Source of the DNA: Macrostomum lignano | Lineage: Eukaryota | DNA length: 64,000 nt | Reading direction: 5' to 3' | NCBI GenBank assembly: GCA_002269645.1 | Contig: NIVC01000555.1 | Location: forward strand, 183,938 to 247,937 | Shown here: piece by piece, positions 1 through 64,000 of the stretch | Position numbering within the stretch: position 1 is the first letter of the stretch | Layout of the letters: each line of letters opens with the position of its first letter | Made by a program: the position numbers and the translations under genes | The notes under the pieces: model-generated | Databases searched by the model: none | The model's input: only the letters and a program-made list of their open reading frames with translations | Told to the model about the DNA's origin: nothing

Positions 1-700
1 AATTTTACCTCAAAAGCCAACTCCCTGTACCATATTGGGTTTTACAATGGATAGAGATAACGTTATCGTAAACGTATAAGTATCGATAAGGATACTGTGT
101 CGTTTCAAAACCCTATCTCTGCATCCTTATCAATTTGTAAGGATCACTCTGATCGCAGTCAGATTATAAGTTATGAACAGTTTTTTGTCTGGTTAACTCG
201 GTGTCAAAATTTTTTCTTTTGGTAAAATAACATTTTTAAAGAAGTAATTATAAGCATCCACAGTCTGCATTACCTAAATAGCTCCAGAACGAGTTGGCAG
301 CAGTCTAAACAGCCGATGCAGAAGTAGCTCAGAGAGGAGCAGCCTCCGACCGTAGCAGCACTTCAGCTGCCAGTTGGTACTGCTGGGTCGGCCAGCTCAA
401 ACTGCGACTGCTCCTCCAGCTGCACTGGCGGAGCGTTAAGATCGCACTTTTACGACATGCTGGATGGCTAACAATTTCGGGCTTGTAGGTCCTTGGATTT
501 TCGTTGGCGTTCGATTTTGTACGATCGCTATCGATCTGCACTGAATATCCTTGTCGCTGTTGCAGTCTCTGCGCAAGGAAATCTATTTATACTGTATGTG
601 TGCACAGTAAGTCTCTTCCAAGTCTTGCTCATTTCCATACTAATGGCCAGTAAGTGCTACTGCAATCAGCCTTTTATCAGGCTAGTTTACACCCACGCTG

Positions 701-1229
<529 letters not shown>

Positions 1230-2914
1230 GACACCATACAAATATGCAAACGACTTTTATGTAGTCTCTGAGTGTACTTCAGTGTATTGTTGTGTAGAGT
1301 AGTGTACTATAGTTGAGCAGTAATGTTTAGTACAATGTTCTGTATAAGCAATAATTGGAAATAAAAGTACGCGGTGATTGTTCAATATTAAATAGACTAG
1401 ATTGAATCAGTCAGGGCTTGAAAAGGTTGGCAATATCCAGGCCACACACGAGACACACTCAATATCCAAGCAGATGTGGATGCAGCAGCAGACATTTTCC
1501 AGAGTCTCCATCTTGCTCGTCTCTGCTTTTGTGTCCTCCACTGAAGTTGCAATAATTTTCTTCCGATCTGACGAGCCTGCAGGCTGATCTAGCGTTGCGT
1601 CATGAGGTGCTTCGAAGACCGCCTTGTTCATGTCTTTCGAGTTTTTCATTTCAGTAGCTTTGCAGCGTCTCGGGTGAGAATGCCATTTATAGACTCTTCC
1701 CAATCGTCAGTTTAAATGTATTCACAACGCGAAGTTGCCACACTTTGCCAGTACAGCAAGCCAGGTCGTGTACATACATGTAGTAGAGCTTATCACTAGG
1801 CATTATAGATAAGTTTTGTGACTATTTTTTGGCGTACGTTGGTGACACTTCGGCTAAAAATACTTTGAATGAGCCAAGCCATTTATTTCGGCCATGATAA
1901 TAAACATACTTTTAAAAAAGCAACTTTTTTGCTGAAAGCAAAATTTGCACTCTCGTTCATGCATGCTGAATTAATATGCCGTACGGAGCGCATGATATGC
2001 AGCTGTCTTTGTGATACAGCTCTCCCTAATGTATTATAGTGTTGTAATTAGAATGTCGTGAATGTCTATTCTTGGAGATTTGACTCTTTCCTTGGATATT
2101 TGACACTGTTCTTGTGTTCTTGGAGATTTGACACTGTTCTTGTAGATGTGACCTCCTTGGAGATTTGACGTTGTCCTTGGAGATGTGACGCTACTATCAC
2201 TGTGAGAAGTTACTGCTTTAGGCTTTTGACATTTTCAAATGTTGAGACGACAAGTGACCAGCAGCTATCTAGGAGCCAAACGGTAATTCCCTCGCCGCTA
2301 AGTAAAGAGCCCTAACTTTGACACAGAAGGCTACTCTGCCTAGAATTTTAATCTCGTAAACGCCACTTTAACTCGGGTTCCTTTTGGCACACCATGCGGC
2401 TGCTTGAAGCAAACTGTTCCAAGCAAACCAGCAGCTGGAGCATGGCTAGCTTCTCCCTGCGCGTGACGGAACTCTCAGTAATTAATCACTGTTTTCATTG
2501 CTTTGAAAACATATTGAGAATTCATTTTGAAAAGACTGTTCTGAAATATCAGTAATGTATATGGAATCAGTCATGCAATTTACGAGGTACGCTACAGCTT
2601 TTTAGCTGAAGAAAGGTAACGTAAAACGTCACTAGCTACTTACATGAGTAGAACGTGCTGATGCATGCTGATTCATATCACTTTAAAAAAATGAAAAGCG
2701 GTGGTTGTACTTAAAATTCCAAATTAATGTACATTTTCAATTGTTTCCCTCGATCTTCATTAATTTTCCTTAAGTGAAATTACTCTAAGCAATGTTAAAC
2801 AAGCTAGGTTTTGAGACTAAAGAATACTCGTATTATTAATCAGAAAAGCATGGAATCAGTTTGTTGTCAGCTACGATAGTAAGGCCCTGGCCCTGATTCG
2901 CTAGAGCCTGAAAA

Positions 2915-2934
2915 GGTTTTTCCGCGGAATTTCC
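2915..2934 (+). promoter_or_regulatory. Paired kappaB/Rel-like motifs upstream of gene A1
   Basis: GGTTTTTCC (2915-2923) and GGAATTTCC (2926-2934). An Inr-like TCAGTC lies at 2998-3003, and a 5'UTR intron AG|GTAAGT at 3046 runs to TTCCAG at 3134. Confidence 0.5.
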
Positions 2935-3135
2935 TTTTGAACGCAGTTTAAACATCTGGCTGCAGGAAAAGCTGCTATTTCTTCCCGCGGGCAGAACTCA
3001 GTCCAGCTTCTCAAACCCTAAATTTCAGTCTATAGAAACCTTTAGGTAAGTTTAGATGATGAAGTACCCTACCTACCTTCTTTTGATAAGTATGTACTCA
3101 TGTACTAAAAAACAATTCATTGTTTTATTTCCAGA

Positions 3136-3939
3136 ATGGCCCTCAACGCGCAACAGACTCATGAGCCGTGGCAAAAGTTGGCGATAAAAGTGGCCGATAA
3201 AATCTGCAAGAAATCCGATAGTTTGCGTCAAGATCTCGCCAGACTGAAGACTGAGGTCGCCAGCAAAAACTGGCCCCATGACGTCTTCAGAAATCCGTCC
3301 GATGCTGAGAACCGCTTTCGTCAGCTTGAGAGCTCCATTGGCGAGTTGTACAGCGCCGCCAGCGCCATGCACCAGACCAACCAGTCGCTGCTGAACACCT
3401 GCGAGGAGTTTATCGCTCTGCAAAGCCACGAAGCGTCGTCAAACCTTGAAAGGTCCTCCAAGGCTGCCGAGGCTGCTAAAAAGAAGCTGACGGAGATTCA
3501 AACATGCGATGAAAAGAGCATCGAAGCTGGCAGGAAATTTCAGACTGATTCTGGCCGACTGACTGAGGCTTTCACGAAGGCAAAGAACTTCTGCGATGAT
3601 GAAGCAGAGTTTATTAAATCTGAAGCTGATTTTCTAGCTTCTCAGGATGTAAGACAACCTCGAGAAAATGGTGCACGACTGCAGGCTTTGCGATCCAACG
3701 AAACTCTGCTTAACAAGTCGATTGAAACTTTGAAGACTATTATTGAACTGCTGCAGAAGCTCAAGGCTCAATCTGGTGAAGTCATTGAGGAAGCTGATAA
3801 GCTCAGCCAGTTTGTAAAAGATACCATGGCCAATATCGACACTGCGATTGGACGGGAATCTCGAGTTGCTGACACTTTAGACACGAAAGAGAAGGAAATA
3901 CAGCGACTCCAAGAGCTGCTGCGCAAAGCTTCGAAGTAA
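3136..3939 (+). CDS. Orphan helical/coiled-coil protein A, copy A1 (267 aa)
   Basis: Intact intronless ORF directly after a splice acceptor; 4 copies in the window; no signal peptide or hydrophobic segment. Confidence 0.85.
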   Translation: MALNAQQTHEPWQKLAIKVADKICKKSDSLRQDLARLKTEVASKNWPHDVFRNPSDAENRFRQLESSIGELYSAASAMHQTNQSLLNTCEEFIALQSHEASSNLERSSKAAEAAKKKLTEIQTCDEKSIEAGRKFQTDSGRLTEAFTKAKNFCDDEAEFIKSEADFLASQDVRQPRENGARLQALRSNETLLNKSIETLKTIIELLQKLKAQSGEVIEEADKLSQFVKDTMANIDTAIGRESRVADTLDTKEKEIQRLQELLRKASK

Positions 3940-4723
3940 ATTAATTACTACTACAGTGCTACTGCACTTCTTTACTTCGAATTTCAAGATAAACCGAAAA
4001 CTTTTAGCTAAAAAACCTTATATGACATCGCCCTACTATCTTATAATACGACACGATTTAATTGTCAAATATCGAATCCCGTTTTGTCATTAAATATTTG
4101 GTTTCTTTCACCCTGCTGTGTCGTCGAATCTCATTCTCCGTTTAGCTTTACCTTGCTCGTACTGAAATATGACGCGATGCCACAGTATCAAACCAAGGAC
4201 CACTGAAGTCACTTCGTTAAACTTAAGTAGTCCTTGTATCAAACACCTATAAAATGAATTTTTCCTCAATAAGTGGAGCGAGTTTATATCGTAAACCCAA
4301 GCTTAACCCAATCAAATTACAAGTACATGTAACATGCAATAAAGCGCGGTGACAAGAAGTCAGAAGAGATCTTATTGTAATTAAAAAATTCCTTGTTTTA
4401 TTTTCCGTGAAGGCTTATCATTCTTGTATGCTGGTGGCTGCACCAATGTTTTAAAATCAAATAACGACGAAGACACATGCTCATTTTTTTCGTTCGATAA
4501 ATGTGCTAAGCTGACGGCTCAGTGTAGGCGAACATGCAGAGCTTTCAAATGAAAAAATAAAATTCTCCTGTAAATTTTTGGAGCTATAAAAACCGAATAT
4601 ATGGGTCAAGAAAATAAATTCAAAAACGATAAGCAACTAGATAAATGTACTTAAATCAACTTTAAGCATTACTGTACTCAATAGAACAATACTGTATTTT
4701 AATGCATCTCGGAAGAGATCCAA

Positions 4724-4776
4724 GAAAAATCCGTGGAAAACCAGTGAAATTTCCGCGGTATTTCCATGGCATTACC
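4724..4776 (+). promoter_or_regulatory. Array of five kappaB/Rel-like motifs at 11-bp spacing upstream of truncated B
   Basis: GAAAAATCC, GGAAAACC, GAAATTTCC, GGTATTTCC and GGCATTACC start at 4724, 4735, 4746, 4757 and 4768. A TATA-like TATATAA is near 4809; a 5'UTR intron GTAAGT near 4915 runs to TTGCAG near 5026. Confidence 0.55.
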
Positions 4777-5035
4777 TTAGTTCCACGTTCCCGCATCAAT
4801 AAATTGAATATATAAGTCTAATGATTTTGGCTGCATAGCACAGACTCTAGCATCATTCACAGCTGTATTTACAAACTCTGCTTTAGGTTCTCAAGTCTTC
4901 GAAATATAACTCAGTAAGTGTTGATATCTAAATGATCTGACTGCTTTGTTTCAGACTTATATTACTATGAAATCGTTTTGATCATGCTGTTATAAATGTT
5001 CTCTTAATGTAAATTTACTATTGCAGTTTTGAGGA

Positions 5036-5371
5036 ATGGCCCAAGGAGAAAATGATTCCTCGTACAACGCTATCCTCGAGTGGCTAAATCCAGCCACCAG
5101 AAATGCTCAATGGATAGCTTCAAATTCAATCCAATTCGCTAATGAACTAAGTGATACCGCATCAAGGGCAAGAAATGAGCTGCTTTCTCTCCCAGATTGC
5201 CCCTGCGAGGTAGACTGTTTTAGAAAGAGGTTTTTCGGCTCGATGGATGATGCTAAATCATCTGGAAATGAGCTGAAAAGAAGATGCGATGAGCTCTGTA
5301 GAGAATGGAACGACTTTCGAAACGATTTCGACAAATCAAGTAAAGAGAAAAAACAATTTAGCTCAATTTAG
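5036..5371 (+). pseudogene. 3'-truncated copy of gene B (111 aa)
   Basis: Homologous to the N-terminus of 12002-12883; breaks at KKQFSS at the duplication junction, before the hydrophobic hairpin. Confidence 0.9.
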
Positions 5372-5424
5372 TTGATAAGTATGTACTCATGTACTAAAAA
5401 ACAATTCATTGTTTTATTTCCAGA

Positions 5425-6228
5425 ATGGCCCTCAACGCGCAACAGACTCATGAGCCGTGGCAAAAGTTGGCGATAAAAGTGGCCGATAAAATCTGCAAGA
5501 AATCCGATAGTTTGCGTCAAGATCTCGCCAGACTGAAGACTGAGGTCGCCAGCAAAAACTGGCCCCATGACGTCTTCAGAAATCCGTCCGATGCTGAGAA
5601 CCGCTTTCGTCAGCTTGAGAGCTCCATTGGCGAGTTGTACAGCGCCGCCAGCGCCATGCACCAGACCAACCAGTCGCTGCTGAACACCTGCGAGGAGTTT
5701 ATCGCTCTGCAAAGCCACGAAGCGTCGTCAAACCTTGAAAGGTCCTCCAAGGCTGCCGAGGCTGCTAAAAAGAAGCTGACGGAGATTCAAACATGCGATG
5801 AAAAGAGCATCGAAGCTGGCAGGAAATTTCAGACTGATTCTGGCCGACTGACTGAGGCTTTCACGAAGGCAAAGAACTTCTGCGATGATGAAGCAGAGTT
5901 TATTAAATCTGAAGCTGATTTTCTAGCTTCTCAGGATGTAAGACAACCTCGAGAAAATGGTGCACGACTGCAGGCTTTGCGATCCAACGAAACTCTGCTT
6001 AACAAGTCGATTGAAACTTTGAAGACTATTATTGAACTGCTGCAGAAGCTCAAGGCTCAATCTGGTGAAGTCATTGAGGAAGCTGATAAGCTCAGCCAGT
6101 TTGTAAAAGATACCATGGCCAATATCGACACTGCGATTGGACGGGAATCTCGAGTTGCTGACACTTTAGACACGAAAGAGAAGGAAATACAGCGACTCCA
6201 AGAGCTGCTGCGCAAAGCTTCGAAGTAA
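5425..6228 (+). CDS. Protein A, copy A2 (protein identical to A1)
   Basis: Same 267-aa translation as A1; its own promoter and GTAAGT donor were removed by the junction at 5372. Confidence 0.8.
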   Translation: MALNAQQTHEPWQKLAIKVADKICKKSDSLRQDLARLKTEVASKNWPHDVFRNPSDAENRFRQLESSIGELYSAASAMHQTNQSLLNTCEEFIALQSHEASSNLERSSKAAEAAKKKLTEIQTCDEKSIEAGRKFQTDSGRLTEAFTKAKNFCDDEAEFIKSEADFLASQDVRQPRENGARLQALRSNETLLNKSIETLKTIIELLQKLKAQSGEVIEEADKLSQFVKDTMANIDTAIGRESRVADTLDTKEKEIQRLQELLRKASK

Positions 6229-7012
6229 ATTAATTACTACTACAGTGCTACTGCACTTCTTTACTTCGAATTTCAAGATAAACCGAAAACTTTTAGCTAA
6301 AAAACCTTATATGACATCGCCCTACTATCTTATAATACGACACGATTTAATTGTCAAATATCGAATCCCGTTTTGTCATTAAATATTTGGTTTCTTTCAC
6401 CCTGCTGTGTCGTCGAATCTCATTCTCCGTTTAGCTTTACCTTGCTCGTACTGAAATATGACGCGATGCCACAGTATCAAACCAAGGACCACTGAAGTCA
6501 CTTCGTTAAACTTAAGTAGTCCTTGTATCAAACACCTATAAAATGAATTTTTCCTCAATAAGTGGAGCGAGTTTATATCGTAAACCCAAGCTTAACCCAA
6601 TCAAATTACAAGTACATGTAACATGCAATAAAGCGCGGTGACAAGAAGTCAGAAGAGATCTTATTGTAATTAAAAAATTCCTTGTTTTATTTTCCGTGAA
6701 GGCTTATCATTCTTGTATGCTGGTGGCTGCACCAATGTTTTAAAATCAAATAACGACGAAGACACATGCTCATTTTTTTCGTTCGATAAATGTGCTAAGC
6801 TGACGGCTCAGTGTAGGCGAACATGCAGAGCTTTCAAATGAAAAAATAAAATTCTCCTGTAAATTTTTGGAGCTATAAAAACCGAATATATGGGTCAAGA
6901 AAATAAATTCAAAAACGATAAGCAACTAGATAAATGTACTTAAATCAACTTTAAGCATTACTGTACTCAATAGAACAATACTGTATTTTAATGCATCTCG
7001 GAAGAGATCCAA

Positions 7013-7065
7013 GAAAAATCCGTGGAAAACCAGTGAAATTTCCGCGGTATTTCCATGGCATTACC
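7013..7065 (+). promoter_or_regulatory. kappaB/Rel-like motif array (second tandem copy)
   Basis: Identical to 4724-4776. Confidence 0.55.
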
Positions 7066-7324
7066 TTAGTTCCACGTTCCCGCATCAATAAATTGAATAT
7101 ATAAGTCTAATGATTTTGGCTGCATAGCACAGACTCTAGCATCATTCACAGCTGTATTTACAAACTCTGCTTTAGGTTCTCAAGTCTTCGAAATATAACT
7201 CAGTAAGTGTTGATATCTAAATGATCTGACTGCTTTGTTTCAGACTTATATTACTATGAAATCGTTTTGATCATGCTGTTATAAATGTTCTCTTAATGTA
7301 AATTTACTATTGCAGTTTTGAGGA

Positions 7325-7660
7325 ATGGCCCAAGGAGAAAATGATTCCTCGTACAACGCTATCCTCGAGTGGCTAAATCCAGCCACCAGAAATGCTCAAT
7401 GGATAGCTTCAAATTCAATCCAATTCGCTAATGAACTAAGTGATACCGCATCAAGGGCAAGAAATGAGCTGCTTTCTCTCCCAGATTGCCCCTGCGAGGT
7501 AGACTGTTTTAGAAAGAGGTTTTTCGGCTCGATGGATGATGCTAAATCATCTGGAAATGAGCTGAAAAGAAGATGCGATGAGCTCTGTAGAGAATGGAAC
7601 GACTTTCGAAACGATTTCGACAAATCAAGTAAAGAGAAAAAACAATTTAGCTCAATTTAG
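7325..7660 (+). pseudogene. 3'-truncated copy of gene B (second tandem copy)
   Basis: Identical to 5036-5371. Confidence 0.9.
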
Positions 7661-7713
7661 TTGATAAGTATGTACTCATGTACTAAAAAACAATTCATTG
7701 TTTTATTTCCAGA

Positions 7714-8517
7714 ATGGCCCTCAACGCGCAACAGACTCATGAGCCGTGGCAAAAGTCGGCGATAAAAATGGCCGATAAAATCTGCAAGAAATCCGATAGT
7801 TTGCGTCAAGATCTCGCCAGACTGAAGACTGAGGTCGCCAGCAAAAACTGGCCCCATGACGTCTTCAGAAATCCGTCCGATGCTGAGAACCGCTTTCGTC
7901 AGCTTGAGAGCTCCATTGGCGAGTTGTACAGCGCCGCCAGCGCCATGCACCAGACCAACCAGTCGCTGCTGAACACCTGCGAGGAGTTTATCGCTCTGCA
8001 AAGCCACGAAGCGTCGTCAAACCTTGAAAGGTCCTCCAAGGCTGCCGAGGCTGCTAAAAAGAAGCTGACGGAGATTCAAACATGCGATGAAAAGAGCATC
8101 GAAGCTGGCAGGAAATTTCAGACTGATTCTGGCCGACTGACTGAGGCTTTCACGAAGGCAAAGAACTTCTGCGATGATGAAGCAGAGTTTATTAAATCTG
8201 AAGCTGATTTTCTAGCTTCTCAGGATGTAAGACAACCTCGAGAAAATGGTGCACGACTGCAGGCTTTGCGATCCAACGAAACTCTGCTTAACAAGTCGAT
8301 TGAAACTTTGAAGACTATGATTGAACTCCTGCAGAAGCTCAAGGCTCAATCTGGTGAAGTCATTGAGGAAGCTGATAAGCTCAGCCAGTTTGTAAAAGAT
8401 ATCATGACCAATATCGACACTGCGATTGGACGGGAATCTCGAGTTGCTGACACTTTAGACGCAAAAGAGAAGGAAATACAGCGGCTCCAAGAACTGCTGC
8501 GCAAAGCTTCGAAGTAA
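7714..8517 (+). CDS. Protein A, copy A3 (267 aa)
   Basis: Intact ORF; ends carry A4-type residues, middle is A1-type. Confidence 0.85.
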   Translation: MALNAQQTHEPWQKSAIKMADKICKKSDSLRQDLARLKTEVASKNWPHDVFRNPSDAENRFRQLESSIGELYSAASAMHQTNQSLLNTCEEFIALQSHEASSNLERSSKAAEAAKKKLTEIQTCDEKSIEAGRKFQTDSGRLTEAFTKAKNFCDDEAEFIKSEADFLASQDVRQPRENGARLQALRSNETLLNKSIETLKTMIELLQKLKAQSGEVIEEADKLSQFVKDIMTNIDTAIGRESRVADTLDAKEKEIQRLQELLRKASK

Positions 8518-9238
8518 ATTAATTACTACTACAGTGCTACTGCACTTCTTTACTTCGAATTTCAAGATAAACCGAAAACTTTTAGCTAAAAAACTTAAAT
8601 GGTATCGCACTACAATCTTACAATACGACACTATTTAATTGTCAAACATCGAATCCCGTTTTTTCACCCTGCTTTGTCGTCGAATCTTATTTTCGACTGA
8701 ATATATGACTTAATGCCACAGTATCAAACAGTACAAAATTATTTTTTCTTCAGTAAATTAAGATTCATATCATTAATCCCAGCTCGAAATTATAGGAACG
8801 TGTAGCTATTCGGAATTGAGCGCGATGACAAGAAGAGATCATCTTGCGTTTTGAAATTTCTTTTTTTATTTTCCCGGAAGGCTTATCTACCCTGTATGCT
8901 GGTGGTTGCACCAACGTTTTAAAAGCAGTAGCAACAAAGACACATTTTCCTTTTTATCGTTCGATCAAGGCGTTAAGCGGACGGCTCAGTGTAAAACATG
9001 CAGAACTTTCTGCTTTGAAAAAATTCATTGTACATATACTTTCCTTCAGACGCAATGAAGTTTAATTTAGGCCATTATTCCACACTTTTGGAACTTTCCA
9101 TAGACAAAAGAGTCAATCAGTATATTTTAACCAATAAGCAACGGATGCAAATACGAGAACTCGTATAACTGAAAAGATATCAGGGCCTCACGGCTAGTAG
9201 TCTATGGCCAAAACTGTGTCAAACAAGAAAAACATGTA

Positions 9239-9462
9239 CACCTTTTCACGTTCAATTTTGATCAAAGTCCAGTTCTACAAAAACTAGCGGAAATTCAATT
9301 CAGACAATTCAGACTTGGGCAACAAACCCCCGTTCAAAACATTATGCAACCGAAGCAAGTTTTAGCCATAGACAAAATTGTCCCCAGTCTGAATCGTCTG
9401 AATTGAATTTCTGCTAGTTTTTTTAGAACTGGAGTTTGTTCAAAATTGAACGTGAAAAGGTG
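9239..9462. mobile_element. MITE with about 80-bp TIRs and TA target duplication (Tc1/mariner-like)
   Basis: CACCTTTTCACGTTCAATTTTG... (9239-9319) is the reverse complement of ...CAAAATTGAACGTGAAAAGGTG (9383-9462); TA on both sides. Confidence 0.8.
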
Positions 9463-9741
9463 TAAAAGCTGCATTCATCCATGCATTAAATAAACATGAA
9501 CACAAAACCAGAACAGGAGCAATTAAATGTCACTGTCTATCAACGTTACTGCAGATGTCAAAGACGCCTATTAATTACCCCCAAAATTAAATGTACAGTT
9601 TTCAAAGCGGCAATTTTCGAAAATTCGAGACACATGTGCCTGGGTGTTCATCACTGAAATAATTTAAAGCGAAACTGTTTTTACACCAAAGGAACATTTG
9701 TTCACCAACAAACATTTTCTGATAAATAGACATTCATTTAG

Positions 9742-11100
9742 TTACTCAAACTTACCACTTGAAACTTGCACTTCATTAGCCGGCTTGACTTCGACAGGTG
9801 AGATACCGTCGACACCTGTCTCAATGCGCGGCATGTTTACGCCGTTCGATTGCTTGGGCACCTCGATAGGACGATCTAAGGCCGCGCTTACAGCCGTCGA
9901 CGCTTCAAAAACTGCGCGGTCGCGCTTCCTTGATAGATATCGGCGCACCGTTTTTTCGCTCTTCTGACGGGCGAAGCACATGATATCATTCATTCCATGG
10001 CCAGTCTCGTGCAAGTCCGCGATTCGCGTCACCCGTATACAATGATTTGTATACTTTCGAGATAGATTGCATTGCTTGCTAAGCCGTTTCATCAATGAGG
10101 TGAACCAATTGATACCTCGTACCTGCTGAGATGAAAAACGCAAACAACCCATTGTCTTGTCATTCGGTAGTGCTCTTGGGAGCAAGCAGTCGTCCTTGCG
10201 ATCCGATGGGAGCAGCGAAATGTATTTATTGACCAGGTCCCGCTGCTTCCGATACAGCCTAGCTTGCTTCGGGCGGTCGTCCTTACAACGCGTAGGATCG
10301 GAATTTTGATTCTTTGTAGGCAGTATTGGAAGCGACATATAGGGTCTGCCATCAGCATCCACCTTCGTCAACAGACTGCTTGCTGCCTTCAGTGCCGGCA
10401 TGTGCTCTTGCCCACGCTCTCCAAAAACGTACATAATGAACAATACCTCATCCTGCAACTTCTCAGCGGTACTTCCGTCGAAATATGCTCGCAACTTTGT
10501 TAGATCAGCTTCCTCGATAGCTTCAAATTGCTTGGTAACGCCTCCAGCATTGTGGAATTCCCTCACCTTCACTCTTAGCATGCGATTGGAGCTCGAAAAC
10601 TCTTCTCCGTCAATGAAGTTGATAGAGCGCTTCAGAATTAGGTTAAAGTACCGGTGTATCCCAGCTCTAATGCACACAAGACTTGACGGCGAATACTTTT
10701 CACCGTTCGTCCTCTGCAGACCGAAATAATAATAGCGCAAGTACTCATTCAGCTTCCACACTTCCATCGTCACAGGCGACTCCTCGGTTGTCTCAGAGAG
10801 AAACTTCACGAAAGCCTGCCCATGCCGATTCATCTGGTCCACCGTTGACTTTGGCAGTGACTGAATTTCTACACCATCCATTCTCGAACTCAGGTCCATG
10901 TCGTCGCCCGCCACCTCCGGAAGTTCAGGCAGTTCTTCAGTGCCATGATCGTTCTCAAGCCACTTAATGAAATCACTCAGGGCCTGGTCATCGTGATTTT
11001 CTCCATGCATGCTTATCTCCGACAAAAGTTGCAGCTCGTCCATCTTGACACCATTGAGCGAGTCGACCGGAAGATTTTTCCAATTGATAAGCGCAGGCAT
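9742..11100 (-). CDS. DUF3504 / Crypton tyrosine recombinase (452 aa)
   Basis: YSPSSLVCIRAGIHRY core-binding helix; FGERGQE (R), TKN (K), YTNHCIR (HxxR), ARQKS (GHKS position) and RRY (catalytic Y). Confidence 0.88.
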   Translation of the reverse strand: MPALINWKNLPVDSLNGVKMDELQLLSEISMHGENHDDQALSDFIKWLENDHGTEELPELPEVAGDDMDLSSRMDGVEIQSLPKSTVDQMNRHGQAFVKFLSETTEESPVTMEVWKLNEYLRYYYFGLQRTNGEKYSPSSLVCIRAGIHRYFNLILKRSINFIDGEEFSSSNRMLRVKVREFHNAGGVTKQFEAIEEADLTKLRAYFDGSTAEKLQDEVLFIMYVFGERGQEHMPALKAASSLLTKVDADGRPYMSLPILPTKNQNSDPTRCKDDRPKQARLYRKQRDLVNKYISLLPSDRKDDCLLPRALPNDKTMGCLRFSSQQVRGINWFTSLMKRLSKQCNLSRKYTNHCIRVTRIADLHETGHGMNDIMCFARQKSEKTVRRYLSRKRDRAVFEASTAVSAALDRPIEVPKQSNGVNMPRIETGVDGISPVEVKPANEVQVSSGKFE

Positions 11101-11676
11101 TTTGAAGCTACAAAAACGCGTCCCTTAATATGTCAAGAGTGATAAGAAATGGACATCAATATTGCAAGTTTTCTGTCTATGGTCCAAGTAACCTCTGCAG
11201 ACAACATAGCGAGCAACGTTTAGTCTATGGTCAAGAGAAAAGTGTGGAATAATGACCGCGAAAAAAGTGTAGAATAATGGCCGCAAAAGTGTGGAATAAT
11301 GACTGCGCGCTGAGTGAAAGTATAAATACAATGTATAAATAATGACGCACTGGGACCGCTGATTCTTTGCATTGTTTTTCTGTTTGACGATCCTACAGAC
11401 AATGCATTGTTTGTAGTAATGGATTGTTCTGCATTAAAAATGTGAATAATGATCGTCAAATTGCTAAACAATGCACTTGTGTAGTATGCAACTGAGTTGA
11501 ATAATGGCCAAAACACGAGTGCGCGTAACATAATAACTGAAATATTTTGGTCAAATAAACTAAATTCAGAAACGATAAAAACTAGATAACTATACGTAAA
11601 TCCACAATAAAATCGCAAACATCACTGTACTAAATAGAACTATACTGTACTTTACTGCCTCTCGGAAGGCATCCGA

Positions 11677-11729
11677 GAAAAATCCGGGGGAAACCAGTGA
11701 AATTTCCGCGGTATTTCCATGGCATTACC
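11677..11729 (+). promoter_or_regulatory. kappaB/Rel-like motif array upstream of intact gene B2
   Basis: GAAAAATCC-GGGGGAAACC-GAAATTTCC-GGTATTTCC-GGCATTACC; TATATAAAA near 11759. Confidence 0.6.
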
Positions 11730-12001
11730 TTAGTTCCATGTTCGCGCGTCAATCTGAATATATAAAAATCTAATAATGACTTCGGTTGCAGAGACTCTAG
11801 CATCATTCACAGCTTTATTTACACACCTTACTTCAGGTTTTCAAGTCTTCGAAATATAACTAATGTAAGTCTAAGTGTTTATATCTAAATGATCTGACTG
11901 CTTTGTTTCAGTATTTATTTGATTTTGCTATGAATTTTTTTATCAAGAACTTACAAATATTTTTGTAAACTTTTCGTAATTTTCTATTGCAGTTTTGAGA
12001 A

Positions 12002-12883
12002 ATGGCTGAAGGAGAAAATGGATACTCGTACGACGCTATCGTTGATTGGCTAAATCCAACCACCCAAAATGCAAGGTTGATAGCTTCAGATGCAAGCGAA
12101 TTCGCTTGTAAACTACGTAGTACGGAAAGAAGCGCAAGAAATGAGCTGCTTGGTCTTCCAGATTGCCCTTATAGGGTAGACTTTCTCGACTCGATGGACA
12201 ATGCAAAATCTTCTGGAGATGAGCTGAAAAGAAGATGCGAAGAGCTCTGTAGAGAATGGAACGACTTTTCTCAAAAATTCGAAACATCAAGTAAGGAGAA
12301 AAAACAATTTAGCTCCGCCGAATTGGACAAGCTGTTGGAAGATATGAATAAACTTTTGAAAATGTGTGCCGCTTGCGGACAACAATATTCTGAGACTCAA
12401 GAGAAATTAAACACAGCCATCAATGACTGCTCCCACTTAGTTGATGAGCTAGCGAAGGAAGCGGACCGCAAGAGAAAAGAGGAATCCGACAGAAAACTTA
12501 TGGGCTACGGTGCAGCAGTCGTTGGCTTTGGTGCAGCTGTGGCGACTGCTGGCGCGACTGCTCCAGCGATGTTTGCCTCTGGAAGCCTGACAACGGCCTC
12601 CGTAGGCACCGCTGCTTGGACTAAGGTTACGTCCGATGCTCTTGGTAGTCTCTCTGACAAGTTTAGCAAAGCTCGCAGAAACATGAACGAGACGCTTCGG
12701 CGTCTGAATGAACTGTCTAACTTGATTGCTAAACTTGAGAGATCGACTAAAGAAATGGCGAGAAATATCGAAATCGGAAGGGGCAGAGAGCGGAGAGTGA
12801 GAGATACGATACGTAGTAAGGAACAGGAAATCGAGAAACTGAAAGAGCAACTCCGAAAAGCTGGAATTTCGATGGATGATTGA
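12002..12883 (+). CDS. Orphan helical protein B, intact copy B2 (293 aa) with central hydrophobic hairpin
   Basis: Helical N-part, 42 uncharged residues (LMGYGAAVVGFGAAVATAGATAPAMFASGSLTTASVGTAAWT, 12497-12622), then a C-terminal coiled coil; no signal peptide. Confidence 0.85.
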   Translation: MAEGENGYSYDAIVDWLNPTTQNARLIASDASEFACKLRSTERSARNELLGLPDCPYRVDFLDSMDNAKSSGDELKRRCEELCREWNDFSQKFETSSKEKKQFSSAELDKLLEDMNKLLKMCAACGQQYSETQEKLNTAINDCSHLVDELAKEADRKRKEESDRKLMGYGAAVVGFGAAVATAGATAPAMFASGSLTTASVGTAAWTKVTSDALGSLSDKFSKARRNMNETLRRLNELSNLIAKLERSTKEMARNIEIGRGRERRVRDTIRSKEQEIEKLKEQLRKAGISMDD

Positions 12884-15090
12884 TCGAATCGTCGCAGCGA
12901 AAACTGACTAAAGCCTGCGGATTGGCTCTGCACGATGTTAACTAATCGATTACGAATACAGTCAACATTTTTTACTATACCCTTATGCATAACACAAGTG
13001 ATAGTTTCAGTTGCGTGTGTTTCAATAGTTTTTGTAATTGTATTGTATTTGAGGGGAAGGTTGTTACTCGATAGCTGGCTGTATCAACTGCATATACCTG
13101 TACTTACTGTCTACAATTTTTGTAACATTCAAGCTATCAGTAAGTGAAGTAGCTGGCCAGCTGCGGGATAATGCAACATTATTTAAATTTCAGTATCGAT
13201 TAGTTTTTTTCTGGTGACTTTTGAACTGCAATTTACTCCCTATCAATATCCCTATATTTACTCCCTTAGAATATTGTGCTAGCAATTTAGCTTCACTTAC
13301 TTTGGGGGACTGTACTATATCGCCTTGGGGAACAGTCTCGTCTCAGCTGGAAAACTACGTGTACTATACCTATACCATTAATTATCCAATGCGATCCAGA
13401 AGTTGGTGTCGTAGAAGCAGTGTTTTATTGCAGTCTTTGTCCGTTCATCGTGTACTCTTTAGTTTCGTTATTTTTGGCAAATGCATTGCCGCTTCATTTT
13501 ATTGTCTATGTCCCAACCTGGCGTATCTCTGCAAGCCTAGAACCATAAGAATTCTGGTTGTTTTTAGTTGCACAATACAAGCTGCTGCACGGCCTTGCCT
13601 GATCAAGGCTAAAGCGTTTTCTTATTCTTTCAAAAGTGCAGTCAGTTCATGACACTATTTTTCTATATTTCCTTGATAGACAGGCATGTTTACTCATTAG
13701 TCAGGTTAAACAGGTAGAAATTTTAGGCCGGCCCTTTCCTCAAGAATTTGCTGATCAATTGCTACTCACGCTAGACAATGTAAATTACATTCTTGAGCAG
13801 TGATGATCTCCTAAATAGCAGGTATAAGGGGGATTTTTGGAAATTGTTTCCACTTCCTCTATAATGCCACTAATTTTGAATTTATTATTCCAAAAAGAAA
13901 TCGACAAAAAATGGGAGTCGACTTTGTTTAAAAAAACGTTCCTCCATAATCCCATTAATTATATCTGTATTATCCCCACAGAATATAGACAGAATGCCCG
14001 ATCAGCCCTCTCGCAGAAAAATCTGCCGCAAAAAGTATTTGCATATATAGCTACCTTTGTTGTGAAGAAAGATAGTGGTCACTTATACTTACGCGTATTC
14101 GGCGTGGAGGGGTTGTGCCATAGACGACTGAGACTGCAGTCTCATATATATATATACTGTATATTCTGTGGCCGCTGCTGCAGCTACTGAAATTCCCCAA
14201 AGAGTGATTATCCCCAAAGAAATCGCATTGCTCATACCTCATTCAGGTGTCTGCCCAAAGCCAGATCCCAACAGCTTTTAACCACCAGTACAGTGTGGAG
14301 AGCTCAAACAAGGCTGTCGCCAGGTTTAGGCCCAGCGGAGACGGAGAGGATGAGTTTTGGGAGAGAGTACACAGGAGAGCAGAGAGAAGCTTGCCCGGAA
14401 GGAGAAACAGACAGAATTGAACAGCGAAAGCTATTCCTGAAGTATGGCAATTGTACTCTCCACCTTTCTACCTGCCGAGCCAGCAGAGGTAGCAGAGGTT
14501 GTATCGATTTTTCTGACTAAGCATCCCCTCAGTCAGCGGTCGCAGTTCCCAATGCTTGAGTCCATTTTTAAGCGTTGCGGAATTTCTCTTTTACGCCTGC
14601 GAGCCATTAAGCTAGCATCTCACAAAGGCGCTTCTGTTGATTGGGTTAACAAGTTGAAGCCGAACCAGATATTGCCAGAACCAGATAATGCAGTATCCAA
14701 TATTGCATTGAAGCTGTCATGACAAGTATTGTGCCTTTCTGTCGACTTATAGTAAAGCAACATCAAAATGCTCCTACATGTATTTAAATGATTTAAATGC
14801 TTTTTGTCTACTTATAGTAAGATGGCGTGAAAATGCTCCTATTTTATTGCAGATTCTTTGTCAACTTTAATATCGCATTCTCTCAATAACAATTGTTAAG
14901 GTTAAAACTAACTCTTCAACGGTAAAATCCACCCCAATCCATCCTCAGTCTCAAACTGCAGAGCAACCTCATGAATTTCTTTACTACTCAAGACAACTCT
15001 CTCTTCACCGTATTGGGTTTCTCTACCAACATCTGACCACCAACAGCAGAGTTTGAAGTCGTATGTCTGTTCGTTCACCCTTAAAGACCA

Positions 15091-15218
15091 CTTGACTTAC
15101 TTGACTTAGCTGCAGGGCGGTCCGAAGACGCAGCGGGGAGGCGAGCGTCGCCCATTCCGCTAATCCCTGAAAGACCCGCAAAGGCTAGGGCGCGGGGCCG
15201 GTCAGGGAGGTCTGCCGC
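15091..15218 (-). mobile_element. Short retroposed fragment (3' end of a LINE/SINE)
   Basis: Absent from the paralog near 24535; CTTGACTTA-type repeated tail at the left end; imperfect direct repeats CCTTAAAGACCA / CCCTCAAGACCA flank it. Confidence 0.5.
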
Positions 15219-15270
15219 CCCTCAAGACCAAGTCGAGACTCAAATAGCTGCGAATTAAAATATTCAAGCC

Positions 15271-15320
15271 CATGGACAACTAGAGCTGTCCTAGTTTTCT
15301 AGTTACTCTAGTTGTCCATG
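15271..15320. mobile_element. 50-bp hAT-like micro-MITE
   Basis: Perfect 15-bp TIR CATGGACAACTAGAG/CTCTAGTTGTCCATG; 8-bp TSD TTCAAGCC/TTTAAGCC; empty site near 24577. Confidence 0.8.
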
Positions 15321-15785
15321 TTTAAGCCTCTAACAATATTAGCTGTATTTGGCGCTAAAAACCAACCCTCTTTGTAAAATTTTACCTCAAAAGCCAACTC
15401 CCTGTACCATATTGGGTTTTACAATGGGTAGAGATAACGTTATCGTAAACGTATAAGTATCGATAAGGATACTGTGTCGTTTCAAAACCCTATCTCTGCA
15501 TCCTTATGAATTTGTAAGGATCACTCTGATCGCAGTCAGATTATAAGTTATGAACAGTTTTTTGTCTGGTTAACTCGGTGTCAAAATTTTTCTTTTGGTA
15601 AAATAACATTTTTAAAGAAGTAATTATAAGCATCCACAGTCTGCATTACCTAAATAGCTCCAGAACGAGTTGGCAGCAGTCTAAACAGCCGATGCAGAAG
15701 TAGCTCAGACAGGAGCAGCCTCCGACCGTAGCAGCACTTCAGCTGCCTGTTATTACTGCTGGGTCGGCCAGCTCAAACTGCGACT

Positions 15786-17031
15786 TGTAGCGGCTCGCCT
15801 AAGGCTGTGCGAGCGAGTAAAGAAAGTCCACTTGCCAGGCCTCAAGTTCGGCCTGGCTTCTCAATTTGAGCGTCTATTTGGGCCATAGATATAAAAGTAA
15901 GAGAGGCATTTAGGCAAAGCTCTGCAGTCCGCATTATGTTAATAAGTTGGCGGCTGTGGACCGCCACATAGCTCCCCCCAGAGCTTTACTAAATGTGCCT
16001 CATTGTATGGAACCATTGCGCTGCAGGGCACTGATCTGACAGGTTGCGTGCAGATGCAGACTTAGTCACAGTGGTGCCGGATTGACTGACCCAGGTTGAC
16101 GGAAAGGTGGCCAGCATGCAGACGCGTCCAGTGTCGAGCCCTGTGCGCCAGCAGAATGTCAACTGCGGGGGCGATGCAGCGTGGAACTTCGTACGCTGGC
16201 AAAAGGACGCCGGGATGCGGTCGCGGGACTGTAATGCCGATGGCGGGGCCGATAGCGGTCGCGCACGACTATGATGGCGGTGTATGCACTGTCAGTGCCT
16301 TGCCAAGATCTTATGCCCGCTGCACCACTAGGGACGGAACAAATGGGCGCTGCAGTCGCACGCGAGTCGGTGGCCGAGCAAGCGGCTACGGCCTTGACGA
16401 AGGCGACAGCAGTCACCGGGCAGAAACGCTGAACCGGCGGGACCCCAGGATGGGGCGGCGAGAATGTTGCCAGTCATGCAGAAGGCACCCACTCGGGACG
16501 ACACACCGCCAGGCAGTAGCGGATGGGGCTGGGGGAAACTGAGGAGCTCACGGCAGCAGCTCAGGACCCCCATGTGGCGCTATGTGCTGCGGCTGTCGAG
16601 AGTCGGAGGCCGGGCAGGCGGCTACGGCCGTGACATAGGCGGCAGCGGATGCCGGCCAGAAACGCTGGACCGGCGGTGGCCCGGCGCGTGCGTCGTGGAG
16701 CTGGTGTTGGCAGCGCCAGCGTAGAAAGCCAGATGGAGGCTGCAGACGGATGGCCGTCTGCTCTAATGGGCGCTGATGTCCTCTGTGCTGCGTGCCGCGT
16801 CCGCGGGGTTGGCCCGCCGCAAGCGGCGGCGGGAGTCGGGCTCAACAATGTAGCGGCTCGCCTAAGGCTGTGCGAGCGAGTAAAGAAAGTCCACTTGCCA
16901 GGCCTCAAGTTCGGCCTGGCTTCTCAATTTGAGCGTCTATTTGGGCCATAGATATAAAAGTAAGAGAGGCATTTAGGCAAAGCTTTGCAGTCCGCATTAT
17001 GTTAATAAGTTGGCGGCAGTGGACCGCCACA
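15786..17031 (-). mobile_element. Non-autonomous Ty3/Gypsy LTR element (TRIM-like, CsRn1-clade-like)
   Basis: 183-bp LTRs at 15786-15968 and 16849-17031 (TG..CA, 2 mismatches); 4-bp TSD GACT. On the minus strand there is a PPT GGGGGGAG and a degenerate tRNA-Trp-like PBS TGTTGAGCCCGAC. Empty sites near 407 and 25037. Confidence 0.92.
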
Positions 17032-17344
17032 GACTGCTCCCCCAGCTGCACTGGCGGTGCGTTAAGATCGCACTTTTACGACATGCTGGATGGCTAACAC
17101 TTTCGGGCTTGTAGGTCCTTGGATTTTCGTTGGCGTTCGATTTTGTACGATCGCTATTGATCTGCACTGAATATCCTTGTCGCTGATGCAGTCTCTGCGC
17201 AAGGAAATTTATACTGTATGTGTGCACAGTGTATCTCTTCCAAGAGAGCTAGAGAGCTAGACGGACTTTCATCAAACTTAACCAAAAATTTTTAATCGTC
17301 AATAACCATTTATTCATTCATCTTTACATATTTGTTCTGTGTCA

Positions 17345-17835
<491 letters not shown>

Positions 17836-19627
17836 ACAAGTGTCTGTGTGTTTAGCTGGACCTCAGAAGTTTTAATGCATTACATGGACCACCGACTCTT
17901 TTACTTTTAATAGAGCCTTTTTTAGTTCACGAAAGATCTTCAAAAGTTTGTTTATTTTTGAAGCTGACAGAGGCTCTCATTAGTGGAAATTGCACCAGTA
18001 TTTTTATTACTTAAACTGGACCGGTTTATATGGACACCGACAGAACGTGTTTTAGGTGAACCTTCACACCGATTCAAAATCATAGACCAAATTTAGCGTA
18101 AACCTAACACTGTCAGCTAAGGTTAAACACAGATGGAGGCAATTGGAAATAATCGATTTAACGTAAAGGAAACAATTTTAAAGAAACACAAAACATTGAA
18201 ATTTTTTTTGCCGGATTCGTTGATCCTGCTCCTCGGATTCTCGAAGGCCGTATAAATCCTGATTAGCAAAATAGTCGAACACTTGTAGATTTTCAGAAAA
18301 AATTGGTCCACCCCGACGGCTTGCATCCCCAATAACAACTGGATTTTGCCGTGATTTAATGCAAATGATCCTGCCGCATTAGCTGAGTTGGCTCGACTAG
18401 CAATATAGCCGCGGTCACGTAAATAGTCTCGAACCTCTAGTAGACTGATATTTGGAATTCCGATGAGCCTTGTTTTTGCAACATCGTCATCGGCAGAGCA
18501 AAAGCCAGAATATGCACTGGCTGCGGTAGCCATTTTTTGCATCGCACATCCCCGTGGCAACTCCACTGTTGCCGATATGTTCGAAATGGACATTTCCGAA
18601 CAGTTCGCAGGTGTTGAAATTGAGACGACGAAGTCCACCTATGAAATTAATCAAATTACATAAAATACTTTGTACGAGTATAACGTTCAGGATAATGCAA
18701 TCAAATTGTTCTATCATTAGGATTAAGAAGCGTTAAAAGATACACTCGAATACGCTCACTTAAATTGATACCAACAATAGAATTAAAAAACAACTCAACG
18801 TTTAGTACCAAAACTAACTTCGACAACAAAAAATACTAAAGTCGCTTCCCTGATTTGAAAAAAAAACGAAGCAATAGTGCCACCAAAATACTTCACGCCT
18901 TCTTCACATAGCCGATCACGGTTAAAAGCCTTTGGATATGCGAAAAAAACTTTTTGTCTTGGAACCAATTCGTTGAAAACTCGTTTCTGCTGTCGACTGC
19001 CTAAAATGTAATAAGTACCACTAAAAACATACAAAGCAAAACAAAAGGGAAACATTCTTATACTATTCACAGGCACTACATTTCAATTTATTTAAAAGAG
19101 ATAATCAGAACTCGCGGAATATCGGACCTTAAGAGAGTCTGGGAATGAGAGCTTATAAGCTGGACCCCAGATCAGGGCACCATCTTAAACTGACTGCGTC
19201 TGTCTGTTGGTGTCACGGTGTGTTAGCTGGACCCCAGATCGGGGCACCATCTTAAACTGACAAGATAATTCAATTATATCACAAGATAAGATCACGCTCC
19301 GTCGTCGCTACTTCCAGTAGTCTTTCATCCATGTGGTCTGAAAACCAGAGTGATGAAAACCTACAGCTCAGTTGCTAGCGAAAGAGTCAGACGTCTTGCT
19401 ATAACGAAAACGAATAAAAAGTTTAGATCAAATTACAAGGCGTCATTTTTTGAGGCAAAGTACCAGGGTGAGAGTAGCTGTGTACCAAAGCATCAGGTTA
19501 TAATGAGCAACGAGAATTATTCACATTTAACGCTTGGCAATCAGGCTGCTGTTATTTAGCCTCTCTTTCTCTCGCATAGAGATTCGCCAATCTTCTTCTT
19601 AATGCCGCACTGAAAAAAACAGTCTAG

Positions 19628-20423
19628 CCATGCCTGATCTGCACCGCTCTGGTCCGGCAGTTCCAGATCTTGGATCTCGGCTCCTTCGTTGACTACACGA
19701 CTGGCATGAGAGACGTCGGTGACATGAGGCACATTAGCCTCACAATGATGGGCAGCTCCGTGGTATCTTCGATGTACGAAGGCGGTACCGCTTTTGTCGG
19801 CAGCAGCCAAATGACTCATGAGCTGTGCAGCAGTGTCTGCGCTCTGGGCAGCTTCCAGTTCGCGGCTGTGCAGGCCGTATACTGGTGCTACTGCGGCAAC
19901 TCCTACGGGTCGCTGAGGCCAGTTCCTGCCGAGGACTGCCATTTCGCCTGCGAAGGAAACTATTTACAGAACTGCGGAGGCGACTTTCGAAACAGTTCGC
20001 TCCAGCTGGGCTACACCAGCGGTGAATTGCTGCTGCTGGTGTCCACTTGTTCAATCTCTGTTCTTCATACATGACTACATTGTACAGTATTTTGGTTGCA
20101 AAACTAAGTTTAAAGCAGTTGAGAGGCACTGAAATGCCATTGAGAGGCGAATCGTTTAACTTCAAATTATTTCATACCGAATCGAAGGTAACAACTTCTT
20201 CGTCCGTAGCAACGGGACCATCGTCGATCTCAACATCCCTGATGCCCTAAACTTTACGACTGTCAGCTCTCCGAGTCGGATCCAGTGCGTGTCCCTGTGC
20301 GCTGGTCCTGGCTGCCAGGCGGTGATCTTCAGCCAGCAGCAGTAGCGCCTGTGCCACCTGCTGGAGTTTGCAGTGCCAGCAGCGGCGACTTCTTTGTCCG
20401 TGGCTGATTACAAACGATGCTGA
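19628..20423 (+). pseudogene. WSC-domain plus PAN/apple-like protein with premature stop
   Basis: WSC motif MTHELCSSVC...AVQAVYWCYCGNSY...C...CEGNYLQNCGG. A later exon reads SRIQCVSLCAGPGCQAVIFSQQQ*RLCHLL with TAG at 20343-20345. Confidence 0.7.
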
Positions 20424-20767
20424 TGCTGATACAGTTGAGTAGAGCAGACGAGCTGTAAGAACCGCTGTTAAGAGGTAGATTAAATCATGCAATTTCATTT
20501 TTTTGAAAGTAGAAAAGATCATCTGGCGATTAGAAAATTTCTTGTTTTATATTTTCCTAGAAGGCTTACGCTCGTATCTTTCCTCTATGCATGGTTGCAC
20601 CGATGTTTTAAAAACATTAGCAACAGAAACGCATACCGGTAAGTAAATTAAATTCAGAGACGATATATATCGAAATAAATATACCAAAATCCCCTTTAAA
20701 ATCGCAAACATCACTGTATACTCAATAGAACTGTACTGTACTTTACTGCATCTCGGAAGACACACGA

Positions 20768-20820
20768 GAAAAATCCGGGGAAAACCAGTGAAATTTCCGC
20801 GGTATTTCCATGGCATTACC
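20768..20820 (+). promoter_or_regulatory. kappaB/Rel-like motif array upstream of B3
   Basis: Includes GGGGAAAACC (20777-20786), a Dorsal/Rel-type consensus, plus the invariant ATTTCCGCGGTATTTCCATGGCATTACC block. Confidence 0.6.
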
Positions 20821-21103
20821 TTAGTTCCATATTCGCGCGTCAATCTAAATGTATAAAAATCTACGATTAATAATGTACGTATAATAGTGATTTCGGTTGC
20901 AGAGACTCTAGCATCATTCACAGCTTTATTTACATACCTTGCTTCAGGTGCTTAAGTCTTCGAAATATACCTCAGTGAGTGTTTATATCGAAATGATCTG
21001 ACTGCTTTGTTTCAGTACTCGTATTTGTTTTTCCTATGAAATTGTTTTATCATGCACTTAGAAACGTTTTCCTAATGTAAATTTACTATTGCAGTTTTGA
21101 GGA

Positions 21104-22016
21104 ATGGCCCAAGGAAAGAATGATTGTTCGTACAACGGTATCCACGAGTGGCTAAATCCAGCCACCAAAAATGCAAGGTTGATAGCTTCAGATTCAAGCA
21201 AATTCGCTTGTGAACTGCGTAGTACGGAAAGAAGCGCAAAAAAGGAGCTGCTCTCTCTCTCATACTGCAGCCCTTACAGCGTGGACTTTAGTAGACAGAG
21301 GTTTCTCAACTCGATGGACGGTGCGAAATCTTCTGGAGATGAGCTGAAAAGTAAATGCGATGCGCTCTGTAAAGAATGGAAAAAAATTTGCCAATGATTA
21401 CGCTAAATCAAGCAAAGGGAAAAAAGAATCCGCCGAATTGGACAAGCTGTTGGAAGATGTGGATAAACTTTCGGAAAAATGTGCCGCTTGCAGACAGCAA
21501 TATTCTGTGACTCAAGAGAAATTAAACACCGCCATCAATGACTGCTCCCTCTTTGTTAAAGAGCTAGCGAGGGAAGCGGACCGCAAGAGAAAAGAGAAAT
21601 CTGCCAGAAAACGTAAAGGCAACTTTGCAGCTCTCGTTAGCTTTGGTGCAGCTGTGCTTGGTAGGCTCTCTGACAAGTTTAGAAAAGATCGCGGAAGCAT
21701 GAAAACGATGCGTCGGTGCCTGATGCAACTGTCTAACTTGATTGCTAGCCTTGAGAGATCGACTAAAGACATGACGAGAAGCATCGAAAACGGAAGAAGG
21801 GAGAGAGTTAAAGATACGACACGTAGTAAGGAGCAGGAAAATAAGAAACTGAAAGATACGATACGTAGTAAGGAGCAGGAAAATGAGAAACTGAAAGATA
21901 CGATACGTAGTCAGGAGCAGGAAAATGAGAAACTGAAAGATACGATACGTAGTAAGGAGCAGGAAAATGAGAAACTGAAAGAGCAACTCCGAAATGCTGG
22001 AATTTCAGATGACTGA
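21104..22016 (+). pseudogene. Gene B copy B3: +1 frameshift in an A7 run, in-frame hairpin deletion, 4x 42-bp C-terminal repeat
   Basis: ORFs 21104-21397 and 21360-22016 join if one A is removed from 21380-21386. GAAV is joined directly to LGRLSDKF. KDTIRSKEQENEKL-type repeat x4 at 21810-21977. Confidence 0.8.
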
Positions 22017-23583
22017 TCAAATTTTCACACCAAAAACTGACTAAAGCCTGCGAATTGGCTCTGCACACTATTGACTAATAGATTGCGAATACAGTTAACA
22101 TTTTCTACTACCCTTTATGCATGGAAAAAGTGATCTTTTTAGCTACGAGTGTTTGAATAATTTTTGTAATTGGTATTGTATTTGTTCTAATTACGCGATA
22201 GTTGGCTGTATCAACTGCATATACCTGTACTACTGCCTACAATGTTTGCAATATTCAAGCTATCAGTAAGTGAAGTAGCTGGCCAGCTGCGGATAATGCA
22301 ACATAATTTAAATTTCAGTATCGATTAGTTTTCTTCTGGTGACTTTTGAACTGCAATTTACTCCCTATCAATATCCCTATATTTACTCCCTTAGAATATT
22401 GTGCTAGCAATTTAGCTTCACTTACTTTGGGGGACTGTACCATATCGCCTTGGGGAACAGTCTCGTCTCAGCTGGAAAACTACGTGTACTATACCTATAC
22501 CATTAATTATCCAATGCGATCCCGCAGTTGGTATCGTAGAAGCAGTGTTTTATTGCAGTCTTTGTCCGTTCATCGTGTACTCTTTAGTTTCGTTATTTTT
22601 GGCAAATGCATTGCCGCTTCATTTTATTGTCTATGTCCCAACCTGGCGTATCTCTGTAAGCCTAGAACCATAAGAATTCTGGTTGCCTTTAGTTGCACAA
22701 TACAAGCTGCTGCACGGCCTTGCCTGATCAAGGCTAAAGCGTTTTCTTATTCTTTCAAAAGTGCAGTCAGTTCATGACACTATTTTTCTATATTTCCTTG
22801 ATAGACAGGCATGTTTACTCATTAGTCAGAGTAAACAGGTAGAAATTTTAGGCCGGCTCCTTTACTCAAGGATTTGCTGATCAAGTGCTACTCACGCTAG
22901 ACAATGTAAATTACATCCTTGAGCAGTGATGATCTCCTAAGTAGCAGGTATGAGGGGGATTTTCGGAAATTGTTTCCACTTCCTCTATAATGCCAATAGT
23001 TTTGCATTTAGTATTCCAAAAAGAAATAAAAATGGGAGTCGACTTTGTTAAAAAAAAACGTTCCCCCATAATCCCATTAATTCTATCTGTACTATCCCCA
23101 AAGAATCGCATTGTTCAAACTTCATTCGATTGTCTGCCCAAAGCCAGATCCCAACAGCTTTCAACCACCAGTACGCCAGGCTGTCGCCAGGTTTAGGCTC
23201 AGCGGAGACGGAGAGGATGAGTTTTGGGAGAGAGTACGCAGAGAGAAGCTTGCCCGGAAGTAGAAACAGACAGAATTGAACAGCGAAGGCTATTCCTAAA
23301 GTAAGGCAATTGTACTCTCCACCTTTCTACCTGCTGAGCCAGCAGAGGCTGTATCGATTTCTCTGACTTAGCATCCCCTCAGCAGCGGTCGCAGTCCCCA
23401 ACGCTTGCGTCCATTTTTAAGCGTTGGGAATTTCTCTTTTACGCTTGCGAGCCATTGAGCTAGCATCTCACAAAGGCGCTTCTGTTGATTGGGTTAACAA
23501 GTTGAAGCCGAACCAGATATTGCAAGAACCAGATACTGCAGTATGCAATATTGCATTGAAGCTGTCATGACAAGTATTGTGCC

Positions 23584-24368
23584 TTTCTGTCTACTTATAG
23601 TAAAGCAACATCAAAATGCTCCTATTTTATGATTTCAATGCTGCAAGTATCCGATAATACAGTATTCGTTTTTGTGCAGAGAAGCTCTCATGACAACTAC
23701 TATACGTTTTTGTCTACTTATAGTAAGGCGATGTTAAAATGCTCCTATTTTATGATTACAATGCTGCAAGTATCCGATAATACAGTATTCGTTTTTGTGC
23801 AGAGAAGCTCTCATGACAACTACTATACGTTTTTGTCTACTTATAGTAAGGCGATGTTAAAATGCTCCTATTTTATGATTACAATGCTGCAAGTATCCGA
23901 TAATACAGTATTCGTTTTTGTGCAGAGAAGCTATCGTGACAACTACTATACGTTTTTGTCTACTTATAGTAAGGCGATGTTAAAATGCTCCTATTTTATG
24001 ATTACAATGCTGCAAGTATCCGATAATACAGTATTCGTTTTTGTGCAGAGAAGCTCTCATGACAACTACTATACGTTTTTGTCTACTTATAGTAAGGCGA
24101 TGTTAAAATGCTCCTATTTTATGATTACAATGCTGCAAGTATCCGATAATACAGTATTCGTTTTTGTGCAGAGAAGCTCTCATGACAACTACTATACGTT
24201 TTTGTCTACTTATAGTAAGGCGATGTTAAAATGCTCCTATTTTATGATTACAATGCTGCAAGTATCCGATAATACAGTATTCGTTTTTGTGCAGAGAAGC
24301 TATCGTGACAACTACTATACGTTTTTGTCTACTTATAGTAAGGCGATGTTAAAGTGCTCCTATTTTAT
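23584..24368. repeat. 123-bp tandem repeat, about 6 copies
   Basis: Near-identical units; source of the 41-aa periodic ORF 23629-24435. Confidence 0.95.
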
Positions 24369-25333
24369 GCCAGATTCTTTGCCAACTTTAATATCACATT
24401 CTCTCAATGACTCAAACTGCAGAGAAATCTCATGAATTTCTTTACTACTCAAGACAACTCTCTCTTCACTTCAATTGGGTTTCTCTACCAACATCTGACC
24501 ACCATCAGCAGAGATGGTATGTCTGTTCTTCTCCCTCAAGACCAAGTCGAGACTCAAATAGCTGCGAATTAAAATATTCAAGCCTCTAACAATATCAGCT
24601 GTATTTGGCGCTAAAAACCAACCCTCTTTGTAAAATTTTACCTCAAAAGCCAACTCCCTGTACCATATTGGGTTTTACAATGGATAGAGATAACGTTATC
24701 GTAAAAGTATAAGTATCGATAAGGATACTGTGTCGTTTCAAAACCCTATCTCTGCATCCTTATGAATTTGTAAGGATCACTCTGATCGCAGTCAGATTAT
24801 AAGTTATGAACAGTTTTTTGTCTGGTTAACTCTGTGTCAAAAATTTTTCTTTTGGTAAAATAACATTTTCAAAGAAGTAGTTATAAGCATCCACAGTCTG
24901 CATTACCTAAATAGCTCCAGAACGAGTTGGCAGCAGTCTAAACAGCCGATGCAGAAGTAGCTCAGACAGGAGCAGCCTCCGACCGTAGCAGCAATTCAGC
25001 TGCAAGTTGGTACTGCTGGGTCGGCCAGCTCAAACTGCGACTGCTCCTCCAGCTGCACTGGCGGTGCGTTAAGATCGCACTTTTACGACATGCTGGATGG
25101 CTAACACTTTCGGGCTTGTAGGTCCTTAGATTTTCGTTGGCGTTCGATTTTGTACGATCGCTATCGATCTGCACTGAATATCCTTGTCGCTGTTGCAGTC
25201 TCTGTGCAGGGAAATCTATTTCTACTGTATGTGTGCACAGTAAGTCTCTTCCAAGTCTTGCTCATTTCCATACTAAGAGCCAGTAAGTGCTACTGCAATC
25301 AGCCTTTTATCAGGCTAGTTCAAACTCACGCTG

Positions 25334-25365
<32 letters not shown>

Positions 25366-25380
25366 GACAGACAGACAAAC

Positions 25381-25479
<99 letters not shown>

Positions 25480-25502
25480 AAGACAGACAGACAGACAGAA
25501 AG

Positions 25503-25597
<95 letters not shown>

Positions 25598-25665
25598 CAC
25601 AGACAGACACACAGACAGACTGACACGCAGACAGACGGACAGACAGACAGACGGACAGACAGATG

Positions 25666-25717
<52 letters not shown>

Positions 25718-25766
25718 CACACACAGACAGACACACAGACAGACAGACACGCAGACAGACACGCAG

Positions 25767-25808
<42 letters not shown>
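25334..25808. repeat. (ACAG)n microsatellite
   Basis: Paralog of 701-1229 with the same flanks. Confidence 0.97.
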
Positions 25809-27468
25809 GACACCATACAAATATACAAACGACACTTAAGTAGTCTCTGAGAGTGTACTTCAGTGTATTGTTGTGTAGAGTACTATAGTTGCGCAGTAAT
25901 GTTTAGTACAATGGTCTGTATAAGCAATAATTGGAAATAAAAGTACGCGGTGATTGTTCAATATTAAATAGACTAGATTGAATCAGTCAGGGCTTGAAAA
26001 GGTTGGCAATATCCAGGCCACACTCAAGACACGCCAAGCAGATGTGGATGCAGCAGCAGACGTTTTCCAGAGTCTCCATCTTGCTCGTCTCTGATTTTGT
26101 GTCCTCCACTGAAGTTGCAATGATTTTCTCCCGATCTGACGAGCCTGCAGGCTGATCCAGCGTTGCGTCATGAGGTGATTCGAAGACCGCCTTGTTCATG
26201 TCTTTCGAGTTTTTCATTTCAGTAGCTTTGCAGCGTCTCTTGGCAGCGAATGCCATTTATAGACTCTTCCCAATCGTCAGTTTAAATGTATTCACAACGC
26301 GAAGTTGCCTCACTTTGCCAGTACAGCAAGCCAGGTCGTGTACATACATGTAGTAGAGCTTATCACTAGGCATTATAGATAAGTTTTGTGACTTTTTTTT
26401 GGCGTACGTTGGTGACACTTCGGCTAAAAATACTTTGAATGAGCCAAGCCATTTATTTCGGCCATGATAATAAACATACTTTTAAAAAAGCAACTTTTTT
26501 GCTGAAAGCAAAATTTGCACTCTCGTTCATGCATGCTGAAATGATATGCCGTACGGAGCGCATGATATGCAGTGTGATGCAGCTCTCCCTAATATACGAG
26601 CGTATAGTAGTGTTGTAATTAGAATGTCGTGAATGTCTGTTCTTGGAGATTTAACGCTTTCCTTAGATATTTGACACTGTTCTTGTGTTCTTGGAGATTT
26701 GACACTGTTCTTGTAGATGTGACCTCCTTGGAGATTTGACGCTACTGCCACTGTCAGAAGTTACCGCTTTGGGCTTTTGACATTTTCAAATGTTGAGACG
26801 ACAACAGACCAGCAGCTATCTAGGAGTTTAACAGTAATTCCCTCGCCGCTAAGTAAAGAGCCCTAACTTTGACACAGAAGGCTACTCTGCCCAGAATATT
26901 AGTCTCGTAAACGCCACTTTAACTCGGGTTCCTTTTGGCACACCATGCGGCTGCTTGAAGCAAACTGTTCCAAGCAAACCAGCAGCTGGAGCATGGCTAG
27001 CTTCTCCCTGCGCGTGACGGGACTCTCAGTAATTAATCACTGTTTTCATTGCTTTGAAAACATATTGAGAATTCATTTTGAAACGACTGTTCTGAAATAT
27101 CAGTAATGTATATGGAATCAGTCATGCAAACTTTTAATAATTTACGAGGTACGCTACAGCTTTTTAGCTGAAGAAAGGTAACGTAAAACGTCACTAGCTA
27201 CTTACATGAGTAGAACGTGCTGATGCATGCTGATTCATATCACTTAAAAAAATAAAAGCGGTGGTTGTACTTAAAATTCCAAATTAATGTACATTTTCAA
27301 TTGTTTCCCTCAATCTTCATTAATTTTCCTTAAGTGAAATTACTCTAAGCAATGTTAAACAAGCTAGGTTTTGAGACTAAAGAATATTATTAATCAGAAA
27401 AGCATGGAATCAGTTTGTTGTCAGCTACGATAGTAAGGCCCTGGCCCTGATTCGCTAGAGCCTGAAAA

Positions 27469-27488
27469 GGTTTTTCCGCGGAATTTCC
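27469..27488 (+). promoter_or_regulatory. Paired kappaB/Rel-like motifs upstream of A4
   Basis: GGTTTTTCC-GC-GGAATTTCC, identical to 2915-2934. Confidence 0.5.
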
Positions 27489-27689
27489 TTTTGAACGCAG
27501 TTTAAACATCTGGCTGCAGGAAAAGCTGCTATTTCTTCCCGCGGGCAGAACTCAGTCCAGCTTCTCAAACCCTAAATTTCAGTCTATAGAAACCTTTAGG
27601 TAAGTTTAGATGATGAAGTACCCTACCTACCTTCTTTTGATAAGTATGTACTCATGTACTAAAAAAAAATTCATTGTTTTATTTCCAGA

Positions 27690-28496
27690 ATGGCCCTCAA
27701 CGCGCAACAGACTCATGAGCCGTGGCAAAAGTCGGCGATAAAAATGGCCGATAAAATCTGCAAGAAATCCGATAGTTTGCGTCAAGATCTCGCCAGACTG
27801 AAGACTGAGGTCGCCAGCAAAAACTGGCCCCATGACGTCTTCAGAAATCCGTCCGATGCTGAGAACCGCTTTCGTCAGCTTGAGAGCTCCATTGGCGAGT
27901 TGTGCAGCTCCGCCAGCGCCATGCACCAGTCCAACCAGTCGCTGCTGAACACCTGCGAGGAGTTTATCGCTCTGCAAAGCCACGAAGCGTCGTCAAACCT
28001 TGAAAGGTCCTCCAAGGCTGCCGAGGCTGCTAAAAAGAAGCTGACGGAGATTGAAGCATGCGATGAAAAGAGCATCGAAGCTGGCAGGAAATTTCAGACT
28101 GATTCTAGCCGACTGACTGAGGCTTTCACGAAGGCGAAGAACTTCTGCGATGACGAGGCAGAGTTTATTAAATCTGAAGCTGATTTTCTAGCTTCTCAGG
28201 ATCTAAGACAACCTTCTCGAGAAGATGATGCGAGACTACAAGCTTTGCGATCCAACGAAACTCTGCTTAACAAGTCGATTGAAACTTTGAAGACTATGAT
28301 TGAACTCCTGCAGAAGCTCAAGGCTCAATCTGGTGAAGTCATTGAGGAAGCTGATAAGCTCAGCCAGTTTGTAAAAGATATCATGACCAATATCGACACT
28401 GCGATTGGACGTGAATCTCGAGTTGCTGACACTTTAGACGCAAAAGAGAAGGAAATACAGCGGCTCCAAGAACTGCTGCGCAAAGCTTCGAAGTAA
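27690..28496 (+). CDS. Protein A, copy A4 (268 aa)
   Basis: Intact ORF with one extra codon (QPSREDD); own upstream region and 5'UTR intron retained. Confidence 0.85.
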   Translation: MALNAQQTHEPWQKSAIKMADKICKKSDSLRQDLARLKTEVASKNWPHDVFRNPSDAENRFRQLESSIGELCSSASAMHQSNQSLLNTCEEFIALQSHEASSNLERSSKAAEAAKKKLTEIEACDEKSIEAGRKFQTDSSRLTEAFTKAKNFCDDEAEFIKSEADFLASQDLRQPSREDDARLQALRSNETLLNKSIETLKTMIELLQKLKAQSGEVIEEADKLSQFVKDIMTNIDTAIGRESRVADTLDAKEKEIQRLQELLRKASK

Positions 28497-29159
28497 ATTA
28501 TTTACTGCAGTGCTACTGTACTTTCTACTTCGAATTTCAAGAAGATAAACCTAACATTTTAGCTACAAAACTTAAAGGGACATCGCACTACTATCTTATA
28601 ATACGACTCTATTTAATTTTAGAATATCGAAACCCGTTTTGTCGTTAAATAGTTCACGTTTCTTTCAACCTGTTAAGTCGTCGAATATACATGTACGAGC
28701 TATAACGCAATGCCGCAGTATCAAACACTACAAAATGAATTTTTCTCAATAAATGGAGCGAGTTAATGTCATTAACCCAAACTCCAAATTCTATGTGCAT
28801 GTAATATGCAATGACAAGAAGAGATCATATTTGGGATTTGAGAATTTCTTGGCTTATATTTTCCGTTAAGGAAATCTTCTCTGTATACTGGTTGCACCAA
28901 CGTTTTAAAATCAATAGCGATGAAGACACATACTCATTTTTCTCGTTCGATCAAGAAGCTGACGGCTCAGTGTAGAACATGTAGAGCTTTTAAATTGAAA
29001 AAGAAATTGCTTCCTTTGGAGATATTCTGAAGCAATTTTGAAAATAGTTAGGTCTAGTGTACTAAATTCAGAAGCGATAAACAACTAGATAAATATACTT
29101 AAGTTCACTTTAAAGTCGTACATTAGCAATTCTAGAAAACTGTTGTTGAAAACAACCAA

Positions 29160-29212
29160 GAAAAATTCACGGAAAAGCTTTGGAATTTCCGCGGTATTTC
29201 CATGGCATTACC
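29160..29212 (+). promoter_or_regulatory. kappaB/Rel-like motif array upstream of B4
   Basis: Includes GGAATTTCC (29182-29190) and the invariant GGTATTTCC-ATGGCATTACC. Confidence 0.6.
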
Positions 29213-29511
29213 TTAGCTCCATGTTCCCGCGTTAATAAGATTATATATGCTCGTATAATTCTAATGCCTTCCGTTGCACAGACTCAAGTATTATTCACAG
29301 AATTATATACACACCTTGCTTCAGGTTCTCAAGTTTTCGAAATATAACTCAGTAAGTGTTCATATCTAAATGATCTGTCTGCTCTGTTTCAATACTTATA
29401 TTTAAACGATATTTAGTAGAGCATAATTAGTACTTATTACTATGAAATCGTTTTGATCATTTCTGTTCTAAACGTTCTCTTAATGTAAATTTACTATTGC
29501 AGTTTTGAGAA

Positions 29512-30411
29512 ATGGCCCAAGGAGAAAATGGATACTCGTACAACGCTATCCTTGAGTGGCTAAATCCAGCCACCCAAAATGCTCACTCAATAGCTTCAGA
29601 TGCAAACAGATTTGCTTGTGAACTACGTAGTACGGAAAGAAGCGCAAGAAATGAGCTGCTTGGTCTTCCAGATTGCCCTTATAGGGTAGACAGTAAGAGA
29701 AAGAACTTTCTCGACTCGATGGACGATGCGAAGTCTTCTGGAGATGAGCTGAAAAGAAGATGCGATGAGCTCTGTAGAGAGTGGAACGAATTTTATGATG
29801 TTTACGAGAAATCAAATAAAGAGAAAAAACAATTTAGCTCCGTCGAATTGGACAAGCTGTTGGAAGATATGAATAAACTTTTGAAAAAATGTGCCGCTTG
29901 CGGACAGCTATATTCTGAGACTCAAGAGAAATTAAACACCGCCATCAATGACTGCTCCCACTTAGTTGATGAGCTATCAAAGGAAGCGGACCGCAAGAGA
30001 AAAGAGGAATGCGACAGAAAACTAAAAGGCTACGGTGCAGCAGTCGTTGGCTTGGGTGCAGCTGTGGCGACTGCTGGCGTGGCTACTGCTCCAGCGATGT
30101 TTGCCGCTGGAAGCCTGACAACGGCCTCCGTAGGCACTGCTGCTTGGACCAAGGTTACGTCCGATGCTCTTGGTAGGCTCTCAGACAGGTTTAGCGAAGC
30201 TCGCGGAAGCATGAGCGCGACGCTTCGGCGTCTGAATGAGCTGTCTAACTTGATTGCTAGCCTTGAGAGATCGACTAAAGACATGGCGAAAAACATCGAT
30301 ATCGGAAGGAGCAGGGAGCAGAGAGTGAGAGATACGATAAACAGTAAGGATGAGCAAATCGAGAAACTGAAAGAGCAACTCCGAAAAGCTGGAATTTCGT
30401 TGAATGATTGA
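29512..30411 (+). CDS. Protein B, intact copy B4 (299 aa)
   Basis: Full ORF with a conserved hydrophobic hairpin (GYGAAVVGLGAAVATAGVATAPAMFAAGSLTTASVGTAAW). Confidence 0.85.
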   Translation: MAQGENGYSYNAILEWLNPATQNAHSIASDANRFACELRSTERSARNELLGLPDCPYRVDSKRKNFLDSMDDAKSSGDELKRRCDELCREWNEFYDVYEKSNKEKKQFSSVELDKLLEDMNKLLKKCAACGQLYSETQEKLNTAINDCSHLVDELSKEADRKRKEECDRKLKGYGAAVVGLGAAVATAGVATAPAMFAAGSLTTASVGTAAWTKVTSDALGRLSDRFSEARGSMSATLRRLNELSNLIASLERSTKDMAKNIDIGRSREQRVRDTINSKDEQIEKLKEQLRKAGISLND

Positions 30412-31499
30412 TCGAACCTTCACCGAAACTAACTGAGGCCTGCGAATTGGCTCTGCGTGCTGAATTAACAAATCGATTGCGAATGCACAGTTAAGATTTT
30501 TTACTATACCCTTATGCATGAAACATTATTGATTTTAGCGTTTCGAATAGTTTTGTAATGCTATTATATCTGTTCCTATTCTTATGATAAGGCTAACGAT
30601 AGTGTAGTACTAAATGTATTACTGCTTAAAATTAATTGTGTACCTTGATCATGAATCCGCTTTTTTTGATGCAAATACGTATTTAATGTACTGTTATTAA
30701 TATTTCTCCTGAAAATTTCACATTACTGCGTTGTTCCCGTTTTACATTAATAATTTTTCCCAAATAATATTCTGTGAATTTATCCCTCTAACAAATAAGC
30801 GTATTTGGTAGAAATTTGAGCGTCTCCAAATGTACCTTATCGGTCGCATAGACGTCTCAAGAAACGATTTGGTTTGAATTTACTGGTATTATCTGGTATA
30901 TTATCCGGTATAGCAAAAACGTCTCTATGTTGCTTATGGACACATTTTGCGTGCTCAAGGCTTCCAACCGAAAATACGTTTCTTCTTTGCGTTCATACTC
31001 GTACAACTCGAACTTTATTTTTGATGAAGTTCCCTTTCTTTGCTGAAAAATGTACACTCACGATGGGGGCGTATAGAAATGTACAGCTCGTATACAGCTT
31101 TCTGAATATGCGCTGTGTACTGGGTCCCAACTTGTGTTTTTAAACCATTTTCTTGTTACGCTTGTTAATAAAGACGGTATTAAAAGACGTCAGGAGTGTT
31201 CGCGGTAAATAATTACGCGTTTTTCAGCACACTTCATTTTTCTACCTCTCTGTCTTTTACATTGACCTGAACGGTTTTTGCGCTGTTGATATTCTTACAC
31301 TCGTAGCTAAGAAGCTATTAAAGTTCCCTTTCTGGCAACTGGTCAGTGTACATTGCAAGTAGCTAAATTTTATTCTTAAGAATAAATTCTTAGGTGCAGT
31401 GATCTTAATATTTTTGTTTCTGTGTATAAAGAGCAGAATTATTTTGTAACTATTTTTGGAATGTAACGCTGTCGTAAGAATATAGTTGTGTCATGGACT

Positions 31500-32036
31500 A
31501 GGTGGCTGAGTCATGGAAGGTGGCTGAGTCATGGAAGGTGGCAAAATCATGGAATGTTGCAGTGCCATGGAAGGTGGCAGAGTCATGGAAGGTGGCTGAG
31601 TCATGGAAGGTGGCTGATGGAAGGTGGCTGAGTCATGGAAGGTGGCTGAGTCATGGAAGGTGGCTGAGTCATGGAAGGTGGCTGAGTCATGGAAGGTGGC
31701 TGAGTCATGGAAGGTGGCAAAATCATGGAATGTTGCAGAATCATGGAAGGGGGCAGAGTCATGAAAGGTGGCATAGTCATAGAAGGTGGCTGAGTGATGG
31801 AAGGTGGCTGAGTCATGGAAGGTGGCTGTGTCATGGAAGGTGGCTGAGTGATGGAAGGTGGCTGAGTCATGGAAGGTGGCTGAGTCATGGAAGGTGGCTG
31901 AGTCATGGAAGGTGGCTGAGTCATGGAAGGTGGCTGAGTCATGGAAGGTGGCTGAGTCATGGAAGGTGGCTGAGTCATGGAAGGTGGCTGAGTCATGGAA
32001 GGTGGCAAAATCATGGAATGTTGCAGTGCCATGGAA
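31500..32036. repeat. 18-bp minisatellite (GGTGGCTGAGTCATGGAA)
   Basis: Direct inspection. Confidence 0.95.
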
Positions 32037-32287
32037 GTTGCTACTTGTAGCCAATGCATAAATGCATGCAATGATGCCGCCATCGAACTGTGTTACAATT
32101 AACTCTAAAATATCAGTATATATCACAGATACTATATAACTACCTTAGGTAGATAGATAGGTAGATAGGTCACTCGGTTAATTTACTCTCACACTACTCT
32201 TAGGACCAGCCATCAGTAGTGAAAAAATAGCCAAAATAAAAAATCAATTTTGAAAACGTGTGCTCTGGTAAAGCGCTATAGTAAAGC

Positions 32288-33059
32288 GGCTCTGCATGGT
32301 AAAGTTTGGTCTCGCATAGAGACGCCTAACCGCAGTACCCCTGTGAAACTTGTCTCTGCCTGGCCGAAAGCTTGTATTGAGTTAGTAGGCTGGGTTGGAG
32401 GGTAATAGTTGATCAGGAAGGGCTGTGGGTAGCTGTATGGGAAGGCAGGCCTATACCTGTTCCAGTTGGTGCTCTGACGGTCCCCCTCGGAGTGCCCTCT
32501 GAGCGAACAGCCAGCGACTCTATTACATGTAAAGCTGGAGTGTGCCAGAACCAGGACTGAGTCTGACCAGGACGAGGCCGTTGGCACGGTCACTATAGAA
32601 ATGGTGGGTTGGCGAAGCAAAGCGTGAAATAGTCCCGGCGATTAGCCCTCCTGCCGCTTCAAAGATAAGAGACTGTCTGGCAAGAGTACCCAGGGTTTAG
32701 TGGGTGGGGAGGCTCCTTCGGGTTGCCACGGCCGTGGGGGCGGTCATTTGACCGGTTTTTTGGCATTCCTAACCCTGGAGAAGGCACGGGCTTCCCTGAA
32801 TGGTTCACTCAACCCCCTCTGGCCCCGGGGAGGTTTTGATTTGAGCTTGGAGTGGGCTTAACGCCCCGAAGGCAGGGGGTAGGGCCCGCCCTTTGCCCGA
32901 CTGGTGTTGCCTGCTCAGCTTGTTGGCCACAGTCTCTTACTCTAGCTTAGAAACCATGTGTACCTGAGTACACTCCTAATGTGGAACCTTAATTATTACT
33001 AGTGGCGTAAGAGCCTGCTCAATGGCTGAGGCGCCGGATTACTTATTTAGTTAGTTAGT
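32288..33059 (+). mobile_element. Non-coding retroposon (SINE or 5'-truncated LINE) with (TTAG)n tail
   Basis: GC-rich 772-bp segment flanked by the direct repeat TAGTAAAGC (32279-32287, 33060-33068); 3' stem-loop GGCG..AGCC..GGCT..CGCC before the TTAG tail. Confidence 0.55.
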
Positions 33060-33386
33060 TAGTAAAGCAGGTTTAGATTCATTTTCTGCATGCGTGCATG
33101 GTAAAGCAGTATTCAAGTTGTCGAGTTCGTGTCATAGACAAAACATATTAAAAGCACAGCGCTGCAGCGATGCCTAGCACTTTTTCCTAGCTCTCTCTAT
33201 GGCTCTCTCTTCTTCTGCTTGGTCAAGCAAAAGGGTCTTTTAGCCAAAGACAACAAAATTAACAGCGGTGCCCAGTGATATATATAGTAGGAGAAAGGAA
33301 ACCAAGACAACGCTTTAGTCGCTGCTGTTGCTGTTTCAGTTCTTTTAGTGCACTTTCCTATTAAAAAATTAAATATTTGGTGCGAC

Positions 33387-34103
33387 ATGGACAACTACGA
33401 TGCCGAAGATATCGAAGATGTCGATGACTTGATCGAGGCGTGTGAGGAAGCCGAGCGGCAGGCAGCTCTGGAGGAGCAGCTAAGCTGTGAGGTTGCAAGC
33501 GAGCATGCCGCGGCTGCCGTCAATCTTTTCGAATACGACGAGACTGACGCTGACGATCTGATTGCCGCTGCCGAAGCAGACAAAGCTGCCGAAGCTGAAG
33601 CTGCCAAAGCTGCTGCTGCCGAAGCTGCTGCTGAATTGCCCGAGCGGCAGAAGCAGCACCACCAAAAGCAGCAGCAGCAGAAGAGAGCATCTTTGCTAGT
33701 GACCGACTCGCAGCGACCCGGCTCTATTGGCCCGGCGGCGGCGGCCGACGACGACAATGATGTTATGATCACTGCGAGCGTGGTCTCGGACAGTGACGAA
33801 GAGACACCGGGCCAGCCGATTAGCAGCAGCAGAATTAAACGAGAACTATTCGGCGACGACGACGACGACTTCCAACCCCGATTGTCGTCACCACGGACAC
33901 TGCCGGTGGCCAAACGCGCCCGCGAGCAGCAGCTGGCACTGCCATCGTCGCCGCTCAATGTTGTCATATCACAAAAGCCGGCCCTGGTGCGTCAACCGCG
34001 GATCTGGACGCCCTCGACTAAGAATTCGGCGACGAATTGGACGCCACCGATGATGTCGTCGCCTGCTAGGTCGTCTTTCTTCCTGTTTCTGCTACCTTGC
34101 TAG
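33387..34103 (+). CDS. Acidic low-complexity orphan protein, 3' end possibly frameshifted
   Basis: GC-rich coding-like ORF from ATG 33387; AATAAA near 34148; an alternative frame at the end reads DLDALD*EFGDELDATDDVVAC. Confidence 0.5.
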   Translation: MDNYDAEDIEDVDDLIEACEEAERQAALEEQLSCEVASEHAAAAVNLFEYDETDADDLIAAAEADKAAEAEAAKAAAAEAAAELPERQKQHHQKQQQQKRASLLVTDSQRPGSIGPAAAADDDNDVMITASVVSDSDEETPGQPISSSRIKRELFGDDDDDFQPRLSSPRTLPVAKRAREQQLALPSSPLNVVISQKPALVRQPRIWTPSTKNSATNWTPPMMSSPARSSFFLFLLPC

Positions 34104-34905
34104 TTTGCAGTTTCGTGTTTTGACGTTTTCTTCTTGTTTATTTCGACAATAAAATCAGCAATTTTAGATTATTTTTTAGTATATAGGACTGTACTGTTGA
34201 CAAGTATTTTGAGGTGTTTCAAGTCCGAATTGTTCAACTTATTGATTTCTTAAATCAAAGGGCATATGTTACTGCCTATTCTGCGCAAAAATAAGCATCT
34301 TACGATCAATAGCGCACACAGGAGATACATTGAAAAATCGGCCTCCAATGAAATTTTCACCAATTCTGAGTCTTGCGTCCTTCTACTTAAGTAGTCCTTG
34401 AGTCAAGAATGTACACTGTAGAAGATTGTGCATATGGTTGAAAACGTCATTTCCGATCGATTTCATTTTAGTCACTGATAAGAATGTTTCTTATAATTTG
34501 CATTTACACTACCGTCCTAAGAGTAGTATCATTTTTGGTCCCCACAGCGAGATAGGGAGTGACCTATCTAGGTATATAGTATCTGTGGTATATACTACCA
34601 AATTTCAATGAAGGCTTTTCGGACAAATATATTTGACAATGAAAATTGGAAAAAAAAAGTTTTGTTTGAAAATCTTTCTGCTGGGAAGTTTGAAATTTCA
34701 GTTTTATTATACCAAATTTCCTTTGGTTTTATGCACAAAGAATTGGATTTTGTATTTGCATTTTAGCTGTCGCAAAGGTTTTGTTTTAAATTGCACATAA
34801 AAGCAAATTTTATTCGGGTCAGATGCGCCAAGGTCTACTAATAGTACGCAATATACAATTTCTTGTGCAGAATTAGCCCCTGTCAATACTTAGCAACTGG
34901 CTGAA

Positions 34906-35157
34906 TCAAACGATTGAGACTTCTTTAGTGCTCGCTTTGTTGGCTCTGAGAGGCTGGGCCACAACCGTTATGGACCTGCTGGCCTGGCTTTTGTCCTTGA
35001 CCAATACATTCTTGAATGCAGCCGCCACGATTGCTATTAGAAGCAGCAGAGTTATGACAGCCAAAAAGTTCAGCGAGTACTCCACCACGGTCACTTCGAC
35101 AACTGTGTAGCTCTCGGAGCTCTGGCTCAGCTCATCGAGTTCGAAGTGGGCTGACAT
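34906..35157 (-). CDS. 83-aa single-pass membrane microprotein
   Basis: One hydrophobic stretch (FLAVITLLLLIAIVAAAF); acceptor TCCCAG 2 nt before the ATG; upstream exon donor GTGAG at 35950. Confidence 0.55.
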   Translation of the reverse strand: MSAHFELDELSQSSESYTVVEVTVVEYSLNFLAVITLLLLIAIVAAAFKNVLVKDKSQASRSITVVAQPLRANKASTKEVSIV

Positions 35158-35279
35158 TGCTGGGAGGTTTGGAGAGAGTAATGAATGAATCGATCAATCA
35201 AATCGATCATCAATCTATCAATCAATCAGTCAATAAAGCCACATAAAATCTATTGACCAAGAGGTCCATTAATTTATAA

Positions 35280-35875
<596 letters not shown>

Positions 35876-36537
35876 ATTTGTAATTACAAATGTATAAATT
35901 TATCAACTGCTATTTAATAATTCTATCTATTTTATCAGTTACCAGCTCACCTTTCAACAAATTCTTTACAAAAAGACAACAGGTAGTCTTGCAGAAGCAG
36001 CTGGGCCGACTTCGAATCGATTGATTCTGGTTAATCAATGTCTGATAGAAACTCGCTTCTCAAAAGAAATAAGCGCGCACTCGTTTCTTTGCTAAAACAG
36101 CCTGAACTTGATTAAAATTCAACAGCAGTTTGCCGAATGCCTTTCAAGCTCGGCCATAGACATCAGTTCTACCTACGTCCAGCGATCAAAAATGAGAAAT
36201 GGGGTACAAGCAGCACATATGCTGAACTACTTGATTATACTACTTTCTCTATGTTTTATTTTGTATTTTTCGTATAAGTTTGTGCATACCATGAATTTTT
36301 GTTGCCAGTTTCATATGCTAAACTGACTACTGACCAGTAGCCAGTTTTACTGCTAGCTTTGACTTTTTTTGCATAATTTTCTTTCATTACCAGTTTTAAA
36401 TGGTTTCTAATGAAATTAACCAATCGCGCAAGTTCTAGTGTGTAAAATTGGCAATTTTATGACTCTATATAACACTTTAACTGAAAATTTATATTGATTG
36501 CTTTTCTAATATCAAACTTGCGATACTTCACTTGAGC

Positions 36538-41770
<5,233 letters not shown>

Positions 41771-42461
41771 CGTCATAGCGAGAAAAGTACAAAATGACCT
41801 TCCAGTGTGTGTGTGGTGTGTGTGTGAACCCGAAAAAAGAGATTTCAATGGAAAAAACTTCTTTCTTTGAGATGGATTGGATGAAGACAAAAATAAAGCG
41901 TACAGCAACTATATGATGAATTGCTTGATGAATTTCAAAGCTAAACAATTATTGTCTGTTCAATTTGATTCTGCATTTACTTTTTAATTGCATGCCGTAT
42001 TACATTTAGTGCAACTGATAAGCCATGGACCCGATAGAAATTCGTCCTAAATAGACTAAAATAAGAGCTAAAAAGTTTAGACTTGTCACCTCAAGAAGAA
42101 ATAGCTGTGATTTGCATTGCAGTCTACTTACAGTGTCGGCAAATTTATGGTAGATTTTGGATGCACATTATACATGTATGTGTACTATAAGGTCGTAGAC
42201 CCATCTAAGATTGAACGTAAACACTTCAATGGTGTTTATTGAAAATTTTAATTGAACAACATGAAACAATTCCGAATAATCTACAGCAATGTATTTCTTT
42301 GCAACAAAAACTTTCTCAATTTTGAATAGCGAAGTCATGCAAGGAAAAAATGAAAAAGCAAAATTAGCAGACGCATTAACAAATAGACTATACTTACTTG
42401 CAATTAACAATCTATAAAATTATGACCAACAATACCTGTAATGTACATGTAGGCTACTATA

Positions 42462-42917
42462 AAGGGGCGCCGCCATGGATTTTATGGTGGGGGGACAAAG
42501 CCAAGAATTCTATATGTATTTTCAGAATCGGTGTTGCCAGCGCTCATTTGGCGCCGCAGGCACTCATTTTAGCACCGCAGGCACTCATTTTAGCGCCACA
42601 GGCACTCATTTTAGCACCGCAGGCACTCATTTTAGCACCGCAGGCACTCATTTTAGCACCGCAGGCACTCATTTTAGCACCGCAGGCACTCTCTTTAGCG
42701 CTACAGGCACTCATTTTAGCACCGCAGGCACTCATTTTAGCACCGCAGGCACTCTCTTTAGCGCTACAGGCACTCATTTTGATTATATTTTGTCGCCCGT
42801 GAAGCAAAATTATTGATTTCCATAACGGGTCACAAAGTTGGATATAGGGGGACAGAGCATTGGAATGTCCATCATAGACATATGTCCCCCGTCGATTCCC
42901 CTGTGGCGACGCCCCTG
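42462..42917. mobile_element. hAT-like MITE carrying an internal 21-bp minisatellite
   Basis: AGGGGCGCCGCCA / TGGCGACGCCCCT inverted ends (12/13); degenerate 8-bp flanks CTACTATA/CTGCTAAC; array at 42548-42782. Confidence 0.6.
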
Positions 42918-43018
42918 CTGCTAACATGTTGTCTTTGGCTGCTGCATCAGTACATGCAGCTGGTCGATGCAAGCACAAAGCATATTATTGAATATAATGA
43001 AGCTATGAAGCTAATTAA

Positions 43019-43309
43019 TTAGTCCTTATTATTTAACTGCACCAGCAGCAATCGCAGGATCCTCTGCTGACAGCGAAGTTTCCTTAGCAGACTGGCCACC
43101 AGCAAGCTCATAGCAACCAAATCTGCCGCATCCTCTCTGCCGCCGTTGCTAGACGCCCGGGTCACCATGGCAACAGCCGCAGCGGCCAGATCCGAATCGC
43201 GACGCTGTCGTCTTGTACATGATGCACTACTAGCAACTCCGTTTGCTAGACCGCTTTTGATTACAGCTGCTGTTTTTGAAGGCATTTTGTCAGGCGATTG
43301 AGCAGTCAC
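43019..43309 (-). CDS. Small intronless orphan protein (88-96 aa)
   Basis: GC-rich ORF in AT-rich context; TATA-like TATAAATA about 50-70 bp upstream; C-terminal amphipathic helix ending LRLLL. Confidence 0.45.
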   Translation of the reverse strand: MTAQSPDKMPSKTAAVIKSGLANGVASSASCTRRQRRDSDLAAAAVAMVTRASSNGGREDAADLVAMSLLVASLLRKLRCQQRILRLLLVQLNNKD

Positions 43310-43892
43310 CGCATGGAATGAGGCGCGTGTGCAGTATTTATGAATAGTTTTATTTATACGTATATCAGGCCGATCGGCGTCGTGTGCACTGACTGGCCTA
43401 TATATACACTTGCTTTAATATTAAGCTATAATAATATGTATATAGTACGTCTAAATTAGTCAGCGGAAATCGCTAGCAGGCAAATGAATAACACGTATTT
43501 TATTATTAAGTTACCAGTTGATCGAAGCAGTACAATTGCTACAAATGCCCCTGCAGTGAGCGATGCTTAACTGCAATTGCGACAAACTCGAAACTGCAGA
43601 CGTGTATGATGGAAGGATACATATTCGTACATGTACGAGTATTAGGAAATCGAAACAGTGTAATTGTGACACTTAATTTTGATACGCTGTGCATGCGGGT
43701 AGCTATTGTATCCTATACTCGTAAATCATATATTCTCATATCTGAAACAAGATCAAATAAATCCAAGTCTCTAAGCTCCTATTTTACAGCTACATGTACA
43801 TGTAAAATCATGAATGTCAACATGTCATCATAGATTCGGTTGTCTGTGGTCTCAATCCGTAACCATCCACTATATTCGATTGTCTGTCATAA

Positions 43893-44030
43893 TATGCAAC
43901 AATATTTGATAGTCTATGGTCACAATCTGCAACAATATTTGATAGTCTATGGTCACAAATTGCAACAATATTTGATAGTCTATGGTCACAATCAGCAAGA
44001 ATATTTGATAGTCTATGGTCGCAATCTGCA
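43893..44030. repeat. 33-bp minisatellite
   Basis: AATATTTGATAGTCTATGGTCACAATCTGCAAC units, about 4 copies. Confidence 0.88.
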
Positions 44031-44923
44031 GCAAGATTCAATTGTAAATGGCTATAAGATTTACGCAAACTTATCAGTGAAATAAACAATATAGTAAAAA
44101 TCAAAGAATAACAAAACTTGCTTTCCTGAACTTTTTACAACAAAAGCACCTTATATTGCTATCGTGTTACAGTAGTAAAAAGGTTTTTACAATAGAAAAT
44201 TAAGAAATATACATGCGCCTGGAATTGCTTCACGTTTCGATATATAGCCATCTGAAATCTCTCGATCATCTGAAGAATACAAAATTAGAAAACTACGCGT
44301 GAAAAAAATTATTCTTTATAAAAATTTAGGTATATAGCTAAAAAAATCTCTGCGCAATTAATAACAATGAGGACGCAAACCCAACTCAATATAGGGCAGG
44401 ATTATTGACATAAAAATAAGTACTGTAGCTAAATTCTTGTAGTTGTGCTTTATCAAAAAGCCCTTCAAAGAAATATTGGTAAAGGTCTGGATTAATGCGT
44501 TGATAAAAAAAATTGCATACAGAAAAGGTATTGAAGACACGAGTACATTATTTGGAGTTTCCAAGAAAGGACAGTTGACCACCTAGATGATTTTATAGGA
44601 AAGACAATAAATTCTAGGATGCAGTTAATTCTATTAATAGATTCCCATACAAAATATCGAAGACCGAATAGTGAGTTTTCTAATGTCCGAAATTTATTTT
44701 GACTTTTTCATGGATGCAGAGAATATTTTTTAGGGTTCAAAACCTCTTCCTAGTCGTTTCTTGGAAAAGCCCAAATGATTATCATTTTGGGTTTCCAAGA
44801 CAATATAAGTGCGTATCGAGCGATAGTTGAAGGTCGCCGCGGACAGCACACAGCAGCTTGACTTAACCCATACTTCTTAACTGACGAAACCCAAAATAAC
44901 CAAAGTACACAGTAGTGTCCTGT

Positions 44924-46386
44924 CTATTGCCGTTTCAAATTGTTCAATCGAGCCTCCAAATCGGCGTCAAGATCGGCTCCGCCGGCGCCGCCATCAGGGC
45001 CTGGAGGCCCCGCAGCAGCAGCCGCAGCAGCAGCAGCATGCTGGCGCTCACCCCCAGCAGAGGCTGGAGCGGCGGCCCCCGGTTCAGGCATCTGGCCAGC
45101 CAGATCGATGCCCAACTCGTCCAACACCTGGGTGACAATTTTTTCCGACTCATCCGCATCTTCATCTCCGCCAATGGCATCGTCAATGGCGTCGGACATC
45201 ATCTCCTCTTTCATTTCCATGATCTCAGATTCTTTCTCAAACTGAGCCATAATCTGCTGCAGCTGAGGCAAGTTCATACTTTTATTCATTCGCTGCATCG
45301 TTCGAGTGACGCCTTTCATGGCTTGAGCCATCTGATTGGTTGAGCGCAGAGTTTGAACCTTTGCGGTTTGAGTTGACAGGTGATACTTTAAATTAGGTAT
45401 TAGGTATTAAGACCACACTTTTTAAACTATCTGGACCTTTTATGTAACCACTTGACAGGAGAAAAGCTCGCTCTCGGCGTCATTGAAGAAGGTAATTTTT
45501 TCAAGAACACATTAATCATGCATCAACTTAATACGCAGCTTTTTTAACCAGATCAGTCACGGGATTTCATGGATCAATCGATAGAGGTACAAACAAGCCT
45601 GAGGGCATCACCCTCTCCATCTCGCTGTCTGACACCCTCGCCCTCTCCCTCCCTCACTGTCTGACACCCTCGCCCTCTCACTCCCTCACTGTCTGACACC
45701 CTCGCCCTCTTCCTCCCTCACTGTCTGACACCCTCGCCCTCTCACTCCCTCACTGTCTGACACCCTCGCCCTCTCCCTCCCTCACTGTCTGACACCCTCG
45801 CCCTCTCACTCCCTCACTGTCTGACACCCTCGCCCTCTCCCTCCCTCACTGTCTGACACCCTCGCCCTCTCACTCCCTCACTGTCTGACACCCTCGCCCT
45901 CTCCCTCCCTCACTGTCTGACACCCTCGCCCTCTCACTCCCTCACTGTCTGACACCCTCGCCCTCTCACTCCCTCACTGTCTGACACCCTCGCCCTCTCA
46001 CTCCCTCACTGTCTGACACCCTCGCCCTCTCCCTCCCTCACTACCTGACACTTGTAAAAATGAACTCAGCAGACAAAACCACAATCAAAAATTGAAAAAA
46101 AATCACAACCAACCTTAAGCCCCACAGCCTGTATGTTGGCTCGCATCAAGATAAACTTCTTCACATAGTTTCTTGTTCGTACAAGATCTTTAGCCATGAT
46201 TTTAACTGCATCCATTTGGCCCTGTTTAGCCAGCTTCTTAATCTCCATAATGGTTTTCTGCTCCTCGCGCTCCAGACGCGTCCTTTCCCGATCTAGATCG
46301 CGCGTGGCGCGGTTTAATGCGCGCTGATTTTGGCGCAGCATCTCTTCTGGCGTCTTGCGCCGACCAAATATGAAATCTAGCGCCAT
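44924..46386 (-). CDS. CHMP2A: ESCRT-III subunit CHMP2A/Vps2 (235 aa, 2 coding exons)
   Basis: Exons 46386-46114 and 45358-44924; FGRRKTPEEMLRQNQRALNRA..., MAQAMKGVTRTM... and C-terminal DADLEARLNNLKR (MIM1). Confidence 0.96.
45620..46050. repeat. 32-bp minisatellite in the CHMP2A intron
   Basis: CTGACACCCTCGCCCTCTCMCTCCCTCACTGT units. Confidence 0.95.
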
Positions 46387-48587
46387 TGCTACTCTGTTGA
46401 TGGGAAAAATTACAGGTGCAAAGCTGATTGAAGATTTCTTTTTTGAATAAATTTTGTTAAAAGTACTTGAATAGGGCACAAGCTTAGTATTTGGAAATAA
46501 TTAGCCTTATCCTATAATTCTTTTATAGGATAAAAGAAGCGTTTTTCTTAGCCCTCTTTTATTATTTATTATTATTCTTTTATTATTTGCTTGATTTATT
46601 TATCAAAAGTTTTCAATGGCTATATGGACAAAATTTCATATTTAATATAATCAGCCCCCCATGCATATTAACATCAAGCTTAACAATTAAAAATTAGTTA
46701 TTTAGCATTAGAACTTAGACCTATTAGCGTTAATGAGTTCTATAAAAAAAGCAATGTCTAGCCTATACAATATATAATTAATTATACAAAATATTCATAC
46801 ATGTGCAACCTCTGAAATACACTAGCCATGCAACTTAGTTTTTATTGAAAATGTGACTTTTTGCAATCGACTTAAAAAAATAAAATATTGTCTATTGACA
46901 ATTCATTTTTAAATGTTGTCAAGAATTGTAAAAAAGTCATCAATTTTGTTGCTTATATTTGGCTTGCCACAAATGACACTTTACACTTTACAAATTACAA
47001 CTGAGCCAGATTAACTAGGTGATCCAACAGTTGTGTATGTATTACTATATTATATACATATTATATAGAAAGCCTAATAATAGTGGGTAATCTACAAATT
47101 CATAAATATGGCATAAGGCAAACATTGCCTTTGCCTCTCATACCTAAACCTGAAGTTTAGCTAAGCCTGTTTATTAATTAGATTGAATCAGGCTGTTTAC
47201 TTTTTTAATTGATATAAAAAGCAAATTTTATTTAAAATTTAGATTTCATATCATAGTTCTTATAGAGCCTAATTCAATAATAATAATTTCGAGTATGACG
47301 CAACGCCGGCATGAGAACTGTACACTTCAAGTACTTGTACTTTGTACTACGCTGTAAGATTGATCAGTATCAGTAAGAATATCATGATAAGGCCTCATTA
47401 ATTTTTAGTGCTACGCATAGAAAATAATTAAAAAATTAAAATGATCAAATCTAATCGACAGCAAGCAGAAACGAATTAATGCTATTTTTGAATATACAGA
47501 CGCTTATTGATGACCGATGACCGTGTTGGTTAGGAAAAATTAGTCATACTGGATTGAAGTTAAAATCGGCTCAGCGTCTTTGACTGAAGTAACAGTGCAA
47601 ACATTTTGTACACATATTGCTGTTATAATTTTTCTTTTCGTAAAAAACGGATGGTAGCTTGATACTTTTTAGATACCTAGCTAATTAGTTTGTTTAATTA
47701 TTCCCTCCACGATAATTATTTTGTACTCGGACCACTTTACATGAATTCAGACTTTGCATTGAAAAAATTGAAGCGCGTTATCTACTGGCCTTGCGATGCT
47801 GTTGTGATGATAATATGTTATTACGATACGTATTGATCTACGTATGTGAGACCTGTTAAATTTCTCGTTATAATTTGTAGGGAATGTCGCCTTTGCATGA
47901 GTATTTGAAGACAAACGTAAATCTACATTCCACAGTATATGCATACATGTGGGTATTTTACCCTTAATATGCGTTTCTGTAGTGGTATATAGCATTCATT
48001 ATTTTACCCATATTTTATTTAGTAATAAAGTAAGCCTATTTAATTCATTTAGCCAATCATAAAAGTTATTGCAGTTTATTGATTTATTTACTGAATTCTG
48101 TCTTGATCGTCTCAGCCAATAGGAGCTCAGATTCTGAGTATTTTTTATGAAAAGGAGGAAGCTGAACAGAAATGCAATCAACTTGCTTTTCTACTGGCCT
48201 AAACTTTCCACCTATAATTAACTCCCCGTTTGCCTTTTAAAACTTAAGCTCCATGCAGGGACTACACTCGCAAACATGTTTATGTTAATTAGATTGAATG
48301 ATTAGCCAATTTAATATTTAACTGTTTACTCACTACTCAAACATGTTTGAGTAGTCCCTGACTTGCTCTTATAAAACCCTCATTAAGGATCGGATCTGTC
48401 GTAAAAGCTCCAGGGTAAAAAAGGGGAGTAGACGTGAAGTTTAATATTTCCCTAAAATAGGATAAGGGGAAGTCGTGTAGGCTTTGCTAAAAGGGTGCAT
48501 GTATAGAAGAGAGCAGACTGTAAAAGCTAGACGAGTAAATATTTAGCTACTTTCAAATTAAAACATATTTGGGGATACAGATCAGCA

Positions 48588-49181
48588 TTAAAAAAGCCGT
48601 GAAGTATAGTATTGGGAATGCATGATGACTGGGAAAGTTTTGATCCTTTGGTAACGCTGCAGTGTTAACTTTTTGGGTATAATTTCAAAACTCCAGTGTG
48701 TTCCTCTCGGGCAACTCTCGCTACTACCAAACAAGGTTTTGGTGTCAGCAGTGGTGAGATAGAAAAGAATTAAGATAGCCTCCCCCATAGGCCACCATAC
48801 TTGGACTATGAATTTCAAACTATTTAGCTGGGAAAAAGATAAACATGTACGATCGTAACTGATCGCTGCACTGTGAATGTCAGTGTCTTGACGCACATGA
48901 ACGAATTGAAACTAGATATAAATCCTATCTAGAAAAAATGCTATCATGTAGCATATATTTGTCTGACAGCATTCTTCAAAGGGGGATGTCGTACGAAAGC
49001 TATTCTCGTATATCGTTAGAGAGCCATTGCTGCAAACTAGACTGCAATTACTGGATACATTGAAATAGATCAATAACAATGGTACGAGCTGTAGCCAGAA
49101 TCGCATAGAATTATCCATCCCCAGGTCCTTAATTACCTTATGCAACGAATGCCAATTACGGGATAAAATGCTTGAAACCAC
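48588..49181 (-). pseudogene. Possible secreted Cys-containing protein interrupted by one in-frame TAG
   Basis: ORFs 48912-49181 and 48588-48896 are in the same frame, 5 codons apart; signal-peptide-like MRFWLQLVPLLLIYF. Confidence 0.3.
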
Positions 49182-49518
49182 CTGTATACCTGTACAACAG
49201 AACTAGCATCAGTCAGCAGGCTGTTGACGAAACCACTGAGAGTGTGCGCGTCTCTACAGGTATACACATACGGTTCAAGTAGAATAAGCAGAAGACTCTA
49301 ATTATGATAAATCGTTCTGAAATGCTCTGAACAAACTGCATGCTCTCGAAGGACGAATAGATGCAAGTGCACGGATCTGTCTATGGTCAAAGCTCAGGTT
49401 TATTAATACGCCCAATTGGATCCATCATCATCATCATCATCATCTCAATTGTTTCTTGCCAAATAAAACTGAACAAGATTTATTCCACAAGTTCCACTTA
49501 GTAAAACGTTGATTTGAA

Positions 49519-52500
49519 ATGCTTGAGCACAAAAAAATTTCCTTAACGACATTGACGCAGCAGCTGAAATACTACTTGGACATTTTGCAGGAAACTGTTC
49601 GATACTTCACTAAGCTCCGTGTGATATTCTATTCAGAATTGGCTCTAATAATGTTCTGCATAGCCGATTTCACTTTCTACCTGACTCAACTGGGCATTGT
49701 TCTGAAGATCAGCGTCAAGAATTATGCATTCAGTCACGCGGCTATGAGCAGATCTGTACTGCTGTCACACATGAACTACGGCATCTGGAGTGAGGTGTTT
49801 CTAGTCCTGCTGCTTCTATACTTATTAGAGTCGGTCGTCAGAATCTACTACATAATGAAGCTGGCCTATTATCACAACCAAAAAGTCAAGGACGGCGACC
49901 TGTGCTGCATCAACTGCCACCAGGCGCTGCTGTCAGCCGCCATGACCACCGAGGTTTCGGCTCCGCACATCCTCAGCGCCATCAGTCTCATTGTGTTCCT
50001 CATCTACTCTAAGGTGAACATTGCCGCCCAGACTACCCAGCTGTACAAGGACTACTTCAGGGAGAGTCCGTTCATCGATATCAAGGATATTGAAAGCCTG
50101 GGTCACAAGCTTGAGGAGTCAACTTACTATGAGATGGGCAAACACGTGATTGAAGTGCTCAACGACTGCCGGATCAACGCCAGTCAGATGTCAGTTGACG
50201 ACAGCGTGCATCGCTTGCTGCTCACCGGTCACCTTCTGGGCGTGGTGAAGTACGACTGCTCAAGGCTGGCTCTGCACTGCAAGTACAGCAGGTTGGTGAC
50301 GATGGTTGGAGCGGTAGAACCATGGAAATTCTATTTTAAGTTTGCTGTGTCCAGAAAACTGTATCCTTGGTGTCATGTAAACAAATTACTATTTGAGATA
50401 GTTAATTAACTTACCGACAGGTACAAGTTGCCTATTAGCATGTGTCAGCGAGCTAATTAACTCGGTTTAAGGTAGCTCATTAACTTGGTTTCAGGTAGCT
50501 CATTAACTTGGTTTCAGGTAGCTTATTAACTCGGTGTCAGGTAGCTAATTAACTCAGTGTCAGGTAGCTAATTAACTTGGTTTCAGGTAGCTAATTAACT
50601 TGGTTTCAGGTAGCTAATTAACTTGGTGTCAGGTAGCTTATTAACTCGGTGTCAGGTAGCTCATTAACTCGGTGTCAGGTAGCTAATTAACTTGGTTTCA
50701 GGTAGCTCATTAACTTGGTGTCAGGTAGCTAATTAACTCAGTGTCAGGTAGCTAATTAACTCGGTGTCAGGTAGCTCATTAACTCGGTGTCAGGTAGCTA
50801 ATTAACTTGGTGTCAGGTAGCTCATTAACCTGGTGTCAGGTAGCTAATTAACTCGGTGTCAGGTAGCTCATTAACCTGGTGTCAGGTAGCTCATTAACCT
50901 GGTGTCAGGTAGCTAATTAACTCGGTGTCAGGTAGCTAATTAACTCAGTGTCAGGTAGCTCATTAACCTGGTGTCAGGTAGCTAATTAACTCAGTGTCAG
51001 GTAGCTAATTAACTCAGTATCAGCTAATAGCTAATTAATTTTATTTCAGGTAGCTAATTAACTCGGTATCAGGTAGCTAATTAACTCAGTGTAAGGTAGC
51101 TCATTAACCTGGTGTCAGGTAGCTCATTAACCTGGTGTCAGGTAGCTCATTAACCTGGTGTCAGGGAGCTAATTAACTCGGTGTCAGGTAGCTCATTAAC
51201 CTGGTGTCAGGTAGCTCATTAACCTGGTGTCAGGTAGCTAATTAACTCGGTGTCAGGTAGCTAATTAACTCAGTATCAGCTAATAGCTAATTAATTTTAT
51301 TTCAGGTAGCTAATTAACTCGGTATCAGGTAGCTAATTAACTCAGTGTAAGGTAGCTAATTAACTCGGTGTCAGGTAGCTAATTAACTCGGTGTCAGGTA
51401 GCTCATTAACTCGGTGTCAGGTAGCTAATTAACTTGGTGTCAGGTAGCTCATTAACCTGGTGTCAGGTAGCTAATTAACTCGGTGTCAGGTAGCTCATTA
51501 ACCTGGTGTCAGGTAGCTCATTAACCTGGTGTCAGGTAGCTAATTAACTCGGTGTCAGGTAGCTAATTAACTCAGTGTCAGGTAGCTCATTAACCTGGTG
51601 TCAGGTAGCTAATTAACTCAGTGTCAGGTAGCTAATTAACTCAGTATCAGCTAATAGCTAATTAATTTTATTTCAGGTAGCTAATTAACTCGGTATCAGG
51701 TAGCTAATTAACTCAGTGTAAGGTAGCTCATTAACCTGGTGTCAGGTAGCTCATTAACCTGGTGTCAGGTAGCTCATTAACCTGGTGTCAGGGAGCTAAT
51801 TAACTCGGTGTCAGGTAGCTCATTAACCTGGTGTCAGGTAGCTCATTAACCTGGTGTCAGGTAGCTAATTAACTCGGTGTCAGGTAGCTAATTAACTCAG
51901 TATCAGCTAATAGCTAATTAATTTTATTTCAGGTAGCTAATTAACTCGGTATCAGGTAGCTAATTAACTCAGTGTAAGGTAGCTAATTAACTCGGTGTCA
52001 GGTAGCTAATTAACTCGGTGTCAGGTAGCTAATTAACTCGGTGTCAGGTAGCTAATTAACTCAGTGTCAGGTAGCTAATTAACTCAGTGTCAGGTAGCTA
52101 ATTAACTCGGTGTCAGGTAGCTCATTAACCTGGTGTCAGGTAGCTAATTAACTCGGTGTCAGGTAGCTCATTAACCTGGTGTCAGGTAGCTAATTAACTC
52201 GGTGTCAGGTAGCTCATTAACCTGGTGTCAGGTAGCTAATTAACTCAGTGTAAGGTAGCTAATTAACTCGGTATCAGGTAGCTAATTAACTCAGTGTAAG
52301 GTAGCTAATTAACTCGGTGTCAGGTAGCTAATTAACTCGGTGTCAGGTAGCTAATTAACTCGGTGTCAGGTAGCTAATTAACTCAGTGTCAGGTAGCTAA
52401 TTAACTCAGTGTCAGGTAGCTAATTAACTCGGTGTCAGGTAGCTCATTAACCTGGTGTCAGGTAGCTAATTAACTCGGTGTCAGGTAGCTCATTAACCTG

Positions 52501-55500
52501 GTGTCAGGTAGCTCATTAACCTGGTGTCAGGTAGCTAATTAACTCGGTGTCAGGTAGCTAATTAACTCAGTGTCAGGTAGCTAATTAACTCAGTGTCAGG
52601 TAGCTAATTAACTCAGTGTCAGGTAGCTAATTAACTCGGTGTCAGGTAGCTAATTAACTCGGTGTCAGGTAGCTAATTAACTCGGTGTCAGGTATTCGCA
52701 CATGCAGGTATAATTTATCTGATAGCCTGCAATCATTAGCCTACAATAAGCCAATAGCGCATTAGCTAAGCAGCAACAACTGAAAACTCATGGAATTTCA
52801 GCCGCACAAATCAAATTTCAGTTTCTACCTGCAGCTGTCAATCGAGTCGGTGCAGTCGCTAATTAACTACACGGTGATTCGAGGGCTATTCGGTCACGTG
52901 ATCAGGTTGCACCAGTACGAGGTGTACAATCAGCAGACCCGGCTGCAGACCAGCGGCGGCACCCGGCTCATCCAGGTGTACAAGGTCCGGCACACTATGG
53001 GCCAGAAGAGCCGCCGGAGCGTCATGGAGCTGCCGAGGCGGGCCCTGATGTCGCTGGTCAGCCTGGGCACCAATATGGCGTCCCGGTTTCGCAGCTCCCG
53101 GTGAGCACAGACTCAAAATGTTGAAAGGCAACCCTTTGAAACAATATGGCGCCCCTGGTGCTGGCGCCCCTGATGCTGGCGCCCCTGGTGCTGGCGCCCC
53201 TGGTGCTGGCGCCCCTGGTGCTGGCGCCCCTGGTGCTGGCGCCCCTGGTGCTGGCGCCCCTGGTGCTGGCGCCCCTGGTGCTGGCGCCCCTGGTGCTGGC
53301 GCCCCTGGTGCTGGCGCCCCTGGTGCTGGCGCCCCTGGTGCTAAAGCCACTAGTGCTAAAGCCCCTGGTGCTAAAGCCCCTGGTGCTAAAGCCCCTGGTG
53401 CTAAAGCCCCTGGTGCTGGCGCCCCTGGTGCTGGCGCCCCTGGTGCTAAAGCCACTAGTGCTAAAGCCCCTGGTGCTAAAGCCCTGGTGCTAAAGCCCCT
53501 GGTGCTAAAGCCCCTGGTGCTAAAGCCCCTGGTGCTAAAGCCCCTGGTGCTAAAGCCCCTAATGCTAAAGCCCCTGGTGCTAAAGCCCCTGGTGCTAAAG
53601 CCCCTGGTGCTAAAGCCACTGGTGCTGGCGCCTCTGGTGCTAAAGCCCCTGGTGCTGGCGCCTCTGGTGCTAAAGCCCCTGGTGCTAAAGCCCCTGGTGC
53701 TAAAGCCCCTGGTGCTAAAGCCCCTGGTGCTAAAGCCCCTGGTGCTAAAGCCCCTAATGCTAAAGCCCCTGGTGCTAAAGCCCCTGGTGCTAAAGCCCCT
53801 GGTGCTAAAGCCACTGGTGCTGGCGCCTCTGGTGCTAAAGCCCCTGGTGCTGGCGCCTCTGGTGCTAAAGCCCCTGGTGCTAAAGCCCCTGGTGCTAAAG
53901 CCCCTGGTGCTAAAGCCCCTGGTGCTAAAGCCACTGGTGCTGGCGCCTCTGGTGCTAAAGCCCTTTCCCTAATTAAGTCGTGACCCCCGTCCTCAGGGAG
54001 GTCCACCGGCAGCAGTTGCACGAGGAACCGAAAGACACACCGTTCCTGAGCCTAACGGAGAACAACGTCGAGGAGCAGGCTCTGCTGACGGCTAGCGCCG
54101 AGTCCTGCCCAACCGACAAGTTCCAGACGCCGCAGGCGGCCAGCAAGTCCTCAGACGGGGGCAAAGGTCACGGCCAGGGGCCGCAGCTGTACAACAGGAA
54201 AACTGCGGCCAATCCCAGGAAGGTGAACTATGAACACGTGAAGGTCAGCGAGCTCTACCCCGGATCGCTGGAGACTGTCGACGAGCAGCAGACTACTGAT
54301 GGGTGAGTAGTGTCATTCTGCTTTTGGTACACGGCGTAAAAATAATGAAAGATGAAAGACAGTCAAAGACGGCGCCAAATTGAAGACGGTCAGAGACGGC
54401 GCCAAAAAAGAAATCAGTCAGAGACGGCGCCAAAATGGACGACAGTCAAAGACGGCGCCAAAATAGTAGACAGTCAGAGACGGCGCCAAAATGGTAGACA
54501 GTCAGAGACGGCACCAAAATGATAAACAGTCAGAGACGGTGCCAAAATGGTAGACAGTCAGAGACGGCGCCAAATTAGTAGACAGTCAGAGACGGCGCCA
54601 AATTAGTAGACAGTCAGAGACGGCACCAAATTAGTAGACAGTCAGAGACGGCGCCAAATTAATAGACAGTCAGAGACGGCGCCACAATGATAAACAGTCA
54701 AAGACGGTGCCAAAATGGTAGACAGTCAGAGACGGCACCAAATTAGTAGACAGTCAGAGACGGCGCCAAATTAATAGACAGTCAGAGACGGCGCCACAAT
54801 GATAAACAGTCAGAGACGGTGCCAAAATGGTAGACAGTCAGAGACGGCGCAAAATTAGTAGACAGTCAGAGACGGCGCCAAATTAGTAGACAGTCAGAGA
54901 CGGCGCCAAATTAGTAGACAGTCAGAGACGGCGCCAAATTAGTAGACAGTCAGAGACGGCGCCAAATTAGTAGACAGTCAGAGACGGCGCCAAAATGGTA
55001 GACAGTCAGAGACGGCGCCAAATTAGTAGACAGTCAGAGACGGCGCCAAATTAATAGACAGTCAGAGACGGCGCCACAATGATAAACAGTCAGAGACGGC
55101 GCCACAATGATAAACAGTCAGAGACGGTGCCAAAATGGTAGACAGTCAGAGACGGCGCCAAATTAGTAGACAGTCAGAGACGGCGCCAAATTAGTAGACA
55201 GTCAGAGACGGCGCCAAAATGGTAGACAGTCAGAGACGGCGCCAAATTAGTAGACAGTCAGAGACGGCGCCAAATTAGTAGACAGTCAGAGACGGCGCCA
55301 AATTAGTAGACAGTCAGAGACGGCGCCAAATTAGTAGACATCCCCGCCTACTCAACAGGAAGCCATCAGCGCCCAGGCAGGCACCCGCCGGACCACAGGG
55401 CGCTCCAGACCCAGCTCCTATTCGGCAGACCCAGCAGCCGCAGAAGCAGCAAGATTCAGCAACAAACAGCACTGAACAGCAACAAAAGCAGCTGGTCAAT

Positions 55501-55686
55501 AATAAGCCAGAAGACGAGAAGAGGTCAGATCTAGACCAGCCTCTGACAGAAAAGGACATTTTGCCGGCACTGCAGAAAGACGGTCTGATGAGCACCACAG
55601 CCACAATTTGTCGCAAACTCAAAGCCAAACGAATCAATGACTCCATCTTCACGGACGAGACCTTCTACTCGCTGGAGAGCACGTGA
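49519..55686 (+). CDS. Divergent Popeye-domain (POPDC/BVES-like) membrane protein
   Basis: Exons 49519 to about 50376, about 52834-53100, 53997-54302 and 55359-55686. N-terminal TM helices; QLYKDYF, SVDD..LLLTGHL, LHCKYS and NYTVIRGLFGHVI...Y align by eye with POPDC motifs. The first splice junction is ambiguous. Confidence 0.6.
50450..52695. repeat. 23-bp intronic minisatellite (about 2.2 kb)
   Basis: GTCAGGTAGCTAATTAACTCGGT units with higher-order variant blocks. Confidence 0.97.
53146..53962. repeat. 15-bp intronic minisatellite
   Basis: GCCCCTGGTGCTGGC / GCCCCTGGTGCTAAA units; source of the APGAG and LKPLV ORFs. Confidence 0.96.
54355..55340. repeat. 28-bp intronic minisatellite
   Basis: GACAGTCAGAGACGGCGCCAAATTAGTA units. 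Confidence 0.96.
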
Positions 55687-55929
55687 CCCGAGTGACGGGC
55701 TGGACGAGTTCATTGCTATTAACAGGTAGATTCCCCCAAGGCTTTCAACGTACATGCATGCGCTCTGTTTCATGTCAGTTCAATAGTGCTTCAATAAATC
55801 ATAAATGCTAATTAATGTGAACTGTTTTATTCTGCGCATTAAGATTATAAATAGTACTTATAATAGTTATAGTTCAAAGTAAAGTTCAGTCTGAAGACGC
55901 TTGCATGACATTCTGCAGGTCTCACAACA

Positions 55930-56760
55930 AACACCCTGTGCTCTCACATAACACCCTGTGCTCTCGCATAACACCCTGTGCTCTCACATAACACCCTGAG
56001 CTCTAGCATAACACCCTGTGCTCTCGCATAACACCCTGTGCTCTCACATAACACCCTGTGCTCTCACATAACACCCTATGCTCTCACATAACACCCTGTG
56101 CTGTCACATACACCCCGTGCTTACCCATAACACACTGTGCTCTCTCATAACACCCCGTGCTCACCGATAATACCCTGTGCTCTCACATAACACCCCGTGC
56201 TCACCGATAATACCCTGTGCTCTCACATAACACCCCGTGCTCTCACATAACACCCCGTGCTTACCCATAACACACTGTGCTCTCGATCATAACACCCTGT
56301 GCTCTCTCATAACACCCTGTGCTCTCACATAACACCCTGTGCTCTCGCATAACACCCTGTACTCTCGCATAACACCCTGTGCTCTCACATAACACCCTGT
56401 GCTCTCGCATACCACCCTGTGCACTCACATAACACCCCGTGCTCTCGCATAACACCCTGTGCTCTCACATAACACCCCGTGCTCTCGCATAACACCCTGT
56501 GCTCTCACATAACACCCCGTGCTCAAACATGACATCACACCCTTGTGCTCATCCATAACAGCATGTGCTCAGCCATAACACCGTGTGATCATCGATAACA
56601 CCCTGTGATCACCCATAACACTGTGTTGAAACATAACACCCAGGTGCTCACCCATTACACCCCCTGTTTTCACAATCGCACATAACACCGTGATAAACCA
56701 TTACACCCAGTGATCATCCATAGCACCGTGCTCACACATAACACCCTTGTGCCCACACAT
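55930..56760. repeat. 20-bp minisatellite
   Basis: ATAACACCCTGTGCTCTCAC units, degenerating rightwards. Confidence 0.94.
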
Positions 56761-57584
56761 ACCCAGAGATAACTCATAACAAATTGTCCCCATCTATGTA
56801 ATCAATTGTTGATTTTGCTAATTAAAATTATCCAATAACAAATATGTAAACATGATCATTTAAATGATGCAATTAAATCGACAAGCTTAATCGAAATTTA
56901 TTAGACCTGTAGATATTAATATAACCAAACAAATCAAACAATCAGTAGTGTATTCCAGTAGTATATATATATTTATTTATGATTATTATAAAATGTTAAA
57001 GCAAAATCAGTGACAAGCGCATACTACCTACACTACTCATAGTAAATTGTTAGACAGATTTATAATAATTTTGCAACATGGTCGACAAGCTTAGAGAAAG
57101 TTAATTAATTATTAATGATCACTGAACGATATAATAGTAATCAAAAAGCGTAAGAATTGTACTTTTCAATCAGTATGTACACAAGTTATCAGAATATTAT
57201 GTTGTCAAAACGAAATGTCAGTATATGGTTGTTAATCATAATGCGATTCAGTGCGCTACTACTGCTAGTATGATAAACGAACATATCTCAGCTGTTTATC
57301 AAAAACAGGCGGTGCTTTTAGTTTTTTTTTAAAAAATCATCTTTAAAAAAATTATAGTTTGTAGCATTGCACAGTTGCTGCTGAGGAAACCCGTGACCCG
57401 GTCAGTCACACGAGGCTGAGGGACAGGCGGATGCAAGTCTACTGCCTTGACAACAATCCAAGATTTGATTGGGTTGGTCTGGCCTAAGATGGTTGGTAAA
57501 AGCCTAACAGGTACTTGAAGAATGAGCCAGAGAATGGAGATGAGGATTTGAAAAATAGGTAGATATTGATTGTAAGTGGGTGGG

Positions 57585-59382
57585 TAGATCAGGGATGGGT
57601 CAGTGTGGATAGATCAGGTGTGGGTCAGTGTGGATAGATCAGGGATGGGTCAGTGTGGATACAGTGTGGATAGATCAGGGGTGGGTCAGTGTGGATAGAT
57701 CAGGTGTGGGTCAGTGTGGATAGATCAGAGATGGGTCAGTGTGGATAGATCAGGGGTGGGTCAGTGTGGATAGATCAGGGGTGGGCCAGTGTGGATAGAT
57801 CAGGGGTGGGCCAGTGTGGATAGATCAGGGGTGGGTCAGTGTGGATCGGGTGTGGGTCAGTGTGGATAGATCAGGGGTGGGTCAGTGTGGATAGATCAGG
57901 GGTGGGTCAGTGTGGATAGATCAGGGATGGGTCAGTGTGGATAGATCAGGGATGGGTCAGTGTGGATAGATCAGGGGTGGGTCAGTGTGGATAGATCAGG
58001 GGTGGGTCAGTGTGGATAGATCAGGTATGGGTCAGTGAGGATAGATCAGGGGTGGGTCAGTGTGGATAGATCAGGGATGGGTCAGTGTGGATAGATCAGG
58101 GATGGGTCAGTGTGGATAGATCAGGGGTGGGTCAGTGTGGATAGATCAGGGGTGGGTCAGTGTGGATAGATCAGGGGTGGGTCAGTGTGGATAGATCAGG
58201 GATGGGTCAGTGTGGATAGATCAGGGATGGGTCAGTGTGGATAGATCAGGGATGGGTCAGTGTGGATAGATCAGGGGTGGGTCAGTGTGGATAGATCAGG
58301 GGTGGGTCAGTGTGGATAGATCAGGGGTGGGTCAGTGTGGATAGATCAGGGATGGGTCAGTGTGGATAGATCAGGGATGGGTCAGTGTGGATAGATCAGG
58401 GGTGGGTCAGTGTGGATAGATCAGGGGTGGGTCAGTGTGGATAGATCAGGGATGGGTCAGTGTGGATAGATCAGGGGTGGGTCAGTGTGGATAGATCAGG
58501 GGTGAGTCAGTGTGGATAGATCAGGGGTGGGTCAGTGTGGATAGATCAGGGATGGGTCAGTGTGGATACAGTGTGGATAGATCAGGGGTGGGTCAGTGTG
58601 GATAGATCAGGGATGGGTCAGTGTGGATAGATCAGGGATGGGTCAGTGTGGATAGATCAGGGGTGGGTCAGAGTGGATAGATCAGGGGTGGGTCAGTGTG
58701 GATAGATCAGGGGTGAGTCAGTGTGGATAGATCAGGGGTGGGTCAGTGTGGATAGATCAAGGGTGGGTCAGTGTGGATAGATCAGGGGTGGGTCAGTGTG
58801 GATAGATCAAGGGTGGGTCAGTGAGGATAGATCAGGGGTGGGTTAGTGTGGATAGATCAGGGGTGGGTCAGTGTGGATAGATCAGGTATGGGTCAGTGAG
58901 GATAGATCAGGGGTGGGTCAGTGAGGATAGATCAAGGGTGGGTCAGTGAGGATAGATCAGGGGTGGGTTAGTGTGGATAGATCAGGGGTGGGTCAGTGTG
59001 GATAGATCAGGTATGGGTCAGTGAGGATAGATCAGGGGTGGGTCAGTGAGGATAGATCAGGGGTGGGTCAGTGAGGATAGATCAGGTATGGGTCAGTGAG
59101 GATAGATCAGGGGTGGGTCAGTGAGGATAGATCAAGGGTGGGTCAGTGAGGATAGATCAGGGGTGGGTCAGTGTGGATAGATCAGGTATGGGTCAGTGAG
59201 GATAGATCAGGGGTGGGTCAGTGTGGATAGATCAGGGGTGGGTCAGTGTGGATAGATCAGGGGTGGGTCAGTGTGGATAGATCAGGGGTGGGTCAGTGAG
59301 GATAGATCAGGGGTGGGTCAGTGTGGATAGATCAGGGGTGGGTCAGTGAGGATAGATCAGGGGTGGGTCAGTGTGGATAGAC
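57585..59382. repeat. 25-bp G-rich minisatellite (about 1.8 kb)
   Basis: GATCAGGGGTGGGTCAGTGTGGATA units. Confidence 0.97.
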
Positions 59383-60419
59383 CAGATAAGGGTGACTGGA
59401 GGGATGCAGGCCCAAGGACACTATGAAATCTCTCCAAGGACACTATGAAATCTCTCCAAGGACACTAGACAACAGACAGAAGCCTAAACAAGTACAGTAC
59501 AAACTGTATAAGAATACACAGTTATACAGATACATTAAAAAATCAATATTAAACGAATTTGAAGGTTAAAGAAACGCGTCTAAAAGAAAACTTAATGTGG
59601 GATCTTTAGAGGCTCAGGCAAAGCTTACATTAGTAGATTAATAAGGGAAATTATACCAGAGAGAAAGTGAAGCAAGATTTACGCACAAGCAAGGAAAATA
59701 AGCTGAGAAAGGTTTGGAAAGACACTCAGCACACGCCAGGAGTGCGAACGTACTGTGTGGCAAAATGACCGACTACTTATAGTAATATTTGATATCATGT
59801 GCGCTTAACGTTACTAATAAAAATACGTTATTTAAAATCGTTTAAAACTCAGAAATTTAGATACATATCGGTGGGTTTAGATGTTATTAATTCTGAGACA
59901 CCCGCTGTTAGGTATAAATGTATTTAGACCAAACTTAGAAGATTGAAAATTGAAAGACTGACGATTCACAGTCTACTTACTAAGTAGCTTAAAATAGTTT
60001 CCTGCTAGCAATAATTGCTGTTATCTTAAACTACTTATCCTGGTTAATTATCGATATCTATCGCCCCGAGAGCTTCTAATCATGTAACATGGACTTAAAA
60101 AAGATCCACCACGTTTAAGCTATAAGTTATTTTCGATACATATCGGCAGAAAAAAAACGTATAAAATTTAAAATCCTAGGCTTTAAAGTTATTTTCGATA
60201 CATATCGGCAATCGATGGGTGGAACCTTGTAAAATTAGTATGATATGCTAGATAATTAGTTTCGATACATATCAGCAACTAAAAAATAAACCCTCTGCGA
60301 TATCCATTGCTAGGCTAGACAAAGTTAATTTCAATACATATCGGCAATAGCGCACAACACACCCTGCACACAGAGTTAATCAAGTAAAAGCAAATATTTA
60401 TACAGATTCCAAAAAAATT

Positions 60420-63400
60420 TCACTCCAAAATCCCGTCATCATCGTCTTCGTCCGGGTTGGAATCCGATGGCGAGTGGGTGGCCGGTGACGAGGCCAGGTT
60501 GGCCGACGCCTGTCCCGAAGACCCGTCGGTAGCGGCGGTCCCGCCGGAGCCGTGGTCGGTTGCAGCGGCGGACAGCGCCCGGCCGGTTGGCAGCCACACC
60601 CGAATTGTGCAATCGTCGCTGGCTGTGACCAACATGCCGTGGTGCTGGGGATTCCACGCTACAGAGTTCACGATGCCCGAGTGACCCGACAGTCTGTAGG
60701 GAGGTGGTCAGGGCGGAGTTTGACACATTGTTCCTTAGTAGGTCATTGTGACCCCCAAGTCCTACAGTAGGTCACTGTGACTTCCAATTCCTACAGTAGG
60801 TCACTGTGACCCCCAATTCCTACAGTAGGTCACTGTAACTTCCAATTCATACAGTAGGTCACTGTGACACCCGATTCCTATAGTAGGTACCCCAGCACAC
60901 ACAAAGACACCCAGTTACCCCAGCACATTCTGGTCACAAAGACACCCAGTTACCCCAGCACATTCTGGTCACAAAGACACCCAGTTACCCCAGCACATTC
61001 TGGTCACAAAGACACCCAGTTACCCCAGCACATTCTGGTCACAAAGACACCCAGTTACCCCAGCACATTCTGGTCACAAAGACACCCAGTTACCCTAGCA
61101 CATTCTGGTCACAAAAACACCCAGTTACCCCAGCACACACAAAGACTAGTTCAGACACCCCTCCCTCACCTGTCAGGCTGGGAGTCGGCCCCTCCAATAC
61201 GCCAAACATGGGCGCAATTGTCCTGCGATCCGGAGGCCAAAAAGTTGCCAGTCAGCCCGCCGAAGCAGGCGTGCAGACAGTAGCCGCCTTGACTGATTCC
61301 AGGGCCTGCCAGCCGCTGCAGACAGACCCGATGCTGAAGATCCCACAGCCGCAGGCCAGAGTTGACAACATTCAATGCGGCAACCTGCTGGTCTCTGGAC
61401 AGGCACATGGCTATAATACTGCCGTCCTCCTGCAGCAGGGTCTCGTCTTGCATTGTGTCGAACCTGTACTGCCGAACTCGACCGAAAGAATCTGCAGCCA
61501 AGGCGGCCGTGTTGCCGTCGCGGTCCGTTCTGGTTGCCAGGGCAACTACGCGAATGAAATCCCAGGATTTGCGGTAGCCGGCCTCCAGGCTGAACAGGTA
61601 GAACTGGCCTGCAGGTTGGGGGGCGATGGTGCGTTTAGGGGTGATTGTCAAGGGTTTTTAGGAGCGATTTTCATGTGTTTATTGGAGATTCTCAGGAGTG
61701 TTTAAGGGAGATTCTCAAGGGTGCTTAAGGGAGATTCTCAGGAGTGTTTAAGGGAGATTCTCAAGGGTGTTTAAGGGAGATTCTCAGGGAGTGTTTAAGG
61801 GAGATTCTGAAGGGTGTTTATTGGAGATTCTCAAGGCTGTTCAGGGGAGATTCTCAAAGGTGTCTAAGGAAGATTCTCAAGGCTGTTTAAGGAAGATTCT
61901 TAGGGTGTTTGAGGGAGATTCTCAGGAGTGTTTAAGGGAAATTTTCAAGGGTGTTCAATGGAGATTCTCAAGGCTGTTCAGGGGAGATTCTCAATGGTGT
62001 TTAAGGGAGATTCTCAGGGAGTGTTTAAGGGAGATTCTCAAGGGTGTTGATTGGAGATTCTCAAGGCTGTTCACGGGAGATTCTCAAAGGTGTTTAAGGG
62101 AGATTCTCAGGAGTGTTTAAGGAAGATTCTTAGGGTGTTTAAAGGAGATTCTCAGGAGTGTTTAAGGGAGATTTTCAAGGGTGTTTAATGGAGATTCTCA
62201 AGGCTGTTCAGGGGAGATTCTCAAAGGTGTTTAGGGGAGATTCTCAAAGGTGTTTAAGGGAGATTCTCAGGAGTGTTTGAGGGAGATGGAGATTCTTAAG
62301 GGTGCTTAAGGAAGATTCTCAAAGTTGTTTAACGGAGATTCTCAGGAGTGCTTAAGGAAGATTCTCAAGGGTATTTAAGAAAGATTCTTAGGGTGTTTGA
62401 GGGAGATTCTCGGGAGTGTTTAAGGGCGATTCTCAAGGGTGTTTAGCGAAGATTCTCAATGGTGTTTAGCGGAGATTCTCAAAGGTGATTAAGGGAGATT
62501 CTTAAGGTCTGTTCAGGGGAGATTCTCAACAGCTTACCTCGAATGCCCCCGGCAACAAAGTGCACAGAGTCGGGAAACCAAGCCGCAGTGGTCAGCGACT
62601 CTTCCGGCGTGCCACCCCGGCTGAATCGCTGCGGCTCCGAGCTGCCGCCGCTCAGCACAGAGGCGCTGTTAACAACCACGCTAGCGCCGTTAGGATGAGA
62701 CTCCGCCAACAGGGAATGATGATGAGCAGCAGCTGACGCAGGCGGCAGCAGCGGCGGCGGAGAGACGCACCAGACAAGCACGTCGGAGCTGTCCTCGGCA
62801 GCGCAGCACAGCAACAGTCGGCTGTCTGGAGACCAAGCTAGACAGGCCACTCCGCCTCGCTCCTCGCCGATGTGGTACCGCCTAGCAACGCTCAGTCGGA
62901 GCGTCAGGTCGTCAACGCGCCAGATGAACACGGCGCCGTCTTTGCAGCCGGTGGCCAGGTGGCGGCCGTCTGGGGAGAATTGACAGCAGCGCACCTCGTC
63001 CTGGTGCTGGTCGGCCACCTGACGAGATCGGGCATGGTGGGCAGGGTTATAGATCAGTTTATGGAGATTTAATCACAGGTAGTCTGAGGTGTCTGAGGAC
63101 AGGTAGCCCCCCAGTCTCTGAGGTGTCTGAGGACAGGTAGCCTTTGGTCTCTGAGGTGTCGGTGGACAGGTAGCCCCCAGTCTCTGAGGTGTCTGAGGAC
63201 AGGTAGCCTTTAGTCTCTGAGGTGTCTGAGGACAGGTAGCCTTTAGTCTCTGAGGTGTCTGAGGACAGGTAGCCTTTAGTCTCTGAGGTGTTTGAGGACA
63301 GGTAGCCTTTAGTCTCTGAGGTGTTTGAGGACAGGTAGCCCCCAGTCTCTGAGGTGTCTGAGGACAGGTAGCCCCCAGTCTCTGAGGTGTCTGAGGACAG

Positions 63401-63734
63401 GTAGCCCCAGTTTCTGTGGACAGGTAGCCCCAGTCTCTGTGGACAGGTAGCCCAATCTCAGAAGTCAGTCTGCAATGATATCCGCTCTCTCACCTGGCCA
63501 CATCTGGCTGGAAACTCGGCGCTGTCCCTGCTGCAGGCGTGATCAGCCAGTAGCGACACCTCGGCAACGGGCAGGTCGGTGTTGTGATAGCGACACTTGG
63601 CCAGCTGGTACTGCACAGCTTCATCTAACAGTGACAGAAGTCGCCTGGGAGGCAGCATCACAGCCGGGGGGAAGAACTGCTGCAGTTGGTCTAGTAGGGC
63701 CTCGCGAGTGCCTTGATAGTTGGTTGGCACAGGG
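60420..63734 (-). CDS. WDR26: WD repeat protein 26 (GID7), last four exons; 5' exons lie beyond the window
   Basis: Exons 63734-63494, 63018-62538, 61608-61170 and 60693-60420 with compatible phases. Motifs [38 protein letters not shown] and [13 protein letters not shown]. Confidence 0.93.
60745..61135. repeat. Adjacent 29-bp and 35-bp minisatellites in a WDR26 intron
   Basis: Direct inspection. Confidence 0.92.
61680..62528. repeat. About 23-bp minisatellite in a WDR26 intron
   Basis: TTTAAGGGAGATTCTCAAGGGTG-type units. Confidence 0.93.
63085..63455. repeat. About 33-bp minisatellite in a WDR26 intron
   Basis: TCTCTGAGGTGTCTGAGGACAGGTAGCC-type units. Confidence 0.93.
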
Positions 63735-64000
63735 CTGAGAGTTAAATACTATTCAATTTAAATAGTAGCAGGTAATAACTGCTTGACAAAAATGACATGT
63801 TAGAGAATGGCTTCAACAGGTAAACACATTTAAAAAAGGAATAGAAGGCGATTAACTGGAGGGGTAGACAGCGGACCTCCAAAAATGAGTGGCGGATACC
63901 GGCCCTCTAAAAGAGACGGGGCGGATAGCGACCCTCTAAAAGAGAGGCGGATACCGGCCCTCTAAAAGAGAAGGCGGATCGTGGCCCTCTAAAGAGTAGG

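What the first reader, a model, noticed from the sequence alone, without database searches (positions are those of the whole stretch)
3136..30411. A/B gene pairs: candidate two-component pore-forming effector, or toxin plus hairpin-less decoy
Seen: A and B recur head-to-tail on the same strand, about 1.0-1.1 kb apart in the uninterrupted pairs. They are distant paralogs: NIDTAIGRESRVADTLDTKEKEIQRLQELLRKA vs NIEIGRGRERRVRDTIRSKEQEIEKLKEQLRKA gives 19/33 identities without gaps, and KSEAD aligns with AKEAD. B has a 42-residue uncharged Gly/Ala/Thr hairpin with a central Pro between helical regions; A has a short polar linker there. Neither has a signal peptide. Known: helical bundle + G/A-rich hairpin + coiled coil is the layout of ClyA/Hbl/Nhe/YaxAB-type alpha pore-forming toxins and APOL-like lytic proteins. 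YaxAB/XaxAB are adjacent homologous A+B pairs, and poison/antidote pairs such as wtf act by co-assembly of related proteins. Inference: this is an undescribed animal cytosolic membrane-attack system in which A is the co-assembling partner or a dominant-negative antidote. The copy asymmetry (4 intact A, 2 intact B, 3 hairpin-less B) fits a decoy role for A.
Basis: partly seen in the sequence, partly recalled or inferred. Interest (0 to 1): 0.85.

Follow-up and report, generated by a model that had tools for sequence, protein, structure and literature searches.

The report
Flatworm helical hairpin gene pairs
A flatworm (Macrostomum lignano) carries duplicated pairs of two unannotated genes, one with a greasy membrane-type hairpin and one without; they resemble multi-part bacterial pore-forming toxins in predicted shape and gene layout, but neither common ancestry with those toxins nor any toxic activity is shown.

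Summary
The window is Macrostomum lignano contig NIVC01000555.1. It holds four intact A ORFs (267-268 aa) and two intact B ORFs (293/299 aa), with A 1015-1096 nt upstream of B on the same strand.

- **The "hairpin-less B" copies are duplication products.** Two are 111-aa stubs from an exact 2289-nt tandem duplication. One is a frameshifted copy of a variant with a 102-nt hairpin deletion. The copy-number argument for a decoy therefore fails.
- **A is a constrained gene.** dN/dS is about 0.3, and the CDS is 96% identical between modules against 76% for the spacer.
- **A and B share little sequence.** Only the last ~45 residues are significantly similar.
- **Predicted structure.** AlphaFold2 gives both the same four-long-helix topology. 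The best natural Foldseek matches are ClyA, AhlB/C, SmhB and YaxB, but all are non-significant (E 0.006-0.1).
- **Sequence link to toxins.** The only link, to Hbl L1, comes from the hairpin alone.
- **New result.** B belongs to an unannotated eukaryotic family, and three unrelated loci also hold a hairpin-less paralog next to hairpin-bearing ones.

Best reading: a two-component membrane-inserting system that works like, but is not shown to belong to, the ClyA-type toxins. Toxicity, cellular location and expression are untested.

The parts
3136..3939 (+). A1: 267-aa hairpin-less four-helix protein. It has its own upstream GTAAGT donor at 3046 and an acceptor ...tttccag ending one base before the ATG.
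   Evidence: ORF; tblastn; AF2 helices H11-43, H54-97, H103-169, H175-266, pLDDT 75; splice-like signals.
5425..6228 (+). A2: 100% identical to A1. It lies inside the second unit of the 2289-nt tandem duplication and has the acceptor but no upstream GTAAGT donor or 5' exon.
7714..8517 (+). A3: 98% identical to A1, in the third duplication unit, with no upstream donor. About 2.9 kb of inserted DNA separates it from B1.
27690..28496 (+). A4: 268 aa, 94% identical to A1, with a one-codon in-frame insertion. It is the A of the second module.
   Evidence: dN/dS against A1 = 0.34, p = 0.007
12002..12883 (+). B1: 293-aa hairpin-bearing protein.
29512..30411 (+). B2: 299-aa hairpin-bearing protein (P0001). 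It is the only member in the window that is annotated in the public assembly.
12497..12622 (+). Hairpin-coding segment of B1 (aa 166-207): LMGYGAAVVGFGAAVATAGATAPAMFASGSLTTASVGTAAWT.
   Evidence: Longest uncharged run 42 aa, G/A/S/T fraction 0.69, maximum KD19 1.50.
30028..30150 (+). Hairpin-coding segment of B2 (aa 173-213).
   Evidence: Uncharged run 41 aa, maximum KD19 1.68; AF2 pLDDT < 50 over residues 175-212.
3799..3933 (+). C-terminal ~45-residue motif of A (aa 222-266). It is the only stretch significantly similar to B (B1 nt 12731-12865).
   Evidence: BLASTP 22/45, E 3e-9; z = 11 against shuffles; hhalign A188-264 to B216-292, E 4.7e-4.
5036..5371 (+). B' stub 1: the first 111 codons of a B gene. 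It ends in a TAG at the duplication junction, where 5372 corresponds to 3083 inside A's 5' intron-like segment.
7325..7660 (+). B' stub 2, identical to stub 1.
3083..7660 (+). Two complete 2289-nt tandem units (3083-5371 and 5372-7660), each holding A, the spacer and B codons 1-111. A third unit, 99% identical, starts at 7661.
   Evidence: the repeat finder families D3-D5, spacing 2289, identity 99-100%.
21104..22016 (+). B3-type copy. It has a 102-nt in-frame deletion that removes most of the hairpin, four 42-nt repeats (KDTIRSKEQENEKL), and an extra A in a homopolymer near 21388 that shifts the frame.
   Evidence: tblastn in two frames; alignment with intact P0003 (L006) and with hairpin-bearing L001:3697-4665.
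8667..11529 (.). About 2.9 kb present here between A3 and B1 but absent from the paralogous module in L006. It carries a 452-aa ORF on the minus strand (9742-11100).
   Evidence: blastn window against L006; ORF; only a weak QRICH1-domain Pfam hit, E 0.037.
24634..27684 (+). Upstream flank of module 2. It duplicates window 1-3130 at 95-100% identity, so the A-B modules are part of a ~24.55-kb-offset segmental duplication.
   Evidence: the repeat finder D6, D8, D10, D11.

Best explanation
The region is a segmentally duplicated array of two single-coding-exon, lineage-restricted genes of Macrostomum lignano.

**Shown**
- B (293-299 aa) belongs to an unannotated eukaryotic family of about 300-aa proteins with no hydrophobic N-terminus. 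Family members have four predicted long helices and a 40-60 residue uncharged Gly/Ala-rich segment between helix 3 and helix 4.
- A (267-268 aa) is a coding gene under purifying selection. It has the same predicted four-helix topology but a short polar linker instead of the hairpin. It shares with B only the last ~45 residues of helix 4.

**Inferred mechanism**
- B's hairpin is a membrane-inserting helical hairpin.
- The long helices form the soluble bundle and the oligomerisation scaffold.
- A is a soluble partner or regulator that pairs with B through the shared C-terminal helix.

On this reading the pair works like the hydrophobic-head and head-less components of two- or three-component ClyA-class alpha-pore-forming toxins (YaxAB/XaxAB, AhlABC/SmhABC, Hbl/Nhe).

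**Open**
- Whether the outcome is lysis of another cell, death of the producing cell, or only membrane remodelling.
- Common descent with the bacterial toxins.
For: **A is a real, constrained gene**
- Four intact ORFs in the window and a fifth in L006.
- dN/dS 0.27-0.34, with a synonymous excess at p = 0.003-0.007.
- The CDS is 96.3% identical between modules, against 76.5% for the alignable 617 nt of the A-B spacer.

**B is constrained over longer distance**
- dN/dS 0.41-0.48 against P0002, p < 1e-4.

**Same predicted topology**
- A: H11-43, H54-97, H103-169, H175-266.
- B: H10-50, H57-102, H110-181, hairpin, H208-292.
- pLDDT 75 and 77, pTM 0.60 and 0.66.

**Hairpin properties**
- 41-42 uncharged residues in B and 24-60 (48-60 in the Gly/Ala-rich ones) in relatives. 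Maximum 19-residue hydropathy is 1.5-1.7 in B and 2.0-2.4 in relatives.

**Fold search**
- The ClyA superfamily supplies the best natural matches. AhlC reaches TM 0.55-0.65 for A. ClyA ranks first for B.

**Wider family**
- An exhaustive HMMER search finds 10 proteins at E <= 1e-3 (P0002 and nine distant relatives) with the same layout.
- Two of these end in a CaaX-like CSVL/CAIL, which suggests cytosolic membrane anchoring (inference).

**Recurrent pairing**
- L003/L008: a hairpin-less 272-aa paralog lies 362 nt upstream of the 345-aa hairpin gene on the same strand. The pair is 99.2% identical in two independent samples.
- L004: a 256-aa paralog whose hairpin has been replaced by polar residues lies 739 nt upstream of a 315-aa hairpin gene, within a four-gene array.
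- L002: three hairpin genes and one hairpin-less gene.
- Each hairpin-less member is most similar to its own neighbours, so the type arose repeatedly.

**Weak, sub-threshold sequence hints to alpha-PFT families**
- Hbl L1, E 7.9e-6.
- XaxA model in 4 of 16 members, MakE and MakA in 2 of 16.
- Bacillus_HBL for P0010, E 0.008.
Against: **Fold matches are not significant**
- No Foldseek match reaches E <= 1e-3. TM-scores normalised to the query are 0.33-0.55.
- De novo designed helical bundles, F-BAR domains and axonemal coiled coils score equally well.
- The models rest on alignments of only 3-4 close sequences, and the hairpin itself is modelled at pLDDT < 50.

**The Hbl L1 hit depends on the hairpin**
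- With a broader profile it drops to E 1.5e-4 and is followed by influenza HA2, which is a fusion peptide plus a coiled coil.
- With the hairpin removed no toxin is found at all.

**A is not detectably related to B over most of its length**
- A's first three helices show no similarity to B (z = 1.4) or to the family profile (probability 1.6%).

**Linkage and annotation**
- A is absent next to the two B-type genes of L001.
- A is not annotated and is not in the protein collection.
- No expression data were found.

**Alternative meaning of the hairpin**
- A strongly hydrophobic two-helix hairpin is also what a permanently membrane-anchored protein would have (established knowledge).
Confidence: 0.45

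Rival explanations
1. B-family proteins are resident membrane proteins anchored by a hairpin. Both helical arms lie in the cytosol, as in HR1-hairpin-HR2 tethers or Gly-rich hairpin membrane shapers. They serve organelle tethering, scaffolding or membrane bending. A is a soluble relative or adaptor. Nothing lytic is involved.
For: - The hairpins of most relatives are as hydrophobic as ordinary transmembrane helices (maximum KD19 2.0-2.4).
- There is no hydrophobic N-terminus.
- Two relatives end in a CaaX-like motif typical of cytosolic proteins attached to membranes.
- Sequence profiles hit mostly generic coiled-coil and tethering families such as EzrA, COG, SMC and IMD.
- The fold matches to toxins are not significant.
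Against: - Housekeeping membrane scaffolds are usually single-copy and widely conserved. This family is patchy, sits in tandem arrays, evolves fast (dN/dS 0.4-1.35) and repeatedly produces hairpin-less copies.
- M. lignano B's own hairpin is only marginally hydrophobic (1.5-1.7) and rich in Thr and Ser. That suits a conditional inserter better than a permanent anchor.
Confidence: 0.3
2. A and B are functionally unrelated neighbours. They recur together only because whole segments were duplicated in a recently polyploid, highly redundant genome. The shared C-terminal 45 residues are the relic of an old partial duplication or a common coiled-coil motif.
For: - All A-B pairs in the window and in L006 lie within one family of segmental or tandem duplicates at 76-100% DNA identity, so they are not independent observations.
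- L001 has B-type genes without A.
- A has no detectable similarity to the B family outside the last helix.
- The assembly is known to hold 180 Mb of duplicated blocks (PMC5730564).
Against: - The same arrangement, a hairpin-less gene next to hairpin-bearing genes, appears in three unrelated loci of distant family members.
- The predicted helix boundaries of A and B match closely.
- The C-terminal similarity is strong (z = 11) and also holds against the divergent P0002 tail, by reading.
Confidence: 0.15
3. The pair is a selfish toxin-antidote element. B is the poison and A, or the hairpin-deleted B3, is the antidote. It would spread by killing non-carrier progeny or gametes.
For: - Tight linkage of a putative membrane-damaging gene with a related gene that lacks the hairpin.
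- Copy-number variation and rapid evolution, including dN/dS >= 1 in the B3 lineage.
- An intact annotated ORF for the hairpin-deleted form, P0003.
Against: - There are no genetic data of any kind.
- The family and its pairing occur in several distant taxa. That fits a conserved cellular or immune function better than a young drive element.
- The copy asymmetry is a by-product of duplication.
Confidence: 0.07

Closest known systems
Two- and three-component ClyA-superfamily alpha-pore-forming toxins (YaxAB/XaxAB, AhlABC/SmhABC, Hbl, Nhe, MakABE)
   Same: - Proteins of about 270-370 aa built as an elongated bundle of long helices, with the membrane element in a hairpin between two of the long helices.
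- Adjacent same-strand genes encode related components, of which some have a hydrophobic head and some do not (PMC6162564).
- These are the best natural Foldseek matches for both A and B.
- Hbl L1's hairpin aligns with the family's hairpin.
   Different: - The host is a eukaryote.
- Four predicted long helices rather than the five-helix tail.
- No model-level sequence homology, and structural E-values are not significant.
- A and B share only one helix by sequence.
- Pore formation, secretion and a target are all unknown.
Hbl lytic component L1 (PDB 7nmq)
   Same: - A Gly/Ala/Thr-rich hairpin of about 50 residues with a central Pro-containing turn, followed by a long helix.
- It is the top hit of the family profile in the PDB, at E 7.9e-6.
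   Different: - The score comes almost wholly from the hairpin (22.4 of 28.5 bits, bias 12.6).
- It falls to E 1.5e-4 with a broader profile and vanishes without the hairpin.
Membrane proteins of the coiled-coil, hairpin, coiled-coil type, and Gly-rich hairpin oligomerisers such as the mitofusin HR1-TM-HR2 layout and Mic10 (from general knowledge, not tested here)
   Same: - A small-residue-rich two-helix hydrophobic hairpin flanked by long helices.
- No signal peptide, and both ends predicted to lie on the same side of the membrane.
   Different: - No GTPase or other known domain, and no sequence match.
- The family is multi-copy, fast-evolving and patchy rather than conserved.
Apolipoprotein L family
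   Same: - Animal, mostly intracellular helical proteins with a hydrophobic helical hairpin and a C-terminal coiled coil.
   Different: - No ApoL Pfam hit appears in any scan listed here.
- No profile-to-profile or structural comparison with ApoL could be run.
Linked toxin-antidote gene pairs in animals and fungi (peel-1/zeel-1, wtf)
   Same: - A putative membrane-active gene tightly linked to a partner gene.
- Rapid evolution and copy-number change.
   Different: - wtf poison and antidote come from one gene through alternative starts. Here there are two separate genes that share only 45 residues.
- There is no genetic evidence of drive.

Membership tests
ClyA-superfamily alpha-pore-forming toxins | Elongated all-alpha bundle of long (40-90 residue) antiparallel helices | tested here: met
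   AF2 predicts four helices of 33-92 residues in both A and B, with pLDDT 75-77 and pTM 0.60-0.66. These are predictions from shallow alignments. There are four long helices, not the five of the ClyA tail.
ClyA-superfamily alpha-pore-forming toxins | Hydrophobic head, tongue or foot hairpin inserted between two of the long helices, in the membrane-inserting component | tested here: met
   B has a 41-42 residue uncharged run between H3 and H4, and relatives have 48-60 residues. A lacks it, as the soluble components of multi-part toxins do.
ClyA-superfamily alpha-pore-forming toxins | Sequence-profile membership (Pfam Bacillus_HBL, HlyE and similar; NCBIfam XaxA, MakA and MakE models) at curated thresholds | tested here: not met
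   - No family reaches its cut-off.
- Best hits are XaxA E 7e-5 (17 bits for B2, against a 125-bit cut-off), MakE and MakA E 0.01-0.02, and Bacillus_HBL E 0.008 for one relative.
- The PDB profile hit to Hbl L1 depends on the hairpin.
ClyA-superfamily alpha-pore-forming toxins | Significant structural similarity to a solved member | tested here: inconclusive
   - Members fill 33 of the top 50 matches for A and 15 of the top 50 for B, and ClyA ranks first for B.
- The best E-values are 0.0097 (A) and 0.011 (B). TM normalised to the query is at most 0.55. Designed bundles score as well.
ClyA-superfamily alpha-pore-forming toxins | Adjacent co-oriented genes for related components that must combine | tested here: inconclusive
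   - Adjacency and orientation are met in M. lignano and in L003/L008, L004 and L002.
- L001 has B-type genes without A.
- The requirement for combination cannot be tested here.
ClyA-superfamily alpha-pore-forming toxins | [quoted passage not shown] | not testable with these tools
   This needs protein expression, liposome or cell permeabilisation assays, and electron microscopy.
Apolipoprotein L family | Match to the ApoL domain model (Pfam PF05461) | tested here: not met
   ApoL is absent from all Pfam tables returned for A, B and 20 relatives. For some proteins only the best 25 weak hits were listed.
wtf-type poison/antidote | Poison and antidote are near-identical multi-pass proteins made from one gene through alternative transcription starts | tested here: not met
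   A and B are separate ORFs 1.0-1.1 kb apart. They share only about 45 residues. A has no hydrophobic segment.
Unannotated eukaryotic 'four-helix plus Gly/Ala hairpin' family (defined here) | About 290-350 aa; conserved helix-3 motif around C-x2-C/E-x2-Y-x2-F; uncharged Gly/Ala-rich hairpin; long C-terminal helix | tested here: met
   - B meets these features. The profile search gives hits at E 2e-15 to 8e-4 with collinear coverage.
- A does not: only its last helix aligns.

The most novel reading that the evidence does not exclude
Animals and other eukaryotes encode a previously undescribed family of two-component, ClyA-like alpha-helical membrane-perforating proteins that lack a signal peptide. 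The hairpin-less partner has evolved repeatedly from the hairpin-bearing one. It acts as the obligatory co-assembling subunit or as the built-in inhibitor of a cell-killing or cell-suicide effector.
Probability: 0.2. Interest if true: 0.85.

Novelty: new variant of a known kind. Interest (0 to 1): 0.6.

Why it matters
Multi-component alpha-helical pore formers of the ClyA class are described in the literature consulted here as bacterial toxins (PMC6162564). The paper searches found no report of a eukaryotic counterpart.

If this family inserts into membranes and needs or is checked by its hairpin-less neighbour, it would be a new class of eukaryotic membrane-damaging effector. It would also be a natural case of repeated evolution of a 'disarmed' partner. 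It would give M. lignano, a transgenic and RNAi-tractable flatworm, a testable two-gene system.

If it does not, the result is still a newly delimited, unannotated protein family with a clear sequence signature. It also corrects the copy-number argument made from this window.

Tried and rejected
- **Pfam and NCBIfam scans** of A, B and relatives gave only sub-threshold coiled-coil noise.
- **Word-indexed homology search with A** found nothing, not even A itself, because A is not in the collection. Absence there says nothing about expression: the M. lignano B-type proteins are recorded only from NCBI, UniRef and nr, not from read-archive assemblies.
- **The Hbl L1 profile hit** looked like homology. 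I demoted it after the broader profile brought in influenza HA2 and the hairpin-free profile brought in no toxin.
- **Full-length A/B paralogy** is not supported by the shuffle test or by hhalign.
- **Death-like domains.** By eye the genes next to the L005 family member looked death-domain-like. Pfam does not support this, so I dropped the idea.
- **The 452-aa minus-strand ORF** could not be assigned. It has only a weak QRICH1 hit and no PDB relative.
- **Expression evidence.** Searches for the gene identifiers Mlig004740 and Mlig013860 in papers and in three sets of supplements found nothing.
- **Source organisms.** The organisms behind ERZ25072196, ERZ25072384, ERZ23496457, SRR29844784 and SRR17504024 could not be identified with these tools.

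Full report
**Identity of the window**

B2 (29512-30411) is the only member in the window that is on record. It lies at 213449-214348 of Macrostomum lignano contig NIVC01000555.1 (308,481 bp, assembly GCA_002269645.1). The window is therefore positions 183938-247937 of that contig. The published description of this assembly reports a recently duplicated genome with 180 Mb of blocks at least 95% identical. Its annotation is based on transcripts, and about 7% of transcriptional units are multi-gene precursors resolved by trans-splicing (PMC5730564).

**Check of the observation**

- **Copies.** The ORF list and a tblastn of A and B against the window give four intact A copies: 3136-3939, 5425-6228, 7714-8517 and 27690-28496. 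There are two intact B copies, 12002-12883 and 29512-30411. There are two identical 111-codon B fragments, 5036-5371 and 7325-7660. One B-like copy is split over two frames, 21104-22007.
- **Spacing.** The gap from the A stop to the B start is 1096, 1096 and 1015 nt. It is 3484 nt where about 2.9 kb of extra DNA, carrying a 452-aa minus-strand ORF, sits between A3 and B1.
- **Similarity.** The quoted 33-mers share 19 of 33 residues. BLASTP gives 22/45 identities, E 3e-9.
- **Hairpin.** B has a 41-42 residue run without charged residues, about 70% Gly/Ala/Ser/Thr, with a central Thr-Ala-Pro. A has no hydrophobic segment at all.

**How the copies arose**

Repeat analysis shows an exact 2289-nt tandem unit. 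Copies 1 and 2 are 100% identical and copy 3 is 99% identical. The unit starts at 3083, inside a short intron-like segment just upstream of A's ATG. It ends after codon 111 of B, where the junction creates a TAG.

- The two B 'stubs' and two of the four A copies are therefore products of one recent duplication, or of the assembly.
- The duplicated A2 and A3 keep the ...tttccag acceptor but lack the upstream GTAAGT donor that A1 and A4 have.
- Window 1-3130 is repeated at 24634-27684, so the two A-B modules are themselves segmental duplicates.
- A further module lies about 8-28 kb upstream on the same contig in L006. It holds an intact hairpin-deleted B (P0003), one A (97.8%) and a frameshifted B.

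The third 'hairpin-less B' in the window is a copy of the P0003 type.

- It shares with P0003 a clean 102-nt in-frame deletion, relative to a hairpin-bearing gene of the same subtype on another contig (L001:3697-4665).
- It carries four 42-nt repeats encoding KDTIRSKEQENEKL.
- It has one extra A in a homopolymer that breaks the frame.

The '4 A : 2 B : 3 hairpin-less B' asymmetry is a by-product of duplication and says nothing about a decoy role.

**Are A and B genes?**

- **A.** Between modules, A's coding sequence is 96.3% identical. The alignable part of the A-B spacer is only 76.5% identical. dN/dS is 0.27-0.34 with a significant synonymous excess (p = 0.003-0.007). The diverged copy carries an in-frame one-codon insertion. 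A is therefore a constrained coding gene, although it is not annotated and is absent from the protein collection.
- **B.** B is under moderate constraint against the divergent paralog P0002 (dN/dS 0.41-0.48, p < 1e-4). The repeat-bearing B3 lineage evolves at dN/dS 1.1-1.35.
- **Gene structure.** Both genes have a consensus GTAAGT about 90-160 nt upstream and a polypyrimidine-AG acceptor ending 1-11 nt before the ATG. This could be a 5'-UTR intron or a trans-splice acceptor. I could not decide which.
- **Expression.** No expression data were found.

**Relationship of A to B**

- Only the C-terminal helix is similar by sequence: z = 11, with 0 of 2000 shuffles reaching the score.
- Helices 1-3 give z = 1.4.
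- Profile-profile comparison aligns A188-264 with B216-292 (E 4.7e-4, probability 33%) and nothing else.
- Against a profile of the family's N-terminal three helices, A scores a probability of 1.6%.
- AlphaFold2 nevertheless predicts the same topology and nearly the same helix boundaries for both:
  - A: H11-43, H54-97, H103-169, H175-266.
  - B: H10-50, H57-102, H110-181, a low-confidence hairpin at 175-212, and H208-292.

Full-length paralogy is therefore an inference from predicted structure. It is not shown by sequence.

**What B is**

- The word-indexed search found only M. lignano relatives, all 'hypothetical protein'.
- An exhaustive HMMER search of 1.84 billion representatives with a B profile found 10 proteins at E <= 1e-3: P0002 and nine distant relatives.
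- All of these have the same layout and a conserved helix-3 motif around C-x2-C/E-x2-Y-x2-F. All but one (P0006/P0013, whose hairpin region is amphipathic) have an uncharged Gly/Ala-rich hairpin of about 40-60 residues.
- Two end in CSVL or CAIL, a CaaX-like motif.
- None matches a Pfam family.

B therefore belongs to an unannotated family present in several unidentified eukaryotic assemblies.

**Gene neighbourhoods of the relatives**

This is the most informative new result.

- **L003.** A 272-aa paralog without a hydrophobic hairpin lies 362 nt upstream of the 345-aa hairpin gene on the same strand. The same pair is found at 99.2% identity in an independent metagenome scaffold, L008.
- **L004.** Four paralogs lie in tandem. 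The third (256 aa) has its hairpin region replaced by a polar, charged sequence and sits 739 nt upstream of a 315-aa hairpin gene.
- **L002.** Four paralogs are present, three with a hairpin and one without.
- **Origin.** Each hairpin-less member is most similar to its own neighbours: 42-50% identity in L004, 46% in L002 and 44% in L003. None is most similar to A or to the other hairpin-less members. The hairpin-less type has therefore arisen repeatedly.
- **Within M. lignano.** It arose twice: A long ago and the P0003 deletion recently.
- **Counter-example.** The L001 contig of M. lignano has two B-type genes and no A within 10 kb.
- **Caveat.** Only A is shown to be under constraint. The others could include decaying copies, and L004's 256-aa member is also truncated at its C-terminus.

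**Comparison with known families**

*Structure.* Foldseek against the PDB puts ClyA first for B. For A, 33 of the top 50 places go to ClyA-superfamily members: AhlB, AhlC, SmhB, YaxB, ClyA, MakA/E and Hbl-B. TM-scores reach 0.55-0.65 to AhlC. However, no match in either search reaches E <= 1e-3. The best toxin matches have E 0.0097 for A and 0.011 for B. Designed helical bundles score equally well.

*Sequence.*
- The family profile's best PDB hit is Hbl lytic component L1 (E 7.9e-6). Almost all of that score comes from the hairpin.
- A broader profile lowers the hit to E 1.5e-4 and brings in influenza HA2 next.
- A profile without the hairpin finds only generic coiled coils.
- NCBIfam gives sub-threshold hits to XaxA, MakE and MakA among many coiled-coil families.

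The defining features of the ClyA class, taken from the review PMC6162564, are met for architecture and hairpin position. They are not met for sequence membership. They are inconclusive for structural significance. Activity cannot be tested here.

The claim 'works like' is reasonable. The claim 'is a member' is not established.

**Mechanism I commit to**

I give this a probability of about 0.45.

- B is a conditional membrane inserter. Its small-residue-rich hairpin enters the bilayer and its long helices drive oligomerisation.
- A is a soluble partner or brake that pairs with B through the shared C-terminal helix.
- *Shown:* gene reality and constraint, hairpin properties, family membership of B, and recurrent pairing.
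- *Inferred:* membrane insertion, A-B contact, and any lytic outcome.

**Rivals**

- A permanently anchored hairpin protein with a scaffolding or tethering role (0.3).
- Unrelated neighbours that were co-duplicated (0.15).
- A selfish toxin-antidote element (0.07).

**Verdict**

The finding is of moderate to high interest as an undescribed eukaryotic family with a toxin-like two-component layout. The lytic, cytosolic 'membrane-attack' reading remains a hypothesis, and one of its stated supports, the copy asymmetry, is wrong.

Noticed in passing
window 8667-11529 (ORF 9742-11100, minus strand): About 2.9 kb lies between A3 and B1 that is missing from the paralogous module in L006. It carries an intact 452-aa ORF with only a weak QRICH1-domain hit (E 0.037) and no PDB relative. 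It looks like a mobile-element insertion, but the element type was not established.
   Followed up: partly
window 44924-45331 and 46066-46479 (minus strand): Two ORFs match the C-terminal and N-terminal halves of the Snf7 (ESCRT-III) domain (E 1.5e-20 and 4.5e-15). They are probably two exons of one CHMP-type gene. No link to the A/B genes is shown.
   Followed up: partly
window 40655-41098 (+); 61166-61651 and 62479-63018 (-): Exon-like ORFs of a C2H2 zinc-finger gene and of a WD40-repeat gene, which are ordinary host genes downstream of the array. L001, the other B-type locus, also has a C2H2 zinc-finger gene downstream.
   Followed up: no
window 560-1270 and 25290-25850; 23429-24466; 31490-32130; 36860-38490; 52880-54020: Long simple and tandem repeats. 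They include a (CAGA)n-type microsatellite that is duplicated along with the modules and seven copies of a 123-nt unit. Several others produce long spurious ORFs in all frames.
   Followed up: no
window 3073-3429, 5368-5718, 7657-8007, 27627-27983 (minus strand): A 116-118-aa antisense ORF overlaps the 5' third of every A copy. I treated it as a by-product of A's codon composition and did not test it.
   Followed up: no
P0004 and P0005 (relatives of B): Two distant family members end in CVCSVL and CVCAIL, a CaaX-like prenylation signal that the M. lignano genes lack. P0005 is a 1171-aa chimeric gene model that fuses an aminolevulinate-synthase-like N-terminus to the family domain.
   Followed up: no
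family alignment A3/A5; B2 residues C84, C130, C148: Cysteines in helices 2 and 3 are conserved across much of the family, although the proteins have no signal peptide. Whether they sit close together in the bundle (a redox lock, metal site or acylation site) could not be checked without model coordinates.
   Followed up: no
L008 1237-2151 (+): An ankyrin-repeat ORF lies 2.3 kb upstream of the 272/345-aa pair in the metagenome scaffold. This fits a eukaryotic host genome, but the organism is unknown.
   Followed up: no
window 2831-3130 versus 27385-27684: The 300 nt just upstream of A1 and A4 are 100% identical, while the A coding sequences differ at 27 sites. This suggests patchy gene conversion or a strongly conserved promoter and 5' exon.
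   Followed up: no

Follow-up and report, generated by a model that had tools for sequence, protein, structure and literature searches.

The question raised by this locus is what the short, regularly spaced motifs ahead of its B genes are, and what kind of protein may read them. The window analysed here, a stretch of 64,000 nucleotides from the flatworm Macrostomum lignano (GCA_002269645.1 NIVC01000555.1:183938-247937), carries A-then-B gene pairs that have been duplicated in tandem (Table 1), and is full of micro- and minisatellites. The cluster is flatworm-specific, and Macrostomum-specific in the best explanation. Its genes are unannotated or uncharacterised, and no mention of A or B gene identifiers was found in searchable papers or supplements. 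The original prediction held that motifs spaced by about one helical turn precede every B copy, that related motifs precede A, and that a Rel-homology factor co-induces both genes.

Table 1. Coordinates of the A/B genes and their promoter elements, counted from the first letter of the window
Feature	Position	Strand	Remarks
A1 promoter motif GGTTTTTCC-GC-GGAATTTCC	2915..2934	+	Contains the perfect 10-bp palindrome TTCCGCGGAA
A1 ORF, 267 aa	3136..3939	+	
B1 promoter array	4711..4798	+	Eight 11-bp units, in order GGAAGAGATCC AAGAAAAATCC GTGGAAAACCA GTGAAATTTCC GCGGTATTTCC ATGGCATTACC TTAGTTCCACG TTCCCGCATCA; invariant 22-nt core at 4750-4771
B1 TATA-like box TATATAAG	4809..4816	+	Putative, from sequence
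B1 untranslated leader exon, putative	4840..4913	+	Start placed at a jump in conservation
B1 splice signals			Donor GTAAGT at 4914; intron to acceptor AG 5025-5026; ATG 5036
B1 truncated ORF, 111 aa	5036..5371	+	A2 ORF follows after 53 bp
A2 ORF	5425..6228		
B2 promoter array	7000..7087	+	Identical to B1; within a 2289-bp tandem duplicate
B2 TATA-like box	start 7098		Putative, from sequence
B2 truncated ORF	7325..7660		Same as B1
A3 ORF	7714..8517		
B3 promoter array	11664..11751	+	
B3 TATA-like box	start 11759		Putative, from sequence
B3 full-length ORF, 293 aa	12002..12883	+	
B4 promoter array	20755..20842	+	
B4 TATA-like box	start 20850		Putative, from sequence
B4 ORF, two frames	21104..22016	+	Frame break near residue 94; either a pseudogene or an assembly indel
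A4 promoter motif	27469..27488	+	Identical to A1
A4 ORF	27690..28496		
B5 promoter array	29147..29234	+	Holds GGAATTTCC plus perfect TTCACGGAA
B5 TATA-like box	start 29242		Putative, from sequence
B5 full-length ORF, 299 aa	29512..30411	+	

Letters and coordinates read directly place the five B1 motifs where they had been predicted, at 4724 (GAAAAATCC), 4735 (GGAAAACC), 4746 (GAAATTTCC), 4757 (GGTATTTCC), and 4768 (GGCATTACC). Their claimed recurrence also holds: the 32-mer ATTTCCGCGGTATTTCCATGGCATTACCTTAG, with a chance expectation of 0.00, occurs exactly at 4749, 7038, 11702, 20793, and 29185, which sets the starts of the arrays at 4724, 7013, 11677, 20768, and 29160 and makes the core identical in all five B copies of the window. 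The unit variants that had been pointed out are likewise present (GGGGGAAACC in B3, GGGGAAAACC in B4, and GGAATTTCC in B5). The array as a whole is a tandem row of five to eight 11-bp units made up of a 9-bp quasi-palindrome, with the consensus GGAAWWTCC, and a 2-bp spacer. The general form, GG-N5-CC with an A/T center, follows from the logo of 30 units, in which G3 is constant (30/30), A6, C10, and C11 occur in 28, 27, and 26 units, respectively, position 7 is always A or T (A in 12 units, T in 18), and position 8 is A or T in 29 of the 30. Autocorrelation of the B1 array at lag 11 is 0.59 versus about 0.2-0.35 at other lags, a value reached in none of 20,000 shuffles; the diverged array of B7, a more distant copy, yields 0.60. 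Like units thus recur regularly, with about one helical turn from each to the next.

The weight of this recurrence depends on how the copies are related. B1, B2, and B9 are recent copies of each other (99-100% identical), and because B1 and B2 are both in the window, this region provides four independent B promoters rather than five. With four further B copies taken from beyond the window, the comparison covers six independent B promoters, which are spread over two contigs. Given a synonymous divergence (dS) of 0.13-0.22 among them, the independent copies are not of recent origin. Within 850 aligned bases of the six promoters, the longest invariant run is the core TTTCCGCGGTATTTCCATGGCA (22 nt), all of whose contiguous bases are unchanged, spacers included. 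A run of this length was reached in 1 of 20,000 column shuffles, and the longest run in the coding sequence is only 10. Inclusion of the outside copy B8 shortens the universally invariant core from 32 to 22 nt. The fraction of invariant positions in the six independent copies is 0.78 in the array, 0.12 upstream of it, 0.15 in the TATA region, 0.41 in the intron, and 0.60 in the coding sequence, and no indel falls within the array across seven copies, whose flanks are full of them. Spacer alignment had been proposed as a check, with conservation no higher than that of the flanks as the outcome that would speak against the prediction. The alignment returned the opposite, i.e., conservation above the neutral flanks in independent copies.

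These figures bear directly on a reading that denies the array any function, according to which it is a decayed 11-bp minisatellite whose identity among copies stems from recent duplication or gene conversion. Such repeats abound in the window, the B7 array contains two identical adjacent units that point to slippage, and recent copies do exist in the family. However, the identity extends to copies at the above synonymous divergence with flanks that are only 12-15% invariant, the invariant island is restricted to 22-32 bp common to copies on two contigs, and the array shows neither the copy-number nor the indel variation of a neutral minisatellite. It is also better conserved than the coding sequence, with a run that column shuffling hardly ever produces. 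A nonfunctional origin is therefore very unlikely. Sequence comparison confirms the array as a real, helically phased promoter-proximal element under purifying selection.

The array ends about 10-20 bp 5' of the TATA-like box and spans roughly -130 to -45 from the putative start site. It probably lies upstream of the transcription start, as indicated by the TATA-like box 10-20 bp downstream, by leader-exon splice signals that every copy retains, and by the conservation jump near 4826-4840. Location upstream of the TATA-like box argues against the proposal that the block acts as a DNA hairpin or cruciform, or as a structure in an upstream transcript, instead of as a set of protein-binding sites. 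The 88-nt array does fold better than its shuffles (z = -2.3, with 4 of 200 as good), but compensatory changes are lacking at all 22 predicted pairs, the covariation term is unfavorable, and the window has no Rfam match. We consider structural roles extremely unlikely; the symmetry of the array simply follows from the placement of GGAA-rich units 5' of TTCC-rich ones.

GAA and TTC blocks that alternate directly ahead of a TATA box are also found in the heat-shock elements (HSEs) of M. lignano LTR retrotransposon promoters, which are functional and constitute a tested precedent for strong induction by short motif arrays (PMC12801592). An HSE array (nGAAnnTTCnnGAAn) read by HSF could account for the dimer GAAATTTC in B1, B3, and B4 and for one canonical trimer, GAATTTTCTCGAA, in B7. 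Nonetheless, when HSEs are defined by at least three alternating nGAAn/nTTCn blocks (PMC12801592), B7 is the only one of eight promoters (B1, B3-B8, and A1; the set used for all consensus counts) to carry one, so the array does not belong to this class. The dimer is missing from the other promoters, B5, B6, and B8 included, and the 11-bp period departs from the 5-bp and 10-bp HSE register. Reading by HSF is thus scarcely credible.

The same unit type occurs on two unrelated promoter backbones. B7 is a 56%-identical B paralogue (dS about 0.5) whose promoter retains the unit type, its phasing, and its position before the TATA box with different letters. The A promoter is homologous to that of B7 over about 330 bp and has no homology to the other B promoters. 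A and B7 thus share a backbone unlike that of the remaining B copies, yet an array of this unit type adjoins the TATA box in both. The composite motif predicted for A1 and A4 is present in each (Table 1), and the related motif TTTCCGCGG[A/T]ATTTCC is common to A and B promoters, from which it is reasonable to infer that the regulation of A and B is shared.

RelA, c-Rel, and NFAT-type dimers use 9-bp sites of the GG-N5-CC / GGAA-W-TTCC class, and the conserved unit with its A/T center is of this kind. The stricter assignment to kB and Dorsal sites made by the original prediction did not survive counting. The kB consensus GGGRNWYYCC has no match in the eight promoters (its single match in the window, at 38878 and away from these promoters, compares with 3.9 expected), the Dorsal-type GGGWWWWCC is found in B4 (GGGAAAACC) but in none of the other seven, and the NFAT5/TonE motif TGGAAANNYNY has no match in the eight. 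A relaxed Rel/NFAT-dimer pattern, GGNNTTTCC, which like the unit patterns was defined after the data had been seen, occurs one to three times in all eight promoters versus a background of 0.000 per 85 bp, and 10 of its 13 matches in the window lie at A/B promoters. The best kB-like unit, GGAATTTCC, is limited to B5 and A and varies between copies; the invariant units GGTATTTCC and GGCATTACC are not the best kB-like ones and deviate from the ideal half-site. In the promoter of a remote B relative lies a strict kB match that is unique on its contig, a weak observation given its chance frequency (21/200). The original prediction is thus partly supported, with the related motif in favor of shared regulation of A and B and the strict kB consensus missing from the promoters.

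Comparison with the clustered kB/Rel sites of inducible immune promoters leads to a similarly mixed picture. The array resembles them in its 9-bp quasi-palindromes with an A/T center, in having multiple sites at most about 100 bp from a TATA box, in the occurrence of GGAATTTCC in B5 and A, and in the joint induction of a tandem gene family as its likely output. It differs in that no unit conforms to GGGRNWYYCC, the most conserved units are off-consensus, and the units abut in a strict 11-bp period with spacers of only 2 bp. To our knowledge, no kB cluster as dense as this has been described.

The tandem arrangement of 9-mers with 2-bp spacers generates TTCC-NN-GGAA palindromes (STAT-like) and repeated GGAA cores (ETS- or NFAT-like) at the same time, and sequence alone cannot choose among these readings. 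If the junction palindromes (TTC-N4-GAA; TTC-N3-GAA in B5) were functional GAS-like sites, cooperative STAT dimers or tetramers would occupy tandem, partly weak sites after cytokine-like or dsRNA/stress signaling. Weak tandem GAS sites about one helical turn apart favor cooperative STAT binding, and the array has this geometry. Perfect sites occur in A1 (the 10-bp palindrome TTCCGCGGAA), B7 (TTCCACGGAA), and B8 (TTCGCGGGAA) with the 4-nt gap and in B5 (TTCACGGAA) with the 3-nt gap, against a background of 0.035-0.06 per 85 bp. However, they are absent from B1, B3, B4, and B6, half of the eight promoters; the two near-palindromes of the invariant core, TTCCGCGGTA and TTCCATGGCA, have GTA or GCA instead of GAA as the second half-site, and the near-constant A/T at unit positions 7 and 8 is not required by STAT. 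A STAT homologue is known from planarians and is induced during a dsRNA response (PMC8797187). On balance, STAT is an unlikely reader.

Alternatively, monomeric GGAA binders (ETS-type or NFAT-like monomers) might recognize the GGAA(A/T) cores repeated on the minus strand, or a lineage-specific multi-finger protein or fixed multi-factor complex might cover the whole 22-mer. TTCC or TACC occurs seven times on one strand, each array holds two to four GGAAA cores versus 0.21 in the background, and E2F-like TTCCCGC/TTCGCGC motifs were seen by eye 3' of the array in several copies and in A. Invariance of 22 of 22 bases, spacers included, is not predicted by a row of degenerate dimers; it agrees with a recognition surface that is long and contiguous or overlapping and hints at composite or overlapping sites, or at another reader. 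Against ETS factors, each array has no more than one or two matches to their consensus (CGGAAR/MGGAAR), and in most of these the base that follows GGAA is A, not the G that ETS proteins prefer. Against one long site, B7 keeps the architecture without the 22-mer, which favors a grammar at the level of the unit. We regard readers of these types as possible but doubtful.

Taken as a whole, the block is very probably a functional cis-regulatory array, in our best explanation a selectively maintained promoter-proximal enhancer common to the tandem A-then-B pairs. Several dimers of one GGAA/TTCC-recognizing factor would occupy adjacent units along the same face of the helix, and their cooperativity would convert an inducing signal into switch-like joint induction of A and B from the putative TATA boxes and start sites. 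Slippage duplication would supply new units, whose spacing and sequence selection would then fix. The single factor class that would fit best is Rel-homology, of the RelA/c-Rel/NFAT-dimer type, with 4-bp GGAA half-sites and no need for GGG, which is in keeping with the reported absence of p50/p105 from Platyhelminthes (PMC11432056). Planarians possess seven divergent Rel-homology domain (RHD) genes plus a conserved NFAT5, and the RHD gene tested so far was not linked to the immune read-out used (PMC13563047). Reading of the array by a Rel-homology factor is thus a serious but tentative possibility.

What the array would induce is hinted at by protein models. A and B are predicted four-helix proteins without signal peptides. 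The AF2 model of B5 (pLDDT 77) places helices at residues 10-50, 57-102, 110-181, and 208-292 and a hydrophobic Gly/Ala-rich hairpin segment at 175-212, so that the long helices form an elongated bundle bearing the hydrophobic hairpin at one of its tips; the A model has the B topology without this hairpin. For both models, the top natural Foldseek/PDB matches belong to the ClyA superfamily (E about 0.01, TM 0.4-0.65), with none below 1e-3. A PDB-sequence profile search returned only coiled-coil noise (Hbl L1, E 0.08, among generic coiled coils). One remote relative gives a faint Bacillus_HBL Pfam match, and the A-B gene order is also found in a remote relative. The superfamily members compared (ClyA, AhlB/AhlC, SmhB, YaxB, MakA/E, and Hbl-B) share with A and B a length of about 270-300 residues and a bundle of four long helices, and with B a hydrophobic hairpin of 35 residues that connects helices 3 and 4. 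Their bi- and tripartite systems similarly encode a hairpin-less protein, as A, beside a hairpin-bearing paralogue, as B. A and B differ in their animal origin and in the lack of a sequence-profile link. The predicted resemblance to ClyA-type pore formers is thus weak, and a role of A and B as immune or stress effectors is a lead only. That both form an animal-encoded two-component ClyA-like pore-forming pair, jointly induced via the array by a divergent flatworm Rel-homology factor, seems decidedly improbable.

This locus bears on the transcription factors behind inducible defense or stress genes of flatworms. Planarian RHD genes are very divergent. M. lignano is the one flatworm with routine in vivo promoter mutagenesis. 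The 22-32 bp of strongly constrained sequence may serve as bait for the factor that binds it and could be mutated in reporter assays, a method already in use for this species (PMC12801592), and the array is a candidate inducible promoter for transgenesis. The A/B genes represent an uncharacterized, fast-evolving, lineage-restricted pair with a pore-former-like predicted fold. Were the array an ordinary tissue-specific enhancer, its value would be local, as better annotation of one gene cluster. Should a Rel-read pore-forming pair prove true, no Rel-type enhancer and effector module would have been defined in Platyhelminthes before it.

Upstream of the TATA-like box, the promoters of ORF type B carry an array of 11-bp GGAA/TTCC-type units, which in the copy B1 reads GGAAGAGATCC AAGAAAAATCC GTGGAAAACCA GTGAAATTTCC GCGGTATTTCC ATGGCATTACC TTAGTTCCACG TTCCCGCATCA in the 11-bp register. 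The five motif starts of the original prediction (4724, 4735, 4746, 4757, and 4768), the TATA-like box TATATAAG, and the recurrences at 7013, 11677, 20768, and 29160 were all recovered exactly, and a 32-mer of the array is exact at five sites (0.00 expected). The register is kept with zero indels in all type-I copies, i.e., those with the B promoter backbone other than that of B7, and the lag-11 autocorrelation of the array (0.59) was matched by 0/20,000 shuffles when all lags between 5 and 23 were considered. Base counts pooled from 30 units of six copies gave G at position 3 (30/30), G (21) or A (9) at position 4, A at position 6 (28/30), A or T at positions 7 (30/30; A 12, T 18) and 8 (29/30; T 18, A 11, C 1), and C at positions 10 (27/30) and 11 (26/30). 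The unit thus consists of a GG-N5-CC quasi-palindrome of 9 bp, approximating GGAAWWTCC, and then a 2-bp spacer. As an observation statistically solid, the array is confirmed.

Other promoter elements surround the array. A second, weaker conserved block, AAATTCA.AAACGATA...CTAGATAAAT.TAC in type-I B promoters, lies ~100 bp upstream of it at the same position in B3, B4, and B5. By eye, an E2F-like TTCCCGC(G) or TTCGCGCG was seen directly 3' of the array in B1, B3, B4, and B5 and also downstream of the A motif; the element is missing from B6 and B8, and E2F was rejected as its reader on that ground.

The array is conserved by more than duplication history. Across an alignment of seven B copies (six independent) from -520 to +330 around the ATG, the invariant fraction is 0.78 in the array, compared with 0.12 far upstream and 0.15 in the indel-rich TATA region; it is 0.55 in the leader exon, 0.41 in the intron, and 0.60 in the CDS. 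The 22-mer TTTCCGCGGTATTTCCATGGCA is the longest invariant run, the runner-up (14 nt) coincides with the splice acceptor and ATG, and no run in the CDS exceeds 10; a run of 22 was reached in 1/20,000 column shuffles, and 0.03 such runs would be expected at the CDS invariance rate. Synonymous divergence among B3, B5, B6, and B8 (0.13-0.22) means that these are not fresh copies, and the predicted conservation above the flanks therefore holds. Gene conversion is not credible, as it would involve a tract of only 22-32 bp common to copies on two contigs. The idea of a neutral minisatellite likewise fails, contradicted by this conservation and by the lack of length variation. We also rejected a role of the array as an RNA or nucleic-acid structure: its folding is slightly better than that of shuffled sequences (z = -2.3), but compensatory change affects 0/22 predicted pairs across six arrays, no Rfam family was matched in the window, and the symmetry arises because GGAA-rich units precede TTCC-rich ones.

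The most divergent copy keeps the architecture with other letters. B7 is 56% identical to other B proteins (dS about 0.5), and its array, GAAATTCCAC GGAAAAGCCGT GGAAAAGCCGT GGAATTTTCTC GAAATTTTCAG, stands directly before a TATA-like TTAAATATA with a lag-11 autocorrelation of 0.60. Unit type, phasing, and position are the same as in type-I promoters, whereas the sequence differs, a pattern that looks like binding-site turnover under selection. Duplication of units, as in the two identical units of B7, is likely the way such arrays grow. The motif predicted before the A genes was also borne out, since the A promoter carries TTTCCGCGGAATTTCC, which agrees with the type-I core at 15/16 positions. 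The window has TTTCCGCGGWATTTCC at its five B promoters and its two free-standing A promoters and nowhere else (0.03 expected), and the restriction of this sequence to A/B promoters is also true in other loci. Homology over about 330 bp links the A promoter with that of B7 but with none of the other B promoters. Several conserved upstream blocks of 70-90% identity, common to these two promoters and lacking in the other B promoters, span about 300 bp; they could have an additional regulatory role or belong to a repeat that both carry.

In consensus scans, eight promoters were set against 4,000 85-mers drawn from the window as background. The kB consensus GGGRNWYYCC once claimed for the units has 0 matches in all eight promoters, and the one strict match in the whole window, where 3.9 were expected, lies away from the A/B promoters. 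The Dorsal-type GGGWWWWCC proposed with it applies to B4 and to none of the other seven promoters; TonE had 0 matches in the eight. GGNNTTTCC is present in all eight promoters (background 0.000), and 10/13 of its matches in the window fall at A/B promoters; GGAAA occurs 2-4 times per array versus 0.21 in the background. GGAATTTCC is confined to B5 and A among the eight promoters; perfect TTC-N3-GAA and TTC-N4-GAA sites were found in B5 and in B8, B7, and A, respectively. Heat-shock elements fail as an explanation of the array, given that register and consensus do not fit, except in B7, the only one of the eight promoters with a trimeric HSE. The IRF consensus GAAANNGAAA, found nowhere or in single copy only, was discarded, as was, by eye, an RFX X-box (GTTGCCATGGCAAC-like) for TTTCCATGGCAT, both half-sites of which are off-consensus.

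Judged by these scans, the units fit a 9-bp class with GGAA half-sites and not the consensus of the original prediction. This class is used by RelA, c-Rel, and NFAT-type dimers. Tandem 9-mers with 2-bp spacers necessarily create TTCC-NN-GGAA palindromes at their junctions, and the invariant units carry GGTA and GGCA, which is the same "defect" under Rel-type and STAT readings. Tentatively, the reader is proposed to be a Rel-homology factor using GGAA half-sites, a register that the near-exclusive A/T at unit positions 7-8 slightly favors. That the units lack GGG would agree with a report that flatworms have no p50/p105 (PMC11432056), and a planarian has seven divergent RHD genes plus a conserved NFAT5 (PMC13563047). 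STAT, of which a flatworm homologue exists (PMC8797187), would be an unlikely reader, the perfect palindrome in A speaking slightly for it. Invariance of all 22 contiguous core bases, spacers included, suggests overlapping or composite recognition more than degenerate sites merely lined up in a row. Some other factor, or a composite one, would be a somewhat unlikely reader. No literature linking Macrostomum to NF-kB binding sites was found.

The 299-aa protein of B5 has an exact counterpart on contig NIVC01000555.1 of assembly GCA_002269645.1, which several papers give as the Mlig_3_7 genome of Macrostomum lignano, a free-living flatworm; the window is accordingly eukaryotic. A and B genes share one predicted layout: promoter, short untranslated leader exon, GTAAGT donor, small intron, and acceptor 1-9 nt before the ATG. 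We fetched paralogue loci on a second contig (L002, with B6 and B7) and on the window's contig, 10-26 kb upstream of the window (L003, with B8, A5, and B9). The A-then-B order is repeated in A5-B9, A1-B1, A2-B2, and A4-B5, and B9 is 99.6% identical to B1. B3 (293 aa) and B5 are full-length ORFs; the frame breaks in B4 and B9 may mark pseudogenes or stem from long-read indels left as assembly errors. The copies B1 and B2 are chimeras: a B promoter and leader exon lead into an N-terminal ORF of 111 aa that ends in a stop, and this truncated B is fused to the final 52 nt of the intron of A, with a full A ORF behind them. The chimeric unit (2289 bp) forms a tandem repeat of 99-100% identity, and the two copies were therefore counted as one observation; the 100% identity of 3083-4711 and 5372-7000 points to a very recent duplication or else to an artefact of assembly. 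If the B leader donor (4914) is spliced to the A acceptor (5423-5424), A could be expressed from a B-type promoter.

Coordinates of features in the window and at related loci outside it (L002, L003, L004)
Feature	Position	Remark
B ORFs	ATG at 5036, 7325, 12002, 21104, 29512	tandem cluster in window
A ORFs (267 aa)	3136-3939, 5425-6228, 7714-8517, 27690-28496; L003 12977-13780	ATGs 3136, 5425, 7714, 27690
B4	21104-22016	frame break near residue 94
B5	29512-30411	299 aa
B9	L003 14878-15778	frame break near residue 172
Chimeric B1/B2	3083-8666	junction near 5364/5372
Invariant 22-mer (B1)	4750-4771	
TATA-like box (B1)	4809-4816	
Second upstream block	about 4612-4650	
E2F-like element	4787-4795, 29223-29231; about 2975-2990	last: A motif
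A/B7 shared blocks	2585-2890; L002 9345-9620	
Remote-relative pair	L004 240-2458	
452-aa ORF	9742-11100 (-)	between A3 and B3
Self-complementary segment	9237-9464	about 230 bp
Insertion	15786-17031	1.25 kb
Direct repeats of insertion	15786-15978, 16849-17043	195 bp
Segments without insertion	1-1206, 24574-25820	paralogous
Micro-/minisatellites	560-1270, 17032-17839, 25287-25850, 35124-35700, 23629-24435, 31491-32126, 50335-51400, 53031-53800, 54265-55400, 57493-59400	

A homology search of a 5.8-billion-protein collection with A returned zero proteins, A itself included; A is therefore unannotated, and the dN/dS of its copies (about 0.3) indicates that it is probably a real gene. B evolves fast (dN/dS 0.45-0.9). 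Word-indexed search found only M. lignano paralogues of B, and a second one with a broad alignment gained little; an exhaustive profile search yielded 9 remote relatives (E 2e-15 to 8e-4), all with a central Gly/Ala-rich hydrophobic hairpin. In one remote relative (L004), a hairpin-less paralogue lies directly upstream of a hairpin-bearing one, as in A-then-B, and the contig has a single strict kB match, which falls in the intergenic promoter region, a weak result (chance 21/200). Pfam gave nothing above threshold for A, B, or the remote relatives, and an N-terminal signal peptide was found in neither A nor B. AlphaFold models B5 (pLDDT 77) as four long helices with a low-confidence hydrophobic segment at 175-212, and A (pLDDT 75) with the same topology of four helices but no hairpin; between A and B, sequence similarity can be detected in the last 42 residues alone (hhalign probability 91%). 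Among natural PDB structures, both models are matched best by components of ClyA-superfamily alpha-pore-forming toxins (ClyA, AhlB/AhlC, SmhB, YaxB, MakA/E, and Hbl-B), with weak scores (E about 0.01, none below 1e-3; TM 0.4-0.65), and a profile search of PDB sequences retrieved generic coiled coils only, leaving the ClyA link unconfirmed by sequence profiles. We found no literature on ClyA-like proteins in animals and no mention of the gene ids Mlig004740 and Mlig013860 in searchable text or supplements. The "effector" role originally suggested for A and B is thus to be taken as a lead and not as a finding.

Putative mobile elements and repetitive sequences accompany the cluster. The 452-aa minus-strand ORF has, by eye, a tyrosine-recombinase-like (HxxR...Y) motif at its C-terminus and only a weak Pfam match (QRICH1, E 0.037); it may represent a Crypton-like element or have been domesticated from one, and the segment beside it matches its own reverse complement at 78%. 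The GC-rich (about 54%) insertion, flanked by direct repeats that are 97% identical, resembles a small terminal-repeat element. The density of micro- and minisatellites is very high; they comprise (CAGA)n-type runs in steps of 8 nt and 12 nt as well as repeats with lengths of 15, 23, 24, 25, 28, and about 129 bp; their GC skew is extreme in places (0.43 at 36-38 kb and 0.57 at 58-60 kb), and many produce long spurious ORFs.

The array is very probably a homotypic enhancer with helical phasing, kept by selection, which would couple the expression of A and B. Since promoter mutation in M. lignano is already routine (PMC12801592), the decisive promoter-mutation test of the array is feasible in its own organism.
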